Source of the DNA: Verrucomicrobiota bacterium | Lineage (GTDB): Bacteria > Verrucomicrobiota > Verrucomicrobiia > Limisphaerales > AAA164-E04 | Assembly: GCA_047947115.1 (NCBI GenBank) | Contig: CP170459.1 | Location: 4,480,001-4,544,000 of the forward strand | Reading direction: 5' to 3' | DNA length: 64,000 nt | In this document: positions 1 through 64,000 of the stretch, in pieces | How positions within the stretch are numbered: position 1 is the first letter of the stretch | How the letters are laid out: each line of letters opens with the position of its first letter | Program-made: the position numbers and the translations under genes | Notes under the pieces: model-generated | What the model saw: only the letters and a program-made list of their open reading frames with translations | Told to the model about the DNA's origin: nothing | Databases searched by the model: none

Positions 1-948
1 TCCTTCACGGGCAATCAAGGCGGCCAAAGGGAAAATGCCCCCTCCCAGCCCTTTCCCGATCACCACCATATCCGGCACAATCCCGTAATGCTCGAAGGTA
101 AACATTCTGCCGGTTCGCCCCAGACAATGAGGAACTTCATCCAGAATCAACAAAGCCCCATGCTTGTCACAGGCACGGCGAATGTTCGTCCAATAATCAG
201 CAGGCGGTATAAACGGCGTTGACCGAACCGTCTCGGCTACCACCGCGGCCACATCCCCTTCCTTTTCCAAAACGTATTCGACATAGTCCGCACAGGATAA
301 ATTACAAGCGGCTCCGCATCTGAATGGACAATGTTTATGGTCGGGTGGCGGCACATGTTCGCAACCTGGAAGCAAGGGACCGATACCACTGCGAAAAATG
401 GATTCACCTCCTATGGAAATGGCGTCAAGGGAAGCCCCATGAAACGAGTCCCACATGGAAATTGTTTTATGGCGTCCGGTGGCGGCCCGCGCAAGTTTCA
501 ATGCCATGCCGATGGCAGAAGTTCCGCCTGGCGCGAACAATACACGATTCAAATCGCCCGGTGCAAGGGAGACGAGTTTCTGCGCCAGTTGAATGGAAAC
601 TTCATTGGTGTAACGACGCGTGCAGAAGGACATCTTCTGCATCTGCCGGGTCACCGCCTCCACCACCCTGGGATGACCAAAGCCAACCTGGTGAACATTG
701 TTCCCATGAAAATCCAGAATCTTTCTTCCCTGGGCGTCCTTCAGATAAACTCCCTCACAGCCTGTGAGAACATTCAAACAAGGTGAAGAGAGAGACTGAT
801 GCAGAAACACATCGGAATCGGCATCCAGCATCACCCGGGTTGCATCATCTATGTGCTTGTTCGACCAGGTCTGCCGGGCAGGCGAAAGATTGATATCACC
901 TTCGGACCGCAAGTGGTCCAAATCTTTGATTTCCTCGGGTGTGTTCAT
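1..948 (-). CDS. pbfA: PLP-dependent class-III aminotransferase-fold enzyme, probably (R)-1-hydroxy-2-aminoethylphosphonate ammonia-lyase (partial, runs off window)
   Basis: Not in the ORF track. Manual translation from ATG at 948: MNTPEEIKDLDHLRSEGDINLS...FLHQSLSSPCL...LDFHGNNVHQVGFGHP...SMWDSFHGASLDAISIGG...LILDEVP...VIGKGLGGG. Same strand and cluster as phnW. Confidence 0.8.
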   Translation of the reverse strand, partial: MNTPEEIKDLDHLRSEGDINLSPARQTWSNKHIDDATRVMLDADSDVFLHQSLSSPCLNVLTGCEGVYLKDAQGRKILDFHGNNVHQVGFGHPRVVEAVTRQMQKMSFCTRRYTNEVSIQLAQKLVSLAPGDLNRVLFAPGGTSAIGMALKLARAATGRHKTISMWDSFHGASLDAISIGGESIFRSGIGPLLPGCEHVPPPDHKHCPFRCGAACNLSCADYVEYVLEKEGDVAAVVAETVRSTPFIPPADYWTNIRRACDKHGALLILDEVPHCLGRTGRMFTFEHYGIVPDMVVIGKGLGGGIFPLAALIAREG

Positions 949-955
949 GTGGCAA

Positions 956-1789
956 TCAGTTTTGAGAAGACTCGATTTCAAGCAGAATGGATCGAAGGCG
1001 TTTCAAACGGTCTGTATTGATAAAATCCACTCCCATCCCATGAGCCTTTCTCCAGAATGCGCCGGTCTCTGGCGTGCTCCAAAACCGTATCTTCCTCCCT
1101 TGTTCATGCGCCTTGCCTATGATGTGCCTCAGCTTCACCTCTTCCACTTCAGTCATGGTCCCGCGACCGTTCCATACGAAATGATCCGTCCAGTTTTCAC
1201 TGATCCATGGGATTAAATCAGGGGCGGCCTTATTGTCGTCCATGTCTTTAAACCGACCATCTATAAACGCCAGACGATGGGTCTCGGATGCCAACAATTC
1301 AGTGGGACGATTGCCGGAAATCACAATCGTCACCGCTTTCTTCTGAACACCGTCGGAACCGAATTCAGTCAGCATTTCCTGATAATCCTTCAAAACGTTC
1401 CGGAGCGCGCGGTAGGTTTCCTCAGCTTCGGATTTGAAATCAATCATCAGATGAAATTCCGGACCATCCGGATAGATTCTTCCACCATAATTGCGTGCAC
1501 GTTGCAAAAGCGGATCGAGATATAAATTGGTGAGGCGTCGGGTTGATTTGAGATCTTCCCGGTCATGCGCCACCCACAGATCTCCGTCGACCAGGTAAAC
1601 ATCGGCTTCCACGCTGCAGAACCCTGCATCCAACGCATCGAGCAGAGGGCGTTGATGCGCATAATCATTGTGAGCATGGGCACGATCCAGCGGTGTGACC
1701 TGGGCTTGCAGCAGAGCGAGCTGACAATCAACCAGCAGCGACAGACACAACATACCCAAAATCCAACGACTCAATGATTGACGCTCCAT
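956..1789 (-). CDS. Secreted PI-PLC/glycerophosphodiester-phosphodiesterase-like protein
   Basis: Signal peptide, then AHAHNDY, SVEADV, VAHD and LMIDFK motifs, and a C-terminal GVDFINTD. Start moved to MERQS at 1789 to avoid overlap with phnW. Confidence 0.75.
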   Translation of the reverse strand: MERQSLSRWILGMLCLSLLVDCQLALLQAQVTPLDRAHAHNDYAHQRPLLDALDAGFCSVEADVYLVDGDLWVAHDREDLKSTRRLTNLYLDPLLQRARNYGGRIYPDGPEFHLMIDFKSEAEETYRALRNVLKDYQEMLTEFGSDGVQKKAVTIVISGNRPTELLASETHRLAFIDGRFKDMDDNKAAPDLIPWISENWTDHFVWNGRGTMTEVEEVKLRHIIGKAHEQGRKIRFWSTPETGAFWRKAHGMGVDFINTDRLKRLRSILLEIESSQN

Positions 1790-1814
1790 TTTTATTATCC
1801 TGATCATGTCACCC

Positions 1815-2942
1815 TTACAACTGAATACCCATATCATCCAGAGCACCTCGAATGGCTCCCAACAAGGCACGCACATCGGATTCAAAAATGCGCCCGATGG
1901 AACCAATGCGAAACAGATCCACCTGACTGATCTTGCCTGGATAAATAATCATTCCCCGGTCACTCAGGTTTCTGTAAAACGCTTCGAATGTGAATGCCGG
2001 ATCATTTGGAAAATGGAAGCTTGTGATGAGGTAGCTCTGTACACCGGCATCGAGATACGAAGTAAACCCCAGCTTTCGCATCCCTTCAATCAACACTTCA
2101 TGATTGCGCTGATACCGCTTTGCCCGCCCCTCGATACCACCCTCCATATCAAGTTCCTTAAGTGCTTGTTCAAAAGCCAGAAGGGAGTGGGTTGGCGGTG
2201 AGTAGCGGAATTGACCATTCTTCTCGAAACCTCTCAGTTGGGCCGCCAGATCCATGCTCAGACATCGCGTAGCGGATTCATTGGCCAGGAGAGGTTCCCG
2301 CTTTGCGATCACCAGCGAAAACCCCGGAACACCCTCGATACACTTATTGGCGGAAGAGATCAGAAAATCGATGCCGCACGCTTCAAAATCAATCGGCATC
2401 GCACCAAAGCTGCTCATCGCGTCCACGATGTACGATCGACCAGCCCGTCGGACCACTTGACCGATGGCTTCGATGGGATTGACGATTCCCGTCGTGGTCT
2501 CGCAGTGCACAACCGCTACATGTGAAATTCCGGCATCTGCTTCAAGGCGAGCAGCAATTTCGGCAGGATCCGGCGGAGTATCCTCGCCCGTTCGATAGGC
2601 ATCAAAATCAATGCGCAGACACTTGAGCATCGCCATCATGCGCTCGCCATAAGCGCCATTACTGACCACCAACACCTTCCCCCCATCCGGCACAGCGGTG
2701 GAAAAAACGGATTCCACTCCAAACGTGCCGCTTCCCTGGAGTAAAACGCACTCGTAACCCTGCTCACGGGTGACGTTCGCAAGTTGCAGCAGTTTTTCAC
2801 GGATAGCCTTGACCTTGGCATTGAATTCAAAATGCCAGGAACCGGCGTCCCGGAGCATGGCCTGCTTGACTGTCAGACTCGTTGTCAGTGGTCCGGGAGT
2901 GAACAATACTTTGTCCCTTGAGCTTGGGATATCGATAATCAT
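1815..2942 (-). CDS. phnW: 2-aminoethylphosphonate-pyruvate transaminase
   Basis: LFTPGPLTTS, GSGT, VHCETTTG, VDAMSSFG, SSANKCIEGVPG and IYPGKIS motifs. Confidence 0.93.
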   Translation of the reverse strand: MIIDIPSSRDKVLFTPGPLTTSLTVKQAMLRDAGSWHFEFNAKVKAIREKLLQLANVTREQGYECVLLQGSGTFGVESVFSTAVPDGGKVLVVSNGAYGERMMAMLKCLRIDFDAYRTGEDTPPDPAEIAARLEADAGISHVAVVHCETTTGIVNPIEAIGQVVRRAGRSYIVDAMSSFGAMPIDFEACGIDFLISSANKCIEGVPGFSLVIAKREPLLANESATRCLSMDLAAQLRGFEKNGQFRYSPPTHSLLAFEQALKELDMEGGIEGRAKRYQRNHEVLIEGMRKLGFTSYLDAGVQSYLITSFHFPNDPAFTFEAFYRNLSDRGMIIYPGKISQVDLFRIGSIGRIFESDVRALLGAIRGALDDMGIQL

Positions 2943-3140
2943 CTGCTTTGTTTAATCAAATTGATGGCTTCATGGCGTCCGCCCAAGGCCACTTGAAAAG
3001 ACACATACGGCGCGCACGGATTAGTGCGTAACATAGTTCGAAAGATTAGGCAATGGCAGAGAAAAACCAAAGAATGCTCAACCTTGACAAACCAAAATCA
3101 AACGCATCATTCTGTTCGGGTGCACAATCTTCCATACAAA

Positions 3141-4247
3141 ATGAGAACCATGTTGTTCGGGATCACCCTACTGTCTTTGAGCTTTTCCGACAGGATGCAT
3201 TCGCAGGACTACCTACAGGTTCACATACAGTTTTATGATGTTCGCCCGATTGGAGAATCCCTTCAAGCAGTGCTGATGCCTGGATTCGGAGACATTTTGG
3301 AAAAGGCGGACAAGATTCCGGCATTGACCCTCAGGGGGCCTAAAGGCAGACGGTATACCATAGAAACCTCGTCCACGATCGGCCCGGAGGCACGTTGGAA
3401 ACCCCTCACGACCGTGACATTGGGAACCACCCCCAGCCTGGCGCTGGACATTGAAGGAAAAGGAGCCAAGGCACGTTTTTTCAGAACCCGTCTGATTCCC
3501 GAAAAGCCCCCCATTGGCAATCCCAATCCGGAGCGCCTTGTCTGGATTCCGGCCGGAACGTTCATCATGGGCAGTCCTCCCGATGAACAAAACCGGGACA
3601 CGGACGAACAACCCCTCACCCAGGTCACATTCACAAAAGGCTTCTGGATGGACAAATTCGAGGTCACCCAGAAGGATTATGTGGAGATCATGGGTTCCAA
3701 CCCTTCACGTTTCAAACCAGGAGAAAACAGGCCTGTTGACAACGTCACCTGGAGCTGGGCCATGGAATACTGCGAAAAACTTACGCAGCGAGAACAAGCG
3801 GCCGGTCGCCTGCCAGAGGGTTTCGTATACCGCCTGCCGACCGAAGCCGAATGGGAATACGCATGCCGAGCGGGAACCACCACACGTTATTCACACGGAA
3901 ATGATCTGGAATTCAAATTGTTTAACGACTACGCCTGGCACCTGAACAACAGCAACAATCAAACGCACGATGTCGGCACCAAGTTGCCGAATCCCTGGGG
4001 TATTTACGGATTACACGGAGGCGTTTATGAATGGTGCCTGGGATGGCACGTCTTTTATCCCGGGGGGAGTGTCACCGACTACATCAGCCTGCCCGGACAG
4101 GACCATGTTCTGAGGGGCGGCGCATGGAGTGACTTGCCAATGAATGGTCGAGCCGCCGAGCGCCATTGGTTCGGGCTGAATCTCTCCTATGGGAACATCG
4201 GTTTCAGAGTGATCCTTGCAGATCCGTATGCATTGGTTAGCCATTGA
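3141..4247 (+). CDS. Secreted formylglycine-generating-enzyme (FGE-sulfatase) domain protein
   Basis: FIMGSP..E, FEVTQ, PVDNVTW, YRLPTEAEWEYACRAG, PNPWG..GLHGGVYEW, LRGGAW and IGFRV motifs. Start codon uncertain. Confidence 0.85.
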   Translation: MRTMLFGITLLSLSFSDRMHSQDYLQVHIQFYDVRPIGESLQAVLMPGFGDILEKADKIPALTLRGPKGRRYTIETSSTIGPEARWKPLTTVTLGTTPSLALDIEGKGAKARFFRTRLIPEKPPIGNPNPERLVWIPAGTFIMGSPPDEQNRDTDEQPLTQVTFTKGFWMDKFEVTQKDYVEIMGSNPSRFKPGENRPVDNVTWSWAMEYCEKLTQREQAAGRLPEGFVYRLPTEAEWEYACRAGTTTRYSHGNDLEFKLFNDYAWHLNNSNNQTHDVGTKLPNPWGIYGLHGGVYEWCLGWHVFYPGGSVTDYISLPGQDHVLRGGAWSDLPMNGRAAERHWFGLNLSYGNIGFRVILADPYALVSH

Positions 4248-4260
4248 CCGCAAAGAACGG

Positions 4261-5514
4261 CTAGCGACGTTGCCGCTCCAGATCACTCCACGATTTCCCG
4301 TCAGGAAGCACGCCCAATGCCTCCTGAATGAAGGGACGCATATCTTTCATCAATACCGCATTCGGCTGGCAACGCAGCACCATGCCGTCCATATACATCA
4401 AACTTCGAATCACACTGAAAATACCTCGTTCAAAGTGCATACCATGGTGCACCCCCAGCTTGATGGTGCTCATCATCTGACGTGTCAGACTGATTTCGGA
4501 GACTGTCCGATCGGTAAAGTCGGCATACAGATCCAATAACCGCCTTTCAAATTCCGCATAATCATTATGCTTGATCTGAACGTCCGACATCTGATGCAAG
4601 GCTCGGGCGCAGGCAGGATAGTCATATTGGGACAAGGCTTTGAAAAAATAGAAAAGCCCCAGACGCAACCGCTCACTGACTTTCCCTACAAAGCCCGTGT
4701 CCACCATCGTCCACTGATTATTTCGCAGGATGACATTTCCAGGATGCAGATCACCATGAAAAGTCCCCACACAAAAGAGAAAAAAACCATGCAACCGAAA
4801 CAAATCCAACAGTTGATCATATTCCAAACGATTTGACTCCAGCAGTTCATCAACCGTTTCTCCTTCTACATATTCAGACACCATGACCGATGCGTTAGAT
4901 AGTTCCGAATAAACCCTGGGAAACCGCAGGGAAGTCAGGTCGAAGCGTTTTCCTTGGGCCCGCTGGATCTCCTTTAAGACCTGTTGACCCTGCAGTTCAT
5001 GTCGCAAATCCAGTTCACTCATGGTGAATGTTTCCAGGTCATCCAAAATCCTCACCGGATCTCCAGCTCGCTTGAGGGCTGGATAGAGACGAGTCACCAC
5101 CTTCAGCAGCCGACGAAGCTTTTGAACCTCACGCGCAAAGTTGACCGTGACATTGCGCTTGACCAACTTAATGACGACAGGCGATCCATCGAGGAGAGCC
5201 GCACGATGCACCTGCCCAATGGAAGCAGATGCCAAAGGGATGCTTTCAATACTGTCAAAGGCATCTCTGGAATCAGGCGCAAGCGCATCCAGAACAAGCC
5301 GCTCAAACCGACCGGAATCGAGGATTTTGTTCCGACGATAAAGCCGGCACAGGTGCATGCATCTTTCACGATCCAGAAAATCAATCCGAAGGGCGTGCAT
5401 CTGACCGATCTTGATCGCAAGAAGCCCCTGTTTTTCAATCCAATCAAGATCAGGCAATCGCCCGCGCGCTCCGTACAGCTCCCAAATGAGTCGACTGAAC
5501 TGAATCGCATTCAT
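4261..5514 (-). CDS. AarF/UbiB (ABC1) family atypical kinase
   Basis: IKIGQ, PLASASIGQVHRA, HGDLHPGN and VDTG motifs. Start overlaps the crtI stop. Confidence 0.88.
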   Translation of the reverse strand: MNAIQFSRLIWELYGARGRLPDLDWIEKQGLLAIKIGQMHALRIDFLDRERCMHLCRLYRRNKILDSGRFERLVLDALAPDSRDAFDSIESIPLASASIGQVHRAALLDGSPVVIKLVKRNVTVNFAREVQKLRRLLKVVTRLYPALKRAGDPVRILDDLETFTMSELDLRHELQGQQVLKEIQRAQGKRFDLTSLRFPRVYSELSNASVMVSEYVEGETVDELLESNRLEYDQLLDLFRLHGFFLFCVGTFHGDLHPGNVILRNNQWTMVDTGFVGKVSERLRLGLFYFFKALSQYDYPACARALHQMSDVQIKHNDYAEFERRLLDLYADFTDRTVSEISLTRQMMSTIKLGVHHGMHFERGIFSVIRSLMYMDGMVLRCQPNAVLMKDMRPFIQEALGVLPDGKSWSDLERQRR

Positions 5515-7034
5515 CAGACTTGTGTGTTCTTGGAAACGTAAGGCACCTGATACCGTTTGCAGATCAGATTTGCGGCGATCCTTCCCGACTCATAAATGGT
5601 GGGCAATCCACTTCCGGGATGCGTGCCTCCTCCCACCAGAAAACAATGATCCAGTTCTTCGAATTGATTGTGAGGCCGGAAGTAAAGCATCTGAGAAAGC
5701 TTATGTGAAAGATTGAAGGTGGCTCCGTATTGAATCCCCTTTTGCTCCCAATCGTCGGGTCCGAGAACCATCTCCTCCTTGATGTGATCACTCAAGCCAG
5801 TCAGTCCTCCGCGCGTTTCCACGGCATGAATCAACCGGTTCCTGAAAGGTGCTTTCTCGACCGACCAGTCAATGTCCGCCGTCAAGTTGGGAACAGGGAC
5901 CAAAACATACAATGCCGAGTGACCATCGGGAGCAAGTGAGGGATCGGTCACACTTGCATTTCGAATGTAAAAGGAGTTTTCCACCGATAGTTGCTTTCGC
6001 TGAAAAATGTCTTCAATGTTTTGTTTGTAATCCCTGGCAAAAAAGATGGTGTGATGTGGCAGGTCATACATTTTGTCCACACCAAGGTAGAGCATGAAAG
6101 TCGAACAGGAATAGTCCATGCTGTCTACTTTTTCGGGCCGATATTTCTTAAGCACCCCCGGAGGAACCAGATGCTTCATCGCATAACCAAAGTCGGCATT
6201 GAGGACCACTTCATCCGCTGTCAGGCGTTCACCATTCTCCAACTCCACCCCCTTCACTGCCCTGCCCCGCACCATGAGCTGTTTGACAGGTGTGTTCAAA
6301 CGAATGTCCACTCCATGTTCTTCGCATACTTTCGCCATGGCTTCGGATATTTCGCTCAACCCACCCTGTGTGTGATAAATACCGTAAGCATGCTCCATGA
6401 AGGCCAACATGGCAAAAGCGCCGGGACATTCCCAAGCCGACATGCCCAGATATTTGGACTGAAAGGTAAAAGCCAGTTTCAGTAATTCATCCTTGAAATA
6501 TCCGCTCAACACGTCCATCACCGAAGACCCCAACTGGAGATGGGGCAATGCTCTCAAGGCGTCCTTGCAAAAATAACTCTTGATGGAGGAATAATCCTTT
6601 TGAAGACAGGGCGCCATGCGTCGAAACCTTTCCTGCTCGGTTTCCAAAAACCTCCAATAACCTTCGGCATTGCCCGGAAATTTTTCATTCAGTTGCTTAA
6701 GCATCTGGGCATGATCAGTGGTCGGCTCGATAGAGGTATCGGCAAATTGCAGACGATACATGGGTTCCAGTTTCACAAAATCGAGATAGTCCGCACTGTC
6801 TCGCCCCGACTCTTCGAACACCTCGTCCAGCAGGTACTTCATCATCAAAAAAGTGGGGCCCGTATCGAATTTATACCCATTCAAGTCAATCGAAGCGCTC
6901 CTGCCTCCTACTCGATCGTTTTTTTCAACCAGGGTCACTTTAAAACCTCGTGCCGCCAAAAGCATGGCTGAAGTAAGCCCTCCTGGTCCTGCGCCAACAA
7001 CGATGATGTGTTTTTTGTGTTTCGTTCCACTCAT
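5514..7034 (-). CDS. crtI: Phytoene desaturase family (CrtI/CrtN-like) FAD oxidoreductase
   Basis: VVGAGPGGL Rossmann motif, FDTGPTFL, SCSTFMLYLG and VGGGTHPGSGLPTI C-terminal signature. Confidence 0.85.
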   Translation of the reverse strand: MSGTKHKKHIIVVGAGPGGLTSAMLLAARGFKVTLVEKNDRVGGRSASIDLNGYKFDTGPTFLMMKYLLDEVFEESGRDSADYLDFVKLEPMYRLQFADTSIEPTTDHAQMLKQLNEKFPGNAEGYWRFLETEQERFRRMAPCLQKDYSSIKSYFCKDALRALPHLQLGSSVMDVLSGYFKDELLKLAFTFQSKYLGMSAWECPGAFAMLAFMEHAYGIYHTQGGLSEISEAMAKVCEEHGVDIRLNTPVKQLMVRGRAVKGVELENGERLTADEVVLNADFGYAMKHLVPPGVLKKYRPEKVDSMDYSCSTFMLYLGVDKMYDLPHHTIFFARDYKQNIEDIFQRKQLSVENSFYIRNASVTDPSLAPDGHSALYVLVPVPNLTADIDWSVEKAPFRNRLIHAVETRGGLTGLSDHIKEEMVLGPDDWEQKGIQYGATFNLSHKLSQMLYFRPHNQFEELDHCFLVGGGTHPGSGLPTIYESGRIAANLICKRYQVPYVSKNTQV

Positions 7035-7039
7035 TTAAT

Positions 7040-7056
7040 TATACAAATTTTATACA
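7040..7056. promoter_or_regulatory. Two TATACA direct repeats 11 bp apart immediately upstream of crtI; possible CarH/LitR-type operator
   Basis: TATACA at 7040-7045 and 7051-7056 in an AT-rich intergenic region. Confidence 0.35.
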
Positions 7057-7377
7057 AAAAATCATTTTAAACCCTGTTTGGCAAACTTTTTTTAGACAAT
7101 TTTCAGTCTATCGTCCTTCTTAGATGTGAGGATGCGGAAGACAACACACAGCCATGAATGTTCCATCTTGTTATTGGACTGTATGTAACAAAATCACCCA
7201 CCTTCATGGCCAACTTCGTGTCCAGCTTTTGTTGAGATCATTGATCAGGCCTTAATCTAAAACCGAGGGTCTCTGCATTCAGAAAAACAGATCATATCTC
7301 CTTCTTGATTCGTTCGCGAAGTCCAACCCTTTCTTCTGAGATTGAATCCCTTTGTGCTCTCTGTCAGGATGCCGTGC

Positions 7378-8226
7378 ATGGAGCATTCGGTTGAAGGTTT
7401 TTCAGGATTTGTTGAATTTGCGGCGCACTTTCAAAAACGCCAGTCCATCCAGTATGTGCTGTTCGATTTTGACGGGACGTTGTCACTGGTAAGGGAGGGA
7501 TGGCCCGAGGTCATGTTGCCGATGTTCGTCGAGATGCTCCCTCACCGGGAGGACGACACCGAGGAATCCGTTCGAAAAATGCTGTTGGATGACATCATGA
7601 AACTGAACGGAAAGCAGACCATATACCAAATGATCCAGCTGGCCGAACGCATCAAGGAACGCGGGGGCACACCCAAGGATCCCCTCTGGTACAAACACGA
7701 ATACCTGCGCCGCCTCGACCTGCGTATCCAGAACCGCAAGGATGCGATTCTTTCAGGGGAAATCAAACAGGACGATTACGTGGTCCATGGAGCACGTCAC
7801 CTGTTGGAAGTGTTGACTGAAAAGGGACTCCCCGTCTATCTGGCCAGCGGAACGGACGAACCATTCGTCAAAGAAGAAGCTCGCATCCTGGGACTTGACC
7901 ACTTTTTTAAAGGCCACATCTATGGCGCTCTGGATGATTACAAATCGTTTTCAAAGAAAATGGTGATTGAACGCATCATTCGGGAAAACAATATCCCCGG
8001 TGAAAGTCTGATGTCCTTTGGCGATGGTTATGTGGAAATCGAAAACACCAAGGAAGTGGGGGGCCTGGCAATCGCTGTGGCGACGGACGAAGCCAACAAT
8101 GGGAGCGGCAACATTGACGCATGGAAGCGCAACCGACTCGCTGGGGTAGGTGCGGATGTGGTCATTCCTGACTACCGGGATATCGATGCACTGCTACCCC
8201 GCCTGACCGATTCCCCGGCGTTTTAA
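7378..8226 (+). CDS. HAD family hydrolase/phosphatase
   Basis: FDFDGT motif I, LASGT and FGDG motifs. Confidence 0.85.
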   Translation: MEHSVEGFSGFVEFAAHFQKRQSIQYVLFDFDGTLSLVREGWPEVMLPMFVEMLPHREDDTEESVRKMLLDDIMKLNGKQTIYQMIQLAERIKERGGTPKDPLWYKHEYLRRLDLRIQNRKDAILSGEIKQDDYVVHGARHLLEVLTEKGLPVYLASGTDEPFVKEEARILGLDHFFKGHIYGALDDYKSFSKKMVIERIIRENNIPGESLMSFGDGYVEIENTKEVGGLAIAVATDEANNGSGNIDAWKRNRLAGVGADVVIPDYRDIDALLPRLTDSPAF

Positions 8227-8255
8227 AAGGCCAAAACTCTGACTTTGCTCAAATC

Positions 8256-9371
8256 ATGAAGCATTCAGACCGCATCCCATTTGAACGCTCGAAATTGAAG
8301 GTTTTTCCTCTCGAAGAACGTAAGAGCCTGACACGAGTTGAGGATATTCTGCTCGATCCGGATGAGACTCCGGCTGAAGTGGATGCTTTGCGGAAAAACC
8401 AAATCCGACAATCTGCACAATCCATTCGGCAAAGCCGGGACAAAGGCGCTTCGGTCATGTTGATTTACGGGGCTCATCTGCTGCGAAATGGCACCGCACA
8501 GATACTGGACTGCATGATGGAACAAGGCTGGATCACCCACCTGGCCACCAACGGAGCGGGCACCATTCACGATTTTGAATACGCCTACCTCGGTCGATCC
8601 ACCGAATCCGTCCGGGACAACGTCGAAGCAGGGACGTTCGGAGCCTGGGATGAAACAGGGCGATCCATCATGCTCGCCCTGATATCTGGAGCATTGAATG
8701 GCAACGGATACGGTGTATCACTGGGCAAATTCATTGCGGAAGATGGATGCGACTTGCCTGGACCGGAAATCCTGCAACAGGCATTGACCACCGACCCGAC
8801 CAACGCTCTCGCAGGAGCGCAGGCGGATTGTCTGCAGATCATGTTGCAATTTGGACTGGAAGGCGGATTTCAGCCGAGCTTTCACAAGTGGAAACACGGT
8901 TCAATCCTCGCAAGCGCCTTTCAACGCGGAGTCCCGGTCTCCGTGCATCCCGGCATCGGTTATGATATCATCACCAACCACCCCATGTTTCGGGGATCTG
9001 TGGTGGGACGCGCGGCTGAGTTGGATTTCGGTTTGTTCAGTGAAGCGGTGGAGGGGTTGGACAACGGCACCGTGTTGAGCGTGGGTTCGGCAATCATGGG
9101 ACCGCAAGTTTTTGAGAAAAGCCTGAGCTGCGTGCATAATCTGCGCCAACAGAAAGGCATGGGCAATGTCTCAGGTCATTCCATCCACATCGTGGACCTT
9201 CAAGACGGGGGGAACTGGGATTGGACACAAGGTGAACCCCCAAAATCCAACCCGGCGTATTACCTTCGATTCTGCAAAAGCTATTCCCGCATGGGTGGCG
9301 AGATGCATTACATTCAATGCGACAACGCAGCATTTATCCATCACCTCTATCATCAACTCAAGCACGCATGA
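8256..9371 (+). CDS. Conserved hypothetical protein, possibly deoxyhypusine-synthase-like fold
   Basis: Long ORF in an operon with the HAD and PfkB genes. YGAHLLRNG, THLATNGAGTIHDFE and SVGSAIMGPQVFEK resemble DHS-like NAD-binding proteins. Confidence 0.55.
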   Translation: MKHSDRIPFERSKLKVFPLEERKSLTRVEDILLDPDETPAEVDALRKNQIRQSAQSIRQSRDKGASVMLIYGAHLLRNGTAQILDCMMEQGWITHLATNGAGTIHDFEYAYLGRSTESVRDNVEAGTFGAWDETGRSIMLALISGALNGNGYGVSLGKFIAEDGCDLPGPEILQQALTTDPTNALAGAQADCLQIMLQFGLEGGFQPSFHKWKHGSILASAFQRGVPVSVHPGIGYDIITNHPMFRGSVVGRAAELDFGLFSEAVEGLDNGTVLSVGSAIMGPQVFEKSLSCVHNLRQQKGMGNVSGHSIHIVDLQDGGNWDWTQGEPPKSNPAYYLRFCKSYSRMGGEMHYIQCDNAAFIHHLYHQLKHA

Positions 9372-10381
9372 CCGAAGCACGTATCAGAGAAATCCTTGAC
9401 GGATACGAACGACTCCGCATTGCGATCGTGGGGGATTTCTGTCTGGATCGATATTTTGAAATCGACCCGACCCGCAAGGAAGTTTCCATAGAAACCGATC
9501 TGGAAGTTTACAACGTCACCCGGGTGCGCACCCAACCCGGAGCCGCGGGAACCATCCTGAACAATCTGGTTGCCCTGGGTATTCCTGAGATACACACCAT
9601 AGGGTTCTGTGGAGCGGATGGTGAGGGGTGGTTGCTGAAACAGGCTCTCGGAAATTTACCGGGTGTCCACACCCGTCATTTTCTGGAAACAGATCTGCGG
9701 CACACATTCACCTATTCAAAACCATTGATCATTGAAGAAGGAAAAACACCCAGAGAGCTCAATCGTTTGGATATCAAGAACTGGACCCCTACTCCCCGTT
9801 CCATCTCCGAATCTCTGTGTGCGGGAATCGAAGCCATCGCCGAGAACGTGGACGCCATGATTGTCATGGATCAAGTGGACCTCGAGGACACGGGCGTCGT
9901 TACGCGTGAGGTACTGGATTGCCTGGGCAGTATTCAATCAAACCACCCCACCCTACCCATCATTGCCGATAGTCGGCGCAGCTTAAAATCCTATCCCAAC
10001 CTGACATTTAAAATGAATGCCGCCGAATTGTCACAATGGATTGGAGTTTCACAGCCGTTGAATCCTGACGAAACCCGCAACCATGCACAAAAAATGGCTC
10101 AACAAACAGGACATCCGGTTTATGTTTCCATGGCAGATCAAGGTATCGTAGGAGCAAGCGCATCCGGTGAACCAGTGCATGAACCCTCCCTTCCACTGAG
10201 GGGCCCTATCGACATTGTCGGCGCGGGTGATTCGGTCACGGCCAACCTATGCGCTGCATTGGCATCAGGCGCCACTCAACAGGAAGCCATGCGACTTGCC
10301 ATGCGGGCGGCTTCCTGCGTCATCCACCAATTGGGAACCACCGGTACCGCCACGTGTCAGGATTTGCTGACCCTCAAATAG
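9368..10381 (+). CDS. PfkB family carbohydrate kinase, HldE/RfaE kinase-domain-like
   Basis: VGDFCLDRY, PGAAG and DIVGAGD motifs. ATG at 9368 overlaps the upstream TGA. Confidence 0.85.
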   Translation: MTEARIREILDGYERLRIAIVGDFCLDRYFEIDPTRKEVSIETDLEVYNVTRVRTQPGAAGTILNNLVALGIPEIHTIGFCGADGEGWLLKQALGNLPGVHTRHFLETDLRHTFTYSKPLIIEEGKTPRELNRLDIKNWTPTPRSISESLCAGIEAIAENVDAMIVMDQVDLEDTGVVTREVLDCLGSIQSNHPTLPIIADSRRSLKSYPNLTFKMNAAELSQWIGVSQPLNPDETRNHAQKMAQQTGHPVYVSMADQGIVGASASGEPVHEPSLPLRGPIDIVGAGDSVTANLCAALASGATQQEAMRLAMRAASCVIHQLGTTGTATCQDLLTLK

Positions 10382-10458
10382 AAGTGAGCGTGGAGCCAAT
10401 GAGTGACGAAAGTTTTGGATCCCATCCCAGTTTTGATTTTCCATCAACGAACAAGAGA

Positions 10459-11016
10459 TTACAACGCATCCTCTTCTTCGCCTTCATCACACGCATCCAG
10501 AAAATGGTTTTCCAGAAAAGCACTCAATCTGGCTGACTGATCAAACAGCTCGTCCTTCGCCTGATTGATGCTTTCATCGGCGGTTAAATCCCAGGGTTGT
10601 GAAAGGATTTCTTCCGTGCGGAGAAACAAAGGCACATCCTCATCGTTGTTGCCCAGTTTGTTGAGTATGGCCTTGACTGCCTGCAAATGTTCAATGGCCT
10701 GTTGAATGGTGGAACAGCATTCGGTCTGGTCAATTTCCTGATTAACGAAACGTTGAATGAGGCGACAGTCGAAAGACGCGCACATGCTGGGTCGATTGTC
10801 ATAGATCCGGCAGTGGTTTTTGTCTTTCAGACAGGCGCAAGGTTGAACCAGGTAAGACTGCTGGTCGTGTTCCTCGAGTTCAACCCCCATGTCGCAAAGC
10901 GATTTACGCTCTTTGTCTCCCTGCAACTGGACATCCACAAACAGCACCCCGGAACAGCAAAGTCCGCATTCGGCACATATTTTCCGTATGTTCTCAGTAA
11001 GATCAGGTGTCGCCAT
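10459..11016 (-). CDS. YkgJ-family (CxxCxxCC) cysteine-cluster protein
   Basis: CAECGLCC ... PCACL ... CRIYDNRPSMCASFDC. Confidence 0.85.
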   Translation of the reverse strand: MATPDLTENIRKICAECGLCCSGVLFVDVQLQGDKERKSLCDMGVELEEHDQQSYLVQPCACLKDKNHCRIYDNRPSMCASFDCRLIQRFVNQEIDQTECCSTIQQAIEHLQAVKAILNKLGNNDEDVPLFLRTEEILSQPWDLTADESINQAKDELFDQSARLSAFLENHFLDACDEGEEEDAL

Positions 11017-11028
11017 ACGAACGAACCC

Positions 11029-12648
11029 CTATTCGTTGAATACTGGCTCCAGAAGCGGATTCCCATCCACATCAGTGTCCACTTCCTCTACCGTGATGGC
11101 ATGACGGTCAAACACCGAACCTTCATTCAGCGAAAGTTGGGCGAGGGCTTTGTTGTATTCTGCCAATGCATTGATCTCATTGGAGCGGGCGGCTGTCAGA
11201 TCACGCTGTAACTGCAGCACGATGAAGCTGGTACTCTTGCCCACCTCAAGCTTCTTCTGCTCGGCATCCAAAGCTGCTTCGGCAAATTCCCGTTCCTGGC
11301 GGGTTGCTTCGACACGCTGAATGTTGATCTTGGTCAAGGAAACCGCATTTTCAATATCCACCATGATTTGCTGCTCCATGCGCTTAAAATTCAGCTTGAG
11401 CTGTTCAGCCTGGGCCTTGGCAGTCTTGAGGCTGTAACGCTCCTGGCGACGGGTCAATGGCATGCTTAATTCAGCCCCGACAGACCAAACAGGATTGTCC
11501 CGCCCTGTGAATTGATCAAAAAGATCTCCATAACTTCCGTCTCGGGCCTGGGCGGAATACCCGATGCTGCCGATCAAGTCCAACTGAGGAAAAAGCTGAT
11601 TGCGCCTGAACTTGACCAGGATGCCCTGATTTTCCAATCCTTTGCGACGTTCCGCCAAATCGGGACGATTGTTCATCCCTTTGTGCCAGCTGTCCTGTAA
11701 ATCCGTCACGACCGGGACGGCACGCAGGCCCTCCGTAGGTTGGATGGTCACATTCATCCATGCCGTGTATTCGTCACTCAACAAGTTCTTGAGGTCGTTT
11801 TGACGCACCACCAGGGTTCGATTGGCACCGAGCAGATCGGCGCGCCTGGCGGCGACCTGGGATTCAGCCTGTTTCTCGTCCAGGGGAGCCATGGTGCCAA
11901 TTTCAACACGCTTCTTGTTTTCAGACAGAAGCCGTTCGGCCAGTTGCACTGCCTTCTCCTGCACTTTGACGTTTTCCTGAGCAAAGATCAGGTCGTAGTA
12001 GGCCAGTTCCACCTGGGTCAGGGTGTTCATGATCTGCCATTGCAACAAAAAATCTGACTGGGTCAACTGGTTCTTGGCCAACTTGATGTTCAGACGGGAA
12101 CCATCGATCCAAAAATTCTTCAACAAGGGCTGACGCAATTGAGAAAACGCTGCATTCCCTGAAAACTGATTGAAGGTAAAACCTGAATTGTTCACCTCGG
12201 TTTCAGACACCGAGGTCTGAAAGGAATACTGGGTGCCGGTTGGCAACAGCCCGGAAATGCCGGTGCTGTAATTGTCCGTATCACTCGATGAACCGGGAAT
12301 GGTACCGATGGTGGGATCGAATCGTCCGGGTTCCTGCCGATGAAACTGACGATAACTGAAAAAGAAATTCGGATCGTATGCCCCCTCTGAAACCTTCAGG
12401 TCATACAACGATAATTCAGGGTTCACCCGCTCAATCTGCACGGTCAAATTGTCTTGAAGGGCTATTTCAAAACAATCCTCCAATGAAAGTGAACGGGATT
12501 CCTGTTGTGCACTTAAACTGGCTTGCTGAGCAAAGGTAAACGGGATGGCCAACAAGGTGGCCGTCCAAAAGGGTATCGTCTTCATTATGAAAAGTTTCTT
12601 CATTCCGGTTTTATTCACTGGATATTTCAAAGGGGTAGTATGCATCAT
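11029..12648 (-). CDS. TolC/outer-membrane efflux family protein
   Basis: Signal peptide, LSLEDC..IALQDN, QPLL and coiled-coil OEP repeats. The true start is probably a downstream Met. Confidence 0.85.
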   Translation of the reverse strand: MMHTTPLKYPVNKTGMKKLFIMKTIPFWTATLLAIPFTFAQQASLSAQQESRSLSLEDCFEIALQDNLTVQIERVNPELSLYDLKVSEGAYDPNFFFSYRQFHRQEPGRFDPTIGTIPGSSSDTDNYSTGISGLLPTGTQYSFQTSVSETEVNNSGFTFNQFSGNAAFSQLRQPLLKNFWIDGSRLNIKLAKNQLTQSDFLLQWQIMNTLTQVELAYYDLIFAQENVKVQEKAVQLAERLLSENKKRVEIGTMAPLDEKQAESQVAARRADLLGANRTLVVRQNDLKNLLSDEYTAWMNVTIQPTEGLRAVPVVTDLQDSWHKGMNNRPDLAERRKGLENQGILVKFRRNQLFPQLDLIGSIGYSAQARDGSYGDLFDQFTGRDNPVWSVGAELSMPLTRRQERYSLKTAKAQAEQLKLNFKRMEQQIMVDIENAVSLTKINIQRVEATRQEREFAEAALDAEQKKLEVGKSTSFIVLQLQRDLTAARSNEINALAEYNKALAQLSLNEGSVFDRHAITVEEVDTDVDGNPLLEPVFNE

Positions 12649-12673
12649 TGAGGGAGATACTCAACGGTGATCT

Positions 12674-14464
12674 TCAATGGTATTCCTGAATGGGCTTGAC
12701 CGAGTATCCGTTTTTCTTCAAAGCCGCGATGGCGGCGGTGGCAGCTCGGGCGCTACTCAATGTGGTCATGATCGGAACCCTGCAATATACAGCGGTCGTT
12801 CGGATCTTGACCTCGTCCGCTCTGGGAGCCTGGCCGGAGGGTGTGTTGATCACCAGATCAATTTCACCATTCTTCAATAAATCAACTGTATTGGGACGTC
12901 CCTCGCTCAATTTTTTGATCTCCCTCACCTTCAACCCTGCCTGAGTCAGCACTTTCGACGTTCCTTCTGTGCAGATCAGCTCGAATCCCAATTCAGCCAG
13001 CTCTTTGGCAATATCCACGATCTTCTCCTTGTCCGACTGATTCACACTGATGAATACACGCCCTTCCAACGGCAGCGGCGCATGAGCCGCCATCTGGGAC
13101 TTTGCATAGGCCGTCCCGAGATCGGCATCCAAGCCCATGACTTCGCCTGTGGATTTCATCTCGGGTGATAACAGAATGTCCTGTCCGAAGAACTTGTTGA
13201 ACGGGAACACCGATTCTTTGATCGCCCAGTATTTCGGCCAGATCTCTTCGTTGAACCCAAGATCCTTCAGTTTTTCCCCAGCCATCACCTTGGCGGCCAG
13301 TTTGGCAAGCGGTACACCGATGGCTTTACTGACAAAAGGAACAGTTCGGGAAGCACGCGGGTTTACTTCCAGCACATAAACGACCTCATCCTTCACTGCA
13401 TACTGAACATTCATCAACCCTATCACCTTCAACTCCTTCGCCATGGCGTGAGTATATTCGCGAATCGTATCGATCACTTGTTGGCTGAGGGTGTGTGGTG
13501 GCAGCACCATGGCGGCGTCACCGCTGTGCACACCAGCGAACTCAATATGTTCGAGCATCCCGCCGACCACGATGGTTCCCTGCGCGGGATCTTCAAACAA
13601 TCCCACATCAGTGATGCAATCCACATCCACCTCCGTGGCGTCTTCCAGAAATTTGTCCACCAGGACCGGTCGTTCGGGAGAGGCTTCCACCGCGTAACGC
13701 ATATACTGCCTCAGCTCGGCATCCGAATAAACAATCTGCATGGCCCGCCCGCCCAAAACAAAACTAGGACGTACCAGCACGGGATACCCAAGCTCCTTGG
13801 AGGCTTCCAAAGCTTCTTCTTCGTTGACAGCCAACCCGTTGGATGGTTGCGGGATGTTCAATTTATGCAGCATCGCCGCAAAAAGTTTTCGATCCTCGGC
13901 GGTTTCAATGCTGTCCGGAGAGGTTCCGATGATGTTGACCCCGTTTTCACGCAAACCAATGGCAAGATTCAAAGGCGTTTGACCTCCAAATTGCACGATC
14001 GCCCCCCAGCATTTCTCACGATGATAGATGTGCAGCACATCTTCCAGAGTCAAAGGCTCGAAGAAAAGTTTATCACTCGTATCGTAGTCCGTTGAAACGG
14101 TTTCCGGGTTCGAGTTCACCATAATGGTCTCAAAACCGGCCTCCTTGAGCGCAAAGGAGGCATGCACACAGCAATAATCGAACTCAATTCCCTGCCCGAT
14201 ACGATTGGGTCCTCCACCAAGAATCATGACCTTGCGCGTGTCTGTGTCGACCACCTCATCATCGCCGCGATCATAGGTGGAATAAAAATAGGGCGTGTAA
14301 GCCTCAAATTCCGCGGCACAGGTATCAACCAGGCGATAACTGGGTATCAGTCCGTTCTGATGGCGGTATTCACGAATTTCCTGCTCCGTTTTTCCGGTCA
14401 GGTTGGCAATTTGTTTGTCCGAGAATCCGTATGATTTGGCTTTGGCGATTAATTCTAAATTCAT
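12674..14464 (-). CDS. carB: Carbamoyl-phosphate synthase large subunit, C-terminal half only (split carB)
   Basis: Starts at the oligomerisation region (AKSYGFSDKQIA). Contains VDTCAAEF, GGGPNRIGQGIEFDYCC, EVNPRASRTVPF and an MGS domain. 596 aa versus ~1070 for a full CarB. Confidence 0.9.
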   Translation of the reverse strand: MNLELIAKAKSYGFSDKQIANLTGKTEQEIREYRHQNGLIPSYRLVDTCAAEFEAYTPYFYSTYDRGDDEVVDTDTRKVMILGGGPNRIGQGIEFDYCCVHASFALKEAGFETIMVNSNPETVSTDYDTSDKLFFEPLTLEDVLHIYHREKCWGAIVQFGGQTPLNLAIGLRENGVNIIGTSPDSIETAEDRKLFAAMLHKLNIPQPSNGLAVNEEEALEASKELGYPVLVRPSFVLGGRAMQIVYSDAELRQYMRYAVEASPERPVLVDKFLEDATEVDVDCITDVGLFEDPAQGTIVVGGMLEHIEFAGVHSGDAAMVLPPHTLSQQVIDTIREYTHAMAKELKVIGLMNVQYAVKDEVVYVLEVNPRASRTVPFVSKAIGVPLAKLAAKVMAGEKLKDLGFNEEIWPKYWAIKESVFPFNKFFGQDILLSPEMKSTGEVMGLDADLGTAYAKSQMAAHAPLPLEGRVFISVNQSDKEKIVDIAKELAELGFELICTEGTSKVLTQAGLKVREIKKLSEGRPNTVDLLKNGEIDLVINTPSGQAPRADEVKIRTTAVYCRVPIMTTLSSARAATAAIAALKKNGYSVKPIQEYH

Positions 14465-14653
14465 GTCTTCCTGAAGTCACCCTTTTGGAAGGTTAGTTAA
14501 AACGAGCAACGCACCGAAAGCAAGTACAGGCCGAAAAAGTCTTTAAAAAAGAAATCTCAACCACCCTCCCCACCCAAAACGCGCAAACAAAATCTGGAAA
14601 GCCCCCATCAAATCACTTGCCGCTCGGAACCACCTATCAATCCAGAAATTGAG

Positions 14654-14686
14654 AAAAAGGTCAGGCGATCGGTTCGCCTGACCTTT
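14654..14686 (-). terminator. Intrinsic terminator downstream of the DUF2202 locus
   Basis: 13-bp perfect stem AAAGGTCAGGCGA/TCGCCTGACCTTT with a T-run on the minus strand. Confidence 0.75.
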
Positions 14687-14899
14687 GAGCGTGCTGTTTT
14701 CAGCAAATGATCAACGTCCGTTCCTGCGATTTTGTCCCCTCTCCTGGCCGTTTCCTTTTCCTCCCCTTTGGGGGATGGCTTGTGAAGATTCACATCCACC
14801 ATTGCATCCGCCTATCTGATTCCTGCCGCCCTGCCCCCGACCCTGCTGCACCCCGCGCTCACATTCACCGGCACAAGCGGCATCCGTGCCTGTTTTTCC

Positions 14900-15562
14900 T
14901 TACCCCCCTCGTTCAGCAGGGGTGAATACGATCGCATCATATACCTCTTGTCCAATGAATTGCGGTTCGTATACATCACCAGCCCGAAGGATCAGATTAT
15001 GGAAAGCCCGCAGGTGATTGCGCGAACCGCGCATCAAGTTTTCATAAACAGCCGCAACATCCTCATGTGTCGTACGATCCATGGCATCCATCAGATACCG
15101 AATGTCCAGTTCCTCAATCAGAGCACCCATTTTGCAGGCATCCAGAGCGGAAGTGCCACCTTTGGCGACGATTTCCTTATAGAGAGTTGCCAGTTCCACG
15201 TTTTGGAAGACACCCACTTCATCCTTGGTCACCGGATCAACCAAACCATATCGATCCAACAATCCCTTCAATGATTCCATGTGGCGTTGTTCTGATAAGG
15301 CAATATTGCCAAAAGCCTGAATGTTCCATCTATCTTGAAGCGTCAGATAGACATCACGAGCCAACTTTTCCTCCTCGCGCATATAAACAAGATCTTCCGA
15401 TTCCTGCATTGTCAAAGCAGCTGAAGGTGCTGTCATTGGATGAGTTTGCCTTGCTCCCCGGTTGCCGCCTCTCTGTTTTCCCCACCCCTGTGCTTCCAGA
15501 GTGTTTCCTATGATTACCAGACCGATTACTAAAGCGATGGCTTGCGTTTTGTTTGTTTTCAT
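14900..15562 (-). CDS. Secreted DUF2202 ferritin-like protein (probably truncated by a premature TAA; frame stays open to 14711)
   Basis: MREEEKLARDVY, SEQRHM, IEELDI and GSRNHLRAF motifs. A Gly/Gln/Arg-rich in-frame continuation follows the stop. Confidence 0.85.
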   Translation of the reverse strand: MKTNKTQAIALVIGLVIIGNTLEAQGWGKQRGGNRGARQTHPMTAPSAALTMQESEDLVYMREEEKLARDVYLTLQDRWNIQAFGNIALSEQRHMESLKGLLDRYGLVDPVTKDEVGVFQNVELATLYKEIVAKGGTSALDACKMGALIEELDIRYLMDAMDRTTHEDVAAVYENLMRGSRNHLRAFHNLILRAGDVYEPQFIGQEVYDAIVFTPAERGG

Positions 15563-15781
15563 AATTTTCCTTTCTTAGATGTTTCAACGACTTTGTTGTT
15601 CTTCGGAAATCCTTTCTGCCCTTCCAATGAACTAGACGCCCCACAAGTAAAGGGTTTGTTTGGAAACGGATGTTTTTTTGTAAAGGATTCGTAAATGTCA
15701 TCGACCAACCCAGAATTTTTAAGAAAGATGCTCCCAAAGCCAAAAAGCAAATAACACCGGCACCGAATCATACTGCCAGAA

Positions 15782-16217
15782 ATGGCCCCACAGCCCATGC
15801 CGCCAACAGACAATAAAAACACGCTGACACGTCTGTTAATCATAGATGATGACGTCAAATTTTGCCGCTTGATCTCAGACTACCTGGCCCCCATGGGTTA
15901 CTCGGTTGAAAGCGTGCATACAGGCCCGGAAGGCGTGGACCAGGCCATCTCAGGGGACTACCGGGCCATCATTCTGGATGTCATGTTGCCGGGCATGGAT
16001 GGATTTGAGGTACTGAAACATATCAGGCAGCAATCGTCCGGCCACCGCTCGGGAAAGATCCAGTGGCGGGGCGGGTTTGGGATTATCGATCGTAAAAACC
16101 GGCATCGAAGCATGCGCCGGATCCGTCACCTGCGCCAACCTCAAGCCTCGCGGCTTCGAGGTGCGAGTAGAACTCCCTGTCTATGATGGCGATGAAGCTA
16201 CACCACCATTAGCATGA
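15782..16217 (+). pseudogene. Deletion scar of an OmpR/CpxR-like response regulator fused out of frame to the last ~60 codons of a sensor histidine kinase
   Basis: The receiver domain (LLIIDDD...LDVMLPGMDGFEVL) stops at ~16034 without the conserved T/K residues or a wHTH. Another frame from 16035 reads RPATARERSSGGAGLGLSIVKTGIEACAGSV...GFEVRVELP (HATPase G2 box), ending TGA at 16215-16217. Confidence 0.8.
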
Positions 16218-18809
16218 CCAGATAAGTTCGTTGTTCTGCGCATCAATGCGAATGGTGGAACCATGTTTGATCTTTCCCTCCAGCAGCTGCATGGCCAACG
16301 GATCCAGAATACGTTCCTGAATGGCCCGTTTCAGGGGACGAGCGCCAAATTGAGGGTCAAACCCTTCGCTTCCAAGGCATCGCTTCGCTTCGTTTGTCAG
16401 TTCCAGGGTGAGTTTTTGTGCGTCCAGTCTTTTGGACAGGATCTGGAGTTGAAAATCAACAATGATTGCCAGATCTTCCTCGCTCAAACTGTGGAAAACA
16501 ATGGTGTCATCCAAACGATTGAGAAATTCGGGCCGGAAATGTCGTTTCATCTCTTCCTGAATCCGCAGTTCCAGTTTGGCAACCGCTTGCGCGTCCTCTC
16601 GGTCGCCTTGAGCATAGAATTCCTGAATCAATGGTGACCCGATGTTGCTCGTCAATATGATCACCGTATTCTTGAAATCCACCTGCCGGCCCTGTCCGTC
16701 CGTCAATCGCCCGTCATCGAGCACCTGCAAAAGGATATTGAAAACATCCGGATGTGCCTTCTCTATTTCATCAAACAACACAACCGAGTAAGGCCTCCGA
16801 CGTACCGTCTCCGTTAATTGTCCACCTTCTTCAAATCCCACGTATCCAGGAGGAGCTCCAATCAGGCGGGCCACGGCATGCTTCTCCATGTATTCGGTCA
16901 TGTCAATGCGGACCATGGATTGCTCGTCGTCAAACAAAAACTCCGCCAGCGCACGAGCCATTTCTGTTTTTCCCACACCAGTCGGCCCGAGAAAAATGAA
17001 AGAACCGACGGGACGATCGGGGTCCTGCAATCCACTCCGGGCTCTTCTCACCGCATTGGAAACGGCCTTCACCGCTTCCTCCTGCCCGACGACGCGTTGG
17101 TGCAGACGCGATTCCATGTGAACCAGTTTTTCACGCTCGGATTCTAGCATTTTGCTGACTGGGACACCCGTCCAGGAAGCCACAACCTGTGCGATGTCTT
17201 CGTCGGTAACTTCTTCGTTCAGAATCTTGCTGTGATCATGCTGTTCTTTGAGTGCTTGTTCCGCTTTGCTCAACTGATCTTCGAGCTTGGGGATCTGGCC
17301 GTATTTGATTTGAGCGGCCTCGTGAAGATCTCCTTCGCGTTCCGCTTTTTCCATGGCCAAACGGGCTTCTTCCAGTTGGCTGTTGATCAAGCTGGCGGCG
17401 TTGATGGCGGCTTTCTCATTCTGCCATTGGGCTTTGAGTTCGGAAGCGGATTCTTTCAGGTTGGCCAGTTCTTGTTCAATCTTTGCAAGTCGATCGATGG
17501 ACGCTTGGTCTTTTTCCTTCTTCAGAGCTGTCTGTTCAATCTCCAATTGCATGATCTGGCGCTCAAGCTGATCGATTTCGGTCGGCATGGAATCCAGTTC
17601 AATGCGGAGTCTGGATGCCGCTTCATCCATCAGGTCAACCGCCTTGTCCGGCAGGAATCGATCGGAGATATAACGGTCGGACAGGGTCGCTGCAGCCACG
17701 AGTGCCGCATCCTGAATACGAATGCCGTGATGGTTTTCATACCGTTCCTTCAATCCCCGCAAAATGGCAATGGTCGCTTCAACCGTGGGTTCCTGAACGG
17801 AAACAGGTTGAAATCGCCTTTCAAGCGCCGGGTCTTTCTCAATGTATTTACGGTATTCATCCAGGGTTGTTGCACCGATACACCGCAGTTCTCCACGTGC
17901 CAACTGGGGTTTCAACATGTTGGCGGCATCGGCCGATCCTTCGGTTTTGCCCGCACCAACGATGGTATGAAGTTCATCGATGAACAATATGATTTTGCCG
18001 TCACTGGAGGTCACTTCCTTTAGAAATGCCTTCAACCGGTCTTCAAATTCTCCACGGTATTTGGCTCCAGCAATCATCGCCCCGATGTCCATGGACACCA
18101 GCTTTTTGTTCTTGAGTGATTCGGGGACATCCCCACTGATAATGCGGCGAGCCAGGCCTTCCACTATGGCTGTCTTACCGACCCCGGGCTCACCGATCAG
18201 GACCGGATTGTTCTTGGTGCGTCTCGAAAGCACCTGCATCACACGACGGATCTCTTCGTCGCGACCGATCACCGGATCGATCTTTCCGGCGCGCGCCAAA
18301 GCGGTCAAATCCTTGCCATACTTCTCAAGGGCCTTGTATTTGTCCTCGGGATTCTGATCCGTCACACGCTGGTTTCCCCGCAAATCCACCAGGGCCTTCA
18401 TTACGGGATCACGCTGGATACCCCTTTGCTTGAAATACTCCTTTAGAGTGGGTCCAGACTCCTGAACGATACCAAGCAACAAATGTTCGGTACTGGTGTA
18501 TTCATCTTTCAACTGCCGGGTTTCCGCCTCGGCCTTGTCAAAGGCTTTGCGAAGGGCCTGGCTCAGGTAAAGATCCGACGCCCCCTGCACCCGGGCCCTG
18601 CGTTCCAGCGCCTGCTCCAGCTGCTGCCTCAACGAAGTAGACGACTCACCCAGCTTCGTCAGCACGGAAAGCACCAGACTGTCCTCCTGATTCAGCAGCG
18701 CCAGAAGCAAATGCTCGCAATCAATCTCTTGATGCCCGCGGTCCTTAGCCAGTGACTGCATGTTCTGGACGGCTTCCTGCGCCTTAATGGTATATTTATC
18801 CAATTGCAT
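16209..18809 (-). CDS. clpB: ATP-dependent chaperone ClpB
   Basis: Two AAA+ modules ([16 protein letters not shown]), coiled-coil M domain, 866 aa. Confidence 0.97.
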
Positions 18810-19011
18810 GTTCGATCTCGCTGATTACGGTGATCATTCTGTCATGGAGAAAGTTGATATTTACCCTGCTTGTTCCCCAACTGAAACATATGCCTGATTG
18901 TGAAACGGTCAAAGGTCTTTTTAAAAGTTTTGGCATTTGAGTTTGATGGATCCCGATGGCACACTGACCGGGCTTTTTGGATGGCAGCACAAGAGAAGCC
19001 ATTGAAGTTGC

Positions 19012-20652
19012 ATGAATCACCTATACCTGATTGAAGATCTCGGACTGATGCTGGTGGCGGCCAGTTTTATGATGCTGATCACAAAGCGTCTTAAAACACC
19101 CGCCGTGGTCAACTATCTCCTGGCAGGGTTGTTGATCGGCCCGGGATTTGGGTTGATTCATGAAACGGAACACCTCGATTTCCTTTCGGAAACGGGCGTG
19201 ATCCTGCTCCTGTTCCTGGTCGGCATCGAGCTCAATATCCGACACTTCAAAGCCGCCGGAAAGGAGGTACTATGGACCGGATCCATCCAGATGGTTTCAA
19301 CCTTCCTGTTCATTTACAGTGTCATTTTCCTGCTGGGGTACGCCAACCAGACCGCCTGGATTCTGGGGCTCACTTTCATGTTCAGCAGCACGGTGGTCGT
19401 GGTCAAATTATTGCAGGAACATCGCGAATCAAAAGCTTTTCACGGCCGCATCGCGATCGGAATACTGCTGCTCCAGGATGTGGCAGCATTGGCGGCAATC
19501 ACATGGGTTTCAAGCATGAGTCCGTCGGGAGAAGGATCTGGCGGCTCGAGCTGGCTGATTTTGACCAAAGCCGTCACAGGTATGGGGACGTTGATCCTGA
19601 CAGCCTGGCTGGCCTCAAAGTTCCTGATCAATCCGGCACTAAACTGGTCGCTCCCCATTCCCGGCATGATGTTCATCTGGAGTCTGGCATGGTGCTTTCT
19701 CTTCGTGTCCCTCGCCCACGTTTTCGGGTTGTCACATGAAATAGGAGCCTTCCTGGCCGGACTCAGCCTGGCCCAATCCCAATACAACATGGAGCTGAAG
19801 CGAAGAGTGCACCCTCTGATGAACTTTTTCGTCGTGATCTTCTTTGTGCTGCTGGGCGCAAAGATAAAATTGGATCTGAGTGTGACCATGTGGGTTCACG
19901 TTTTCATGCTGTCGGTCCTGGTCATGATTTTAAAATTTGCCGTGGTTGGCGGTACGCTCTGGGCAATGGGCAGACGAAGCGAAGGAACCCTGTTGAGCGG
20001 ACTGCACCTGGCACAAATCAGTGAATTCTCCCTCATCCTGATTGCCCTTGCAGCCAGACAAGAATTGGTGTCTCCAGAGATTCAAACACTTGTTGCGTGG
20101 ACTGGTATCATCACTATTGCGGTTTCTTCCTACGCCATCCTTTTTCGAAAGCAGCTCTTGCGCTGGTTGCGTCACAGCAAGAGCTGCAGCCAGTATTTTG
20201 AATGGAAACAACGAGATGACGAACCCAGGGAGGAAAGCCCTTTGGAATCGTCGGCGATTCTGGTCATCGGCATGAATGCCATGGGACGTGACATCGTCAC
20301 ACGACTGGTGGCAAGTGGAGAAAAGGTCACCGCCATCGATTCCGATCCCAACAAGCTGAAAGGGCTTAAATGCCGTACCATTCATGGTAACATCCATGAC
20401 TGGGACCTGCTGGAGGCGGCAGGGTTTGAGCACGCCACAATGATTGTCTCGGCGTTGCAGATCGAGGAGGCCAACCAACTGCTGGCATTTCGAGCCCAGC
20501 AAGCAAACATTCCCTGTTGTGTCATGACGCCGGACACACATGCCATCCCTGCCCTGCTGGATCTAGGTGTCAGTTATTTCATGACCCCGTTCGCGGACGG
20601 CATCAAGCGTCAACGAGCCGAATTGGTGGAAAGAGGATTGTTGAAATCATGA
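19012..20652 (+). CDS. CPA2 cation:proton antiporter (Kef-like) with C-terminal TrkA-N/RCK domain
   Basis: About 12 TM segments, FSSTVVVVKLL, LLLQD, GAFLAG, QISEFS and ILVIGMNAMG motifs. Confidence 0.9.
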   Translation: MNHLYLIEDLGLMLVAASFMMLITKRLKTPAVVNYLLAGLLIGPGFGLIHETEHLDFLSETGVILLLFLVGIELNIRHFKAAGKEVLWTGSIQMVSTFLFIYSVIFLLGYANQTAWILGLTFMFSSTVVVVKLLQEHRESKAFHGRIAIGILLLQDVAALAAITWVSSMSPSGEGSGGSSWLILTKAVTGMGTLILTAWLASKFLINPALNWSLPIPGMMFIWSLAWCFLFVSLAHVFGLSHEIGAFLAGLSLAQSQYNMELKRRVHPLMNFFVVIFFVLLGAKIKLDLSVTMWVHVFMLSVLVMILKFAVVGGTLWAMGRRSEGTLLSGLHLAQISEFSLILIALAARQELVSPEIQTLVAWTGIITIAVSSYAILFRKQLLRWLRHSKSCSQYFEWKQRDDEPREESPLESSAILVIGMNAMGRDIVTRLVASGEKVTAIDSDPNKLKGLKCRTIHGNIHDWDLLEAAGFEHATMIVSALQIEEANQLLAFRAQQANIPCCVMTPDTHAIPALLDLGVSYFMTPFADGIKRQRAELVERGLLKS

Positions 20653-22223
20653 CGGAACTACTCTTACTGCTGATCATCGCCGGAACCGGTTTGGGTATTG
20701 CCCGCAAACTGAAAATGCCGGCCATTCCGTTCTGGATCCTCGGAGGATTGATCGCCGGACAGTTCACCTCTTCTATCGAGACCTCCCTGCTTGAACAAAT
20801 GCTGGAGATGGGGCTGATCTTCCTCGTGTTCGCTTCCGGCATGGAACTCAACCCAAAGCGATTTCAACATCAATGGTCCATCGTTTGGCGCGTAAGCATC
20901 CTGCAGTTTGCGGCCTTGGTCTGCATAGGATGGCTGGCAGCCGTTGCCATGGGTTTCGGGGCCCGTGAGGCATGCTACCCGGCGGTTGCCATGGGAACCA
21001 GTTCCACCCTGCTTGCCATTCGCCTGCTGATCCAAGGAAGAAAAATGTACGAACCTTTCGCCCGGATGGTGATCGGTGTGCTGTTGATTCAGGATCTGCT
21101 GATGATTCTGATGGTGGTGATACTGGTAAAATCAGATGGCGGCTGGCTGCATGTCTCCAAAGGACTGTTTGCGGGATCCTGTCTTGGAGGTCTGGCATGG
21201 GGAATCCGTCAACGATTTTGGACTTTTTTCCTCAAGAAATTTGATTCAGACGAGGAATCGTTTCTTTTGATCCTGCTTTCCACCATGTTCCTCTTTGTCA
21301 GTGCGGCCCATTATCTGGATCTTCCTTTGATTGCGGGAGCTTTCTTTGGTGGATTAAGTCTGAGTTCTTTCCCTGTCCAGGGGCTGGCCAAAGGGGTGAT
21401 GACTTCCTTGTCAGACTTCTTTTTCGCACTTTTCTTTACCGCACTTGGTCATTACGCCGGGATTCCCCTGTCATGGGTCTTCTGGGCGCAAGCCGCGGCC
21501 TTCGCGCTGCTGGTCATCGTCATCACACCGGCATTGGTTGCCCTGATCGCCGAACGCGCCGGACTCACCGCCCGCCACGCAATCGAAGGCGGCATTTTAT
21601 TGGCACAAACAAGTGAATTCGCATTGGTTCTGGGTTTGGCTGGGCATTTGTCGGATAGCGGACTACCAGTCGAACGCATCAGCCAAATCGCTTTGATGTC
21701 GGTAATGACCATGACCATTACCCCATTGCTGGCAAATGACCGGGTGACGCAATGGTTGCTGAAATTTCATCCCTTTCGCAACCGACATCATATCGAGGAA
21801 ACCTGGAAGGGTCATGTCCTCGTACTGGGTTTTGGCAGTGCAGGCGACTATGTCATCCACCCGTTTCTTGAAACAGGTGATACCGTCGTAGTGGTGGATG
21901 AAGATCCCGCTGTCATCGCCAAGCTCCAGTCCAAAGGCAAGGTGGTCGCCATCCGGGGAGACGGAGCGGATCGGGCACTGTTGGATCAACTCCACGCACG
22001 TCAGGCAAAACTCATCCTGGCTGCGATGCGGCGCCCTGAAGAAGCCGAAGGTGTCATCCAATTTGTATCCGGATGCACCCCAGTTTTTGCCCGTGTCTTC
22101 GAACCCAAAGATGCGGACCGTATCCGACAACTGGGCGGAACACCCATTTTGAATTCAATGGCCAGCGCAGAAGCGTTTCTGGAGTGGTATCAGGCAGTGG
22201 GTAAGGAAATGACCGGCCATTGA
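20649..22223 (+). CDS. Second CPA2 cation:proton antiporter with TrkA-N/RCK domain
   Basis: ATGA overlap with the upstream paralog. TSSTLL, LLIQD, GAFFGG, QTSEF and VLGFGSAG motifs. Confidence 0.9.
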   Translation: MTELLLLLIIAGTGLGIARKLKMPAIPFWILGGLIAGQFTSSIETSLLEQMLEMGLIFLVFASGMELNPKRFQHQWSIVWRVSILQFAALVCIGWLAAVAMGFGAREACYPAVAMGTSSTLLAIRLLIQGRKMYEPFARMVIGVLLIQDLLMILMVVILVKSDGGWLHVSKGLFAGSCLGGLAWGIRQRFWTFFLKKFDSDEESFLLILLSTMFLFVSAAHYLDLPLIAGAFFGGLSLSSFPVQGLAKGVMTSLSDFFFALFFTALGHYAGIPLSWVFWAQAAAFALLVIVITPALVALIAERAGLTARHAIEGGILLAQTSEFALVLGLAGHLSDSGLPVERISQIALMSVMTMTITPLLANDRVTQWLLKFHPFRNRHHIEETWKGHVLVLGFGSAGDYVIHPFLETGDTVVVVDEDPAVIAKLQSKGKVVAIRGDGADRALLDQLHARQAKLILAAMRRPEEAEGVIQFVSGCTPVFARVFEPKDADRIRQLGGTPILNSMASAEAFLEWYQAVGKEMTGH

Positions 22224-22250
22224 GCGGATAACTCAGGAAACTGCCGACTT

Positions 22251-22937
22251 CTAATCACCGTCAGTGGGATCGGAATCGGAAGTTTCATCCGACGAAGGAG
22301 CATGTTCTTGAATGAAGTAGCTCAGGTTTTCAAGTTCGATGGCGAGATTAACGTTGTTGACCGTCACTCCCTCGGGAGTCAGGAGCACAATCGGGGCAAA
22401 GTTAAGAATCCCGGTGACGCCGTTTTCTATCAACACATTGACGATCGATTGAGCAGCTTCCACCGGCACGCAAAGTATGGCCATACGAACCTGATGCTCA
22501 GACAGCACCTTAGGGATTTCATCCATAGGACGCACAGGGATCTCCATGAATTTCCCAAGAGCGACAACCCCGGGGTTGGCATCAAAGGCAGAAACGATCT
22601 CAAAGCCCTCCCTTTCAAATCCCTTATATGAAATGAGCGCCTTGCCGAGATTCCCCACACCAATCAGCACGACCGGCTGCAAGGTGTTTGTCCCCAGAAC
22701 TTCGGCTATCATCTCAGTCAATTGATTGACATCATAACCCAGCCCCCGGGTTCCAAACTGGCCAAAATAGGTCAGATCCTTGCGTAGTTGAGTGGGTTTG
22801 ACTCCGGCAGCACTGGATAAGGCCTGGCTGGAAACTGTTTCCAACCCATTGGCTTTAAGCCGCATCAGACAACGCATATACACAGACAGCCGATAAACTG
22901 CCTGACGCGGAATTTCACCTTTCAATGTTTTTTTCAA
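22251..22937 (-). CDS. rex: Redox-sensing transcriptional repressor Rex
   Basis: RLSVYMRCL, QLRKDL.YFG.FG.RGLGY, IGVGNLGKAL and ILNFAP motifs. Confidence 0.93.
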   Translation of the reverse strand: MKKTLKGEIPRQAVYRLSVYMRCLMRLKANGLETVSSQALSSAAGVKPTQLRKDLTYFGQFGTRGLGYDVNQLTEMIAEVLGTNTLQPVVLIGVGNLGKALISYKGFEREGFEIVSAFDANPGVVALGKFMEIPVRPMDEIPKVLSEHQVRMAILCVPVEAAQSIVNVLIENGVTGILNFAPIVLLTPEGVTVNNVNLAIELENLSYFIQEHAPSSDETSDSDPTDGD

Positions 22938-23294
22938 TCCGACTCACCTTCATTCAGATCCATGCAAACCGCAACATTCAGCCCCATCATTTAACCCTGT
23001 CGCATGGAGAAAAACTATCCACAAACCCCTCTGAGAAGAAGCGATTTTATTCCAGAACCAAACCGGACATGTCAAGGAACAAGCACAAAGAAAAATCCAG
23101 CTCATATCCTGAACTTGTCAAACCTCTCCTACCTGGGTCCACTTCATTCACCCAACTCCGCGCAAAGAACCAGCCATCGATGAGAGCGAATCATGACCCT
23201 CTCAAAATAAATGTTGGATCGGCGACTTTTCTATTGCATTAGACGCCTCAACGCCTATTTTAGCGGACTGGTTAACTCGAAGGAGAAGAGCACA

Positions 23295-23519
23295 TTGAAC
23301 ACGGATTTAGTAAAAATAGCATTGGACAAGGTCACCAACCCGAACATCCTGGTGAACCTGGTGTCACGACGCGTGCGGCAACTCAGTTCCGGAGGAGGCG
23401 GAATGAGCCGCCCTCTGATCGACTCGGCCAAGCCGCTTGGCACAGCCGATACCGCGCTGGAAGAAATCGTTCAGGATAAGATTTCTTACGAAAGGCTCAA
23501 GGAAGAAGAAATGCAGTAA
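23295..23519 (+). CDS. rpoZ: RNA polymerase omega subunit-like protein
   Basis: TTG start after AGGAG. ALDKVTNPNILVNLVSRRVRQL...ALEEI pattern of omega subunits. Confidence 0.7.
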   Translation: MNTDLVKIALDKVTNPNILVNLVSRRVRQLSSGGGGMSRPLIDSAKPLGTADTALEEIVQDKISYERLKEEEMQ

Positions 23520-23583
23520 TGCAGCTTCTCCATTGAAGGGGCTGCCCGGCAAGCATTCGGAACAAGCCCATACCACACTTTCA

Positions 23584-23610
23584 AGCCGGAAGCTCACTTC
23601 CGGTTTTTTT
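23584..23610 (+). terminator. Intrinsic terminator-like hairpin between rpoZ and smpB
   Basis: AGCCGGAAG-CTCA-CTTCCGGTT followed by a T-run. Confidence 0.65.
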
Positions 23611-23622
23611 GTCCCATCACCC

Positions 23623-24096
23623 ATGGCCAAGAAAAACAACTCAAACGAAATCGCAAGTAATCCCAAGGCTCGACGGGATTACCATATCCTGGAGTTGTTC
23701 GAAGCCGGCATCGTGCTGCACGGCACCGAGGTTAAATCCTTGAGAGCAGGCAAAGGGGTCATTCGAGATGCCTATGTGCGCGTGGAAAACATGGAAGTCT
23801 GGCTTTACAACGCCCACATAGAAGAATACGCCTTCGGCAACTGGATCAACCATGATCCCAAAGCCCGTCGTAAGTTACTCCTCAACAAATCCGAAATCCG
23901 CAAACTTTTCGGACTGGGCGACATCAAGGGCAACGCCATCTTTCCCCTCTCCCTTTTCTGGAAGAATGGCAAGGTCAAAGTCAAGCTCGCCATCGGCAGA
24001 GGCAAAGTGCAGCATGACAAACGCGAAGACCTCAAACGACGCGACTCAGACCGCGAACTCAAACGCGCCATGATGCAACAGTTCAAAGGGAAGTGA
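23623..24096 (+). CDS. smpB: SsrA-binding protein SmpB
   Basis: N.KARRDYHILE.FEAGIVL.GTEVKSLR, RKLLL.K.EI and GRGK...DKRE motifs. Confidence 0.96.
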   Translation: MAKKNNSNEIASNPKARRDYHILELFEAGIVLHGTEVKSLRAGKGVIRDAYVRVENMEVWLYNAHIEEYAFGNWINHDPKARRKLLLNKSEIRKLFGLGDIKGNAIFPLSLFWKNGKVKVKLAIGRGKVQHDKREDLKRRDSDRELKRAMMQQFKGK

Positions 24097-24438
24097 CCTG
24101 CTGTGCCGGGCAGGTAGGCGACTGCGGGATGCCTGGCGCGTCCCTTGTGGCGTTCAAAAGTCCATCCATTTCCGTTTGGGAAGCCAGCGATACTCAACAA
24201 CCAATCCTTTAGACAACCAACTCCAAAGGGAACTGTCGCTCGGTGGCATCAGGCTTTCCATTGAATGACATGCCTGTTCAAGTAAAGCCACGAGTTGCGG
24301 GCCGAGATCCAGATTCGTCGGGACTCTACCTGACCTCACCCCAACCCGAATTGTGTTACCCATGTTCTTGAACATAAATGTTACCCATGTCTTGAACTCA
24401 CCGATCATTGATCATTCACCATTCACCATTCACCATTT

Positions 24439-24467
24439 AAAAAGGCCGGATCCCTGGGGATCCGGCC
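24439..24467 (-). terminator. Intrinsic terminator of the large secreted protein gene
   Basis: GGCCGGATCCC-TG-GGGATCCGGCC stem with an A-run on the plus strand (T-run on minus). Adjacent to three copies of CATTCAC. Confidence 0.75.
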
Positions 24468-24502
24468 GTGTATTTTCCAAACGTTATTGTGTCTTACTCA
24501 AA

Positions 24503-27500
24503 TTATTCAGCGATGTAGAACCGGGCGGATTGATCAGGAGCCACCGAGTATGGAGAGGTCGCGCCGGCGACCGGAGCAAATGGGCCGGTCACAGTAGCAG
24601 AACTCTTCAGGGTACCTTCAAATTCGATGACCACACTGCCGTCTGAAAGGGCAATGGAGTTGACCTGACCGGCACCGGCTGGAGGTTCAGGTTGCTCAGG
24701 AGTGAATGGAACTTCGCGCATACCTGCTTCATAGTGTGCTTTGACGCGGTCGGCAGAAAGCGCGGTATTGTACAACGCTGCTTCATCCAACCAACCGTCA
24801 TACCACATCAAGTCACCTGTCGCCCAATAATCGGGAGAGAAGGTTCCGCTGGCAATAAAATCATTCAGAACCGCTTCTTCGTTGCGTGCACCAAATGCGA
24901 CATCGTCCGTGTGGTTATAGAGCAAGTGAACGCCACTCACCTCGGCAAACTGCTCGCCATTGAGATAACCGGTGAGGGTTCCTTCGAAACCATCGACCTC
25001 AGCATCCCCATTCATGACAAACACGGCGTGATAAACCGTATTGGCCTTAATTGTGGTACTGATTCCAACCGGCTCTCCATTGCTACCGATACCACCGGTC
25101 TGTTCAAACGGAAGGATACCTCCCCATATCTGCTCGGCACGATTGATGGCAGTAAACCACAATTCAGCCTCCTGAGGATTGGGACCGGGCTGTGAGCCTC
25201 GCAGGTAAACATTCAAACCACGGGTAGCTCCTCCTTGCTCATAGATAATTTGAGCATCGGCAACATCCGCAGCAAATCCCGCCCCAAGAGGCTCGTTAGA
25301 AGGAAGATTGCGCGCCTTGAACCAAAGCTCAATGGTCTTCTCCTTCCAGGCAGGATTGCCGGCAGCGTTGTTGATATCCTGATGATCCGGAATGTCGAGA
25401 TAAGATCCCTTTGATGCATCAAACAACACTGCCGCTGAAGCAGCGCCAGGCACCAAACGTTCTTCACCGAGAGCAGGCCCATTATAGTATGTGCCTACGA
25501 TTCCACCGCCCAATTCACTCACGGCCACGCCTCCGGAAGTTTCACTAAATGTCCAGTAAGCGAAAGGCTGATCTTCAAGTACGGCTGCCATTCCTCTGGG
25601 CACTGTAAAGCGGTATTCGACCGTTCGTGTCACCGGAGGATTGCTGTTTTCAGTGTATGTGAGGACCGCCAAGTGATCCCCCCCGGCGAATGGAACCGGG
25701 TTTTTAAAGGATGTGGTGATATCGCTGCCATTGACTTTGACGTTGGGCGGAATCACGAGTGCCCCATCTACGCTCAACTGCACAGAATCACGATTCACTT
25801 TGGTGTCTCCATTGGTAATGGTAAAGGCCACTTCATCAGCCAGGGTCCCGGAGAGAGGTTCGAAGTGTGAAACGTAAGGACGTGTCAGGGCCTTATTATA
25901 GGCCTTGATCGCGTTTGGATTATTGCGGTCGTTGATCAGGATTTTTTCTCCGTCCACAACGCTGAAGAATTCAACGCTTGATCCGCCTCCACCTTCAAAA
26001 TACAGCAGGCGGGTAGGATAAAATCCAGCCTCTTCAACATAGATATCAAACAGTGAATCGCTCGCACCACGCCCACCGTCAAACTCCCCGACACCTCGTG
26101 CCAACAGATCCTTGGTGGAAGGTCCCATCGTGACCTGGAATCCATCGTCACTGTTGACACCCAGAGTGTGCCAGCCTTGGGATAATTCAAGATAAGTAAG
26201 GAATTCAGCGGCAATCCCATCGATGCTGTCGTTAAATCCGGGAATATTTGGAATGAGATCATCAGGGTAACCTGTCCCATCGTTGAAGTTACCGGCAGCA
26301 AGACCTTCTTGTTCAAAATTGACCCAACTAACATCGACGGGTGAGAACTGCCAGGTACTAGCTCCAGAAGGACCAGCTTCGTTTATGTATGGATTACCAT
26401 CCACATCCGTATAACCTCCTGTGAGCTGGAAATTCGCATTGCTGATCGCATTGCCATGCAAACTATCGACACCCGTTTGAGCAATTCCGATTTGCGAAAC
26501 GTTTGCAGTGAAACCCTCGCTCGCTGTATCCACCGAATTGTTGGAGAAGAATGCCGGTATCTTGGTATATTGCTGGGTAATGGTAAAAGCCAAGTTGGCT
26601 GTATGAGAGCCACCGGAAGAATCCTTGTAATTGATAACAATGGAATGAGAACTGCCCGAATCAGGCACACTGGTGAAGGCATAGCTCACGGTGGCAACCC
26701 CACCGGTTGAATTCACATCTACATCCACAGCTTGCCCATTCAAAGTCACAGCCACACTGCCAGCGTCGACAGTTTGAGCAAATTCCTGAATAAAAATACG
26801 GAAGCCATCACGGTCGCCATCGAAAGAGGTGATGCGCGGAGATGACGCCACAGAAGCGGCGTTAAGAGAAGTTTTCTTAATCAAACCAACTATGGCTGCC
26901 TCGTTGGAAAACTCTTCAATACCTACGGCACCGGTTTGACCTTCACGCTGCGTGCTGACTGTAATGACATCGTTAGCGGATAGTCCTTCCAACAAGATGG
27001 CCATGGTCGCGGAAGCTGTATTGTGGCCGCCAGCGCTACGGATGTAGTGCGTCTTGGCTTCGGCACCGGGATAAGCAACGCCATTGATTTCCACTGTGAT
27101 GCGTGGGTTGGGACGCTGGGCAGTACTTTGAAGAAGATCGTTGTAAACCAACAGATAATCACCCGCTTGACGAACCGTAATGTTTTCGCCGCTGTGATTG
27201 TAAGTGGAGCTGTCATTGATCGCCGGGCTTTCCCAGATGATCTGTTCTTTGGTGGCAGTATTCCAGTCAGCAGGATCGGCGGCATTGGTGGTTTCGACAG
27301 CTGATGCTGTGAAGACTCCATCGTTGTCGATCTTTTCTATCATGATGGATCCCTTTTTCCCTGCGGGCAGGAAGGCGTTACCGGCATTGCCAGAGTTGGC
27401 ATACCGCAAGGTTTGTGTCGTCAATGTTTGATTGCCAGTCACTTCGACGATACCTGCAAAGTGAACGGAAGATTCAATGTGCCCATCAGCATTCCGGTTG

Positions 27501-28333
27501 TAACCATGGCGAGACTGTCCACCTGGAACAATTTGGCCATCCAAGAGAATTTCAAGACTGGGTGAAAGTCGATCCGCCGAGGCGCGTTGCAGAGGCAGGT
27601 TGACATACACAAGGTATGTCCCACTTGAAAGGCTGATGCCAGATCCACCATCCGAGTGGGAAAAGCCACTATCCTTACGGTTGGAAGCCCATGGCAATTG
27701 AACTGGATCTTCACCTGCACCTTCCCAATCGGGATTTAAGTTGACACCATCCAGAGAATCATCCGACACAGCAGAGAAAATGGTGCGCCCTGCCTCTGCT
27801 TTTTCCACAAAAAGACTGGCGGTTTGGATAGCCGTGCGAGCAGCTGGGAATGCGGTTTTCGCAGCTTTCACTTCGATCACATCTCCAGCACTCAAGCCCT
27901 GCAGCAACAGATGCGCATGGCAGGAGGTTTCGTTCTGCATGTTGGTGTTTCGAGGTTGATTACGAATATAACCTGTCCTGCCTTGTGAACCGGGTGCAGG
28001 GGCGCCGTTCACGTAAATCTCGATTTCTTGACTCGGACGGTTGTCCGGCGTATCGATCGCAATAACCGGCATGGTGGCTGCCACGATATAATCACCATCC
28101 TCCAGAACCTTCAGTTGGTGGGTGGCATTGATACTGTGCTCGAAAACCGAGGGATCGATCGAGGAACGCTCATTCCAAGCGATACTTGTAGGAGTCGCTG
28201 AGTCGAGATAGATTCCACCAACTTCAACCTGACTACCTTGCAGAAACGCCGCCTTTTCGACGGCTGCTTGACACACAGCTGTAACCATTAAGGCTAAAGC
28301 CGCACCAATCGTACATAGTTTTAGTGACTTCAT
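24503..28333 (-). CDS. Large secreted multidomain protein: three tandem C1q/BclA-like repeats, PA14-like region, LamG/ConA-like domain, short C-terminal motif
   Basis: Signal peptide MKSLKLCTIGAALALM, GVNSDDGF (PA14-like), PFAYW.F.E..G, TIELWF and GWLDEAALYNTALS (LamG). Start chosen at 28333. Confidence 0.75.
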   Translation of the reverse strand: MKSLKLCTIGAALALMVTAVCQAAVEKAAFLQGSQVEVGGIYLDSATPTSIAWNERSSIDPSVFEHSINATHQLKVLEDGDYIVAATMPVIAIDTPDNRPSQEIEIYVNGAPAPGSQGRTGYIRNQPRNTNMQNETSCHAHLLLQGLSAGDVIEVKAAKTAFPAARTAIQTASLFVEKAEAGRTIFSAVSDDSLDGVNLNPDWEGAGEDPVQLPWASNRKDSGFSHSDGGSGISLSSGTYLVYVNLPLQRASADRLSPSLEILLDGQIVPGGQSRHGYNRNADGHIESSVHFAGIVEVTGNQTLTTQTLRYANSGNAGNAFLPAGKKGSIMIEKIDNDGVFTASAVETTNAADPADWNTATKEQIIWESPAINDSSTYNHSGENITVRQAGDYLLVYNDLLQSTAQRPNPRITVEINGVAYPGAEAKTHYIRSAGGHNTASATMAILLEGLSANDVITVSTQREGQTGAVGIEEFSNEAAIVGLIKKTSLNAASVASSPRITSFDGDRDGFRIFIQEFAQTVDAGSVAVTLNGQAVDVDVNSTGGVATVSYAFTSVPDSGSSHSIVINYKDSSGGSHTANLAFTITQQYTKIPAFFSNNSVDTASEGFTANVSQIGIAQTGVDSLHGNAISNANFQLTGGYTDVDGNPYINEAGPSGASTWQFSPVDVSWVNFEQEGLAAGNFNDGTGYPDDLIPNIPGFNDSIDGIAAEFLTYLELSQGWHTLGVNSDDGFQVTMGPSTKDLLARGVGEFDGGRGASDSLFDIYVEEAGFYPTRLLYFEGGGGSSVEFFSVVDGEKILINDRNNPNAIKAYNKALTRPYVSHFEPLSGTLADEVAFTITNGDTKVNRDSVQLSVDGALVIPPNVKVNGSDITTSFKNPVPFAGGDHLAVLTYTENSNPPVTRTVEYRFTVPRGMAAVLEDQPFAYWTFSETSGGVAVSELGGGIVGTYYNGPALGEERLVPGAASAAVLFDASKGSYLDIPDHQDINNAAGNPAWKEKTIELWFKARNLPSNEPLGAGFAADVADAQIIYEQGGATRGLNVYLRGSQPGPNPQEAELWFTAINRAEQIWGGILPFEQTGGIGSNGEPVGISTTIKANTVYHAVFVMNGDAEVDGFEGTLTGYLNGEQFAEVSGVHLLYNHTDDVAFGARNEEAVLNDFIASGTFSPDYWATGDLMWYDGWLDEAALYNTALSADRVKAHYEAGMREVPFTPEQPEPPAGAGQVNSIALSDGSVVIEFEGTLKSSATVTGPFAPVAGATSPYSVAPDQSARFYIAE

Positions 28334-28613
28334 GATACAATCAATAGTTTTCAACTTGATCTGGAACGAAGATATCCAAACCATGACACGTCCGAGAGTC
28401 AACTCAAAAGCAGCAAGTATTTGATGCTTTCGATATTTTAATTTCACAAAAAATTAGCACCTCAATTCTTGACTATCCTGTTTATGTGTATATGCTCATT
28501 TATAAATTTAAGTGTCACCCCATGGTGAATCGCTAAATATTAAGGCTTTAAATGTATGATTTGATTACACGATAATCAAAACAGAACCAGTCACACCCAA
28601 TTCATCACACAAA

Positions 28614-29957
28614 GTGAAACGAAACATTCAAAACCATTTCAATACATTCATCCTGTTGAGGTTAACAATTCTATTCCCTCTCAACGGATCCGCGGCATTG
28701 AATATGACGGAGGCTTTTGATTTTCTCTCAACCCAAAACCCAACCATTCAGGAAGCCGTCCACCGCATAGAAGCCTCAAAGGCTCAGCTGCAAGCTGCAA
28801 AATCAGCCTATAAGCCGAATTGGACTCTCAGGTCATCCTACATGGGTTCGGACAACCCCATCCAAGTTTTTGGAGCCATCCTCAACCAGAGCGCATTCAC
28901 CCCTGGATTGGATTTCAACAACGTCCCCACGGTGGACAATCTAAATCTTCAAAGCATGTTGACCTATCCAGTATTTACAGGAGGCCGGCGGAGAGCAAAT
29001 CTTGCGGCGGCACAATCCCATCAGCGGGCAGCTGAATGGGCCAGTCAAGCTGTCGAACAGCAACTGCAGTTGAGCGTCACAGAAGTGATGATGGATGTCA
29101 TCAAAGCTCGGTCTCTGGTCCAAACAGCAGGTCAGGCGGTTCAATCAATGGAATCCAATCTCAAGTTGACCCAGCGAAGAAAGGAAGTCGGGACCGCATT
29201 GGAGCAAGATGTGTTGGATGTACAAGTCAAACTTTCGGATGCAAGGGTGGCGGACCTTCAAGCCCAAAACATGTTAAACCTGACCATGGCTTCCCTGCGT
29301 ATGCTCCTGGCCTGGCCGGAGGACCAAGCCCTGGAGGTGGCCGAAAAGATAGAAGAAATCGTTTCACCCGACGCGAACAGGTCCATACAACGAGCCGAGA
29401 GACTCGCGGCACAGGCTCAAACAAACTCAGCCAGGAAACAATTTCAAGCCACAAAGGCCGAAACCCGACCAAAGGTCCAACTATTCGGAAGCTACGACGC
29501 CAATCATGGTTGGAAAACGGGAGAATCTCTGGGCAGTTGGACAGCGGGGATCGCCATGGAATGGTCTTTGTGGAGCGGCGGCATCAACAAAGCGAAAAGA
29601 GACAAAGCTCTGTCTGACATGCGGGCCTCGGAATCCAGGGAGGAAACGCTGCGTTTACAGCATCAATTTGAAATTCAAAAAGCGAAACTGGAATTGGCGG
29701 AAGCGCGCTTACGATCGAAAATGGCGCAAGAAACAGTCCATTTGGCAGAAGAAAGTCTTCGATTGACACGAAACAGATTTGAACAAGGTCTGGGTATCGT
29801 CAACCAATTACTTGATGCGGAAACCGCCCACACCAAAGCCAAAATGGATGCCACACATGCAAAAATTGAAACAGAACTAGCCACCGCACGTCTACGCCAC
29901 GCCCTCGGTCTACCCATCCTGGAAACAACTCCCAACATCACTTCAGAAGATGAATAA
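28614..29957 (+). CDS. TolC family outer-membrane factor of an RND efflux system
   Basis: OEP repeats (YPVFTGG, WSLWSGG), first gene of a tripartite operon. Confidence 0.88.
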   Translation: MKRNIQNHFNTFILLRLTILFPLNGSAALNMTEAFDFLSTQNPTIQEAVHRIEASKAQLQAAKSAYKPNWTLRSSYMGSDNPIQVFGAILNQSAFTPGLDFNNVPTVDNLNLQSMLTYPVFTGGRRRANLAAAQSHQRAAEWASQAVEQQLQLSVTEVMMDVIKARSLVQTAGQAVQSMESNLKLTQRRKEVGTALEQDVLDVQVKLSDARVADLQAQNMLNLTMASLRMLLAWPEDQALEVAEKIEEIVSPDANRSIQRAERLAAQAQTNSARKQFQATKAETRPKVQLFGSYDANHGWKTGESLGSWTAGIAMEWSLWSGGINKAKRDKALSDMRASESREETLRLQHQFEIQKAKLELAEARLRSKMAQETVHLAEESLRLTRNRFEQGLGIVNQLLDAETAHTKAKMDATHAKIETELATARLRHALGLPILETTPNITSEDE

Positions 29958-31191
29958 CACCCCTAAAAATAAAAGCAGTCTTCCAAAAGCCCCCTTCCGC
30001 GTTCACCCGGAACTTTTCAAGGCAGATTGCGTCGTTTCGACGTGCAACCCTTGTGGCTCGCGCCCCCTGCATCTGCCCCCCCAAAGTGACCGCACCAGTC
30101 AGCCATCGACAGGCGTCCGCATGACTGACGCTCGCGGGCGGATCGAAGCAACCCGATCCCCCCACCTGCTGATCGCATTTGCCTCGTTTCTACTTGGCAT
30201 ACTCACAGCCTGCCATTCCGAGAAAGACACCTCGCCGCAAGCGAATAAAGCCCTACTCTCCCCCATCCCCGTGTCCGTCACGGAAATCAAGAAGCAAAGC
30301 ATCACACTGAGCACTGCCCACATGGGAACGGTTCAAACAACCCGACGCGCCATCGTACCATCCAGACTGCATGCCAACATAGACGCTGTCCTGGTCAAAG
30401 TCGGACAAGCCGTCAAACAAGGCGAACGACTGGTCCAATTGGATGACCGAGAGTTGAAAACCGCGGTTGACCAGGCTCGGGCAGAATACGAAAGAGCTCA
30501 AGCCGACTGGAATCGTTATCGGTCCTTGCTGTCAGAAAAATCCGTCACGCAGAGAGAAGCCGATCAAGTCCGATCCATCTTTGAAAGCGCCAAGGCAAAT
30601 CTTGCCGCAGCTGAAACCCGACTCGACCATGCATCAGTCAAAGCCCCCTTCAAAGGCATCATCGAGCAAGTCAACGTAGAACCTGGTGAAGGCATCGGCG
30701 CGGGACAGGCTCTGTTGTCCATCGAAGCTCCGGATCACATGGAAATAACCACACAACTCCCACTGCATGGTGTCGGCAACCTGAAAATCGGGACTCCTTT
30801 AACATTCACCACCACCTCCGGCGGCATTCAGGGAGAAGCAACGATCACTGAGCAGGCAAATGTCGCGGATCCAATGACTCGTACAGTGACCGTCATCCTT
30901 CAGATCCAATCGCCAAAGAACATTCAATCCGGCGACGTCGTCCGTGTCTGGGTGCCTTCCGAACCGATGCAAGGCATTTGGATTCCTTCGGCATCCATCC
31001 AGGTGAAAGGACAGATGGAATATGTCTATTTGGTCCATGATTCCAAAGCAGCCATGCGACTGGTGAAGTCAGGCAGAAAGCAATCAGGCGAGGATCTTGT
31101 CCAAATCACATCAGGCCTGAAGGAAGGTGACATCCTGATCAATTCCCCATCGAAAGCCATGGTCGATGGTCACCCGATCACTCTTCAATGA
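29950..31191 (+). CDS. RND periplasmic adaptor (membrane fusion protein)
   Basis: Lipobox [21 protein letters not shown] and APFKGII lipoyl halves. True start uncertain. Confidence 0.88.
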
Positions 31192-31216
31192 ACCATCGAA
31201 TCTACCCGACCAAACC

Positions 31217-34200
31217 ATGAGTCAACCACTGAAAAACGATCCCTCCCCCCAGGAACATTCCCTTGGACTGGCCGGGCGCATGGCGCAGGCTTTCATTGAT
31301 TCGAAGCTCACGCCATTGATCATCCTGACTTCGATTCTGCTGGGATTGGCGGCCATTGTCCTGCTGCCTCGTGAAGAAGAACCTCAAATCATCGTTCCCA
31401 TGGTGGATGTCATGGTATCCATGCCCGGATTCAGCGCCCGGGAAGTGGAACAACGCGCCACACGCCCGATGGAGAAGCTCCTTTGGGAAATCCCCGGAGT
31501 GGAATACATCTACTCCACCAGCCAACACGGTCAGAGTCTGGTTATTGTGCGGTTCAAGGTCGGAGAAGACATCGAGGATTCCCTGGTCAAACTCAATCAA
31601 AAACTGCAATCGAATTTTGACCGTATTCCACCCGGCGTTCGGCATCCCCTGATCAAACCGCGCTCCATCGACGATGTCCCCATTCTGGCGCTGACTTTGC
31701 ATGGAGGGAATTACGATCACGAGGCCCTGCGGCGTGTGGCTTCACAACTCGAGGAGCACATCAAGCAAGCCCCTCAGGTGGGAGAAACCACATTGATAGG
31801 CGGCGCCAAAAGAACGATTCGCATCCTGATCGACCCCGCAGAACTTGAAGCACGCGGTTTGACGCTCGCAGACTTGCCGCCTGCCATTCAAGTCGCCAAC
31901 CAACAGGAACTCCACGGAGAACTCACCCCAAACCTTTCGGCCACGCTTGTTGAAACAGGTGGCTTTCTAAATTCACTCACTGACGTGGAGTCCATCTTGC
32001 TTGGCGTCCATGAATCCATCCCCATTTACCTCCGTGATGTGGCCAGCATTGAAGATACCGGAGAAGAACCAAGCCAATACGTTTTCTTCGGCCATGGAAA
32101 AGCATCCGGGCAGCAGGAAGGCGAATTTCCTGCCGTCACCATCAGCATCGCAAAGCAACCGGGCGCCAACGCCATCACCGTGGCTGAGGACGTTCTCAAG
32201 CGCGTGGAATCATTGAAAGGCCACATCCTTCCGTCCGATCTTGAATGGACCATCACTCGTCACTACGGAGAAACCGCTGCAGAAAAATCCAACGAATTGC
32301 TGTTCCACATGGGTATTGCTGTGGTGAGTGTTTCCCTGTTGATCCTTTTCGCACTTGGCAAACGGGAATCACTGATCGTTGCCATCGCCATTCCGTCCAC
32401 TCTCGCGCTGACTTTGCTGGTCTTCTACCTCTATGGCTATACTCTCAACCGCATCACTCTCTTTGCCCTGATTTTTTCCATTGGCATTTTGGTGGACGAC
32501 GCGATCGTGGTGGTAGAAAACATCGTTCGCCATCGCCACCTCAAGGGAAACAATCGACGCTCCCTGATGCAGATTGCCGTGGAAGCTGTCGGCGAAGTGG
32601 GTAACCCGACTATTCTGGCAACCTTTGCAGTGATCTTCGCAGGACTGCCCATGGCTTTTGTCGGAGGTTTGATGGGACCTTACATGCGCCCGATTCCGGT
32701 TGGCGCAGGAGCTGCCATGTTTTTCTCCCTCCTGATCGCCTTCATCGTGACACCCTGGGCGGCGGTCAGGGTGTTGGGCAAATCCCATGCAGCCCATTCC
32801 CCCTCCCCGCATGATGGGTCGCACGCGAAAGAAGATTTCCTGACTCGCATGTATCGGGCCTTCATGAACCCGCTTATTGAGAAAGCTCCTTGGAGATGGG
32901 CATTTCTGGTGCTGATCACCGGGATGCTACTGGCTTCCATGGCGCTTGTCGGCATCGGCTGGGTGCAGGTCAAGATGCTGCCGTTTGACAACAAGAGCGA
33001 ATTGCAAGTGATTCTAAACATGCCGGAAGGCAGCACACTTGAGCACACGGCAAACGTCACGCTCGAAATGGCCGAAGCCATCCGTGAGGTGCCGGAAGTC
33101 AACGATTACCAAACCTACATCGGCACAGCCGCTCCCTTCAACTTCAATGGCCTCGTGCGACACTATTTTCTTCGGACAGGTTCTCACACGGCGGACATCC
33201 AGATAAACCTCGTGAACAAACACGATCGCAAGGCCCAAAGCCATGACATTGCCAAACGCATACGGAATCTGATCGCTCCCATCGCCCAGCAATACGATGT
33301 CAGTCTCACGGTGGCGGAAGTACCGCCAGGCCCACCGGTCCTTCAGACCCTTGTTGCGGAGATCTATGGTCCGGACGAAGACACTCGACGTCTCCTCGCC
33401 CGGCAAGTCAAAGACATATTCGAAAGCACGGACGGCGTTGTCGACGTTGACTGGTATGTGGAAGCCGATCAAACGAAACTAACTTTTGAAGTCGACAAAG
33501 AAAAAGCCGCACTGCACGGATTGACCGTTTCAGACATCGAACAAACCCTGCAAACAGCGATATCCGGAACTCCCGCAGGATTGCTTCACGATCCAGCTTC
33601 CAGAGAGTCTGTCAACCTGCTGCTGGAAATTCCGGATGCATACACCACCTCCATCGAAGACCTCGGAGCCATCAAAATTCGTTCCCGGTTCCATGCGTCC
33701 GTGGGCAAGGAACCAGTGCTGGTCCCCTTGGCCGAACTGGTCACCATCCGCACCACCACCGCCGATAAAAGCATCTACCACAAAAACATGATGCCCGTAA
33801 CTTATGTAACAGCGGATGTGGCCGGAGCTATTGAAAGTCCCGTCTATGCCATCTTTGAGATCAATCAGGCATTAAGAAAATTAAACGTGCAACAACCCAC
33901 CGCAGGACAAGACGCAACCCTCCGCATCCTGAATGCCTCCATGCCCGAAACCGATGTCACCCCTTCAATGAAATGGGACGGCGAATGGCACATCACTCTG
34001 GAAGTCTTCCGTGATCTGGGGCTCGCCTTTGCTGCTGTGCTGGTGTTGATCTACGTCCTGATGGTCGGCTGGTTCAAATCCTTCCTCACCCCGCTCATCG
34101 TCATGATCGCCATCCCCTTTTCCCTTGTCGGCATCATGCCCGCGCATGGCTTCATGGGTGCTTTTTTCAGCGCTACGTCCATGATCGGATTCATGGCCGG

Positions 34201-34480
34201 AGGCGGCATCGTTGTGCGTAACTCCATCATCCTGGTCGATTTCATCGAACAACGCATCCGGGAAGGCATGCCCATCGCCAAGGCAGTCGTGGACGCCGGA
34301 GCTGTTCGCTTCCGTCCCATGATGCTGACGGCCATGGCGGTGGTTGTGGGCGCAGGAGTGATCCTGTTCGACCCGATCTTCCAGGGATTGGCCATCACTT
34401 TAATGGCAGGAGAAATCGCCTCCCTCTTCATCAGCCGCATGGCAGTGCCGGTGCTCTATTACATGGCGAATAAATCGTAA
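31217..34480 (+). CDS. RND efflux permease (AcrB/CusA superfamily)
   Basis: [36 protein letters not shown] and VRFRPMMLT motifs. Confidence 0.95.
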
Positions 34481-34557
34481 CCCTCCCCACTTTCAAACTG
34501 ATTTAAGATCGCCACTATACATTGCTTGTTTCACGTCTTGAGATTAGGATCTCTGGC

Positions 34558-36446
34558 ATGATCAGGATGGGTTCAATTCTACGACTGGCATGCTTGTCAG
34601 CTTGGTGCAGCACCTCAACGCTGCCACAAATCTTTTCACCTTCTGTCGTGATCAATGAGCTGCACTATGATGATGTCCCCAAGACATCACGCGGCGAATT
34701 TGTCGAGTTGTTCAACGCGGGCACGCTGACTGTGGATCTGTCCGAATGGCGTCTTGCTGGTGTCGGCAATTATTCGTTCCCAGCAGGCACGAATTTGGAA
34801 CCCGGTCAATTTTTGGTCGTGGCGGAAGATTCCCGGACCTTGAGAACCAAATACAGGATCCGCACTACGCATCAATACACTGGCGGATTGGACAATGATG
34901 GCGACAATCTCCGACTGTTTGATTCAGAAGGCAATCTGGTCGATCAAGTCGAGTATCAATCCGGCTATCCATGGCCGACAGCGGCTCGAGGCAAGGGTGT
35001 CTCTATGGAATTGCTGAACCCCTCACTCGACAACAATCTGGGAGGATCCTGGCGATCATCCGAAACACCGACTCCTGGCACCCAAAACACAGTTCTCACC
35101 CTGAATATTCCACCGCAAACCAGGCAGGTTAACCACCGACCACTGCAACCTTCGTCAGGAGAAGATGTCCATATCACAGTCAAAGTCACGGATCCAGACG
35201 GAGTCAAGCAAGTCACTTTAAGTTACCAATTGGTTGAACCCGGCCAATACATTCGCAAAAGCGACCGTTCCTATGAAAGCCAATGGACCGAAATCCCCAT
35301 GCATGACACCGGTGAGGATGGAGATGCAATGGCCGCCGACGCTGTTTATCATGTCAAACTACCTGCGTCACTGCATCGTCACCGCCTTTTGGTTCGTTAT
35401 CGCATTACCGCCGAGGATACACGGGGAAATTGGGTGACTATTCCTTATGCGGATGATGAGAGCCCCAATTTTGCCTATTTCGTGTATGACGGAGTACCTG
35501 CCTGGTCGGGTAGCTTGAGGCCGAGAGTTTCGCCAGGATTGGATTTTTCACAGGACATGATGGCTCAATCCATGCCTGTTTACCATCTCATCGCACGCCA
35601 GACCGACGTGGAAAACAGCCAATACAACCGCACGTATGACGGTCGTCGAATGTCAGGAACCCTGGTCTATGATGGAATCGTCTATGACCACATCCAGTTC
35701 TACAACCGAGGAGAAGCTTCGACCTATGTCAGCGGAAAAAACAAATGGCGATTCAAATTCAATTCCACACACGATTTTGCCAGTCGTGACAACTACGGAC
35801 AAAGATACCGAGCCAATTGGAAAACCCTCAATCTCAATGCCTGCGCATCACCCTGGGTGGCCTCCAACCGGGGCATGGCTGGATTGGACGAAGCAGTTCC
35901 ACACCGGCTCTACCAACTGGCAGGGGTAACCAGTTCAAACACGCACTGGATCCAGTTTCGCATCATCGACAATGAAGAAGAAGCACCCCCCGATCAATAC
36001 GAAGGAGACCTGTTGGGCCTATACCTGGCCATTGAACATCCGGACAGCCGTTTCCTGGAAGAGCGTCGTCTGCCGGATCGCAGCACCTACGAAATCGCCA
36101 GCAACCAAGGCAATAAGAAAAACCAGGGACCGGATCAACCTCTTGATCAATCAGACTGGGACACCTTTTGGAGCCTAAGCAATCGGCTCAACACCGTCGA
36201 ATGGTGGCAATCAAACTTTGATCTCCGCAGTTTCTACGGCTTTCGGGCCATCAATCGAGCCACCGGTAATGTCGATCTACGTGACGGAGCCAACTATTAC
36301 ATGTTTCAACACGCCAATGAACAATGGACTCCCCTACCCTGGGACCTGGACATGATGTATGCGCCGATCAAACACGTATGGAGTGGTGTTATCCGAGCCG
36401 ATCGTTGCCTGGATCACGAAGCCATCCGCATCGGTTTACAAAACCG
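34558..36446 (+). pseudogene. N-terminal part of a lamin-tail-domain/CotH-kinase protein, interrupted by the integrative element
   Basis: VVINELHY...EFVELFN (LTD), GKNKWRFKF and PLPWDLD (CotH). The track ORF runs on to 36576 into element DNA; the matching C-terminal part resumes at 58838. Confidence 0.88.
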
Positions 36447-36456
36447 GTGCTCTACC
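36432..36456 (-). repeat. Left att junction: core CGGTTTACAAAACCG plus D-loop/anticodon-arm fragment of tRNA-Thr(UGU)
   Basis: Reverse complement is GGTAGAGCACCGGTTTTGTAAACCG (anticodon TGT in a 7-nt loop). Confidence 0.9.
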
Positions 36457-36585
36457 CGATGCGAGATTTTACATAAGTCATTCAAAAAGATGCAAACAAC
36501 ACAAATACAGCATTTAAAGCTCTGGATACATGTCGCAAGGTTTGCGAACATGAACGAACGCAAACGCAATTATTGACACTTTTAA

Positions 36586-36604
36586 CGTCAATACAATGTC
36601 AATG
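36586..36604 (+). repeat. Putative integrase arm-type site (tandem GTCAAT), left copy
   Basis: CGTCAATACAATGTCAATG, 17/19 identical to 58741-58759. An inverted ATTGAC lies at 36572-36577. Confidence 0.65.
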
Positions 36605-36687
36605 GAATAAGGCCCTTTCAGCCGGCAACCATGGCTGGTTATAGGGTTGTTTGGGCTATTTCGCTATAGGGTGGGCCAAAAACCGTA

Positions 36688-37131
36688 TCAAGTCACATCA
36701 CACCCAGAGTTTTCGTGAGAGTTCAGAATCGCGGTCACAGAGTTGACCTGAATCAACTTGTTCTGCTGTCCATGTGCCCGAGCCAAGCCTCCAATGACCC
36801 GCTCTGCTCGCTTGGAGAGCATTTCCAGTGCGCGTTCCCGCTTCAGAATGCTATCAATGCGACGCGGTATCGGCATACGACGGATCCAGTGTAGCGTCTC
36901 CATGACATCCGTGGACATGATCCGCTCGTATTCGGTAGGTAGCTGGTTGTCGTCCAGGTCATCGCCACACTGTCGATCCAGTCCCTCAGGGCCATCCCAC
37001 ATGTAGCGGCGCTTCCACTCGCGGACGGTGCCGGGCTTGATGTCCAAAAGAGCGCCTATCTCGTGCGATGATTTTCCTGCTTCAACGAGCTCCTTGGCTT
37101 GTCGTCTTATGTCCAGGGGTAGAGAAGACAT
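36688..37131 (-). CDS. HTH protein resembling terminase small-subunit N-terminal domains
   Basis: RRQAKELVEAGKSSHEIGALLDIKPGTVREWKRRYMW pattern, followed by a helical region. Terminal position in the element. Confidence 0.55.
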   Translation of the reverse strand: MSSLPLDIRRQAKELVEAGKSSHEIGALLDIKPGTVREWKRRYMWDGPEGLDRQCGDDLDDNQLPTEYERIMSTDVMETLHWIRRMPIPRRIDSILKRERALEMLSKRAERVIGGLARAHGQQNKLIQVNSVTAILNSHENSGCDVT

Positions 37132-37272
37132 GCTGAAAGCATATCGAATATTGGATCGAAACTCAACACTGTATCGTTATAGTTTTGAACAATGGTCTAA
37201 GCTCCACTAGCACTGGGAGCAGAAACGGCTCCCCCACACCTTGCGTTCCAGCGTCCCAGAGCTATGCCAGTC

Positions 37273-39680
37273 CTGACCATCCCCACGCGGGTGGGGAGAA
37301 CTCTGTATGCGGGGTGAACTGGCAGGCCCATGTCGGACCATCCCCACGCGGGTGGGGAGAACTATTTGCGCAATTTCGCGCTCCCCCACTTTGCCGGACC
37401 ATCCCCACGCGGGTGGGGAGAACTTTCGAGTGACAAAAGCGCGAAAGCCTAAAGCCGGACCATCCCCACGCGGGTGGGGAGAACTACCAACCAAACCCAG
37501 CGTTTGATTGGCAGCCCGGACCATCCCCACGCGGGTGGGGAGAACAAAAAATCGTTTTCCAGCTTCGCCAATAGCGCCGGACCATCCCCACGCGGGTGGG
37601 GAGAACGAATCATGCCATCGGAAATATCCGCTTTTTTCCGGACCATCCCCACGCGGGTGGGGAGAACGCGCTTTGGACGTTGTCGAATTGGTATCTCCCC
37701 GGACCATCCCCACGCGGGTGGGGAGAACCGCTTAGGAAAGCCTCTTGTGCCTTGGGATCTCGGACCATCCCCACGCGGGTGGGGAGAACGCATTGGCTGG
37801 CGCAGTCTGGCGCTTGTGGCTCGGACCATCCCCACGCGGGTGGGGAGAACTCAAGACCAAAATCCAAAACAAGCTTGACCTCCGGACCATCCCCACGCGG
37901 GTGGGGAGAACGCGCTTTGGACGTTGTCGAATTGGTATCTCCCCGGACCATCCCCACGCGGGTGGGGAGAACACAAATAACATCCGTAATCATAGCGCAA
38001 TGGCCGGACCATCCCCACGCGGGTGGGGAGAACAAAGGCGCGGCTCACCACTGCGCTCCTCAATGCGGACCATCCCCACGCGGGTGGGGAGAACTCAAGG
38101 GCATCCTTGTCTGCTTCACCCATGTTCGGACCATCCCCACGCGGGTGGGGAGAACTCAAGGGCATCCTTGTCTGCTTCACCCATGTTCGGACCATCCCCA
38201 CGCGGGTGGGGAGAACTTTTTCCGGTGGTATCAACGCGCATACGGCGGCGGACCATCCCCACGCGGGTGGGGAGAACCAATCAGTTTGCTGCCAGCGATA
38301 GCTTTTGTGCGGACCATCCCCACGCGGGTGGGGAGAACCACGGCACCTGCACTGTATTTCAATGGAACGTCGGACCATCCCCACGCGGGTGGGGAGAACT
38401 GTATGGCAGCGTAAGAGGCTGCATTCCTGAGCGGACCATCCCCACGCGGGTGGGGAGAACAAGTCCGCAGTGCGAGTTGGTGACGACATCCTCGGACCAT
38501 CCCCACGCGGGTGGGGAGAACATTGGTCCGGTTGGTGACCTCCGGGATGATAACGGACCATCCCCACGCGGGTGGGGAGAACGCGTTCGCTCGTTTAGTT
38601 TCAACCAGTTGGCTCGGACCATCCCCACGCGGGTGGGGAGAACCTTTTAGAGATTCCGGCAGCGGTGACAAAACCTGGACCATCCCCACGCGGGTGGGGA
38701 GAACAACAAGCGCAACAAGCAACGCCATAAGATTTTCGGACCATCCCCACGCGGGTGGGGAGAACTTGTGGCAATCCTGATAAGATCCTCCGATTGTCGG
38801 ACCATCCCCACGCGGGTGGGGAGAACTGTTTGTCCGGAGCGTTGCAAGGTCACATCATCGGACCATCCCCACGCGGGTGGGGAGAACCTCGTTTGTCTCT
38901 GTCTCTCGATCGGTACATGCGGACCATCCCCACGCGGGTGGGGAGAACCAGCGGGGAACACGTCACCCAAAGCTGGGTCACGGACCATCCCCACGCGGGT
39001 GGGGAGAACGCGATGCAGGGAGTAACCAAGTGCGCGTTGAACGGACCATCCCCACGCGGGTGGGGAGAACCTCGATTTTTGACCGTAGACGTGCAGGCAT
39101 ACCGGACCATCCCCACGCGGGTGGGGAGAACGGAGCATGTGACCAGACCAAATTGCTGAATGACGGACCATCCCCACGCGGGTGGGGAGAACTGCACGCT
39201 GAAGCTGGGCGCCGCGAATAATAACGGACCATCCCCACGCGGGTGGGGAGAACTTCAGCCATTGCGCGAATTCGTCACGCTACGCCGGACCATCCCCACG
39301 CGGGTGGGGAGAACACAGGCGCCAGCCGTTTGCTTTCGTTTCGCCGCGGACCATCCCCACGCGGGTGGGGAGAACAACACTGCAAACCCGCATTGAAGAA
39401 GCAAGCGCGGACCATCCCCACGCGGGTGGGGAGAACTGTTCTGTCTTGCTGATTATGCGCCAGTTGTGCGGACCATCCCCACGCGGGTGGGGAGAACACA
39501 ACCGCATCATAAATCTGCGCAGTGGGTGGCGGACCATCCCCACGCGGGTGGGGAGAACCTCGTCGGCCCATTCGGCGCTTGGTTCGTAGTCGGACCATCC
39601 CCACGCGGGTGGGGAGAACACCCAGCTATCGCCAGGAAGAAAGCCAACGTGCGGACCATCCCCACGCGGGTGGGGAGAAC
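37273..39680 (-). CRISPR. Type I-E CRISPR array: 40 repeats of 29 bp (GTTCTCCCCACCCGCGTGGGGATGGTCCG), 39 spacers of 32 bp
   Basis: Strict 61-bp period. Degenerate trailer repeat at 37273; leader side adjacent to cas2. Confidence 0.99.
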
Positions 39681-39729
39681 TCTGGATTATCAACAGGTTA
39701 GAGGCGAAGAAACGAGCTTTTTCTAGTTT
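39681..39729 (-). promoter_or_regulatory. CRISPR leader with consensus IHF site
   Basis: TATCAACAGGTTA at 39688-39700 matches WATCAANNNNTTR, 7 bp from the first repeat. Confidence 0.75.
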
Positions 39730-40029
39730 TCAGAAGGGGCAATTTTCCCCGTCAACCCAGTCTTCAGCGACCAGTTGAAGGCCGCTCATCAGAGTATCGC
39801 GTCGATCTGGATTACCCCAGCGCTCGATTCGAAAACCCTGAGTATTGGGTTCGGAGGTGATGATAAGAAGGCTCATGCCGGAGGCGTTGCGTTTGACATA
39901 TTCGAGGACCTTATCTCGAGTGCGACGATTCACCGTGCCAACAAACACATTTGGTCTGGGTTCAATAAACCAGCGTTTGAGCATCCCCCGAATGGCGGGT
40001 AGAGTGTCGTTGGCAATGAGAACGGTCAT
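39730..40029 (-). CDS. cas2: Type I-E Cas2
   Basis: [19 protein letters not shown]...QGF pattern, located between cas1 and the array. Confidence 0.93.
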
Positions 40030-40038
40030 AAACAGAGA

Positions 40039-40926
40039 TCAAGAAATGGCGGACGGCGGACGAGTGTCGGCCTGTTGAGGAGCAGCCTCTTCCGTCTCAA
40101 ACAAACGTGCAAGATCCCTGGGGAGTTGTTGCAGGATGCGTTCCCTTTCGACATGTTGTTTGAGCAGTTTACGGACCAGCTCCCCATCGTCAGACGGGTC
40201 TTGTCGTGAGGCTAAAAAAGCGGCTGGAATACTCGTGCGATGTTTATATAGATCGGCAACGTCGTATATAAAAGGCAAGGTGCCAGCATCGTGAATGAAC
40301 CCAAGACTTGGCAGATAGCCAAGCGATGTCACTACTGCGGCGCATAGGGCGTAGAGGCTTGCATTTGCAGCAGAAAGAGCCCTATTGATGCCATCAGCAA
40401 GATGCCAGTTTCGGCGATCATAATTTCTACCTTTCCATGTGACACCATGTTGTCTACCAAATTCCGAGTAAAGAGCGCGAACACGGAGACCTTCCATGCC
40501 GCGTAATTCCTTGACGGTTTTTCCGGTTACATCAACATCGGGAAAACGCATTTGAAACATCGCCCGGGCAATCCGCGTGCGACGTCTTTTATCTGCCCAC
40601 GTCTCGGCGTGCAGCCGAGGCATGTCATTAGTGTGATTTGGAGCCAAACCAAAGGCGTAGAAACGCATCGACTCTCCCCCTGTCCAACACAATGGTGTGT
40701 TACTTTCCGCGCAAGCCTTAACGGCGGCATGAGTTACTGTCGTACCAGGTCCAAGTAACAATGCAGAAACAGTGGCAACAGGGATCCTACAGAGAGTACG
40801 GTCCGCACCGATCCATTTCACGCTAGAATCATCGACCTCCAAGCGTCCGTGCTCGAGATAAAGCGGCGTCCATCGATCCTTGGCTGGAGCGAGCGTTTCC
40901 AAAGGCGGACGTTCAAATAGAGGCAT
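40039..40926 (-). CDS. cas1: Type I-E Cas1
   Basis: LYLEHGRL, LGPGTTVTHAAV, LRGMEG.RVR, LGFIH and FIYDVADLYK motifs. Confidence 0.96.
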   Translation of the reverse strand: MPLFERPPLETLAPAKDRWTPLYLEHGRLEVDDSSVKWIGADRTLCRIPVATVSALLLGPGTTVTHAAVKACAESNTPLCWTGGESMRFYAFGLAPNHTNDMPRLHAETWADKRRRTRIARAMFQMRFPDVDVTGKTVKELRGMEGLRVRALYSEFGRQHGVTWKGRNYDRRNWHLADGINRALSAANASLYALCAAVVTSLGYLPSLGFIHDAGTLPFIYDVADLYKHRTSIPAAFLASRQDPSDDGELVRKLLKQHVERERILQQLPRDLARLFETEEAAPQQADTRPPSAIS

Positions 40927-40940
40927 CAGTCGGAAACGAT

Positions 40941-41651
40941 TTAAGGGTTTTTATTGATTGATTTGGATACGCGTCTGATCCAACGCGGTGTATGCCGTTC
41001 TCCAATGGGGCGACCGAAACCGATGGGATAATCCTCTATCATGTCTGCGCCATGATCGCCGGGTTCAGTTTCAACGACGTGATCAAAATCTCCCAACACA
41101 TGTTTGGTGGACAAACCAGCACGTTCCAACAAATCCTCCCAAACCTCTGAGCGCGGCCCCGGTCCGGCAGCAAGCACAGGACTGGCGGGCACACAAGATT
41201 TGCGCCCCAACCAAATGCCCCATTTGGGATCACTCAGGGCGTTTGCGATTTCAACCAACACAGCTACCGGGCCATCAAGCAACACACCGAAACGGGCGTC
41301 GAGCAAGTAGTGTCGATAAGTCAAGACGGTGGCATCAACCGCAACTTTGCCGCTGGCGCGGCGAATACCTGTAACCGTGTGGTAGTCCTCCAACCGTCGC
41401 ATGGGGAGAGATCGGTTTTGGCAGCTTGTTCGCATTAACGTCACCGTTGTTAATTGTAGTGAAGCAAAGCATTTCATGTGGTTCGCTTCCTCAGTGCCAT
41501 GTTTGTCGATCCCCATGGCTGCGGCGATAAGGCCAAGCACACCACTGCGAGTTGGGTGCAAAGCAGTTGTCCGACGGCCGAAACGCGAAGCATGTCCCCA
41601 CGATTGCATGGGACCGTCCAGTAACAACGCTAGACAGACATCAGATGACAT
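40941..41651 (-). CDS. cas5: Type I-E Cas5 (CasD)
   Basis: L.GPMQSWG...R.T...PTRSGVLGLIAAAMG, DYHTV, R.YL.DA.F and LGRKSC.P motifs. Confidence 0.95.
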   Translation of the reverse strand: MSSDVCLALLLDGPMQSWGHASRFGRRTTALHPTRSGVLGLIAAAMGIDKHGTEEANHMKCFASLQLTTVTLMRTSCQNRSLPMRRLEDYHTVTGIRRASGKVAVDATVLTYRHYLLDARFGVLLDGPVAVLVEIANALSDPKWGIWLGRKSCVPASPVLAAGPGPRSEVWEDLLERAGLSTKHVLGDFDHVVETEPGDHGADMIEDYPIGFGRPIGERHTPRWIRRVSKSINKNP

Positions 41652-42720
41652 TCTGTGTAAGGGCCTCACAAAAGGCGTTAAGGTTGATATCTGGTAGAAT
41701 GACCTCAGCATCACAGGTAATGTCCCAGGTCTCTTTAAGTTTGGTGTGATGAGCTTTCAGTGCCTCCACCGAAGCTTCCAGCAGGCCGCTCTTAGCACGG
41801 ACCGGCGATTCGAAGGCATTGACTAATTGTAAGGGTTGACCAGTAGACTTGTAAATTCCTAGCACAAAACCGGGTCGCGTGTTGGCATTCATGGAATTTT
41901 TCCGCGCGCCGGGGACAGCTTCCAGAGTGGCACGAATGAAACCATCCACTACCTTGCGTCGCTCTTCAACTGACAACTTTGCCAAATGTGCTTCGTCAGC
42001 AAGGAGGCCGAGGTTCACTGCAGCATATCGATAATAAACAGCGGAGGAGAACTCCAGTGTACCGATCATCCCCGCACCAGCATCATCTTCCTTGGGCTTT
42101 GCATCGTCCAAGGCGGAATAGAAGTCGAGATCGCTGTCCGCCAAGTGGGTGGAAAGAGCGTGGCTGTACATGGCCGCTCCTTCCAGTGTGAGCGAGGGTA
42201 AACTGGCAACCATGCGTCCAAAAAGAGCGATGTCGGCGCCATCGACAAGCCCCGCTTTTTTGCATAGTTTGTCGAGATTCTTCTCATAGTCCTTGGCTTT
42301 TGGGTTGGACCTTACTAACTCGGCAACCTGTTGCGCGACGGAATCGATCTCTGAAGGCGCGAGAAAGATCAACGTACCTACCTGAGGAATTCGTCCGTCC
42401 TTGACGGACTTGGTGTCGATTTTGGCCAATTTGTCAGCAATATTGACAGCATGTTCGGCAGCTACTTTATCATCAGTAATACCGTGCTTCTGTAAGGCAT
42501 CCATCAGCGGCTGTACAATGAGCTTGGTGCGACTACCGTTGAATTTTGCATCCGGAAGATTGGCCTGAGCGTATTCGCGAATCGCTCGCTTTAACGACTG
42601 ACTGGAAATCCGAGCGCGGTTGACACCACCGAACACGGCGGCTTTAGGAGATCCCACGTCATCTCGATTAAGGCAAGAAACGGGGAAAGACTGGAGGATG
42701 TGCAATTCAATGAGTTTCAT
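41641..42720 (-). CDS. cas7: Type I-E Cas7 (CasC/Cse4)
   Basis: HILQSFPVSCLNRDDVGSPK, RARISSQSLKRA, DIALFGRM and AGMIG..EF.SAVYYRY motifs. Confidence 0.96.
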   Translation of the reverse strand: MKLIELHILQSFPVSCLNRDDVGSPKAAVFGGVNRARISSQSLKRAIREYAQANLPDAKFNGSRTKLIVQPLMDALQKHGITDDKVAAEHAVNIADKLAKIDTKSVKDGRIPQVGTLIFLAPSEIDSVAQQVAELVRSNPKAKDYEKNLDKLCKKAGLVDGADIALFGRMVASLPSLTLEGAAMYSHALSTHLADSDLDFYSALDDAKPKEDDAGAGMIGTLEFSSAVYYRYAAVNLGLLADEAHLAKLSVEERRKVVDGFIRATLEAVPGARKNSMNANTRPGFVLGIYKSTGQPLQLVNAFESPVRAKSGLLEASVEALKAHHTKLKETWDITCDAEVILPDINLNAFCEALTQNVI

Positions 42721-42753
42721 ATTCTGTTTTGTATCGATTAAATATTATCTTGA

Positions 42754-43422
42754 TCAAAGGTTGAGAGGAGCCAGAACAAGCAGTCCAAATCCAAACGCCT
42801 TGGCCGAACCGATACCGGTTGCAACTGCTTCGCGGAACTGTAACGAATCCGTAACAGTCAATTCTCCTTGAAATTCGACGGCATTGTGCGTGCCATGCGT
42901 GTGGGCGTCCTTGTGAAAGAACTCGCGACCACGCGGGATGGTGCGAAGTGAATCCCTGTTTAGGGCGAATCCGGCTACTTCAGCTTTGCGGTGAAGCCAC
43001 GCGATAAGGTCTCCACGCTTGGTAATGGCAAGACGACGACCATTTTTTGTACGTTCACCCGCTTTGTTCGATCGAACCTTGCGCGTGGGATTGGCCAATA
43101 AGCTGAAACGGTAGGAAGAATGCTCGAAAAAGGCGTCCGGAATGGGTTTCGTCCCAAAGCTATCAGTCGGGCACCAGTCAGGCTTACGCGGAATGTTCCG
43201 CGAAAGGATCAAAACCTGAAAGCACAAATCCTTCCGGTCCACCCGCGTGAGGAAATCACGGGGCTGTCTGTCTGTTCCACCAAATGCAAGCCAGATCTTC
43301 TGGTGCCAATCGTAGGTATCCCGGATGCGAAGCAAACGGATAGCATCCTCATAAGAGACTAGGATCTGAGTTAGATGCAGCGCCTCGACAGCAACAGTCG
43401 AAGGAGTTGTAGCGGTAATCAT
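42754..43422 (-). CDS. cas6: Type I-E Cas6e (CasE/Cse3)
   Basis: Y.WHQ.IW, F.L.ANPT and C-terminal GIGSAKAFGFGLL glycine loop. Confidence 0.95.
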   Translation of the reverse strand: MITATTPSTVAVEALHLTQILVSYEDAIRLLRIRDTYDWHQKIWLAFGGTDRQPRDFLTRVDRKDLCFQVLILSRNIPRKPDWCPTDSFGTKPIPDAFFEHSSYRFSLLANPTRKVRSNKAGERTKNGRRLAITKRGDLIAWLHRKAEVAGFALNRDSLRTIPRGREFFHKDAHTHGTHNAVEFQGELTVTDSLQFREAVATGIGSAKAFGFGLLVLAPLNL

Positions 43423-43973
43423 ATGTTAGCTAGTTGGATGGGATTTTCTGGGGTAGCGGCGTCTGCGGTATCGATTCCGGAACGCCAGAAGGAACGAGCC
43501 CATTGCACGCGAATATCGTCTGCATACCAGCGCCAGTTCCAAAGGTCGGCGAAGAGCGATTCGTAATTCACGCCTATACCTTTACCTGAGGCAAGACGTA
43601 TCCATGAACGCAATTGCTCCACGAGGTCGGAGGGCTCACCAGAAACGATAAGTCGTCGGAAGCGCCGCTCGTAGCTCTCGGGTAGTGCATTATCGGGCGA
43701 GTGAGCGATCGCAATCGCGCGGCACGTATCACCAAAGTTGCGCACATTGGATCCTTCAGGATGTGTTGCAAACAGCGCAGCAATATCAACGTGCACGGAT
43801 TCACCAGGCTGTCCAATACTTCCGCCGAGGCCGACGACCACAGGCCAGGCATTGACGACGGTGGAGCGGCTGAGACCGCGACGCAATGCCGCCATCTTAC
43901 CGCGGTTGTTTTGAATGCGGCGAAGTCTTGCAACGAAGTCAGCAGCACGCTCACTAGGCTTGATTTTGCTCAT
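43419..43973 (-). CDS. cse2: Type I-E Cse2 (CasB/Cas11)
   Basis: RG.MAALRRGL, ERRFRRL and VNY..L..DL..W...IRVQWA..FW motifs. Confidence 0.92.
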   Translation of the reverse strand: MSKIKPSERAADFVARLRRIQNNRGKMAALRRGLSRSTVVNAWPVVVGLGGSIGQPGESVHVDIAALFATHPEGSNVRNFGDTCRAIAIAHSPDNALPESYERRFRRLIVSGEPSDLVEQLRSWIRLASGKGIGVNYESLFADLWNWRWYADDIRVQWARSFWRSGIDTADAATPENPIQLANI

Positions 43974-45450
43974 ACAAATTTCCTTTCTTGTTTTTGGCGA
44001 TTTTGGGTTTTGGGACAGCATTCAGGCGTCTCAGTCCAAGGGCATAGGCCTGAATCTGGCGAGGCGTCTGGCGTGGACAGGATTGTTGATAGGCCTCAAG
44101 TGCGGCGGAGCGGACTGCTTTCCCCCAACCCGATTCAGGGAGTTCCTCGTCAATAGTGAATTCACGAGCAACATCAAACAGTTCAGGAAGACTTTGCTCG
44201 GTGATGGTCCAGAAGTGTTGACGAGCTTTGTTATAAGCCGGAGAAAGCACTTCGAGTTGCGAGGCGTAGACTTTCACTGCTTGAATCAGGATAGATTCTG
44301 CGATCTCGGCGTATTTAACGCCTCGTTCGTAAGCAAGGCGCCCGGGCGTGTCGAGCATTGAACGCGGTATGCGATATTGAGCTTCCACGACATCTTCGAT
44401 CTTAGCCTTGTCCGTAACCAATGCCCCCACCCAAAGGCCCACTTCCGAGAAAGTTACTTCGTGGGATAGCGCCAAAGGGCCTGATATCGAATCGCCGGAA
44501 GACCGTCGACGAATTGTTACGGGAGCCAATTGGCGCCAGAGACTTCGGTCTGTCGAGGCAGGCATCAATCCGTAATCATCCTTCTTTTGGATAATCGTGG
44601 CAGTTGCTTCGCGATAGGTAGGAAAGATCGGATAATCCAGTCCGTTGGCTAGAAGCATCTTGTTTCCGTCCTCGGCCAAACAGACGAAGCGAGTGAGAGG
44701 GACCAAGCGCCCCAGATATGAGGAAGAGGCGTTTTCTAAGGCTGATTGATCAGCGGCGTCAATAGGGGGACAATCCCATATAGGCTTTCCAAATCTCGAA
44801 TAAACATCTCCAACTATCGCCTTGGTCAACAAATTCAAATGGATGGTATCTAATAGGGAATCGCCAAGCAACAACGCATGGAGCATGCTGGAAGATACAC
44901 ATGGAGCGTGGTTACTAGATCCTTTTCCGAGAGTATCTTTACCATGCCACTTCGCAACGCCAATACGCCCCCCGGGAGAAAAACACTGAAATGTCAGTAG
45001 ATTGAGAGCAGCGCGAGAAGCGGAGACCGATCTGTTATCCCCGGCAGAATTGTCGAAAAGAGTCGAGTTGTTACCTGTAGCGAGTGAGAGATCAAGCTTG
45101 GTGGATGAGTTCCCCTCATCTGTATCCTTGCTAGGCTTGAGATTTGAAACCTGCAGAAACCTTTCACTGTCACCGAACAAGTCGAATTTAGTTTTCCTAT
45201 TCTCCAAATACTCCTTCACTAGAGGTTGGATACTTTGCAAGCAATCCTCCCAATCCTCTTCATCCTGAGGACCATCTAATGCGGCCTGTGATATACAAAT
45301 TAACAGACGCATGAGAGCAATGCGTTCGTGTGGTTTCACGGCAAGGTCCCGGAGCTCGTGGGCTTGCGCGAACATCTCTTGCAAGCTGTAAAGCATGCTC
45401 TTGCCGTTATGGCAAACGGCTGGGATCCACGGATCACTGGTCAAATTCAT
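43954..45450 (-). CDS. cas8e: Type I-E Cas8e (CasA/Cse1)
   Basis: MNL..DPWIP, FDLF....FLQ, GNN.TLFD, LL.FQCFS.GG and RSLWR motifs. Confidence 0.93.
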   Translation of the reverse strand: MNLTSDPWIPAVCHNGKSMLYSLQEMFAQAHELRDLAVKPHERIALMRLLICISQAALDGPQDEEDWEDCLQSIQPLVKEYLENRKTKFDLFGDSERFLQVSNLKPSKDTDEGNSSTKLDLSLATGNNSTLFDNSAGDNRSVSASRAALNLLTFQCFSPGGRIGVAKWHGKDTLGKGSSNHAPCVSSSMLHALLLGDSLLDTIHLNLLTKAIVGDVYSRFGKPIWDCPPIDAADQSALENASSSYLGRLVPLTRFVCLAEDGNKMLLANGLDYPIFPTYREATATIIQKKDDYGLMPASTDRSLWRQLAPVTIRRRSSGDSISGPLALSHEVTFSEVGLWVGALVTDKAKIEDVVEAQYRIPRSMLDTPGRLAYERGVKYAEIAESILIQAVKVYASQLEVLSPAYNKARQHFWTITEQSLPELFDVAREFTIDEELPESGWGKAVRSAALEAYQQSCPRQTPRQIQAYALGLRRLNAVPKPKIAKNKKGNLYEQNQA

Positions 45451-48067
45451 CGTCGTCTTCACTCCAGGGTTCAGGTTCAGTATGTGGGCGGGTCTTGGCG
45501 GAATGATCGACGAAAACGCCGAAGTCCGGGTGATAGGATGTTGAAGATTTTTCCTCGCCAAAAATGAGATAACCATCGTCAGCCATGCATGCGACTACAG
45601 CATCGTGAGAAACGTGCTCCGTCAACCAGTGTGGACATTGCGCGTCTGACGGCACCAACCACTTGGGTACACGTACGAACCATCTGTGAAGGAACCGGGC
45701 AGCATGGATGCTCCACTCGAAATCGGAAATATTCAAGGTGGATTGTTTGGTGTCCAATGCAGTGAGTCTCCACTGATTAGACGGAAGTTGTTCGATGGAT
45801 TGAAGGATTACCAGAGGGACAGTAGGAGGCCCTTTACGTCGAGTTAGCACTCCATCGTCGTCCGCATTGAGCATGGGAAGGCCTAAAACACGCATGGCAG
45901 ATTCCGCATTGAGGGCGAGCTTTCTTTTCTCAGTCTCCATCATTTCGTACAGTTCAGACCAGCCACATGGTTCATCGTCGGCAGGAAGGGCGTAAGTAGC
46001 TTCAAGGACTTCACGGATTTGAACAGGCACAATAATCTTCGAACGACCTTGCCAGACCTGAGCGCTACGAAGGAGCACATAGGGGGCGTAAACTCTGCCG
46101 CTTCGACCGAGGGCGATTCTCAGCATCTTTGAATTCGCGTCCTCGTCAAGTTGGGGGAGCCGAATCCAAAATTCTGGCTCTTCGGCAGTGCGCTGCCCAA
46201 GCGGACGTTCGTGACGCCAAAGCCGCCCCATACGCTGAACTATCATGTCAGTGGGAGCCAGATCGGACACAATAAAATCGAGATCAATGTCGACACTTTG
46301 TTCGACAACCTGCGTAGCGATCAAGATGGACCCCGGGCCGTCTGATGAACGGTTTTTACCCAGGTGATTCAACCAGTCCTTTTCCAACTCCTGTCTTCGT
46401 TCGAAAGGAAAGCGAGCATGCAGCAAACCTAATTTCACATCCCCCTCTCGCATCTCATCTTTCAGTGCACGAAAGCCCTGTTGTGCTTCTATGACCGTGT
46501 TGCGGATCCAAAGGACATGCTGACCAGCTTCGGCACGGTCGATGAGTTCTTCAAGGACAGTTTCCGTTGAAATTTCCCCAACATGAATTTTAATGGGATA
46601 TGACTTGATCCATTCCGGCTCATGATATTTCACCCCCCCACCCGGAACCGCCTCGGTGACGAGAGGATAAGCGTCAGGGCTTCCAGATTCTGAGCAGCCA
46701 GCGGATGCCAATAGCTCTCGCCTCCTTTGGGTGGTGAGTGTGGCACTGAGAATGATGACAGAGCAGCCGAGATGCAAAAGTTCACGAACCAAGGCACACA
46801 CTAGTGTGCCAGTATAAACGTCGTAGGAATGAATCTCGTCGAGAATCACCACTTTACCTGCAAGACCGAACCTGCGGACAAAGAAATGCTTGACTGTCAC
46901 CATGCTTTGTAAAGCTTGATCGATCGTTCCAACACCGTAAGGCGCAAGAAGTGCTTGCTTACCAGACGCAAACCATGATCGAGCTTCACGAAGTTCATCT
47001 GCAGGATCTTCACCGTCTTTAGGGTTACTAAAACTATAATGAGCTTGTCTAAGCTTTATAACTGGAGTTACTTCTAGCCAAGCATGACTATGAGCAAGGC
47101 GAAGGTGTGCGGTGTCCTCGATTACGTTTTCAAGAAAATCTGCAACACGCAAGTGAATGCGATTACTGGTTACCTGAGTAGGTAAGGCAAAGTAAAATCC
47201 ATGGTGGTGGCCGGCATTAATCCACTTTTGAGCAACATGAAGGGCGGCCTCGGTTTTACCGCACCCCATCGGGGCTTCAACAATGACGATGCCTGGCTTG
47301 GTGACAGCAACACATTGCTGAACCGAATTCGGCTCGAATCCGGGCGAAATCTTTGATGAAAATGCTTTATCGAATGCAGTAAGCCGCAATTTTCCTCCAG
47401 GCCAGCCTATGACTGCCAGCGCTCTCTTTGCCTGCTTTCGAGCCTGCGACAAAGACACACCACGTTCAGATGAAAAAAATTCTTCATTTGAACCAATCCA
47501 GTCAGCAACCGTAATCAATCCGGCCAACAACCAAAGATCGGAATGGTATCGACTGAATCGTTTACTAGGTGCTTCGGCTGGAAGCGGCCCGAATATCTGA
47601 ATCAATTCTGCAGCAACAGCTTGACGGTGAACCGACGCCCAATCGCCGGCAGCTTCGAATTCGAACCTGGCGTTTCGTCCCTTAGGCCGGCCATGGTGCG
47701 CTCCGACGGCAGCGGCCCAAAGATGGGCCTTGGAAGGCTTGAGCAGAGTTTGAAGAAAAACCTGGCTGACAAGCGCGTGATCCGAAACTGATGCGGTGGC
47801 CATTCTCCTGATGGACTCGTCGAGCTCGACTGGAAACCGCCACTTAGCACATTTCATTTGAAACCCAAGCGTGATTTTCCCAATGTCATGCAGTGCCGCC
47901 AAAATTGAAGCCCCCTCAGAAAATTCCCTTTTCACGTTCTCTGGTAATAAGGAAAGGAAAGCTTCCGCCACGAACCCAACATTTACGCAATGGTCAAAGA
48001 CAGACAAACCCGGTTCTCCAGAGGGAGTTGTCTTTGCCCAGAACTGATTATAATTAAGCTGGTTCAT
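45434..48067 (-). CDS. cas3: Cas3 HD nuclease-helicase
   Basis: WAKT, HDIGK, HHG, ADWIGS, APMGCGKTEAA, DEIH, SAT and QRMGRLWRH motifs, all apparently intact. Confidence 0.97.
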   Translation of the reverse strand: MNQLNYNQFWAKTTPSGEPGLSVFDHCVNVGFVAEAFLSLLPENVKREFSEGASILAALHDIGKITLGFQMKCAKWRFPVELDESIRRMATASVSDHALVSQVFLQTLLKPSKAHLWAAAVGAHHGRPKGRNARFEFEAAGDWASVHRQAVAAELIQIFGPLPAEAPSKRFSRYHSDLWLLAGLITVADWIGSNEEFFSSERGVSLSQARKQAKRALAVIGWPGGKLRLTAFDKAFSSKISPGFEPNSVQQCVAVTKPGIVIVEAPMGCGKTEAALHVAQKWINAGHHHGFYFALPTQVTSNRIHLRVADFLENVIEDTAHLRLAHSHAWLEVTPVIKLRQAHYSFSNPKDGEDPADELREARSWFASGKQALLAPYGVGTIDQALQSMVTVKHFFVRRFGLAGKVVILDEIHSYDVYTGTLVCALVRELLHLGCSVIILSATLTTQRRRELLASAGCSESGSPDAYPLVTEAVPGGGVKYHEPEWIKSYPIKIHVGEISTETVLEELIDRAEAGQHVLWIRNTVIEAQQGFRALKDEMREGDVKLGLLHARFPFERRQELEKDWLNHLGKNRSSDGPGSILIATQVVEQSVDIDLDFIVSDLAPTDMIVQRMGRLWRHERPLGQRTAEEPEFWIRLPQLDEDANSKMLRIALGRSGRVYAPYVLLRSAQVWQGRSKIIVPVQIREVLEATYALPADDEPCGWSELYEMMETEKRKLALNAESAMRVLGLPMLNADDDGVLTRRKGPPTVPLVILQSIEQLPSNQWRLTALDTKQSTLNISDFEWSIHAARFLHRWFVRVPKWLVPSDAQCPHWLTEHVSHDAVVACMADDGYLIFGEEKSSTSYHPDFGVFVDHSAKTRPHTEPEPWSEDDDEFDQ

Positions 48068-48288
48068 TAGCTCGAAAGGTCGTTAGATTTTCTTTTTCCA
48101 ACAAGATTTTTTTGTTAATTAATTCGGGCTAAGTTTTAAACAAACATAGAGCTCGTTTGTCGTCAACACAAACAAACAGACCGATCAGATATTCACGATC
48201 ATTTCTAGGCTTCATACAAGTCTATCTCGGAAATCGAGCTTGCACCAAAAATCTTTAAACAGATTCAAAAAAAAAATTCTTCGTCCGG

Positions 48289-49413
48289 TTAGCGGATCCA
48301 ACAAACCTCCCCAAATCCGCAAGGAGATCTTACCATAGACCCAGATTCCAACACCCAAAGTAACTCCTGCTCAGGAGCGCGATCGGGTATTGAGCCATAA
48401 CCATCTGTAAAATACACCAGCAAGGCATCATCATGGTCGGGATGTTCCATCTCCTTGAAAAATGGTCTGAAATCAGTTCCTCCGCCCCCTTTGGGCAGCA
48501 AGGCCTCTTGATCCTCCAGATCATACGGGCCATGCAGTTCGGTGTCAGCGTAGTAAATTAACAGGTCCAAGTGGGGGTATGAAGCAACAATGCCACGTAG
48601 TTCTGCCATGAATTTTCCCAGGTCTTGGGGGCTTATCGACCCACTGGTGTCGATGCAAACCCGGACCTTGAGGCTCTCTCCCTGCAGGTCCTCGAGGTAG
48701 AGACCGGAACCGATGAAACGACGATCGAATCCATCAAAATCGACTTGGCTACTGGCAAGAAACCGCCAGAGGAGGGTGCGCCAGTCGAGCGACGGTTCCA
48801 GAGCTTCATCCACCGCCCGAAGAAGACCTGCGGGCAGTTGTCCAAAAGCGTCTTCCCCTGTGAGCATGCGGGCCCGTGAAAAAGCCGATGCCCAGAATGT
48901 TCTTTGTTCGCGTTCTTCTGAGGCGTCATCGATTCCTGCACCGTCATGGTTTGAACGGGTCCGAACCAGGTCGTGCCATTCAGCACTGAGGGTGTAGGGC
49001 TTGCTGTATGTGCTGAGTCGATCATAGGCTTCCTCAACTTCAAGATCTTTGAGCCTGAAATCTTCTATAGGGCTGAAGGGCAACTCCAGATCCTTTATCT
49101 CACGGACCATTCCGTTGATGACAATGTCAGCGGCGATATTCCATTGTTCGGGATCCCTTTGTCCGCACCTTGAGGAGTGGCGGAGGGCAGCGTGAAGTAT
49201 CTCATGCACCATGACGCCATCGAGTTCTCGGGCATTGATGGAACAGACAAATTGAGGATTGAACCTGATCCATTTACCATTGGTGCACGCCGTGGGTATT
49301 GCCTCATCCAAATGGTGATCGATGAACAGTGCCAGAGCTCCAAAGAATGGTTGACGGGCTCGTAGTCTCACGAGAGATCCTTCCAGCCGCAGGGTTGCTT
49401 CTTCAGTGCTCAT
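48289..49413 (-). CDS. DUF2201-type putative metallopeptidase with C-terminal vWA-like domain
   Basis: TACTNG, HEILH (HExxH), WNIAAD.VIN, IDTSGS (MIDAS), GGGTDF and FTDGYG motifs. Confidence 0.9.
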   Translation of the reverse strand: MSTEEATLRLEGSLVRLRARQPFFGALALFIDHHLDEAIPTACTNGKWIRFNPQFVCSINARELDGVMVHEILHAALRHSSRCGQRDPEQWNIAADIVINGMVREIKDLELPFSPIEDFRLKDLEVEEAYDRLSTYSKPYTLSAEWHDLVRTRSNHDGAGIDDASEEREQRTFWASAFSRARMLTGEDAFGQLPAGLLRAVDEALEPSLDWRTLLWRFLASSQVDFDGFDRRFIGSGLYLEDLQGESLKVRVCIDTSGSISPQDLGKFMAELRGIVASYPHLDLLIYYADTELHGPYDLEDQEALLPKGGGGTDFRPFFKEMEHPDHDDALLVYFTDGYGSIPDRAPEQELLWVLESGSMVRSPCGFGEVCWIR

Positions 49414-50405
49414 GCGGCTTGCAACAGGTGTTTGAGAAACGGTTTAAGTTTGGGTTCATTGGCCAGTATGGTGGCCAGTTCTCCAAGTTGCCCGTTGCTT
49501 TTTGCTCTCGAATAAACGACGTGGATAAAAAGTTGACACCACTCAGGTTTTGCCTGACTGACCAGCCACGAGAAAGCAAAACGGATGGCCTCTGACTCAG
49601 TCGCGCGATGCCCTAGTCCAAGAGTCAGCGCATACCGCTGTGAAGGCTCATTCGGAAAGTCGATTTTTGCGCCACAACCGTTCAGGATGTGCTCAAGATT
49701 AGGCAAGTCCTGATAGACCTTTAGAAAGGATTCAAACTCTAGAGCGGTTCCATCACCCACGGCTGCCGTTATTGGGCTGCCTATAGTGTGCAACTCTGAA
49801 GCCATTTGCCATGTGCGCGGGGACGGCCATGCGGAGTTTTTAGTATCCAACTGGTGCAGGAGTTCAGGTCGATAATTGATGAATGCAAGAACTTGTTCAT
49901 GAATGCCATTGTCAATTGCCCAATGTCTGAAACTTGTCAGATCGGGCTCCACTTCAAAGTGCAGGAATCGGTTGGCCAAAGGAGCTGGCATCTGGTGAAC
50001 CGAAGCACGATCTTCTCTTCGATTGCCAGCAGCCCAGATCACCCAGCCATCGGGCACGCTGTAGCTGCCGACTTTACGATCCAAAATCAATTGCTGTGCG
50101 ATGCCCTGAATGGCCGGAGGAGCCAAGTTGATTTCATCCAGAAATAATATCCCTTTACCCTCTTGTGGCAGGAATTCCGGTGGGAGCCAACGCGCCGTCT
50201 CACCGGAAGCCACAGGCAATCCCCGCAGATCAGTAGGCGCTAGTTGGCTGAGACGCAGGTCGATGATCTCGAGATCTTGTTGCCTTGCTAAATCTGCGAC
50301 AATGGAAGATTTACCAATGCCAGGAGGTCCCCAGATCATCACCGAACGATGGATCTTGTGTTCAAGTAGTTTAGTAAGTTGTTGATGAAGTTGGGTGGGT
50401 GTCAT
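49410..50405 (-). CDS. MoxR-like AAA+ ATPase partnered with DUF2201
   Basis: WGPPGIGKS, DLRGLP, LFLDE, AAGNR, PLANRF and PSPRTW motifs. ATGA-coupled to both neighbours. Confidence 0.9.
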   Translation of the reverse strand: MTPTQLHQQLTKLLEHKIHRSVMIWGPPGIGKSSIVADLARQQDLEIIDLRLSQLAPTDLRGLPVASGETARWLPPEFLPQEGKGILFLDEINLAPPAIQGIAQQLILDRKVGSYSVPDGWVIWAAGNRREDRASVHQMPAPLANRFLHFEVEPDLTSFRHWAIDNGIHEQVLAFINYRPELLHQLDTKNSAWPSPRTWQMASELHTIGSPITAAVGDGTALEFESFLKVYQDLPNLEHILNGCGAKIDFPNEPSQRYALTLGLGHRATESEAIRFAFSWLVSQAKPEWCQLFIHVVYSRAKSNGQLGELATILANEPKLKPFLKHLLQAA

Positions 50406-52555
50406 GCCTTGGTTGGGTAAGGGTTTTCGGTCTCAAACTGAAGATTATCTCTAACAGCCGCACGAACAAGCGGGTGGCGATCCCGGGAAAGCCCATCACG
50501 CAGGTAGGGGTGTAGGCTCGGCTCCAAAGCGGTAACCGCCCTGACAAACCAGTGTTTGTCCCGGGTCAGGATCCGGTGTCGGATTCGGTCCTTGCGGTCC
50601 CAAAGGGCTAGGCAGGATCTATACCAGGGGTTGCGGCTGTAGAGCAGATCATCGGCTCCCTTGTTTGCCTGCTCCAGAAAATGGTCGCGTGCCGGGCATT
50701 CTGCTGACTGTAGGAAGCCGCTGATGGTGGCCTTCTGGATCAGAGGCTCGGGGTCCTTCATCAATCGGTTTAAGGCCTGGGGGCTAGTCCAAGGATCATT
50801 AGCAAGCAACCACCGCAAGGCGGGGTGTTCATCTTTCAACAATGCAGACTCGAACTTTTTGAAAAACGTAGGATACCGTTTGAGTTCGCTGGCCCGCTCC
50901 CAAAGCACCAATTTGGCAGCTTGCTCACGAATGGCAACCTCCTTAACCGCAAAAAGCGGCAACGAGTCTTGAAAACATTGCCAGGTCCGTTTGCTGAGGA
51001 CCTCCAGTGCGACCTCAGGCACTGGGTCCTTGACCAGCTGGCTGAGGTCCTCCCCGCTGATCCTCCAGTCCCGACAGATCTTCTTACGAATCTCAGGATC
51101 AGGATCACGGGTTAATTCGGAAAGGGTGTGGGCATAATGCTCTCCGCGATAGCGTGTGTGACTATGTGCCAGATAGTAATCGGCCACGGCATGACGGACC
51201 GAGCTGTCAGGGTCTTTGACAAGCTGAGGCCTCAGTGAGGAAGCCGGTCGCCCTGGCAGCCTGGCAGCAGCGGCCCTGAGCCTGGGGTCTTCGTGTCGGG
51301 CTGCCTTACCAACCAGGAAGGAATGGGCTGATGGATGAACCAGTGGGATCAGCTCATCAGCGGTTTTGGTCTTGATCAGCTCTTTGGCAACCTCCCTGCT
51401 AGGCTTTGGATTATCGAAAAGCGCCTGACGGATGGTGCCACCAAGGCCCCATAAGCGCTTCTCGGTTGTCCTGGAAAGGCCTTCCTTTCGCGCCAAAGCC
51501 TCGAACCAAGAGGACCGGAACCCTTTACCTATCAATTCCTCCACAGTCTCCTCAACAGCCTGATCGTCGATAGGCCATTCTAGTTTTATCTGCTCCCAAG
51601 CGGCTTGGCTGACGGACGGCTGGGAGTGGCGCGTCATCCGCCATAAAAAACGTGAATCAGTTCGCCAGTTTTGGGCCACGATTAAGGCGACTTGTGGCGC
51701 CTCTTCAAATGCCTGGTCGATCATTCGATACAAAAGGTCACGGGAACGTCCTTCCAGGCCACTGCGTCGCCAATCACGACACAGGGCAAAACTCACAAAA
51801 AACTCGGGCTTTTCGTGCTCAAGGGCATATTCAAACATGTCATCCTGTGCATAATCCTGAGCTAAATTGAGCGCTCGAATGCATAAATGTGGGTTGTGTT
51901 GAAGTTTGCGAGCAATTGCCAATACATCACCAACGACCTCGTTGGGTTTCTTGATGAAACGTTCTGCATACGGATGATCGGAGTCAGGATTTTGCCAAAG
52001 CGAACCGAGAGTGATCCGATGGTTACTGAGGTTTTTTATTACCCCCTTACCGACATCGAAGGAGGAATCCTTCAGGAATGGGACCAGGTGCGATGCTGGA
52101 AGCTTCTCTGCCGCTTTTTTGCGTACATTTTTGGACGGGTCACTAGCCAGTGCCGCCACATAATCTTCAACCAAGGCCGGCTTTCTGCTCAATAATCTGC
52201 CTAGTAAGCTCCATTTACCCATGCTTTGCCACTCAAGAAAATCCTCACAATCTTCGAGCCGCTGCGCTTCGGTGATGTAACTTTCAAGCACTTTCGTATC
52301 TTTTCTGTGGATCAGGTAAGTGTACAAACTCAGACGACAAACGTCCGGTAAAAGTCCATGTAAGGATTTTCCCTCGTTCAAAGACTTCAATGCCAAGATA
52401 GGATTATCCAACATGGCCTGGGGTTGGTCTATCCAAAGATTGATCAGCTCTTCCCATGGAGTTGATGGATTCAGAGCACGTCCCCCGGCTGCTTCGCAGG
52501 TATACGAGGACGTTTTTGGTTCTGACGCTCGGTTGTTTTGACCAACATCATTCAT
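50402..52555 (-). CDS. HEAT/LRV-like repeat protein
   Basis: Many L..DP...VR..A repeats (LASDPSKNVR, LVKDPDSSVR, LTRDPDPEIR, LSRDRHPLVR) and an N-terminal NPSTP...L motif. Confidence 0.75.
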   Translation of the reverse strand: MNDVGQNNRASEPKTSSYTCEAAGGRALNPSTPWEELINLWIDQPQAMLDNPILALKSLNEGKSLHGLLPDVCRLSLYTYLIHRKDTKVLESYITEAQRLEDCEDFLEWQSMGKWSLLGRLLSRKPALVEDYVAALASDPSKNVRKKAAEKLPASHLVPFLKDSSFDVGKGVIKNLSNHRITLGSLWQNPDSDHPYAERFIKKPNEVVGDVLAIARKLQHNPHLCIRALNLAQDYAQDDMFEYALEHEKPEFFVSFALCRDWRRSGLEGRSRDLLYRMIDQAFEEAPQVALIVAQNWRTDSRFLWRMTRHSQPSVSQAAWEQIKLEWPIDDQAVEETVEELIGKGFRSSWFEALARKEGLSRTTEKRLWGLGGTIRQALFDNPKPSREVAKELIKTKTADELIPLVHPSAHSFLVGKAARHEDPRLRAAAARLPGRPASSLRPQLVKDPDSSVRHAVADYYLAHSHTRYRGEHYAHTLSELTRDPDPEIRKKICRDWRISGEDLSQLVKDPVPEVALEVLSKRTWQCFQDSLPLFAVKEVAIREQAAKLVLWERASELKRYPTFFKKFESALLKDEHPALRWLLANDPWTSPQALNRLMKDPEPLIQKATISGFLQSAECPARDHFLEQANKGADDLLYSRNPWYRSCLALWDRKDRIRHRILTRDKHWFVRAVTALEPSLHPYLRDGLSRDRHPLVRAAVRDNLQFETENPYPTKA

Positions 52556-52579
52556 ACGATGGTAATTTAGTGGATGGGG

Positions 52580-52598
52580 TAGGACAAAAACTGTCCTA
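52580..52598. promoter_or_regulatory. Perfect operator-like palindrome TAGGACA-N5-TGTCCTA upstream of the HEAT-MoxR-vWA genes
   Basis: 7-bp inverted repeat about 25 bp upstream of the ATG at 52555. Confidence 0.55.
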
Positions 52599-52606
52599 GG
52601 CTTGTA

Positions 52607-52774
52607 TTAAATGGATTTATTGTCTTCATCTAAAGTCTCTGGGGGTTTGTTGTTGTTGTCGTCTTCGCTGGTTTTTTCATGATAGGCTTTCCAAACCTCA
52701 TCAGGAATTAGGGTCAGTGCGCTTCCTGCTTCCAGGTAAAGCTCACGCAAAGAGTCGTCTTTAGAATCAGGCAT
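52607..52774 (-). CDS. Small acidic hypothetical protein
   Basis: ATG at 52774 after GAAGGGG, overlapping the upstream ORF end. Confidence 0.45.
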   Translation of the reverse strand: MPDSKDDSLRELYLEAGSALTLIPDEVWKAYHEKTSEDDNNNKPPETLDEDNKSI

Positions 52775-53009
52775 TTTGGACCCCTTCTTTTGAATTCGAA
52801 ACAACATTTTTCCAACCGTCACGAAGCAATGAATTCCGTTTCTGGTGGGCCTTGGTGCGGGATTTTGTGTGGAGATTCACTCGGAACCGTTCCTGTCGGA
52901 ATCCATCCTTAATCGCCCAGAAGTGGCACCACCAGGTGCCGTGATTTTGGAATAGGTGATGGTCGGGATTATTTTTCCGAACCCGCACCGAAAGACTCCA
53001 GCTACTCAT
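52767..53009 (-). CDS. Small basic hypothetical protein (NPxHHL...GTWW motif)
   Basis: GAAGGAGG RBS, overlap with neighbours, C-terminal R.R.NL.T.....A...R pattern. Confidence 0.7.
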   Translation of the reverse strand: MSSWSLSVRVRKNNPDHHLFQNHGTWWCHFWAIKDGFRQERFRVNLHTKSRTKAHQKRNSLLRDGWKNVVSNSKEGVQNA

Positions 53010-53190
53010 TGTTCGCCTCCTTCGGTTGATGATTGCATGTCTGGCCTGTCTCGACTACCCGAGGAATCCTGCGGATGGGGATCACGATGAGTTGCTCACC
53101 GTCTTTCAAGAAGGAGCTTTTGCCCTCTATGTTGATTTGATCAGGCTGACGCGATGACGCGTTACCTGTCGTTTGTTTTTTGTCTGTCAT
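53002..53190 (-). CDS. Small hypothetical protein, first ORF after the riboswitch
   Basis: 62-aa ORF starting ~40 bp after the riboswitch terminator and overlapping the next gene. Confidence 0.45.
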   Translation of the reverse strand: MTDKKQTTGNASSRQPDQINIEGKSSFLKDGEQLIVIPIRRIPRVVETGQTCNHQPKEANNE

Positions 53191-53232
53191 GGCTCAATGT
53201 TTTTTCTGGTTTCATTGGCCACCAGGATCTGG

Positions 53233-53272
53233 AAATACAAAAGACCCGCACTCCAATCAGGAACGCGGGTCT
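53233..53272 (-). terminator. Riboswitch expression-platform intrinsic terminator
   Basis: AGACCCGCG-TTCC-TGATT-GGAG-TGCGGGTCT followed by TTTGTATTT on the minus strand. Confidence 0.8.
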
Positions 53273-53278
53273 AAAATC

Positions 53279-53400
53279 CGGAGGAGACTTACTTTCCACT
53301 CAATTGAGTGGCTCATCCGATACTTTTCAGTATCGAAGGCACCTTGGCTCTCCCAGCCAGGTTGCCAGGTCTTGCAACTTGCAGGACCGTTCCTGATGAC
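53279..53400 (-). ncRNA. SAM-I/IV-type riboswitch aptamer
   Basis: Minus strand: P1 TCATC/GATGA; P2 GGTC...GACC; core GGCAACC...GGTGCC; P3b TGGCT-GGGAG-AGCCA; P4 CGATAC/GTATCG; P5 CCACTC/GAGTGG; 3' tail CTCCT complementary to the L3 loop (PK-2). Confidence 0.85.
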
Positions 53401-53406
53401 GACTTC

Positions 53407-53435
53407 AACCTACATCATGCAGATGTGTTCGACAA
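53407..53435 (-). promoter_or_regulatory. Sigma70-like promoter for the riboswitch transcript
   Basis: -35 TTGTCG, 17-bp spacer, -10 TAGGTT; the predicted start falls at the first base of P1. Confidence 0.6.
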
Positions 53436-53456
53436 TACTGTTTTGTGTCATAAAAC

Positions 53457-53738
53457 TTAGTCGGACGAGTCTGGTTCGCCAATCAAACACCAGATCCCTT
53501 CTTCCCGTATGGTTTTAAGAACTTCGTCCAGAGCCTCCTGATCGGTATCAAAGGGATCATCCCAGACGGTCGAATTATCGTATTCGTCTTCAACCTCAAG
53601 TATCCATTTGCCTTCTCCGTCTCCGTAAATTTTAACGGAAACAGAGTCGTCGCCAATGCTGATGACTTGGCACAATGGAGAATACACGAGCTCAAAATCG
53701 TCGTCGCCTCCCTCGATTTCAAAAGTTGGTCTGATCAT
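53457..53738 (-). CDS. Small acidic hypothetical protein
   Basis: Protein-like composition (W.LEVEDE..NSTVWDD.F.TD.EAL). Start uncertain. Confidence 0.65.
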   Translation of the reverse strand: MIRPTFEIEGGDDDFELVYSPLCQVISIGDDSVSVKIYGDGEGKWILEVEDEYDNSTVWDDPFDTDQEALDEVLKTIREEGIWCLIGEPDSSD

Positions 53739-53842
53739 TTTCAATGAATCTAACCAACGGGGCGTTCCAGTCAACTCCGCTCAGAGTTGATCGGATGGCT
53801 GTCGCTGGGTGTATTCCGGCGTCTACTTTTTACCTGTGCGTT

Positions 53843-53970
53843 TTACTGCAACTGGTTTCCTGCACTGCAGAACAGTAATAAACCTGCCAGTTACTGCAAC
53901 TGCAAACCCTAAAGGGTTTTTGCAGTATGCAGTTAACCTGGCTTTAGCTTTTTCACTGCAACGCTGCAGT
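53843..53970. repeat. Putative replication origin: clustered (A)CTGCA iterons converging on an AACCC-TAAA-GGGTT palindrome
   Basis: About nine CTGCA/TGCAG units in 130 bp at the 3' end of the helicase gene. Confidence 0.65.
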
Positions 53971-55005
53971 AGTCCAGATACGAGTCTTAGGTTCCTTGGT
54001 CACTGAACCATCATGCTCAAGCTGCTTGAGCAAATTGTGAAAAGTACGTTCGCTCATTCCTGTCTCTTCTCTGGCAAGCTTGAGCCAGTCCTTTGTTTTG
54101 CAACCTGAAACCGGCAACAACTCAAGCAATTGCTCTGATGAATACTTCTTGCTTGCTCCTGCCTTGGTCTTCAGATCAGAAGGATCGAAGTCAACTCTTG
54201 TACAAACAGGATGACTCCAGCTTATCACGAAGCTTTCAACACTCGGATGATTACGCAGGACCAAGTCCACAGTGAAACAATCCTCTTCCTTGTGCTTGGT
54301 CATTGTCACCAGTGCATCCGGATCTCGAGCAAATACACCACTGCCTGAGAATCGATCCATTTGTTCCTTGCCGGCTTGGTTGCCCTTGGAAAAATGGTGA
54401 GCACTGATGACGGCGGCACCGGTCTGGTTGGCTATGTCATCAATTATGTTCAAAAACTCCGCTATTTCCCCGGCGGCGTTTTCATTCCTACCGGCCATGA
54501 TCTTGTAAAGCGGATCAAGGATAATGGCCCCATACTTCATCGGAGCTGCCCGGCTGCATATGGCTTCTCTGATGGTCGTAATATCGGGATTGTGACCGCG
54601 CAAGCCCCAGTAGTCGATGTTCTCCATTCCACCATCGGGATATTTTGCGACAACACCTTTGATCGATTGATCAATATTGTCCATGCGCTCCATGAAAAAC
54701 GAAGTGAGCAGTTCCATATTGACATACAAAACGCGGCACTTGTTAGTTTTAAAATCCAACCAGCTTCCGCCTGAAGCCAGTGCATGTGCAAGTTGCATCA
54801 GGATCCAAGTCTTGTTGGATTTGGATCCACCGCCAATGATCATTTTGCAACCGGCGTGTAACACCCCATCAATCAATTCCGCGGGCTTCTCGCGATCCTG
54901 CGGATTCAATTGACTGAGGGGTGTTATTTCCGGCAGATCATTGCCTTGCGCCAAGGCAAGATCCAGTGGATCCAGAATTAATTGTTCGGCATCCATCGTT
55001 CGCAT
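53953..55005 (-). CDS. RepA-like replicative helicase (AAA_25/SF4-like) with C-terminal HTH-like region
   Basis: GGSKSNKT Walker A, VLYVNME, IILDPL, HHFSKG and RFSGSG.F.RDPD motifs. Confidence 0.85.
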   Translation of the reverse strand: MRTMDAEQLILDPLDLALAQGNDLPEITPLSQLNPQDREKPAELIDGVLHAGCKMIIGGGSKSNKTWILMQLAHALASGGSWLDFKTNKCRVLYVNMELLTSFFMERMDNIDQSIKGVVAKYPDGGMENIDYWGLRGHNPDITTIREAICSRAAPMKYGAIILDPLYKIMAGRNENAAGEIAEFLNIIDDIANQTGAAVISAHHFSKGNQAGKEQMDRFSGSGVFARDPDALVTMTKHKEEDCFTVDLVLRNHPSVESFVISWSHPVCTRVDFDPSDLKTKAGASKKYSSEQLLELLPVSGCKTKDWLKLAREETGMSERTFHNLLKQLEHDGSVTKEPKTRIWTTAALQ

Positions 55006-55997
55006 AGGTCTCCATGTTGGCTCCAGTAATCATAAAGGTCGTTCACCCCTTTAAATGGCGACAATTCGTATACCTCCACTGAAGAGCACCCTGCATCAAG
55101 TAACTGTTTTTTCCAGCGGGATGCCGCTCGCCTTCCAGCTTCGTCATCATGTCCGAAGATCCTAATCACTTTGCCCTTGAAAAAAGGAAGCACGGCCTCA
55201 TGTATGAGTGAAGAGCTGCCAAGCATGCCCACGGGTGCACAATTAGGTTCTGGCTGTTCGGTCTGGATGATGTGATGTGCAATCAGGAAATCCGGAATTC
55301 CCTCAACCAAGGCTATGTTCCTGAACTTTGATGCCTCCACAATACCAACGGGCCAGCTTTTCCGACTACCGGGCTCGGCCTTGCTTTTAATTCCTGCTGG
55401 AAATGGCTTGTTGTCCAGCCGCCGTGCCTCAATGACGTTCCCTGTTTTGTCGCATACGTAGTAGCATTCGTTCTTGCACTTAAGAACGCCGCGCTCCGAA
55501 GCCCAGAGCAGTCCCTGCAGACCGTAAGGCCTCTCATGAGCCATTTGCTGCAGAATCTGCCTAGAGGGCTTCAGAAGGCCGCGACCTTGCTCGTATGCCT
55601 CTGCATCCAGAAACATTTTGGGATCCAAGTTAACCGGTTGATCCTTGGTCCTGCGCAAAGGGCGGATCCGCTTTGGTGGGGCAACCTTAGCCAGGGTTCT
55701 GTATATGTCCAACACCTTGGCAAAATCTTTGTGCCGATCGAAACCGTGAACAGTGGCAATGAATTGAAGTTCATCTCCAACAAGTCCTGTTCCGTGGTCT
55801 TTGAACAACCAATTGGTCTCAACTTGATAAATCCCAAAACTTGGATTCTTATCGTCCCTGAAGGGTGAAGAACATGATTTTTTGGCATAATCGCCGAAAT
55901 CCATTGCTTCCATCAGATCTGGGAGTGGAAGCGCTTGTTTGAGTTGTTTAATTTGACTCTGCACCTTGGCAGGAGTTTGAACTTTTAATTGTTTCAT
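54978..55997 (-). CDS. Primase-like protein (degenerate CHC2-type N-terminus plus TOPRIM domain)
   Basis: SPFRDDKNPSF...FKDHGTG..GD, LVEG.PD, GHDDEAG and VNDLYD motifs. ATG at 55997 is ATGA-coupled to the upstream gene. Confidence 0.8.
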   Translation of the reverse strand: MKQLKVQTPAKVQSQIKQLKQALPLPDLMEAMDFGDYAKKSCSSPFRDDKNPSFGIYQVETNWLFKDHGTGLVGDELQFIATVHGFDRHKDFAKVLDIYRTLAKVAPPKRIRPLRRTKDQPVNLDPKMFLDAEAYEQGRGLLKPSRQILQQMAHERPYGLQGLLWASERGVLKCKNECYYVCDKTGNVIEARRLDNKPFPAGIKSKAEPGSRKSWPVGIVEASKFRNIALVEGIPDFLIAHHIIQTEQPEPNCAPVGMLGSSSLIHEAVLPFFKGKVIRIFGHDDEAGRRAASRWKKQLLDAGCSSVEVYELSPFKGVNDLYDYWSQHGDLCERWMPNN

Positions 55998-56404
55998 AAA
56001 TTTGAGTTGGGAGAGTACACACCCTCCCCAATTGATAAGTTTTCTGTTAATGGTTTGATTTCCACTACCTTGGCCATGGTTTGACCTTCGGCCTCGAAAT
56101 GCGCTACTTTCAGTTGGCATTTCTTTCCCTTGAGCTTCATTAGATCGAACTCGTTGTGAAGTTCCTCTGGACCTACCCATGCAGATAGATCCTTTAGCAG
56201 ATTGCTTTTGGGATGCAGGGTTGCGTTATAGGATTTCCTGATCTGAAGCGTCTCTGATGAGTCTTCAGGGACGATCAACCATGTGAAACGGACGAGGTGC
56301 TTGTTGCCATATTCAGTAGGCACAAAGCCTCTGTCCACGATCTCGGAGCAAATTGCCCGATGCCATCCCTCTTGGGGCAGTTGTCTAAGTAATTTTAACT
56401 TCAT
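55994..56404 (-). CDS. Phage-type SSB/replication-associated protein
   Basis: G.H.A.C..IVD.G...T.YG, Y..TLH.KSNL.KDL..W.G and FDL..L.GK.CQL.V.H pattern. Sits in the replication operon. Confidence 0.6.
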   Translation of the reverse strand: MKLKLLRQLPQEGWHRAICSEIVDRGFVPTEYGNKHLVRFTWLIVPEDSSETLQIRKSYNATLHPKSNLLKDLSAWVGPEELHNEFDLMKLKGKKCQLKVAHFEAEGQTMAKVVEIKPLTENLSIGEGVYSPNSNL

Positions 56405-56506
56405 GATTTTATGGGTGTTCGTGTGCCTAAATGCACAGGAAATTGGTTTGTGACGGAAAATCTCAAGGCACAGATATCCATCCAGACACCCCGAAAAGGG
56501 GGTGCC

Positions 56507-56824
56507 CTACTTGCTAATCTGTTGTGTTGGATTTTTTGTTGGGGGGTGGGGGGTGTTCCTCCTGACGGCTTTGATTTCGAGCAAATTCAAGGCTTGCTTG
56601 ACACTATCTGGGTCGAAGCGAACGCACCTTTTGCCGAGGCGGGTCACCGGAATCTTTTTGGCATCTACCAACTTTTCGAGTTGGCGAATTGAGATTTGAA
56701 GCTGGGCGGCTAGCTGCCGCTTGTTGAGATAGGAATTACCATACCAGGTTGAATTGACAAAGTCGCTGCAATTTGCGCTATTGTTTCCCAATTGTGTGTC
56801 TCGTGCAGGAGTGTTCGTATCCAT
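56507..56824 (-). CDS. Excisionase/AlpA-like HTH DNA-binding protein
   Basis: YLNKRQLAAQLQISIRQLEKLVDAKKIPVTRLGKRCVRFD. Confidence 0.8.
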   Translation of the reverse strand: MDTNTPARDTQLGNNSANCSDFVNSTWYGNSYLNKRQLAAQLQISIRQLEKLVDAKKIPVTRLGKRCVRFDPDSVKQALNLLEIKAVRRNTPHPPTKNPTQQISK

Positions 56825-56855
56825 GTGGACAACCTGTCCGACGTTTGAGGAAATG

Positions 56856-57518
56856 TCATCTGGACAATTTTGGATCCAAGTTTGTCCAACTCGCATCTAG
56901 TATAAATTGAAAACCTTTACGGCGAAACCCTCTTATTATTGGCCCTCTAGTTACGTGGTTGTATCGAATTAGCCCCAGTCTCTGAACTGCTTTCCGGTAG
57001 TTTTGCTCATCACACGTATGTCCGCTTATTTTTGAAAGGTGATAGGCTCCATCATCGTCTGTCATCATCCATAAAAACCCATTCACCCAAAACTGTAGAA
57101 TTCCAAACTCGATTTTGAACGTTTTTTTACTAATGCGTCTGGTGTATCTTCGGTGAGCAGTATGGATTTTTTGAAAAAACTCAGAATCCCCATTGAGTGC
57201 CTTCTCTAGGATATGATAAGCGAAGAACTTCAATGCAGCGTCAAGCTGGCCGAGTGAAATTAAACCAAAAAACGCTTCATCTTTTTTCGTGTCACTCTTT
57301 GTTATATCCTTTTGGCTCTTTGAGAGCCCAAAAGCTTTCCGTTGATATGCATGGACCTTTTCTTTCCAATTTTTGTGAACTTTGTCAAAGCCTTCGATTT
57401 TCGTTGTTTTCCTAAAAAAATCTTCTAGCCCGTTATCCAACTGCCATTTTTTACCTAGCTGTTGTCCAACACCTGCCAGTAACTCATCCCACTCGTCTAG
57501 TTGGTATGATTTTTCCAT
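56856..57518 (-). CDS. Hypothetical protein coupled to the integrase (possible regulator)
   Basis: TAATG stop/start overlap with the integrase at 57516-57520. No recognisable motif. Confidence 0.65.
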   Translation of the reverse strand: MEKSYQLDEWDELLAGVGQQLGKKWQLDNGLEDFFRKTTKIEGFDKVHKNWKEKVHAYQRKAFGLSKSQKDITKSDTKKDEAFFGLISLGQLDAALKFFAYHILEKALNGDSEFFQKIHTAHRRYTRRISKKTFKIEFGILQFWVNGFLWMMTDDDGAYHLSKISGHTCDEQNYRKAVQRLGLIRYNHVTRGPIIRGFRRKGFQFILDASWTNLDPKLSR

Positions 57519-58711
57519 TAACTTCCTTTTAAGTGACTCAGTTCTCTTCGTAGGTCTAGGACCGAGTTTTGTGGATCTGGTAAACATTCCTTTAATTGAG
57601 GAAAGGCAACTTCTGATCGGATACTCCAGTAGGCTTCGGATTTATCCTTAGTTACCAGTTCCCGGTAATGCTGGTAAAGCATCGCCGTATCAGAGTGCCC
57701 CAGTTCCATGGCGGTTCGTTTTGGGTCATTGAACATCGCATAGTGGTATGAAGCAAAGGAATGGCGGAAGTCGTTCTTCCTTGCCCGTCCGATCCCAAGT
57801 TCTTGCCACGCTGCATTTAATAGTCGTCTCAAGTTTGGAGGCTTCACTTTCCCACTCCGATTGCCTTGGGCAAATAGCCATGATTGGAGGTTCGGTTGGA
57901 TCTCAACCAAGCGTCTTCTTGAGGTTTTGGCATTGGCTGCTTTGATTTCAATGTAGCCGGATTCCAGGTCAACCTCATCCCAGTTTAGCTTATCCAGTTC
58001 GGCGATCCTTAGGCCAGCGAATGCTGCGATAGCCAGGTAGGAATGGATCTTGGGATCCGCAACTGACAACAACTTTCTTAGTTGCTCTGGCGTCAGTATC
58101 TTGATGGGATCTGGTTTGGCTTTGACTTTCTCGATTCTGGAGACTGGGTTCTCAGCAACAAAGCCGTGCTTCAAGGCATGGGTGAAAAGTCCGTTCAGGA
58201 CTGTCCTGAAGTTGTTCATGCTCTGTGCGCTCAGTCCAAGGCTATGAATCCAATGGTCGATCTCCGAAGCTTTGATGGTTGCAGCAATTTTCTTTTGGAA
58301 AGCCTCATTAAATCGGCCTAATCTGTAGCTCAAATCTTTGAGGTATCGTTCACTGTTTTGTTTTCGAGATTTGGTGCCCAGATAATCTGCAATCAGATCG
58401 GAAACAGTGCAGCTGTTCTTGGAGCTTTCCAGGTGGGATAGGTAAAAGTTGACGGCTTCAGAAAGTGTGGCTTTGAAGGGCTTGAGGCGATCATCACATT
58501 GGACTGCTTCAAGACGTAACTGGTCGCTGATTGCGAAGGCTTTGTTGCCGAGGTTTTCAAGTTCGATTAAGATTTGATCCCTGCGAGTATTCGCCTCTTT
58601 TTTGGTTTTGAAGAATTCGCGGGTGCGCTTGCCATCCTTTGGGTAGCCGACGACCCATTTTGAAGTAGGAGAATGCTTGTAAGGTTTGACAGAAACTTTC
58701 GGCGAGCCCAT
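57518..58711 (-). CDS. int: Tyrosine recombinase/integrase
   Basis: N-terminal arm domain (W.V.Y..DGKR.R.FF.TK.EA), AGLR..E, AKT, ND.RHSFASY, LGHS and HY catalytic region. Confidence 0.95.
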   Translation of the reverse strand: MGSPKVSVKPYKHSPTSKWVVGYPKDGKRTREFFKTKKEANTRRDQILIELENLGNKAFAISDQLRLEAVQCDDRLKPFKATLSEAVNFYLSHLESSKNSCTVSDLIADYLGTKSRKQNSERYLKDLSYRLGRFNEAFQKKIAATIKASEIDHWIHSLGLSAQSMNNFRTVLNGLFTHALKHGFVAENPVSRIEKVKAKPDPIKILTPEQLRKLLSVADPKIHSYLAIAAFAGLRIAELDKLNWDEVDLESGYIEIKAANAKTSRRRLVEIQPNLQSWLFAQGNRSGKVKPPNLRRLLNAAWQELGIGRARKNDFRHSFASYHYAMFNDPKRTAMELGHSDTAMLYQHYRELVTKDKSEAYWSIRSEVAFPQLKECLPDPQNSVLDLRRELSHLKGS

Positions 58712-58740
58712 GCGTTTAAGTTCGCATATGAGCGTTTTTG

Positions 58741-58759
58741 CGTCAATAAAAAGTCAATG
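58741..58759 (+). repeat. Putative integrase arm-type site (tandem GTCAAT), right copy
   Basis: CGTCAATAAAAAGTCAATG, 17/19 identical to 36586-36604. Confidence 0.65.
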
Positions 58760-58803
58760 TTTCGGCACTAAGCTTGAGCATTGTGTGTAAGTCGTTGAAG
58801 GAG

Positions 58804-58852
58804 TGGAGCCAGCTGTCGGGGTCGAACCGACGACCGACGGTTTTCAAAACCG
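58804..58852 (-). pseudogene. Right att junction: 3' half of a tRNA-Thr (variable loop, T-arm, acceptor strand, CCA) ending in core CGGTTTTCAAAACCG
   Basis: Reverse complement ...AAACCGTCGGTCGTCGGTTCGACCCCGACAGCTGGCTCCA, with T-arm GTCGG-TTCGACC-CCGAC. No 5' acceptor strand is present. Confidence 0.9.
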
Positions 58853-60440
58853 ATGCCGCGAATTGCTCGATCTTTTGTTTTCTGACATCAAGCGTCATGG
58901 AGGCCAGGCCGCACAATTGGTTCAAGAACTTTCACAGATTGTGAACCCGGACCAATGGCCACTGACCATGGTTGATGTGGATGAAACCATGTGGAGTTCC
59001 CATCCGAAAACAAGTGGTTCCCACCGTGGCCCCTGGTATCGACTGTCCGTCAATGAAACCAGACTTGCCAGCAGCTACCGCAGAAATATTCCGACCCCCG
59101 ATCATGAAGGATTTCAGCAACGTATCATCGAGTATATGTTCAACACGCGGCCAGACGGAAGTTTTCGAGTCAACGATGCGATCGAGGATGGTTATGGTTA
59201 CGGATATCTATCTCAAGAAGCTTCGGCATCGGGCATTCCGAACCGTCCCGACATATCCTATGCAGGAGAACCCGGCTTTCCGGTTGACGGTTTGGCTTTT
59301 AACAGCAGCACCTTCGTCAACCCGAGAGATCCTAGCGGATTTGCCCGGATGGAATGGAGAATAGGAGAAGTGTCCAATCCGGAAACCGAAAACTACGTCC
59401 CCGGCACACCCTGGATTTATGAGATCGAACCTCTCTGGCACAGCGATCCCATGACAACTTTTTCAGAGACTATGGCCATCCCGCCGGACCAGCTCAAACC
59501 GGGACACACTTACCGCGCGAGAGTGCGACACGTCAACACAGAGGGGCATGCCAGTCATTGGTCACTACCATTGGAATTTGTCGCCTCGGCACCGGATTTG
59601 ACCTTGTTTCGGAACGGATTGGTCATCAGTGAAATCATGTATCACCCAGCTGGGGATTCCACGGCCGAATACATTGAACTTCACAATATCGGCGAAGCCA
59701 CTCTCTCCCTGAGTGGCTTCCGTTTCACGAAGGGAATCGATTTCGATTTCCCCGATGACACTGAAATAGAGCCAGGAGGATACCTGTTGATCACAGGCGA
59801 CCGGCAAGCCTTTGAAAGAGTGTATGGGCCAAACCTACCCATAGTCGGGGAATGGGAACAAGGGGACCGGTTGAGCAACGCCGGAGAAAACATCAAGCTC
59901 TCCTACGGGGCAGGCATCCCCATCATCGACTTCACGTATGAAACAGAAGCCCCCTGGCCAACCGCTCCCGACGGAAAGGGTTCATCTCTGCAACTTGCCA
60001 ACCTCCGTTCTGGCTTGGATCACACCAATCCCGCGCAATGGAAAGCAAGCATTCAACCAGGAGGCACGCCGGGCAAAAGCAATGGTAACTCTCTTGAAGA
60101 TTGGCTGACGTCTTATGGGATTATCGAATCCAATCTCGAAGAAGATCCGGACAATGACGGTCTGCCTTCGTTACTGGAATATAGTCTGGGAAGCAACCCA
60201 AACGTTGCCGATGTTTCATCCATCATGACCATCACATACACCGAGGCAAATGTCACGCTAGCCACCCGAGTTGATCTCGGAGCCACCGATGTGGAGGTGT
60301 CTGCACAATTTTCCACCAACCTGAAAGCCTGGGAAACAATCAATAGCCCGGCCATCAATCCCACCAGTCCGACCGAACTGAAATGGACCGCCCCAACCCA
60401 CCCGAAGGGATTCTTCCGCCTTCAAGCCACTCGACGTTAA
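58838..60440 (+). pseudogene. C-terminal part of the interrupted CotH/lamin-tail protein
   Basis: GFQNRCRELLDLLF continues the N-terminal half in frame. Then FN3-like YRARVRH...SHWS, second LTD (LVISEIMYHP), DPDNDGL..LLEY.LGSNP and terminal FFRL. Confidence 0.88.
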
Positions 60441-60731
60441 CGGTCCGAATGATCAGGAAATCATCACATTTCTTTTCACTTCCGCCAACACCCGGTTGTT
60501 CTTTGGCCAGATCAAACGGATGGCAACAATCATTGCGCTTACACGATGGAAACACCTGGCACTTCCCCCTTGCATTTTTAAGTCTGGAAATCTTTTCTGG
60601 GAAGTTCAGAAAGGTCTTGAGCCCCAAGGTCTGACCTAAATATTGATTGAATCCTGTCTTCCATGCTCAAACCTAAGCGGGGTGTAACCGAGTTGATGAC
60701 TCGGTCGTCTACTTCAGGAAAATCAGACACC

Positions 60732-62090
60732 ATGAAAACATTTCAACACTTTACCAAAACGTCGCTGAGCGCCTGCTTGTTGACCTTTTTATTTGTATCC
60801 CTGCATGCGCAACGAGCATCTCAGGAAGATACTACCCGAGAAGGGATGGTGGGAAATTTCAATCGATCAGCTCCTGCCATCGGTGAGAAAATCCCTTTCC
60901 TCGAAGGCGTTGACGCGAATGGAAACCCTTGGAACACTGATCAATTAAAAGGCCGGCATACTGTGCTGGTGTTCGGTTGTCTCACGTGACCACCTTTTCT
61001 ACGTAACGTCCCCAGTTTGGAGACTGTCCATCACGACTATACCCCAAAAGGTGTTCAATTTTTCTACATTTACAAAGCATTGGCGCATCCGGAACACAAC
61101 GGATACGTCACGCCATTGAACTTGGAAGAACGATTGATGCACGTCCGTGAGGCTGAGCGGACGCTGGGTTCCAAAATCCCGTGGATCTGCGATTCCATGG
61201 AGAACACACTCAAGCATAACCTGGGGAACGCCCCCAATTCGGAATTTCTGATGGATCCGGATGGCGTGATCCTCAAACGCAGGGCCTGGAGTGATCCGGA
61301 TACGTTGCGAAACGATCTGGCGGAAATCTTCGGCCCCGCAAATCCACCCACCCTGGTTTCCGACTTGAACATGCCGACCGAACCTCCTCCCAGAACTGTC
61401 GCTAAGGGCATTGTACCACGAATTGAACGTCCATTCGATCCGATGCAACCAGTGAAAGTGACCGCCAAAGCCAACGCCGGAAACCAACAGTTTTACGTCA
61501 AACTGAGAGCCGAAGCGACCCAGGACCTGTTGCGACGGGGAACCGGACAGCTCTATATCGGATTTTTCATGGACCCGCTCCATCATGTCCATTGGAATAA
61601 CCTGACCGAACCTTTGCGATATCAATTGACTCTGCCTCAAGGAGTCCAGGCGACCCCTTCAGCGGGTTCCGCACCATCAGTTGAATATCCAGCCGACGCT
61701 GACCCTCGGGAATTCCTGATCGAAATCATCAGCCCATCGGACCGGCGGCAAACAACCTTCGATATCACCATTGACTACTTTGCCTGCGATGATCAGGACA
61801 CTTTTTGTGTCCCTGTTCGACAGACCTTTGAAGTCACCCTCGAAGCCGACAGAGACGCAGGACGCATCATGCAACGATCCGGTGCCTCACAAGGGACACG
61901 ATTCAGCCGAGACAGGAATCAAGGTTTCTATCCACCCTGGTTCGGTCAACTGGACATCAACCAGGATCGATCCATTGATTTCGAAGAACTGGAACAAGTT
62001 CCCTCGATTCTTGGGGCTTTGGACACCAATCAAGATGGCGTGGTCAGCCGTCAGGAATTCCGCAGGTGGATGATGACACAACCAGACTGA
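60732..62090 (+). CDS. Secreted deiodinase-like/thioredoxin-fold probable selenoprotein with DsbD-N-like and EF-hand domains (in-frame UGA at 60987-60989)
   Basis: Two track ORFs share a frame and are separated only by TGA, giving VLVFGCLT-U-PPFLRN, then YIYKALAHP, YFACDDQDTFC and two DxNxDx EF-hand loops. Confidence 0.82.
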
Positions 62091-62134
62091 ATTGTCGGCT
62101 TTCAATGCTTTTAAGAGTGGAGCATGTTGAGTGC

Positions 62135-62992
62135 ATGAATCAGATGAGAGCCATGATTGAGACCATCCGGTTGAATCGCCAGTGCTGGGGTCTGACCATG
62201 GTTTCGATGGCATCCATCATCTTGAGCGGAGCGATGGTTGGAGAATCCGGCAAGCAGGTTGAACCAAAAGCAATGTATGTCCAGGCTTCGGACAGCAATG
62301 CCATCCTACTGAGCTTCCGAAAACCGGAAAAAACCATTCAGAAACCCGCACCCGTTACCTTCACTCCCCTCTTTTATGCCATTCAATCATCCAAATGGCC
62401 CAATGGGTTTATCCCCATCTATCAAACACAGGATAAGAAGACCAAGGAATGGAAACTCAGTGGCCGACTGAGTCACGGAAAAGAAAACTTCACCGATCCA
62501 CTCTTCTTTGCGCTTCCCCCCAATTTAAAGGAAGGCATGGTATCCGGCAGATGGTCATGCGAAGCCAAACACCGGGATGGAAGCGTTGATTTCCTGCATT
62601 GGGAGATGGGACAGGACGGCGAAACGATCTTCGGACGCTTTGACCAGGATACCGATTATCGATTTGCTTGGTTCATCGGAGGCACAATCCTCGATAACAA
62701 ACTACGCTTTAAAGCCGAATACATTGATGCCACATACGAGCTGGAAGGTTCCCTGTCAACGCACATGATCAGAATGGAGGGAACCTGGAAACATACCGAA
62801 GACTCGGACGGAGGGACTTGGACCGCGGAGCCGGCCTTTGCAATCGAATTGGCGCATTCGCACTGGAAGCGCGTCAATTTATATCAAGAAATCTCCCCCA
62901 CAACGGGAAAACAAATCCTCAGCATTGATTCACCGTTTTCAGATATGTCCCGGATACTTTGCCAGGTCTGGCTCCCCAAAAAGGAGCTTTGA
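62135..62992 (+). CDS. Hypothetical exported protein
   Basis: Long ORF with a hydrophobic N-terminal segment and beta-rich C-terminus. Start uncertain. Confidence 0.6.
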   Translation: MNQMRAMIETIRLNRQCWGLTMVSMASIILSGAMVGESGKQVEPKAMYVQASDSNAILLSFRKPEKTIQKPAPVTFTPLFYAIQSSKWPNGFIPIYQTQDKKTKEWKLSGRLSHGKENFTDPLFFALPPNLKEGMVSGRWSCEAKHRDGSVDFLHWEMGQDGETIFGRFDQDTDYRFAWFIGGTILDNKLRFKAEYIDATYELEGSLSTHMIRMEGTWKHTEDSDGGTWTAEPAFAIELAHSHWKRVNLYQEISPTTGKQILSIDSPFSDMSRILCQVWLPKKEL

Positions 62993-63014
62993 CCTGACCA
63001 GAGCATCGACTTGC

Positions 63015-64000
63015 TTAAGCAGTCTTATCTTCCTTTTCCTTGAAGAAAAAGCCAACGATCACCAGCACGATGAAAGCGATCAGGGCCATCTTGCCGAAAG
63101 CATAACTGTTGTCACCAATCTTAAGACTGGTTGTCCAGGCTTTCCAGGCCGCAGCAGGAGCCATGATCAGAAAGGCAAGTCCCATGAGACCGTTCCAGAT
63201 CAGACGATTGATGCCGGTGGGCACGTGATTTCCAAGCACTTTGCGGGAATTCATCATGAGAAGAAATGTCAGATAAGCGATCGGAATCAGAACAAATCCA
63301 AAAACAGAAGTTGGCACCGCCAGATAAGCGCTGGATTCGCTGGTCCATAACAATGGCCATAAAATACCAGTGATTGGAATCAAGGTACCGAGGCGATGAG
63401 TGATGCCTCCGTGCTCCTTGCCCAGAGCTTCACATACGCAAAACCCGGAAATCAACATGAGGATGGAGATGGTCGAGATGGCCATCGCCAGCACACCAAA
63501 TCCAAAGACGTAGTTGGCAACCACATCACTCCCGTTAAACAGCGATTTCAAGGAGCCGGCCAAATCGCCAGTTCCACGTTTGATCAGCATGGCCGCAATT
63601 TGCTTTTCCGCATCGGCCACAGCCACATCCTGGAGGCCTTCGCTTTGCGCTCGCTTATCGATCATTTTGCTGTAATCACCGTATTTGCCACTTTGTTCGT
63701 TGACTACGACAGTGGCTCCGGTCTCATCCAGGAGTCCGGTGAAAGGTTTACCGTGAAACTGAGATGCGGCGGCGATCACAATACAGGAAGTCGCCAACAC
63801 AAACGGAATGACCATGCCCGTTGCCAGATCAAAAATGGCGAGCCCACGAAACTTCCGGTTCCATTTCTTGGCCAACAGGGAAAAGGGCAACAGAAAGGTC
63901 ATGTTGATCCCTACCGCAGTTGCGGCCGCGGCAATCATGATGTCACGTTGCAAGGTCAGGATTTCGGCCTGCCAAAAGCTCCTGGCGGCATCCGAGGGTA
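63015..64000 (-). CDS. NRAMP/APC-superfamily-like membrane transporter (C-terminal part, runs off window)
   Basis: Multiple TM segments, AVGINMTFLLP.S and MAISTI..LMLISGF motifs. Confidence 0.6.
   Translation of the reverse strand, partial: PSDAARSFWQAEILTLQRDIMIAAAATAVGINMTFLLPFSLLAKKWNRKFRGLAIFDLATGMVIPFVLATSCIVIAAASQFHGKPFTGLLDETGATVVVNEQSGKYGDYSKMIDKRAQSEGLQDVAVADAEKQIAAMLIKRGTGDLAGSLKSLFNGSDVVANYVFGFGVLAMAISTISILMLISGFCVCEALGKEHGGITHRLGTLIPITGILWPLLWTSESSAYLAVPTSVFGFVLIPIAYLTFLLMMNSRKVLGNHVPTGINRLIWNGLMGLAFLIMAPAAAWKAWTTSLKIGDNSYAFGKMALIAFIVLVIVGFFFKEKEDKTA

Follow-up and report, generated by a model that had tools for sequence, protein, structure and literature searches.

We analyzed a 64,000-nt stretch of DNA (the window) and found a 22,406-bp tyrosine-integrase island that splits an LTD-CotH-LTD gene. 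The features at the locus were as follows.

34558–36431, plus strand: 5' part of the LTD-CotH-LTD gene; the open reading frame (ORF) runs on into the element and stops at 36576
36432–36446, minus strand: integrase-distal core (attR by the tRNA-island convention, P-O-B'), with the tRNA-type 7-bp loop
36447–36456, minus strand: P-arm stretch copying the D-arm side of the tRNA, also found at the on-target attR of the relative L046
36676–37256, minus strand: helix-turn-helix (HTH) gene module, with an ORF at 36688–37131 showing a weak IS630 N-terminal match
37274–39680, no strand assigned: type I-E CRISPR array of 40 repeats and 39 spacers of 33 nt (37 distinct)
39730–48067, minus strand: cas3-cas8e-cse2-cas6-cas7-cas5-cas1-cas2, a full type I-E cas set
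48289–52555, minus strand: module of a HEAT-repeat protein, a MoxR-like AAA ATPase and a DUF2201 VWA/metallopeptidase protein (profile matches)
53280–53404, minus strand: SAM-I/IV riboswitch (Rfam RF01725; bit score 48, gathering cut-off 41.1)
53953–56404, minus strand: replication module of an AAA_25 helicase-like protein, a DnaG-like primase and an NGO0469-family replication initiator
56507–56896, minus strand: HTH_17/excisionase-like gene, below curated cut-offs
57518–58711, minus strand: tyrosine integrase of 397 aa in an open frame (PF00589, phrog_1)
58804–58837, minus strand: P' arm, the 3' half of tRNA-Thr(UGU) through CCA, a replacement half for on-target insertion
58838–58852, minus strand: integrase-proximal core (attL, B-O-P'), with the host-gene-type 7-bp loop
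58853–60440, plus strand: 3' part of the host gene (CotH domain end, fn3-like region and second LTD), free of stops

The original prediction stated that joining the outer ends would rebuild a continuous LTD-CotH-LTD protein of ~1160 aa, that both halves lack stops and that either Leu or Phe in the core keeps the frame. As expected, the joined ends formed a single stop-free ORF of 1,158 aa from the ATG at 34558 (1,170 aa from the TTG at 34522), and the frame was open with either core variant. By Pfam, the 5' half contains LTD plus CotH and the 3' half contains LTD. The joined ORF was 97.6–99.7% identical to intact same-species proteins, and neither half contained a residue departing from all seven full-length ones. 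In one of the intact proteins (P0161), the CotH match at residues 393–659 spans the break point; the gene, cut within its CotH domain, is likely inactive.

The two cores matched at 14 of 15 positions, with no extension of the match on either flank, and the mismatch was base 5 of the 7-nt loop, i.e., the third anticodon base, which agrees with the predicted position inside the anticodon loop. The mismatch was divided between the ends: the host-type loop lies at 58838–58852 and the tRNA-type loop at 36432–36446, and intact alleles encode Phe. Joining the inner ends gave 59 bases of tRNA-Thr(UGU), from the D-loop to CCA, as had been proposed for attP. Upon comparison with the host tRNA-Thr(UGU) gene (G000, 3759130–3759188), 58 of the 59 bases were identical (E = 8e-25), and the 3' half of the tRNA, from the anticodon loop to CCA, was present on attP. 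Williams reportedly described in 2002 a class of tRNA islands with crossover in the anticodon loop.

The integrase gene begins 92 bp inside the CCA end of the tRNA fragment. Motifs are present at each of the positions R, K, HxxR (NxxR in this protein), H and Y. In the integrase tree, the protein fell in a clade of seven rows with support of 100/99, in which the identical proteins L032 and L033 are both counted. Five of the other six members lie behind tRNA-Thr(UGU), one lies behind tRNA-Arg(CCU) and none lies in a protein gene, indicating that the clade is tRNA-associated and not dedicated to CotH. The relatives L031–L034, L018 and L046 are textbook on-target tRNA insertions; at the attR of L046, a P arm matching that of the island at 72% over 700 bp is followed by the displaced 3' half of the tRNA. 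Separately, a genome scan with the P-arm motif returned 119 loci in other phyla, which had no bearing on the insertion.

The CRISPR array is the only one in the genome with its repeat, and the cas1 and cas3 genes of the island are the only ones found genome-wide with the queries used. No spacer was matched over its full length by the genome itself (16–17 nt at best), by loci L001–L040 or by 50,697 phage records. PADLOC named no defence system in the HEAT/AAA/VWA module and gave weak ATPase matches only. The HTH module at 36676–37256 recurs at four further genomic loci (82–90% identity), close to the termini of other tRNA islands, and positions 53218–56551 are 97% identical to part of another island of this genome, the one at tRNA-Glu. 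Cargo was profiled in ORFs of at least 90 aa using Pfam (21 ORFs), NCBIfam (11) and PHROGs (11). The main ORFs scanned contained no conjugation or capsid/tail genes, and only weak HTH matches to terminase models were obtained; three ORFs gained no name from the profiles. Therefore, the island is not an integrative and conjugative element (ICE). Of the features of a PICI-like phage satellite, the integrase, HTH and replication/primase backbone was present, and no packaging gene or helper was identified.

The tRNA mimicry continues beyond the 15-bp core: in its empty state, the site in the CotH gene forms a perfect 11-1-11 palindrome. Neither this palindrome nor the type I-E CRISPR-Cas locus figured in the original prediction. 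The site scored 20 of 23 in a half-site model and was the sole site not derived from a tRNA among the 11 rows scoring at least 19 in the 6-Mb genome; its plain identity was 18 of 23, and its overlap match was the best of the non-tRNA sites. Under the half-site model, the site resembles the primary attB and lies outside it. A scan for the empty-site palindrome elsewhere gave one match, in an unrelated genus, and a scan with the host-side flank gave none. The original prediction had also asked whether the site at the host tRNA-Thr(UGU) gene is taken. This gene is whole and no integrase lies beside it; all that follows it is an 83-aa GIY-YIG ORF together with 43 bp repeating the tRNA 3' end, indicating that the primary site is free. 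An occupied primary site is thereby ruled out as the cause of the off-target landing. With the primary site free, the assembly shows the less frequent of the two kinds of event, which speaks against a mere off-target landing in that it needs a bottleneck or selection.

Contigs bridging the 5' half to the 3' half, i.e., an empty site, were found in six of seven public runs (X1, X2, X3, X15, X4 and X7), and one contig of 21,369 nt mapped both junctions to the identical base; X14 gave no joint among the matches listed. Among the matches listed, no contig of X1, X2, X3 or X15 covered positions 36512–36607, and none bridged element and gene; this does not prove absence, as contigs drop rare variants and a small share of cells with the insertion would go unseen. 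Among the 11 same-species alleles reaching the site, 10 carried Phe and none carried Leu, and Phe or Tyr occupied this position in 116 of 120 homolog representatives. The close orthologs in G001, G007 and G021 were intact, with non-palindromic codons, and lacked the insertion. Insertion or read-through into an element was seen in none of the 11 alleles, the three close orthologs or the 120 representatives. Lesions at or beside the site were present in 2 of the 11 alleles: 2 aa are missing from P0152, and P0158 is frameshifted and contains a foreign peptide of ~20 residues that matched nothing in the genome or the loci. The terminal peptide of P0157, from the same cluster as the lesion alleles, is presumably a library adapter. 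Pieces of cas up to 100% identical to those of the island were found in X2, which points to circulation of this family of elements within the same samples.

Taken as a whole, the sequence comparisons make it very probable that a tRNA-Thr(UGU)-site island integrated recently, at the level of the strain, into a chance anticodon-arm mimic off its target. The integrase would bind two half-sites that each share 7 of 8 bases with that of the tRNA/attP, and strand exchange would proceed across the 7-bp overlap with its one mismatch. The heteroduplex would then be resolved by replication, with the host loop kept in attL and the tRNA loop in attR. Together, the sites of the island and its relatives point to one half-site position at which the integrase is likely to accept A, C or T. 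The genome holds ~27 CotH genes; therefore, loss of this one is likely tolerated, while the strain would have gained a CRISPR-Cas system. Excision is likely possible at a reduced level and would leave Phe or Leu alleles. Of the two readings offered by the original prediction, the secondary-site insertion was supported by all tests run, whereas the reversible switch was not, given the lack of recurrence and the tRNA-specific clade.

We also considered that the palindrome may be a second landing site to which the circulating CRISPR island family returns, the lesions being scars of earlier visits; this is decidedly unlikely. If true, one integration would remove a surface protein and install the only CRISPR-Cas system, and excision would reverse both. 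That the palindrome is a hot spot maintained by selection, in which protein loss and CRISPR-Cas gain are favoured together, e.g., under phage pressure, is very unlikely. The site is the top non-tRNA mimic and was entered with the primary site unused, related elements circulate in the same samples, and the two lesion alleles could mean recurrent events. However, no second insertion and, in 10 alleles, no Leu footprint were observed, misassembly at a hairpin may account for the lesions, and there was no sign that the CotH protein is a phage receptor.

Excision-restored genes exist, as in skin/sigK. We weighed a regulated gene-integrity switch, in which the CotH gene would retain the island until a signal triggers its excision and thereby restores a surface kinase-like protein. 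The original prediction had raised a reversible switch; we consider this highly improbable and reject it. Both halves are stop-free and undecayed, either core keeps the frame, the integrase frame is open, an excisionase-like gene is present and the primary site is free. However, undecayed halves are also expected from a recent insertion and give no special support to a switch, and in-frame restoration follows from any precise excision. In addition, no strain or relative seen shares the insertion, the site being uninterrupted in the six runs with a bridging contig, and no integrase clade is dedicated to the gene: attP holds the replacement half of the tRNA, not of CotH, and the insertion site is no more than the best mimic in the genome. 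The core mismatch is expected to lower excision and to place some Leu at a Phe/Tyr position. The island keeps its replication genes and cargo and its relatives lie at other sites, so that it is not an immobilised remnant of the type described in excerpts of PMC8987985.

An assembly chimera, in which the tRNA island of a different strain was wrongly joined into the gene through the 15-bp repeat, is hardly conceivable even though every population contig seen is empty at the site. The junctions are precise and reciprocal, and attL and attR share out the one mismatch in the way expected from recombination. The tRNA locus stands intact in its own place, and the assembly consists of a single 6.08-Mb contig (0.68% contamination). 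Usual assembly joins need a longer repeat than this one of 14/15.

The off-target integration is a clean natural case of an already known kind, secondary-site integration, as in ICEBs1. In the excerpts of published work used for comparison, ICEBs1 of Bacillus subtilis entered secondary sites at 1e-4 to 1e-3 despite an intact attB, and attL and attR came to differ where the 7-bp overlap was mismatched (PMC3715440). ICEBs1 and the island share a tRNA-targeting tyrosine integrase, a stem-7-bp-loop-stem attB and protein-gene insertion at near matches; however, the excerpts on ICEBs1 (PMC3715440) concern laboratory selection, whereas the island lies in a natural genome, has no conjugation genes among its scanned ORFs and occupies a perfect 11-1-11 palindrome. 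According to excerpts of PMC9897764, tRNA islands have one complete and one partial tRNA copy at their ends; the island resembles them in its integrase directly behind the tRNA 3' half and its attP replacement half through CCA, but as the copy here is off-target, it splits the host gene and restores no whole tRNA. Excerpts of PMC10111431 similarly describe natural off-target copies of HE-PICI recognised through integrase phylogeny and att alignment, although the primary targets there are prophage late genes and that of the island is a tRNA. GI-24 of Vibrio cholerae, likened here by gene order, carries type I-E on an integrase island with the same variant order, cas3-cas8e-cse2-cas6-cas7-cas5-cas1-cas2, but differs in host phylum and site, and low-rate excision was shown for it (PMC6360697, excerpts). 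In the excerpts on Listeria comK active lysogeny, a split gene would likewise be rebuilt by precise excision; the island, unlike comK as described there, lacks site recurrence, a gene-specific integrase clade and immobilisation (PMC8987985).

Among the matches listed, no paper dealt with this element or with LTD-CotH proteins of Verrucomicrobia. There is no evidence here for a new regulatory switch. As a natural record of off-target integration, the locus is unusually complete: besides the primary site and attP, it comes with the secondary site in its empty state, attL and attR from on-target relatives, and a sister integrase that has moved to tRNA-Arg(CCU). It also indicates that type I-E CRISPR-Cas travels on an island family in estuarine Verrucomicrobiota-like bacteria. 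The half-site position that appears to be tolerated offers a route to how tRNA integrases change targets.

The ends of the island are best explained by off-target integration of a tRNA-targeting element. Its two cores (36432-36446, integrase-distal, attR; 58838-58852, integrase-proximal, attL) were identical at 14 of 15 positions with no match beyond the core on either side, and the element measured 22,406 bp. When the inner ends were joined on the minus strand, the product matched the host tRNA-Thr(UGU) gene at 58 of 59 positions from the D-loop to CCA (E 8e-25). When the outer ends were joined, a single stop-free ORF was rebuilt (1,170 aa from TTG 34522 or 1,158 aa from ATG 34558), with Leu or Phe at the core according to which core was used. 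That is, the matched cores, the tRNA-Thr(UGU) of the inner ends and the continuous LTD-CotH-LTD frame of about 1160 aa with either core, as read in the original prediction, were all confirmed.

Pfam matches placed LTD and CotH domains in the 5' half of the split gene and a second LTD in the 3' half. The same-species protein P0161 is intact, and its CotH match spans the break point, indicating that the CotH domain is interrupted by the insertion. The split gene is likely inactive. Neither half has decayed, as expected from a recent event. The halves carry no residue distinct from all seven full-length same-species alleles and are similarly close to orthologs (76/72%, 70/66% and 64/51%). The genome contains 30 CotH matches in about 27 genes, many within very long ORFs; therefore, the loss of one is likely tolerated. 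The antisense tRNA half (58803-58852, plus strand) is free of stops and in frame with the 3' part of the gene, giving a 545-aa ORF from GTG 58803 whose expression seems doubtful because Shine-Dalgarno-like bases abut the start codon.

The normal target of the integrase is tRNA-Thr(UGU). In a 20-row tree the island integrase fell in a clade of seven (support 100/99), and the six other members all lie directly behind tRNA genes:

L032 and L033: integrase 90% identical (the same protein in both), behind tRNA-Thr(UGU)
L034: integrase 79% identical, behind tRNA-Thr(UGU)
L031: integrase 77% identical, behind tRNA-Thr(UGU)
L018: integrase 67% identical, behind tRNA-Thr(UGU)
L035: integrase 78% identical, behind tRNA-Arg(CCU)

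L017, L031 and L064 appear to be one locus and were counted once. The integrase of L038, left out of the tree, likewise follows a Thr(UGU) end, and four of nine metagenome loci (L036, L037, L039 and L040) lack the upstream end and are uninformative on target. Locus L046 is an on-target far end: it has the P arm in common with the island (72% over 700 bp, D-arm copy included), and beyond it lies the displaced tRNA 3' half, in the place that the CotH gene takes in the island copy. In anatomy the island is an ordinary tRNA island, except that its host flanks are the wrong ones. In L035 (687-762) the tRNA-Arg(CCU) anticodon arm has half-sites in common with the Thr(UGU) target, and the integrase is nearly identical to those of L031 and L034, which looks like a very recent target switch. 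Orphan 3' halves of tRNA-Thr(UGU) occur in two relatives' genomes (L066 in G007, L067 in G001). Their left flanks are not tRNA sequence, and one half has a single base changed in the loop; they probably mark the ends of other islands.

The primary site is unoccupied: the host gene (3759130-3759204) is whole, and behind it lies just a unit of about 330 bp (L047, 3758801-3759130) without an integrase, made up of an 83-aa GIY-YIG ORF (PF01541), a short hairpin and 43 bp that repeat the tRNA 3' end. One contig end from public run X7 is similar to the start of the unit.

We next consider other strains. The gene was listed in 24 runs, mostly estuary, marsh and seawater metagenomes, and the empty site was bridged in six of the seven compared. 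Contigs of X1, X2 and X3 (DNA) and X15 (RNA library), which differ at 3-6 bases, leave the window at 36450 and continue into the 3' half of the gene, and those of X2, X4 and X7 come from the 5' half and join at 58838; a 21,369-nt X2 contig has both junctions at the same base. X14 gave no gene joint among the matches listed. Relatives of the element were present in the runs, with identities of up to 100% for cas pieces and about 94-98% for integrases. The 90% protein cluster has 17 members, of which 15 were examined, two being the strain's own halves. Eleven of the other 13 extend to the site. Nine of these show no change and have Phe, P0152 also has Phe but has lost two residues just before the core, and P0158 carries about 20 foreign residues and a frameshift. 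Neither Leu nor element read-through occurred in these 11 same-species alleles. P0161 and X2 likely derive from one data set, which makes the run and allele counts partly dependent. Three close orthologs found among 21 further family genomes are intact. A recurrent hot spot at the CotH site would suit the two altered alleles, whose lesions at or beside the palindrome are scars or assembly errors; the free primary site, and any rare variants that contigs hide, leave some room for either a hot spot or a switch. We regard a hot spot as improbable.

The empty CotH site forms a perfect 11-1-11 palindrome, of which the genome has 10, and matches the tRNA or attP at 7 of 8 positions in each half-site and 6 of 7 in the loop. 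A model scored with three natural half-sites gave it 20/23, the sole site not derived from a tRNA among 11 rows scoring at least 19 (two rows being its two strands); the model was built after the site was seen, making its rank supportive, not blind. By plain identity to the tRNA it scored 18/23, tied with six others, of which it had the best loop match. The variable half-site base is A in the tRNA, C in the island attP and T in the CotH site and the L035 tRNA-Arg, which suggests that the integrase may tolerate changes there. The motif beneath the mimic is conserved in the protein (Phe/Tyr in 116, Asn in 116 and Arg in 114 of 120 homologs); the orthologs in G001, G007 and G021 differ in codon use there and have no palindrome, indicating that the site is not conserved as DNA. 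The mimic arises from this conserved motif together with the codon choice of the species.

The ends, attP, clade targets, empty alleles and site rank are the direct observations behind the proposed mechanism, and they support the predicted secondary-site insertion. The integrase would pair attP with the CotH palindrome, and strand exchange would span a 7-bp overlap that contains one mismatch. The resulting heteroduplex would then be resolved by replication, with the host-type loop ending up at attL and the tRNA-type loop at attR. The island thus behaves like ICEBs1 at a secondary site, with the overlap mismatch giving differing attL and attR loops. According to PMC3715440, ICEBs1 integrates at secondary sites at 1e-4 to 1e-3 of the attB frequency, also when attB is intact. 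Its excision reaches 4-15% of normal at four of seven tabulated secondary sites and stays below 1e-4 at the remaining three, and heteroduplex formation lowers the yield of circle. Because the primary site is free, the assembly shows the rarer outcome, and a bottleneck or selection is needed. The predicted alternative of a true switch, in which excision restores the CotH gene, was not supported: the site is without recurrence in the other strains compared, the integrase clade is tRNA-specific, attP carries a tRNA half, and some excision products are expected to carry Leu, a residue found in 3 of 120 homologs, where Phe/Tyr is the norm. In-frame restoration adds no weight, since any precise excision restores the frame, and known switches, as outlined in PMC8987985, are immobilised elements repurposed at one gene. 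We consider a switch scarcely credible.

Off-target integration, by comparison, has precedents, and the CotH insertion is a real and well-documented further case of a known type of event. It resembles the natural off-target islands described in PMC10111431, and the island belongs to the tRNA-targeting integrase islands treated in PMC9897764; the cargo parallels GI-24, which has the same variant cas order (PMC6360697). Among the papers listed in literature searches, none dealt with the island. Its main genes all lie on the minus strand, read from the integrase end:

minus strand, tyrosine integrase, 397 aa, first
minus strand, unnamed ORF, second
minus strand, HTH_17/excisionase-like gene, third (match below cut-off)
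minus strand, replication genes: NGO0469-family replication initiator, DnaG-like primase, AAA_25 protein
53280-53404, minus strand, SAM-I/IV riboswitch, after the replication genes
minus strand, HEAT / MoxR-like AAA / DUF2201 module, between riboswitch and cas genes
minus strand, cas3-cas8e-cse2-cas6-cas7-cas5-cas1-cas2
CRISPR array, 40 repeats and 39 spacers, 37 distinct (repeat finder: 41 copies of a 22-nt part)
36676-37256, HTH module, last unit, at the far end

The riboswitch lies upstream of the HEAT/AAA/VWA module, in a stretch 87% conserved in L035. Two spacers of the array are duplicated, at 37881-37972 and 38064-38216 (spacer 7 = 11, and one tandem pair). The HTH module has 82-90% identical copies near the ends of the host's tRNA islands Glu, Ser-GCU and Ser-CGA (twice) and is also found at attR of L046. 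Pieces of tRNA are duplicated or scattered in the tRNA-Tyr, Met(CAT) and Ala(GGC/CGC) regions.

No capsid, tail or conjugation genes were found among the island ORFs scanned, three of which are unnamed; by gene content the island is neither an ICE nor a prophage, and a satellite-like or mobilisable life is possible. Several further islands at tRNA and tmRNA genes of the genome carry related integrases, and the tRNA-Glu island shares 3.3 kb of the replication module at 97% identity. The island cas1 and cas3 were the sole copies found in the genome with the queries used; the strain gained a CRISPR system with the insertion.

Follow-up and report, generated by a model that had tools for sequence, protein, structure and literature searches.

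A SAM-I/IV-class riboswitch on an integrated element of a Verrucomicrobiota bacterium and the predicted SAM-shortage operon behind it

A riboswitch of the SAM-I/IV class, carried by an integrated element in the genome of a Verrucomicrobiota bacterium, probably turns on an operon (orfA-orfB-orfC-HEAT-MoxR-DUF2201) that responds to SAM shortage, and its control likely does not reach the cas genes that follow. The window analysed here is a stretch of 64,000 nt, of which an earlier account had been drawn from the letters alone (hereafter the sequence-only reading).

SAM-I-family switches are usually taken as markers of methionine metabolism. Here, such a switch stands before an operon that is non-metabolic and recurs on mobile DNA and, across Verrucomicrobiota, before small proteins of one uncharacterised family. 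This provides a ligand-defined handle on standalone proteins resembling arm-type DNA-binding domains, on the phage-widespread MoxR-DUF2201 pair and on island-borne MetK variants. If phage SAM lyases were the trigger, the RNA would directly sense, through a metabolite, a known means of disarming defence. The RNA class is already known and its pairing with orfB, MoxR and MetK apparently undescribed: no description of a SAM-I/IV RNA with orfB and MoxR/MetK cassettes was found in the literature searched, which lay mostly outside subscription journals, and Additional File 1 of PMC2864571 may list downstream genes.

The aptamer

The leader comprises the following features.

53441..53454, minus strand: conserved box TTTATGACAC(AAAA), lying some 50 nt upstream of P1
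53407..53435, minus strand: predicted sigma-70-type promoter, TTGTCG-17-TAGGTT, from its sequence and conserved position
53280..53404, minus strand: SAM-I/IV riboswitch aptamer (P1-P5, L3/3'-tail pseudoknot), matching Rfam RF01725
53233..53272, minus strand: intrinsic terminator, stem 53272-53242 of 13 pairs
53186..53227, minus strand: second hairpin over the orfA start codon, -12.6 kcal/mol

The aptamer covers model positions 1-99 of RF01725 with a cmscan score of 48.0 bits against a gathering cut-off of 41.1, and is the sole gathering-level Rfam RNA in the window. The SAM-I/IV identity proposed in the sequence-only reading is thus borne out by the covariance model, and every element listed there is present on the minus strand at the position given: P1 (TCATC, 53399-53395, pairing with GATGA), the core GGCAACC/GGTGCC, P4 and P5, and a pseudoknot of 5-6 bp between L3 (GGGAGA, 53354-53349) and the tail (TCTCCT, 53287-53282). 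Distant copies have other complementary L3/tail pairs, of 7-9 bp in 9 of 14, the tail changing along with L3. P2 is free of the SAM-I/SAM-IV internal loop and helices P3, P4 and P5 are present. The positions that we take to be the SAM-pocket nucleotides U7, G11, A45, U57, G58 and U88 in SAM-I numbering are all found in the cmscan alignment; these labels come from the Weinberg supplement (PMC2864571).

Covariation supports the fold: among 17 orfB-linked aptamers, 90.7% of cells are paired and 43 are changed on both sides, far exceeding column shuffles and slid controls, in a count that covers P2/P3 only, P1, P4 and P5 being left out because they are poorly aligned, and in which kin among the 17 are not independent. 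The 171-nt leader folds with z = -6.4, none of 200 shuffles being as stable. The aptamer is a member of the SAM-I/IV class, described by Weinberg et al. 2010 (PMC2864571), and as such a predicted SAM sensor.

Terminator, antiterminator and promoter

In S-box/SAM-I termination switches, a ligand-stabilised P1 lets the terminator form and an antiterminator prevails without ligand. The terminator at 53272-53242 has the strongest and longest stem among 17 terminator-like sites between 44 and 56 kb (12.5 expected by chance). On the minus strand, ATCAGGAACG (53397-53388) is complementary over 10 bp to CGTTCCTGAT (53265-53256) inside the terminator; in 8 of 3000 dinucleotide shuffles, the 5' segment had a perfect complement of at least 10 bp within the 95 nt downstream. 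The P1/terminator and antiterminator pairings are mutually exclusive. A transcript folded only to the end of the complementary segment takes the antiterminator form with P1 open (-62.9 kcal/mol), and the full leader favours the terminator (-73.9 kcal/mol against -64.3 with the antiterminator forced). These energies would fit a switch whose state is set kinetically and which is on when SAM is absent.

The antiterminator complement measures 9-10 bp in all 19 close copies in which the script found the core (1 of 20 was missed). Of 14 distant copies, 9 have a complement of 8-10 bp in terminator stems unrelated in sequence to the present one; for the remaining 5 the script gave 3-6 bp, some with P1 mis-placed. 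The pairings behind the logic put forward in the sequence-only reading are therefore present and recurrent, and from them we infer that the switch is on at low SAM.

The 5' arm of the second hairpin is also complementary to the aptamer 5' strand, the duplex reaching -16.2 kcal/mol against -12.6 for the hairpin, and a second CCTG(A/G)TG copy recurs ahead of the start codon in close and distant copies. Judging from these foldings, the hairpin at the orfA start probably forms a second, translational layer of control.

The promoter elements lie where they had been placed, with a -35-like TTGTCG (53435-53430), a 17-nt spacer and a -10-like TAGGTT (53412-53407) on the minus strand. None of 11 aligned close copies departs from TTG or TA, although the site falls under the 9-of-12 threshold of the consensus scanner. 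A LexA-box reading of the promoter, made against what we take to be the LexA consensus, was rejected, the motif not being conserved in the aligned close copies.

The operon and its boundary

The genes behind the switch are as follows.

53002..53190, minus strand: orfA, 62 aa, no family; found in the majority of close marine copies but not in the sister element
52767..53009, minus strand: orfB, 80 aa, the conserved target, a standalone protein predicted to bind DNA and resembling arm-type/DUF6538 domains
52607..52774, minus strand: orfC, 55 aa, no family, overlapping the orfB stop; this third small ORF most likely starts at 52774, to judge from a Shine-Dalgarno sequence and homologue starts
52575..52598, minus strand: hairpin ahead of HEAT that has no U run on the sense strand; relatives have a stronger form, and here it is partly eroded
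50402..52555, minus strand: HEAT-repeat protein, 717 aa (Pfam HEAT/HEAT_2)
49410..50405, minus strand: MoxR-type AAA+ ATPase, 331 aa (Pfam AAA_5; phrog_1297, E 7.6e-84), with a 4-bp overlap with both neighbours
48289..49413, minus strand: DUF2201_N metallopeptidase-like plus vWA-like DUF2201 protein, 374 aa, predicted operon end
48068..48288, minus strand: AT-rich gap of 221 bp that contains a T10 run and a hairpin and probably marks the end of the operon ahead of cas3
37271..48067, minus strand: type I-E cas operon and CRISPR array, inside the element, absent beside other copies

The only break in the run of overlapping or abutting genes from orfA through DUF2201 is a 51-bp gap before HEAT, which holds the conserved hairpin. 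The sequence-only reading saw no obvious terminator downstream of the switch. This holds as far as DUF2201, whereas the gap between DUF2201 and cas3 (35% GC) contains the T10 run and a hairpin of -10.8 kcal/mol, and we infer that the operon ends at DUF2201.

The proposed link between switch and HEAT-MoxR-DUF2201 recurs elsewhere. Locus L014 has the whole gene order through a truncated DUF2201, and a genome of the same genus (G558) has box, promoter, switch, an orfA-like gene, hairpin, HEAT, MoxR and DUF2201 followed by an unrelated gene, orfB not being found there. In another genome (G573), orfB-HEAT lies on one contig and HEAT-MoxR-DUF2201 on another, which would represent one split operon. 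Among the close loci, HEAT follows orfB/orfC in 10 of 38 and MoxR in 3 of 38.

Other relatives have other genes behind orfB. In at least 6 genomes (G281, G291, G264, G447, G620 and G401) this is a second type of MoxR accompanied by a gene weakly similar to DUF2201_N, and in at least 10 it is MetK or a MetK-like protein; of these 10, 8 have an RNA of at least 20 bits and two (G264, G601) one below 20 bits. MetK proper stands behind orfB in G338, G281, G291, G264, G601, G555 and G680. Divergent MetK-like proteins (L167:9594-10679, L172:2330-3502 and L185:4520-5668), with 26-28% identity to MetK and the core motifs kept, end the second MoxR cassette in G447, G620 and G401. One integrase-bearing island (L113, G281:C4) has two tandem switch-orfB units, the first followed by MetK and the second by MoxR-peptidase. 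All these partner counts are lower bounds, the Pfam scan having taken 102 of 239 neighbouring ORFs of the phylum loci and 30 of 86 of the order loci. The targets had been called non-metabolic: no methionine gene lies in the present operon, but related operons carry MetK, so the targets of the switch are not wholly non-metabolic.

A conserved protein of 208 aa, OrfD (L014:8391-9017; also L052, L054, L066, L166, L168 and L178), often follows orfB/orfC and is not in the window copy. It has no Pfam, NCBIfam, PADLOC or Atlas match.

Distribution of the switch and of orfB

Across the phylum, orfB is the conserved target of the switch, a point missed by the sequence-only reading. A SAM-I/IV-type RNA (nhmmer, at least 20 bits) lies upstream of 36 of 62 orfB copies, including 22 of 48 outside the training set, and in 0 of 2341 control windows; the profile was built from 17 aptamers, and the 62 copies were chosen from the phylum search with most copies of family f8 omitted. 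This profile was used instead of a hand-written SAM descriptor, which missed known copies (7/62). In the order sample, the RNA precedes 18 of 25 orfB copies with full upstream sequence, with 4 more at contig ends. The switch also precedes orfB in 23 of 28 close loci with enough upstream DNA, from a redundant set of 38, many of them short (9 too short upstream, one 12-residue match dropped). At Rfam gathering level, no SAM RNA was found in the 29 distant loci first tried, and sub-threshold matches appeared at E-value level in 7 of 13. RF01725 occurs in 24 of 150 other phylum genomes, before orfB in 8, a metY-like gene in 9, metK in 2 and other genes in 5, metY-like and metK being names that we presume from the N-terminal sequences. 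Detectable RNA is absent at 26 of the 62 orfB copies, including all f8 loci examined, so that OrfB need not be SAM-related.

Many switch-orfB copies look chromosomal and single-gene, which the sequence-only reading had likewise overlooked. This is the appearance of the unit in family f7 (presumably Opitutaceae), where a convergent Sel1-repeat gene is found in 10 loci. Such copies raise the question of whether the switch and orfB are an ordinary chromosomal SAM-regulated gene taken up by elements, the downstream genes being incidental. The variety of those genes and the existence of truncated or decayed copies (L008, L016) would agree with this. Against it, MetK and two distinct cassettes of MoxR and peptidase are found repeatedly behind orfB, in separate families; G558 keeps the switch and HEAT-MoxR-DUF2201 without orfB; and orfB is patchy in the order, with relatives in 27 of 301 genomes there and in 0 of 7 other genomes of the same family. 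Such an origin is distinctly unlikely, and the reading of the whole unit as a SAM-shortage operon is preferred.

In family f8 (presumably Akkermansiaceae), the orfB copies L024, L025, L037 and L042-L045, which follow what we take to be an rpmB-like gene, have a conserved leader about 200 nt upstream with a long imperfect stem and no SAM core. Two of these leaders scanned at E-value level gave no meaningful Rfam match, and the leader is a possible undescribed RNA motif. At L082, L083 and L091, SAM-I/IV RNAs precede another ORF of about 150 aa (no NCBIfam match for the one tested), which is a second non-metabolic target family of these RNAs.

OrfB and the upstream box

OrfB has relatives in 68 of the 401 genomes compared across the phylum. 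The family forms 642 clusters at 50% identity, and nearly all of the best 150 of these 642 are 56-172 aa long. The window's own OrfB has no Pfam match; DUF6538 (PF20172) is matched by 21 of 32 family members at E <=1, the best at 1.6e-5. The model of OrfB has three strands and a helix (pLDDT 86), and its language-model neighbours are integrase arm-binding families (0.93-0.94). Fold searches gave weaker signals. Foldseek against the PDB returned nothing at E 0.001 and a profile search of solved structures gave 0 matches. The best VIA-align score was Z 5.9, weak and to the unrelated DUF1488; other weak likenesses were to the AP2 domain (Z 4.3, rmsd 3.8, 60 aligned) and to lambda integrase (Z 3.6, rmsd 3.8, 49 aligned). 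Comparison with the N-terminus of the element's integrase reached only 19% probability. No orfB relative in viral contigs was found among 10 pattern matches. Weak as the fold searches are, the DUF6538 matches, the model and the language-model neighbours together make it likely that OrfB binds DNA.

The TTTATGACAC box upstream of the promoter hardly varies in any of 11 close copies, whose promoter spacers differ. The sequence-only reading had overlooked both this box and the second hairpin over the orfA start. TATGAC or its complement is found upstream of 7 of 8 orfB-linked SAM RNAs as against 1 of 17 others, and the box at 22 of 25 order-level orfB loci as against 158 of 2341 control windows. 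It is likely a protein-binding site, with OrfB as the candidate binder. The box accompanies orfB with RNA and, at 9 of 26 copies, without it, which suggests autoregulation; as a counterpoint, the box is retained in G558, a 93% complete genome in which no orfB was detected.

Elsewhere in the window's genome, the box shows no enrichment between genes that would mark a genome-wide regulator site (9 of 75 TATGACAC sites against a mean of 16% for shuffled words, in a count whose ORF mask hid both riboswitch copies). None of 5 genomes has it in front of chromosomal metK, and the genes behind 17 box matches from two genomes are mixed, with no met-gene pattern; OrfB as a trans-activator of met genes through the box was thus discarded. 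At L220, L221 and L223, upstream of chromosomal metK, a shared palindromic motif of the ATC-N-GATACGT type stands in place of a riboswitch, and resembles what we take to be a SahR site.

The mobile element

The location of the switch on a mobile element, as the sequence-only reading had it, is confirmed by integrase, replication genes, attachment ends and a sister copy. The integrated element is about 22.4 kb long, is bounded by tRNA-Thr pieces and interrupts a CotH/lamin-tail gene.

53457..58711, minus strand: element backbone with tyrosine integrase, 243-aa ORF, HTH_17, primase, AAA_25 helicase and 105-aa ORF (Pfam, PHROGs)
58799..58856, no strand assigned: integrase-side attachment end, 96% identity over 53 bp (58804-58856) to the 3' part of tRNA-Thr(TGT)
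36430..36458, no strand assigned: far attachment end, matching the tRNA-Thr anticodon arm, with the CotH/lamin-tail gene split
36688..37131, minus strand: terminal HTH gene, five copies in the genome with 83-100% identity, several near tRNA-linked islands
37271-39700: CRISPR array of 61-bp period, 38 spacers recovered, 36 distinct, with duplicates 37637/37881 and 38064/38125

Integrase, excisionase-like HTH, primase-helicase and attachment ends are present and virion genes absent, as in phage satellites of the PICI-like type; the terminal HTH gene, considered as a helper hijacking or packaging gene, has weak terminase-like HTH matches only. The insertion site in the CotH/lamin-tail gene resembles the anticodon arm, and an intact tRNA-Thr(TGT) is found at G000:C1:3759130-3759204. 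Outside the element, at 12674-14464, a carbamoyl-phosphate synthase large-chain-like ORF has 596 aa only (one ATP-grasp and an MGS domain), and L016 has a separate 500-aa half.

Positions 53218-56551 of the window are 97% identical, over about 3.3 kb, to the sister element at G000:C1:1684419-1687747, which has the same switch and orfB, and an IS instead of orfA, HEAT, MoxR, DUF2201 and cas. A third element, with a PolA replication module at tRNA-Ser, has the 5' half of the aptamer in the same position, ending inside P3 (G000:C1:3854290-3854352, L008:7290-7352), and the metagenomic L057 combines a PolA-type replication module with the whole switch. Island copies have DUF932, WYL, Dnd and integrase genes, among others, as neighbours. 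Each end of the element carries ATTGAC/GTCAAT repeats (36572-36603 and 58742-58758), which are similar to the promoter box and are candidate integrase arm sites.

Another role can be considered, in which low SAM would induce OrfB as a free arm-binding domain acting at integrase arm sites or element promoters and so favour excision or replication. The arm-type likeness of OrfB, the resemblance of the end repeats to the box and the integrases near orfB homologues in L110, L170, L176 and G281 are in its favour, as is the fact that in four elements (the window, L006/L048, L057 and the L008 remnant), which represent two types of replication, the switch immediately follows the replication module. 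Many copies, however, have housekeeping neighbours, among them the convergent Sel1-repeat gene of the f7 loci; a clear integrase match was found in 1 of 60 phylum loci (tblastn, about 5 kb), plus one weak; OrfB is poorly matched to the element's integrase N-terminus; and G558 has the operon without a detectable orfB. Control of the element's life cycle is therefore regarded as unlikely, and a SAM-shortage operon remains the preferred reading.

CRISPR-Cas neighbours and defence

According to the sequence-only reading, a phage SAM lyase would deplete SAM and so release an anti-phage response including HEAT-MoxR-vWA and the type I-E cas genes. All the genes are indeed co-oriented, island copies lie near Dnd, WYL, TIR/STAND or helicase genes, and MetK-bearing operons would fit a counter-measure. 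There is also a precedent in T3 SAMase, which cleaves SAM, inhibits MetK and disables restriction-modification and BREX (10.1101/2023.02.27.530186), so that a phage trigger is plausible.

The extension of control to cas is not supported by the comparisons: tblastn found cas3 beside no other copy in 38 close, 60 phylum and 37 order-level loci (many of them short contigs), the sister element lacks it, and the 221-bp gap separates it from DUF2201. The cas operon and array are likely cargo of this element copy and not part of the conserved unit. Spacers of the array have no match of at least 20 nt in the genome or the loci compared. The defence label fares no better: for 15 window proteins other than Cas3 and primase, PADLOC 2.0 gives only short, partial ATPase-motif matches at E 2.5e-4 or weaker, with 1 weak match among 17 related proteins, and NCBIfam has no system-level defence match. 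Moreover, the MoxR/DUF2201 pair is also common in phages (phrog_1297/phrog_1314 in PHROGs). An anti-phage response of this kind is distinctly unlikely.

A broader form of the idea deserves somewhat more credit, though it too is doubtful. Mobile islands across the phylum would then share a SAM-depletion alarm: their riboswitch would register the action of a phage SAM lyase or an inhibited MetK, and the reply would consist of a spare MetK that may be insensitive to the inhibitor, a remodelling machine built from MoxR and peptidase, and a standalone arm-type regulator. This would amount to an RNA-sensed counter-counter-defence.

Proposed mechanism

In the preferred reading, a SAM-shortage operon, bound SAM would hold P1 and the pseudoknot, the terminator would form and transcription would stop near 53235. 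Without SAM, the freed 5' strand would capture the 5' arm of the terminator and polymerase would read through; the same strand could then open the second hairpin over the orfA start. OrfB, as a DNA-binding regulator, may feed back at the TTATGACAC box upstream of the promoter. The MoxR-vWA/peptidase pair may form a chaperone or remodelling unit acting with the HEAT protein, by analogy with the systems of PMC7159879. Related operons carry MetK or a divergent MetK, and the likely purpose of those operons is thus to restore or protect SAM supply for element or host; the window copy is without MetK, and this role is extrapolated to it. Candidate drains on SAM are nutrition, element-borne methylases and a phage SAM lyase. 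Against this reading, the strong conserved hairpin before HEAT could limit read-through.

Comparison with known systems

The switch follows the logic of S-box/SAM-I switches, with a ligand-stabilised P1 leading to the terminator and an antiterminator without ligand, but its antiterminator uses the 5' P1/J1-2 strand and not the 3' P1 strand. The SAM-I switch that this genome also has lies ahead of a thrC-like gene. With the RF01725 class, as set out in PMC2864571, the RNA shares a covariance-model score above the cut-off, the CAACC/GGUG core, a P2 without the SAM-I/SAM-IV internal loop, P4, P5, the pseudoknot and marine occurrence; it differs in heading non-methionine genes on an integrated element and in having a conserved upstream box and a second start-codon hairpin. 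The typical RF01725 context is upstream of methionine or SAM genes, whereas no such gene is in this window's operon, with MetK in related ones.

OrfB resembles the arm-type domains of tyrosine integrases (DUF6538) in the three-stranded sheet and helix of its model and in the profile matches of some relatives; unlike them, it is standalone, its window copy has no Pfam match and no structural match is convincing. T3 SAMase anti-restriction and anti-BREX activity offers a real route to sudden SAM loss in infection, with no tie to these loci.

The MoxR-vWA ternary conflict systems, for which chaperone-gated activation has been proposed (Kaur et al. 2020, PMC7159879), likewise combine a MoxR ATPase (AAA_5), an adjoining vWA-like partner and a third large protein. 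Here, the third gene matches HEAT only and not VMAP, iSTAND, FtsH or beta-propeller, the partner is a DUF2201 protein with a metallopeptidase-like domain, and riboswitch control is not among the features described in the accessible part of that paper. The two protein families are also those of the AAA ATPase and vWA/DUF2201_N pair encoded by genes 33 and 36 of phage RG-2014 (PMC5735904); here, by contrast, the pair lies on a chromosomal element, behind a SAM switch and together with a HEAT protein.
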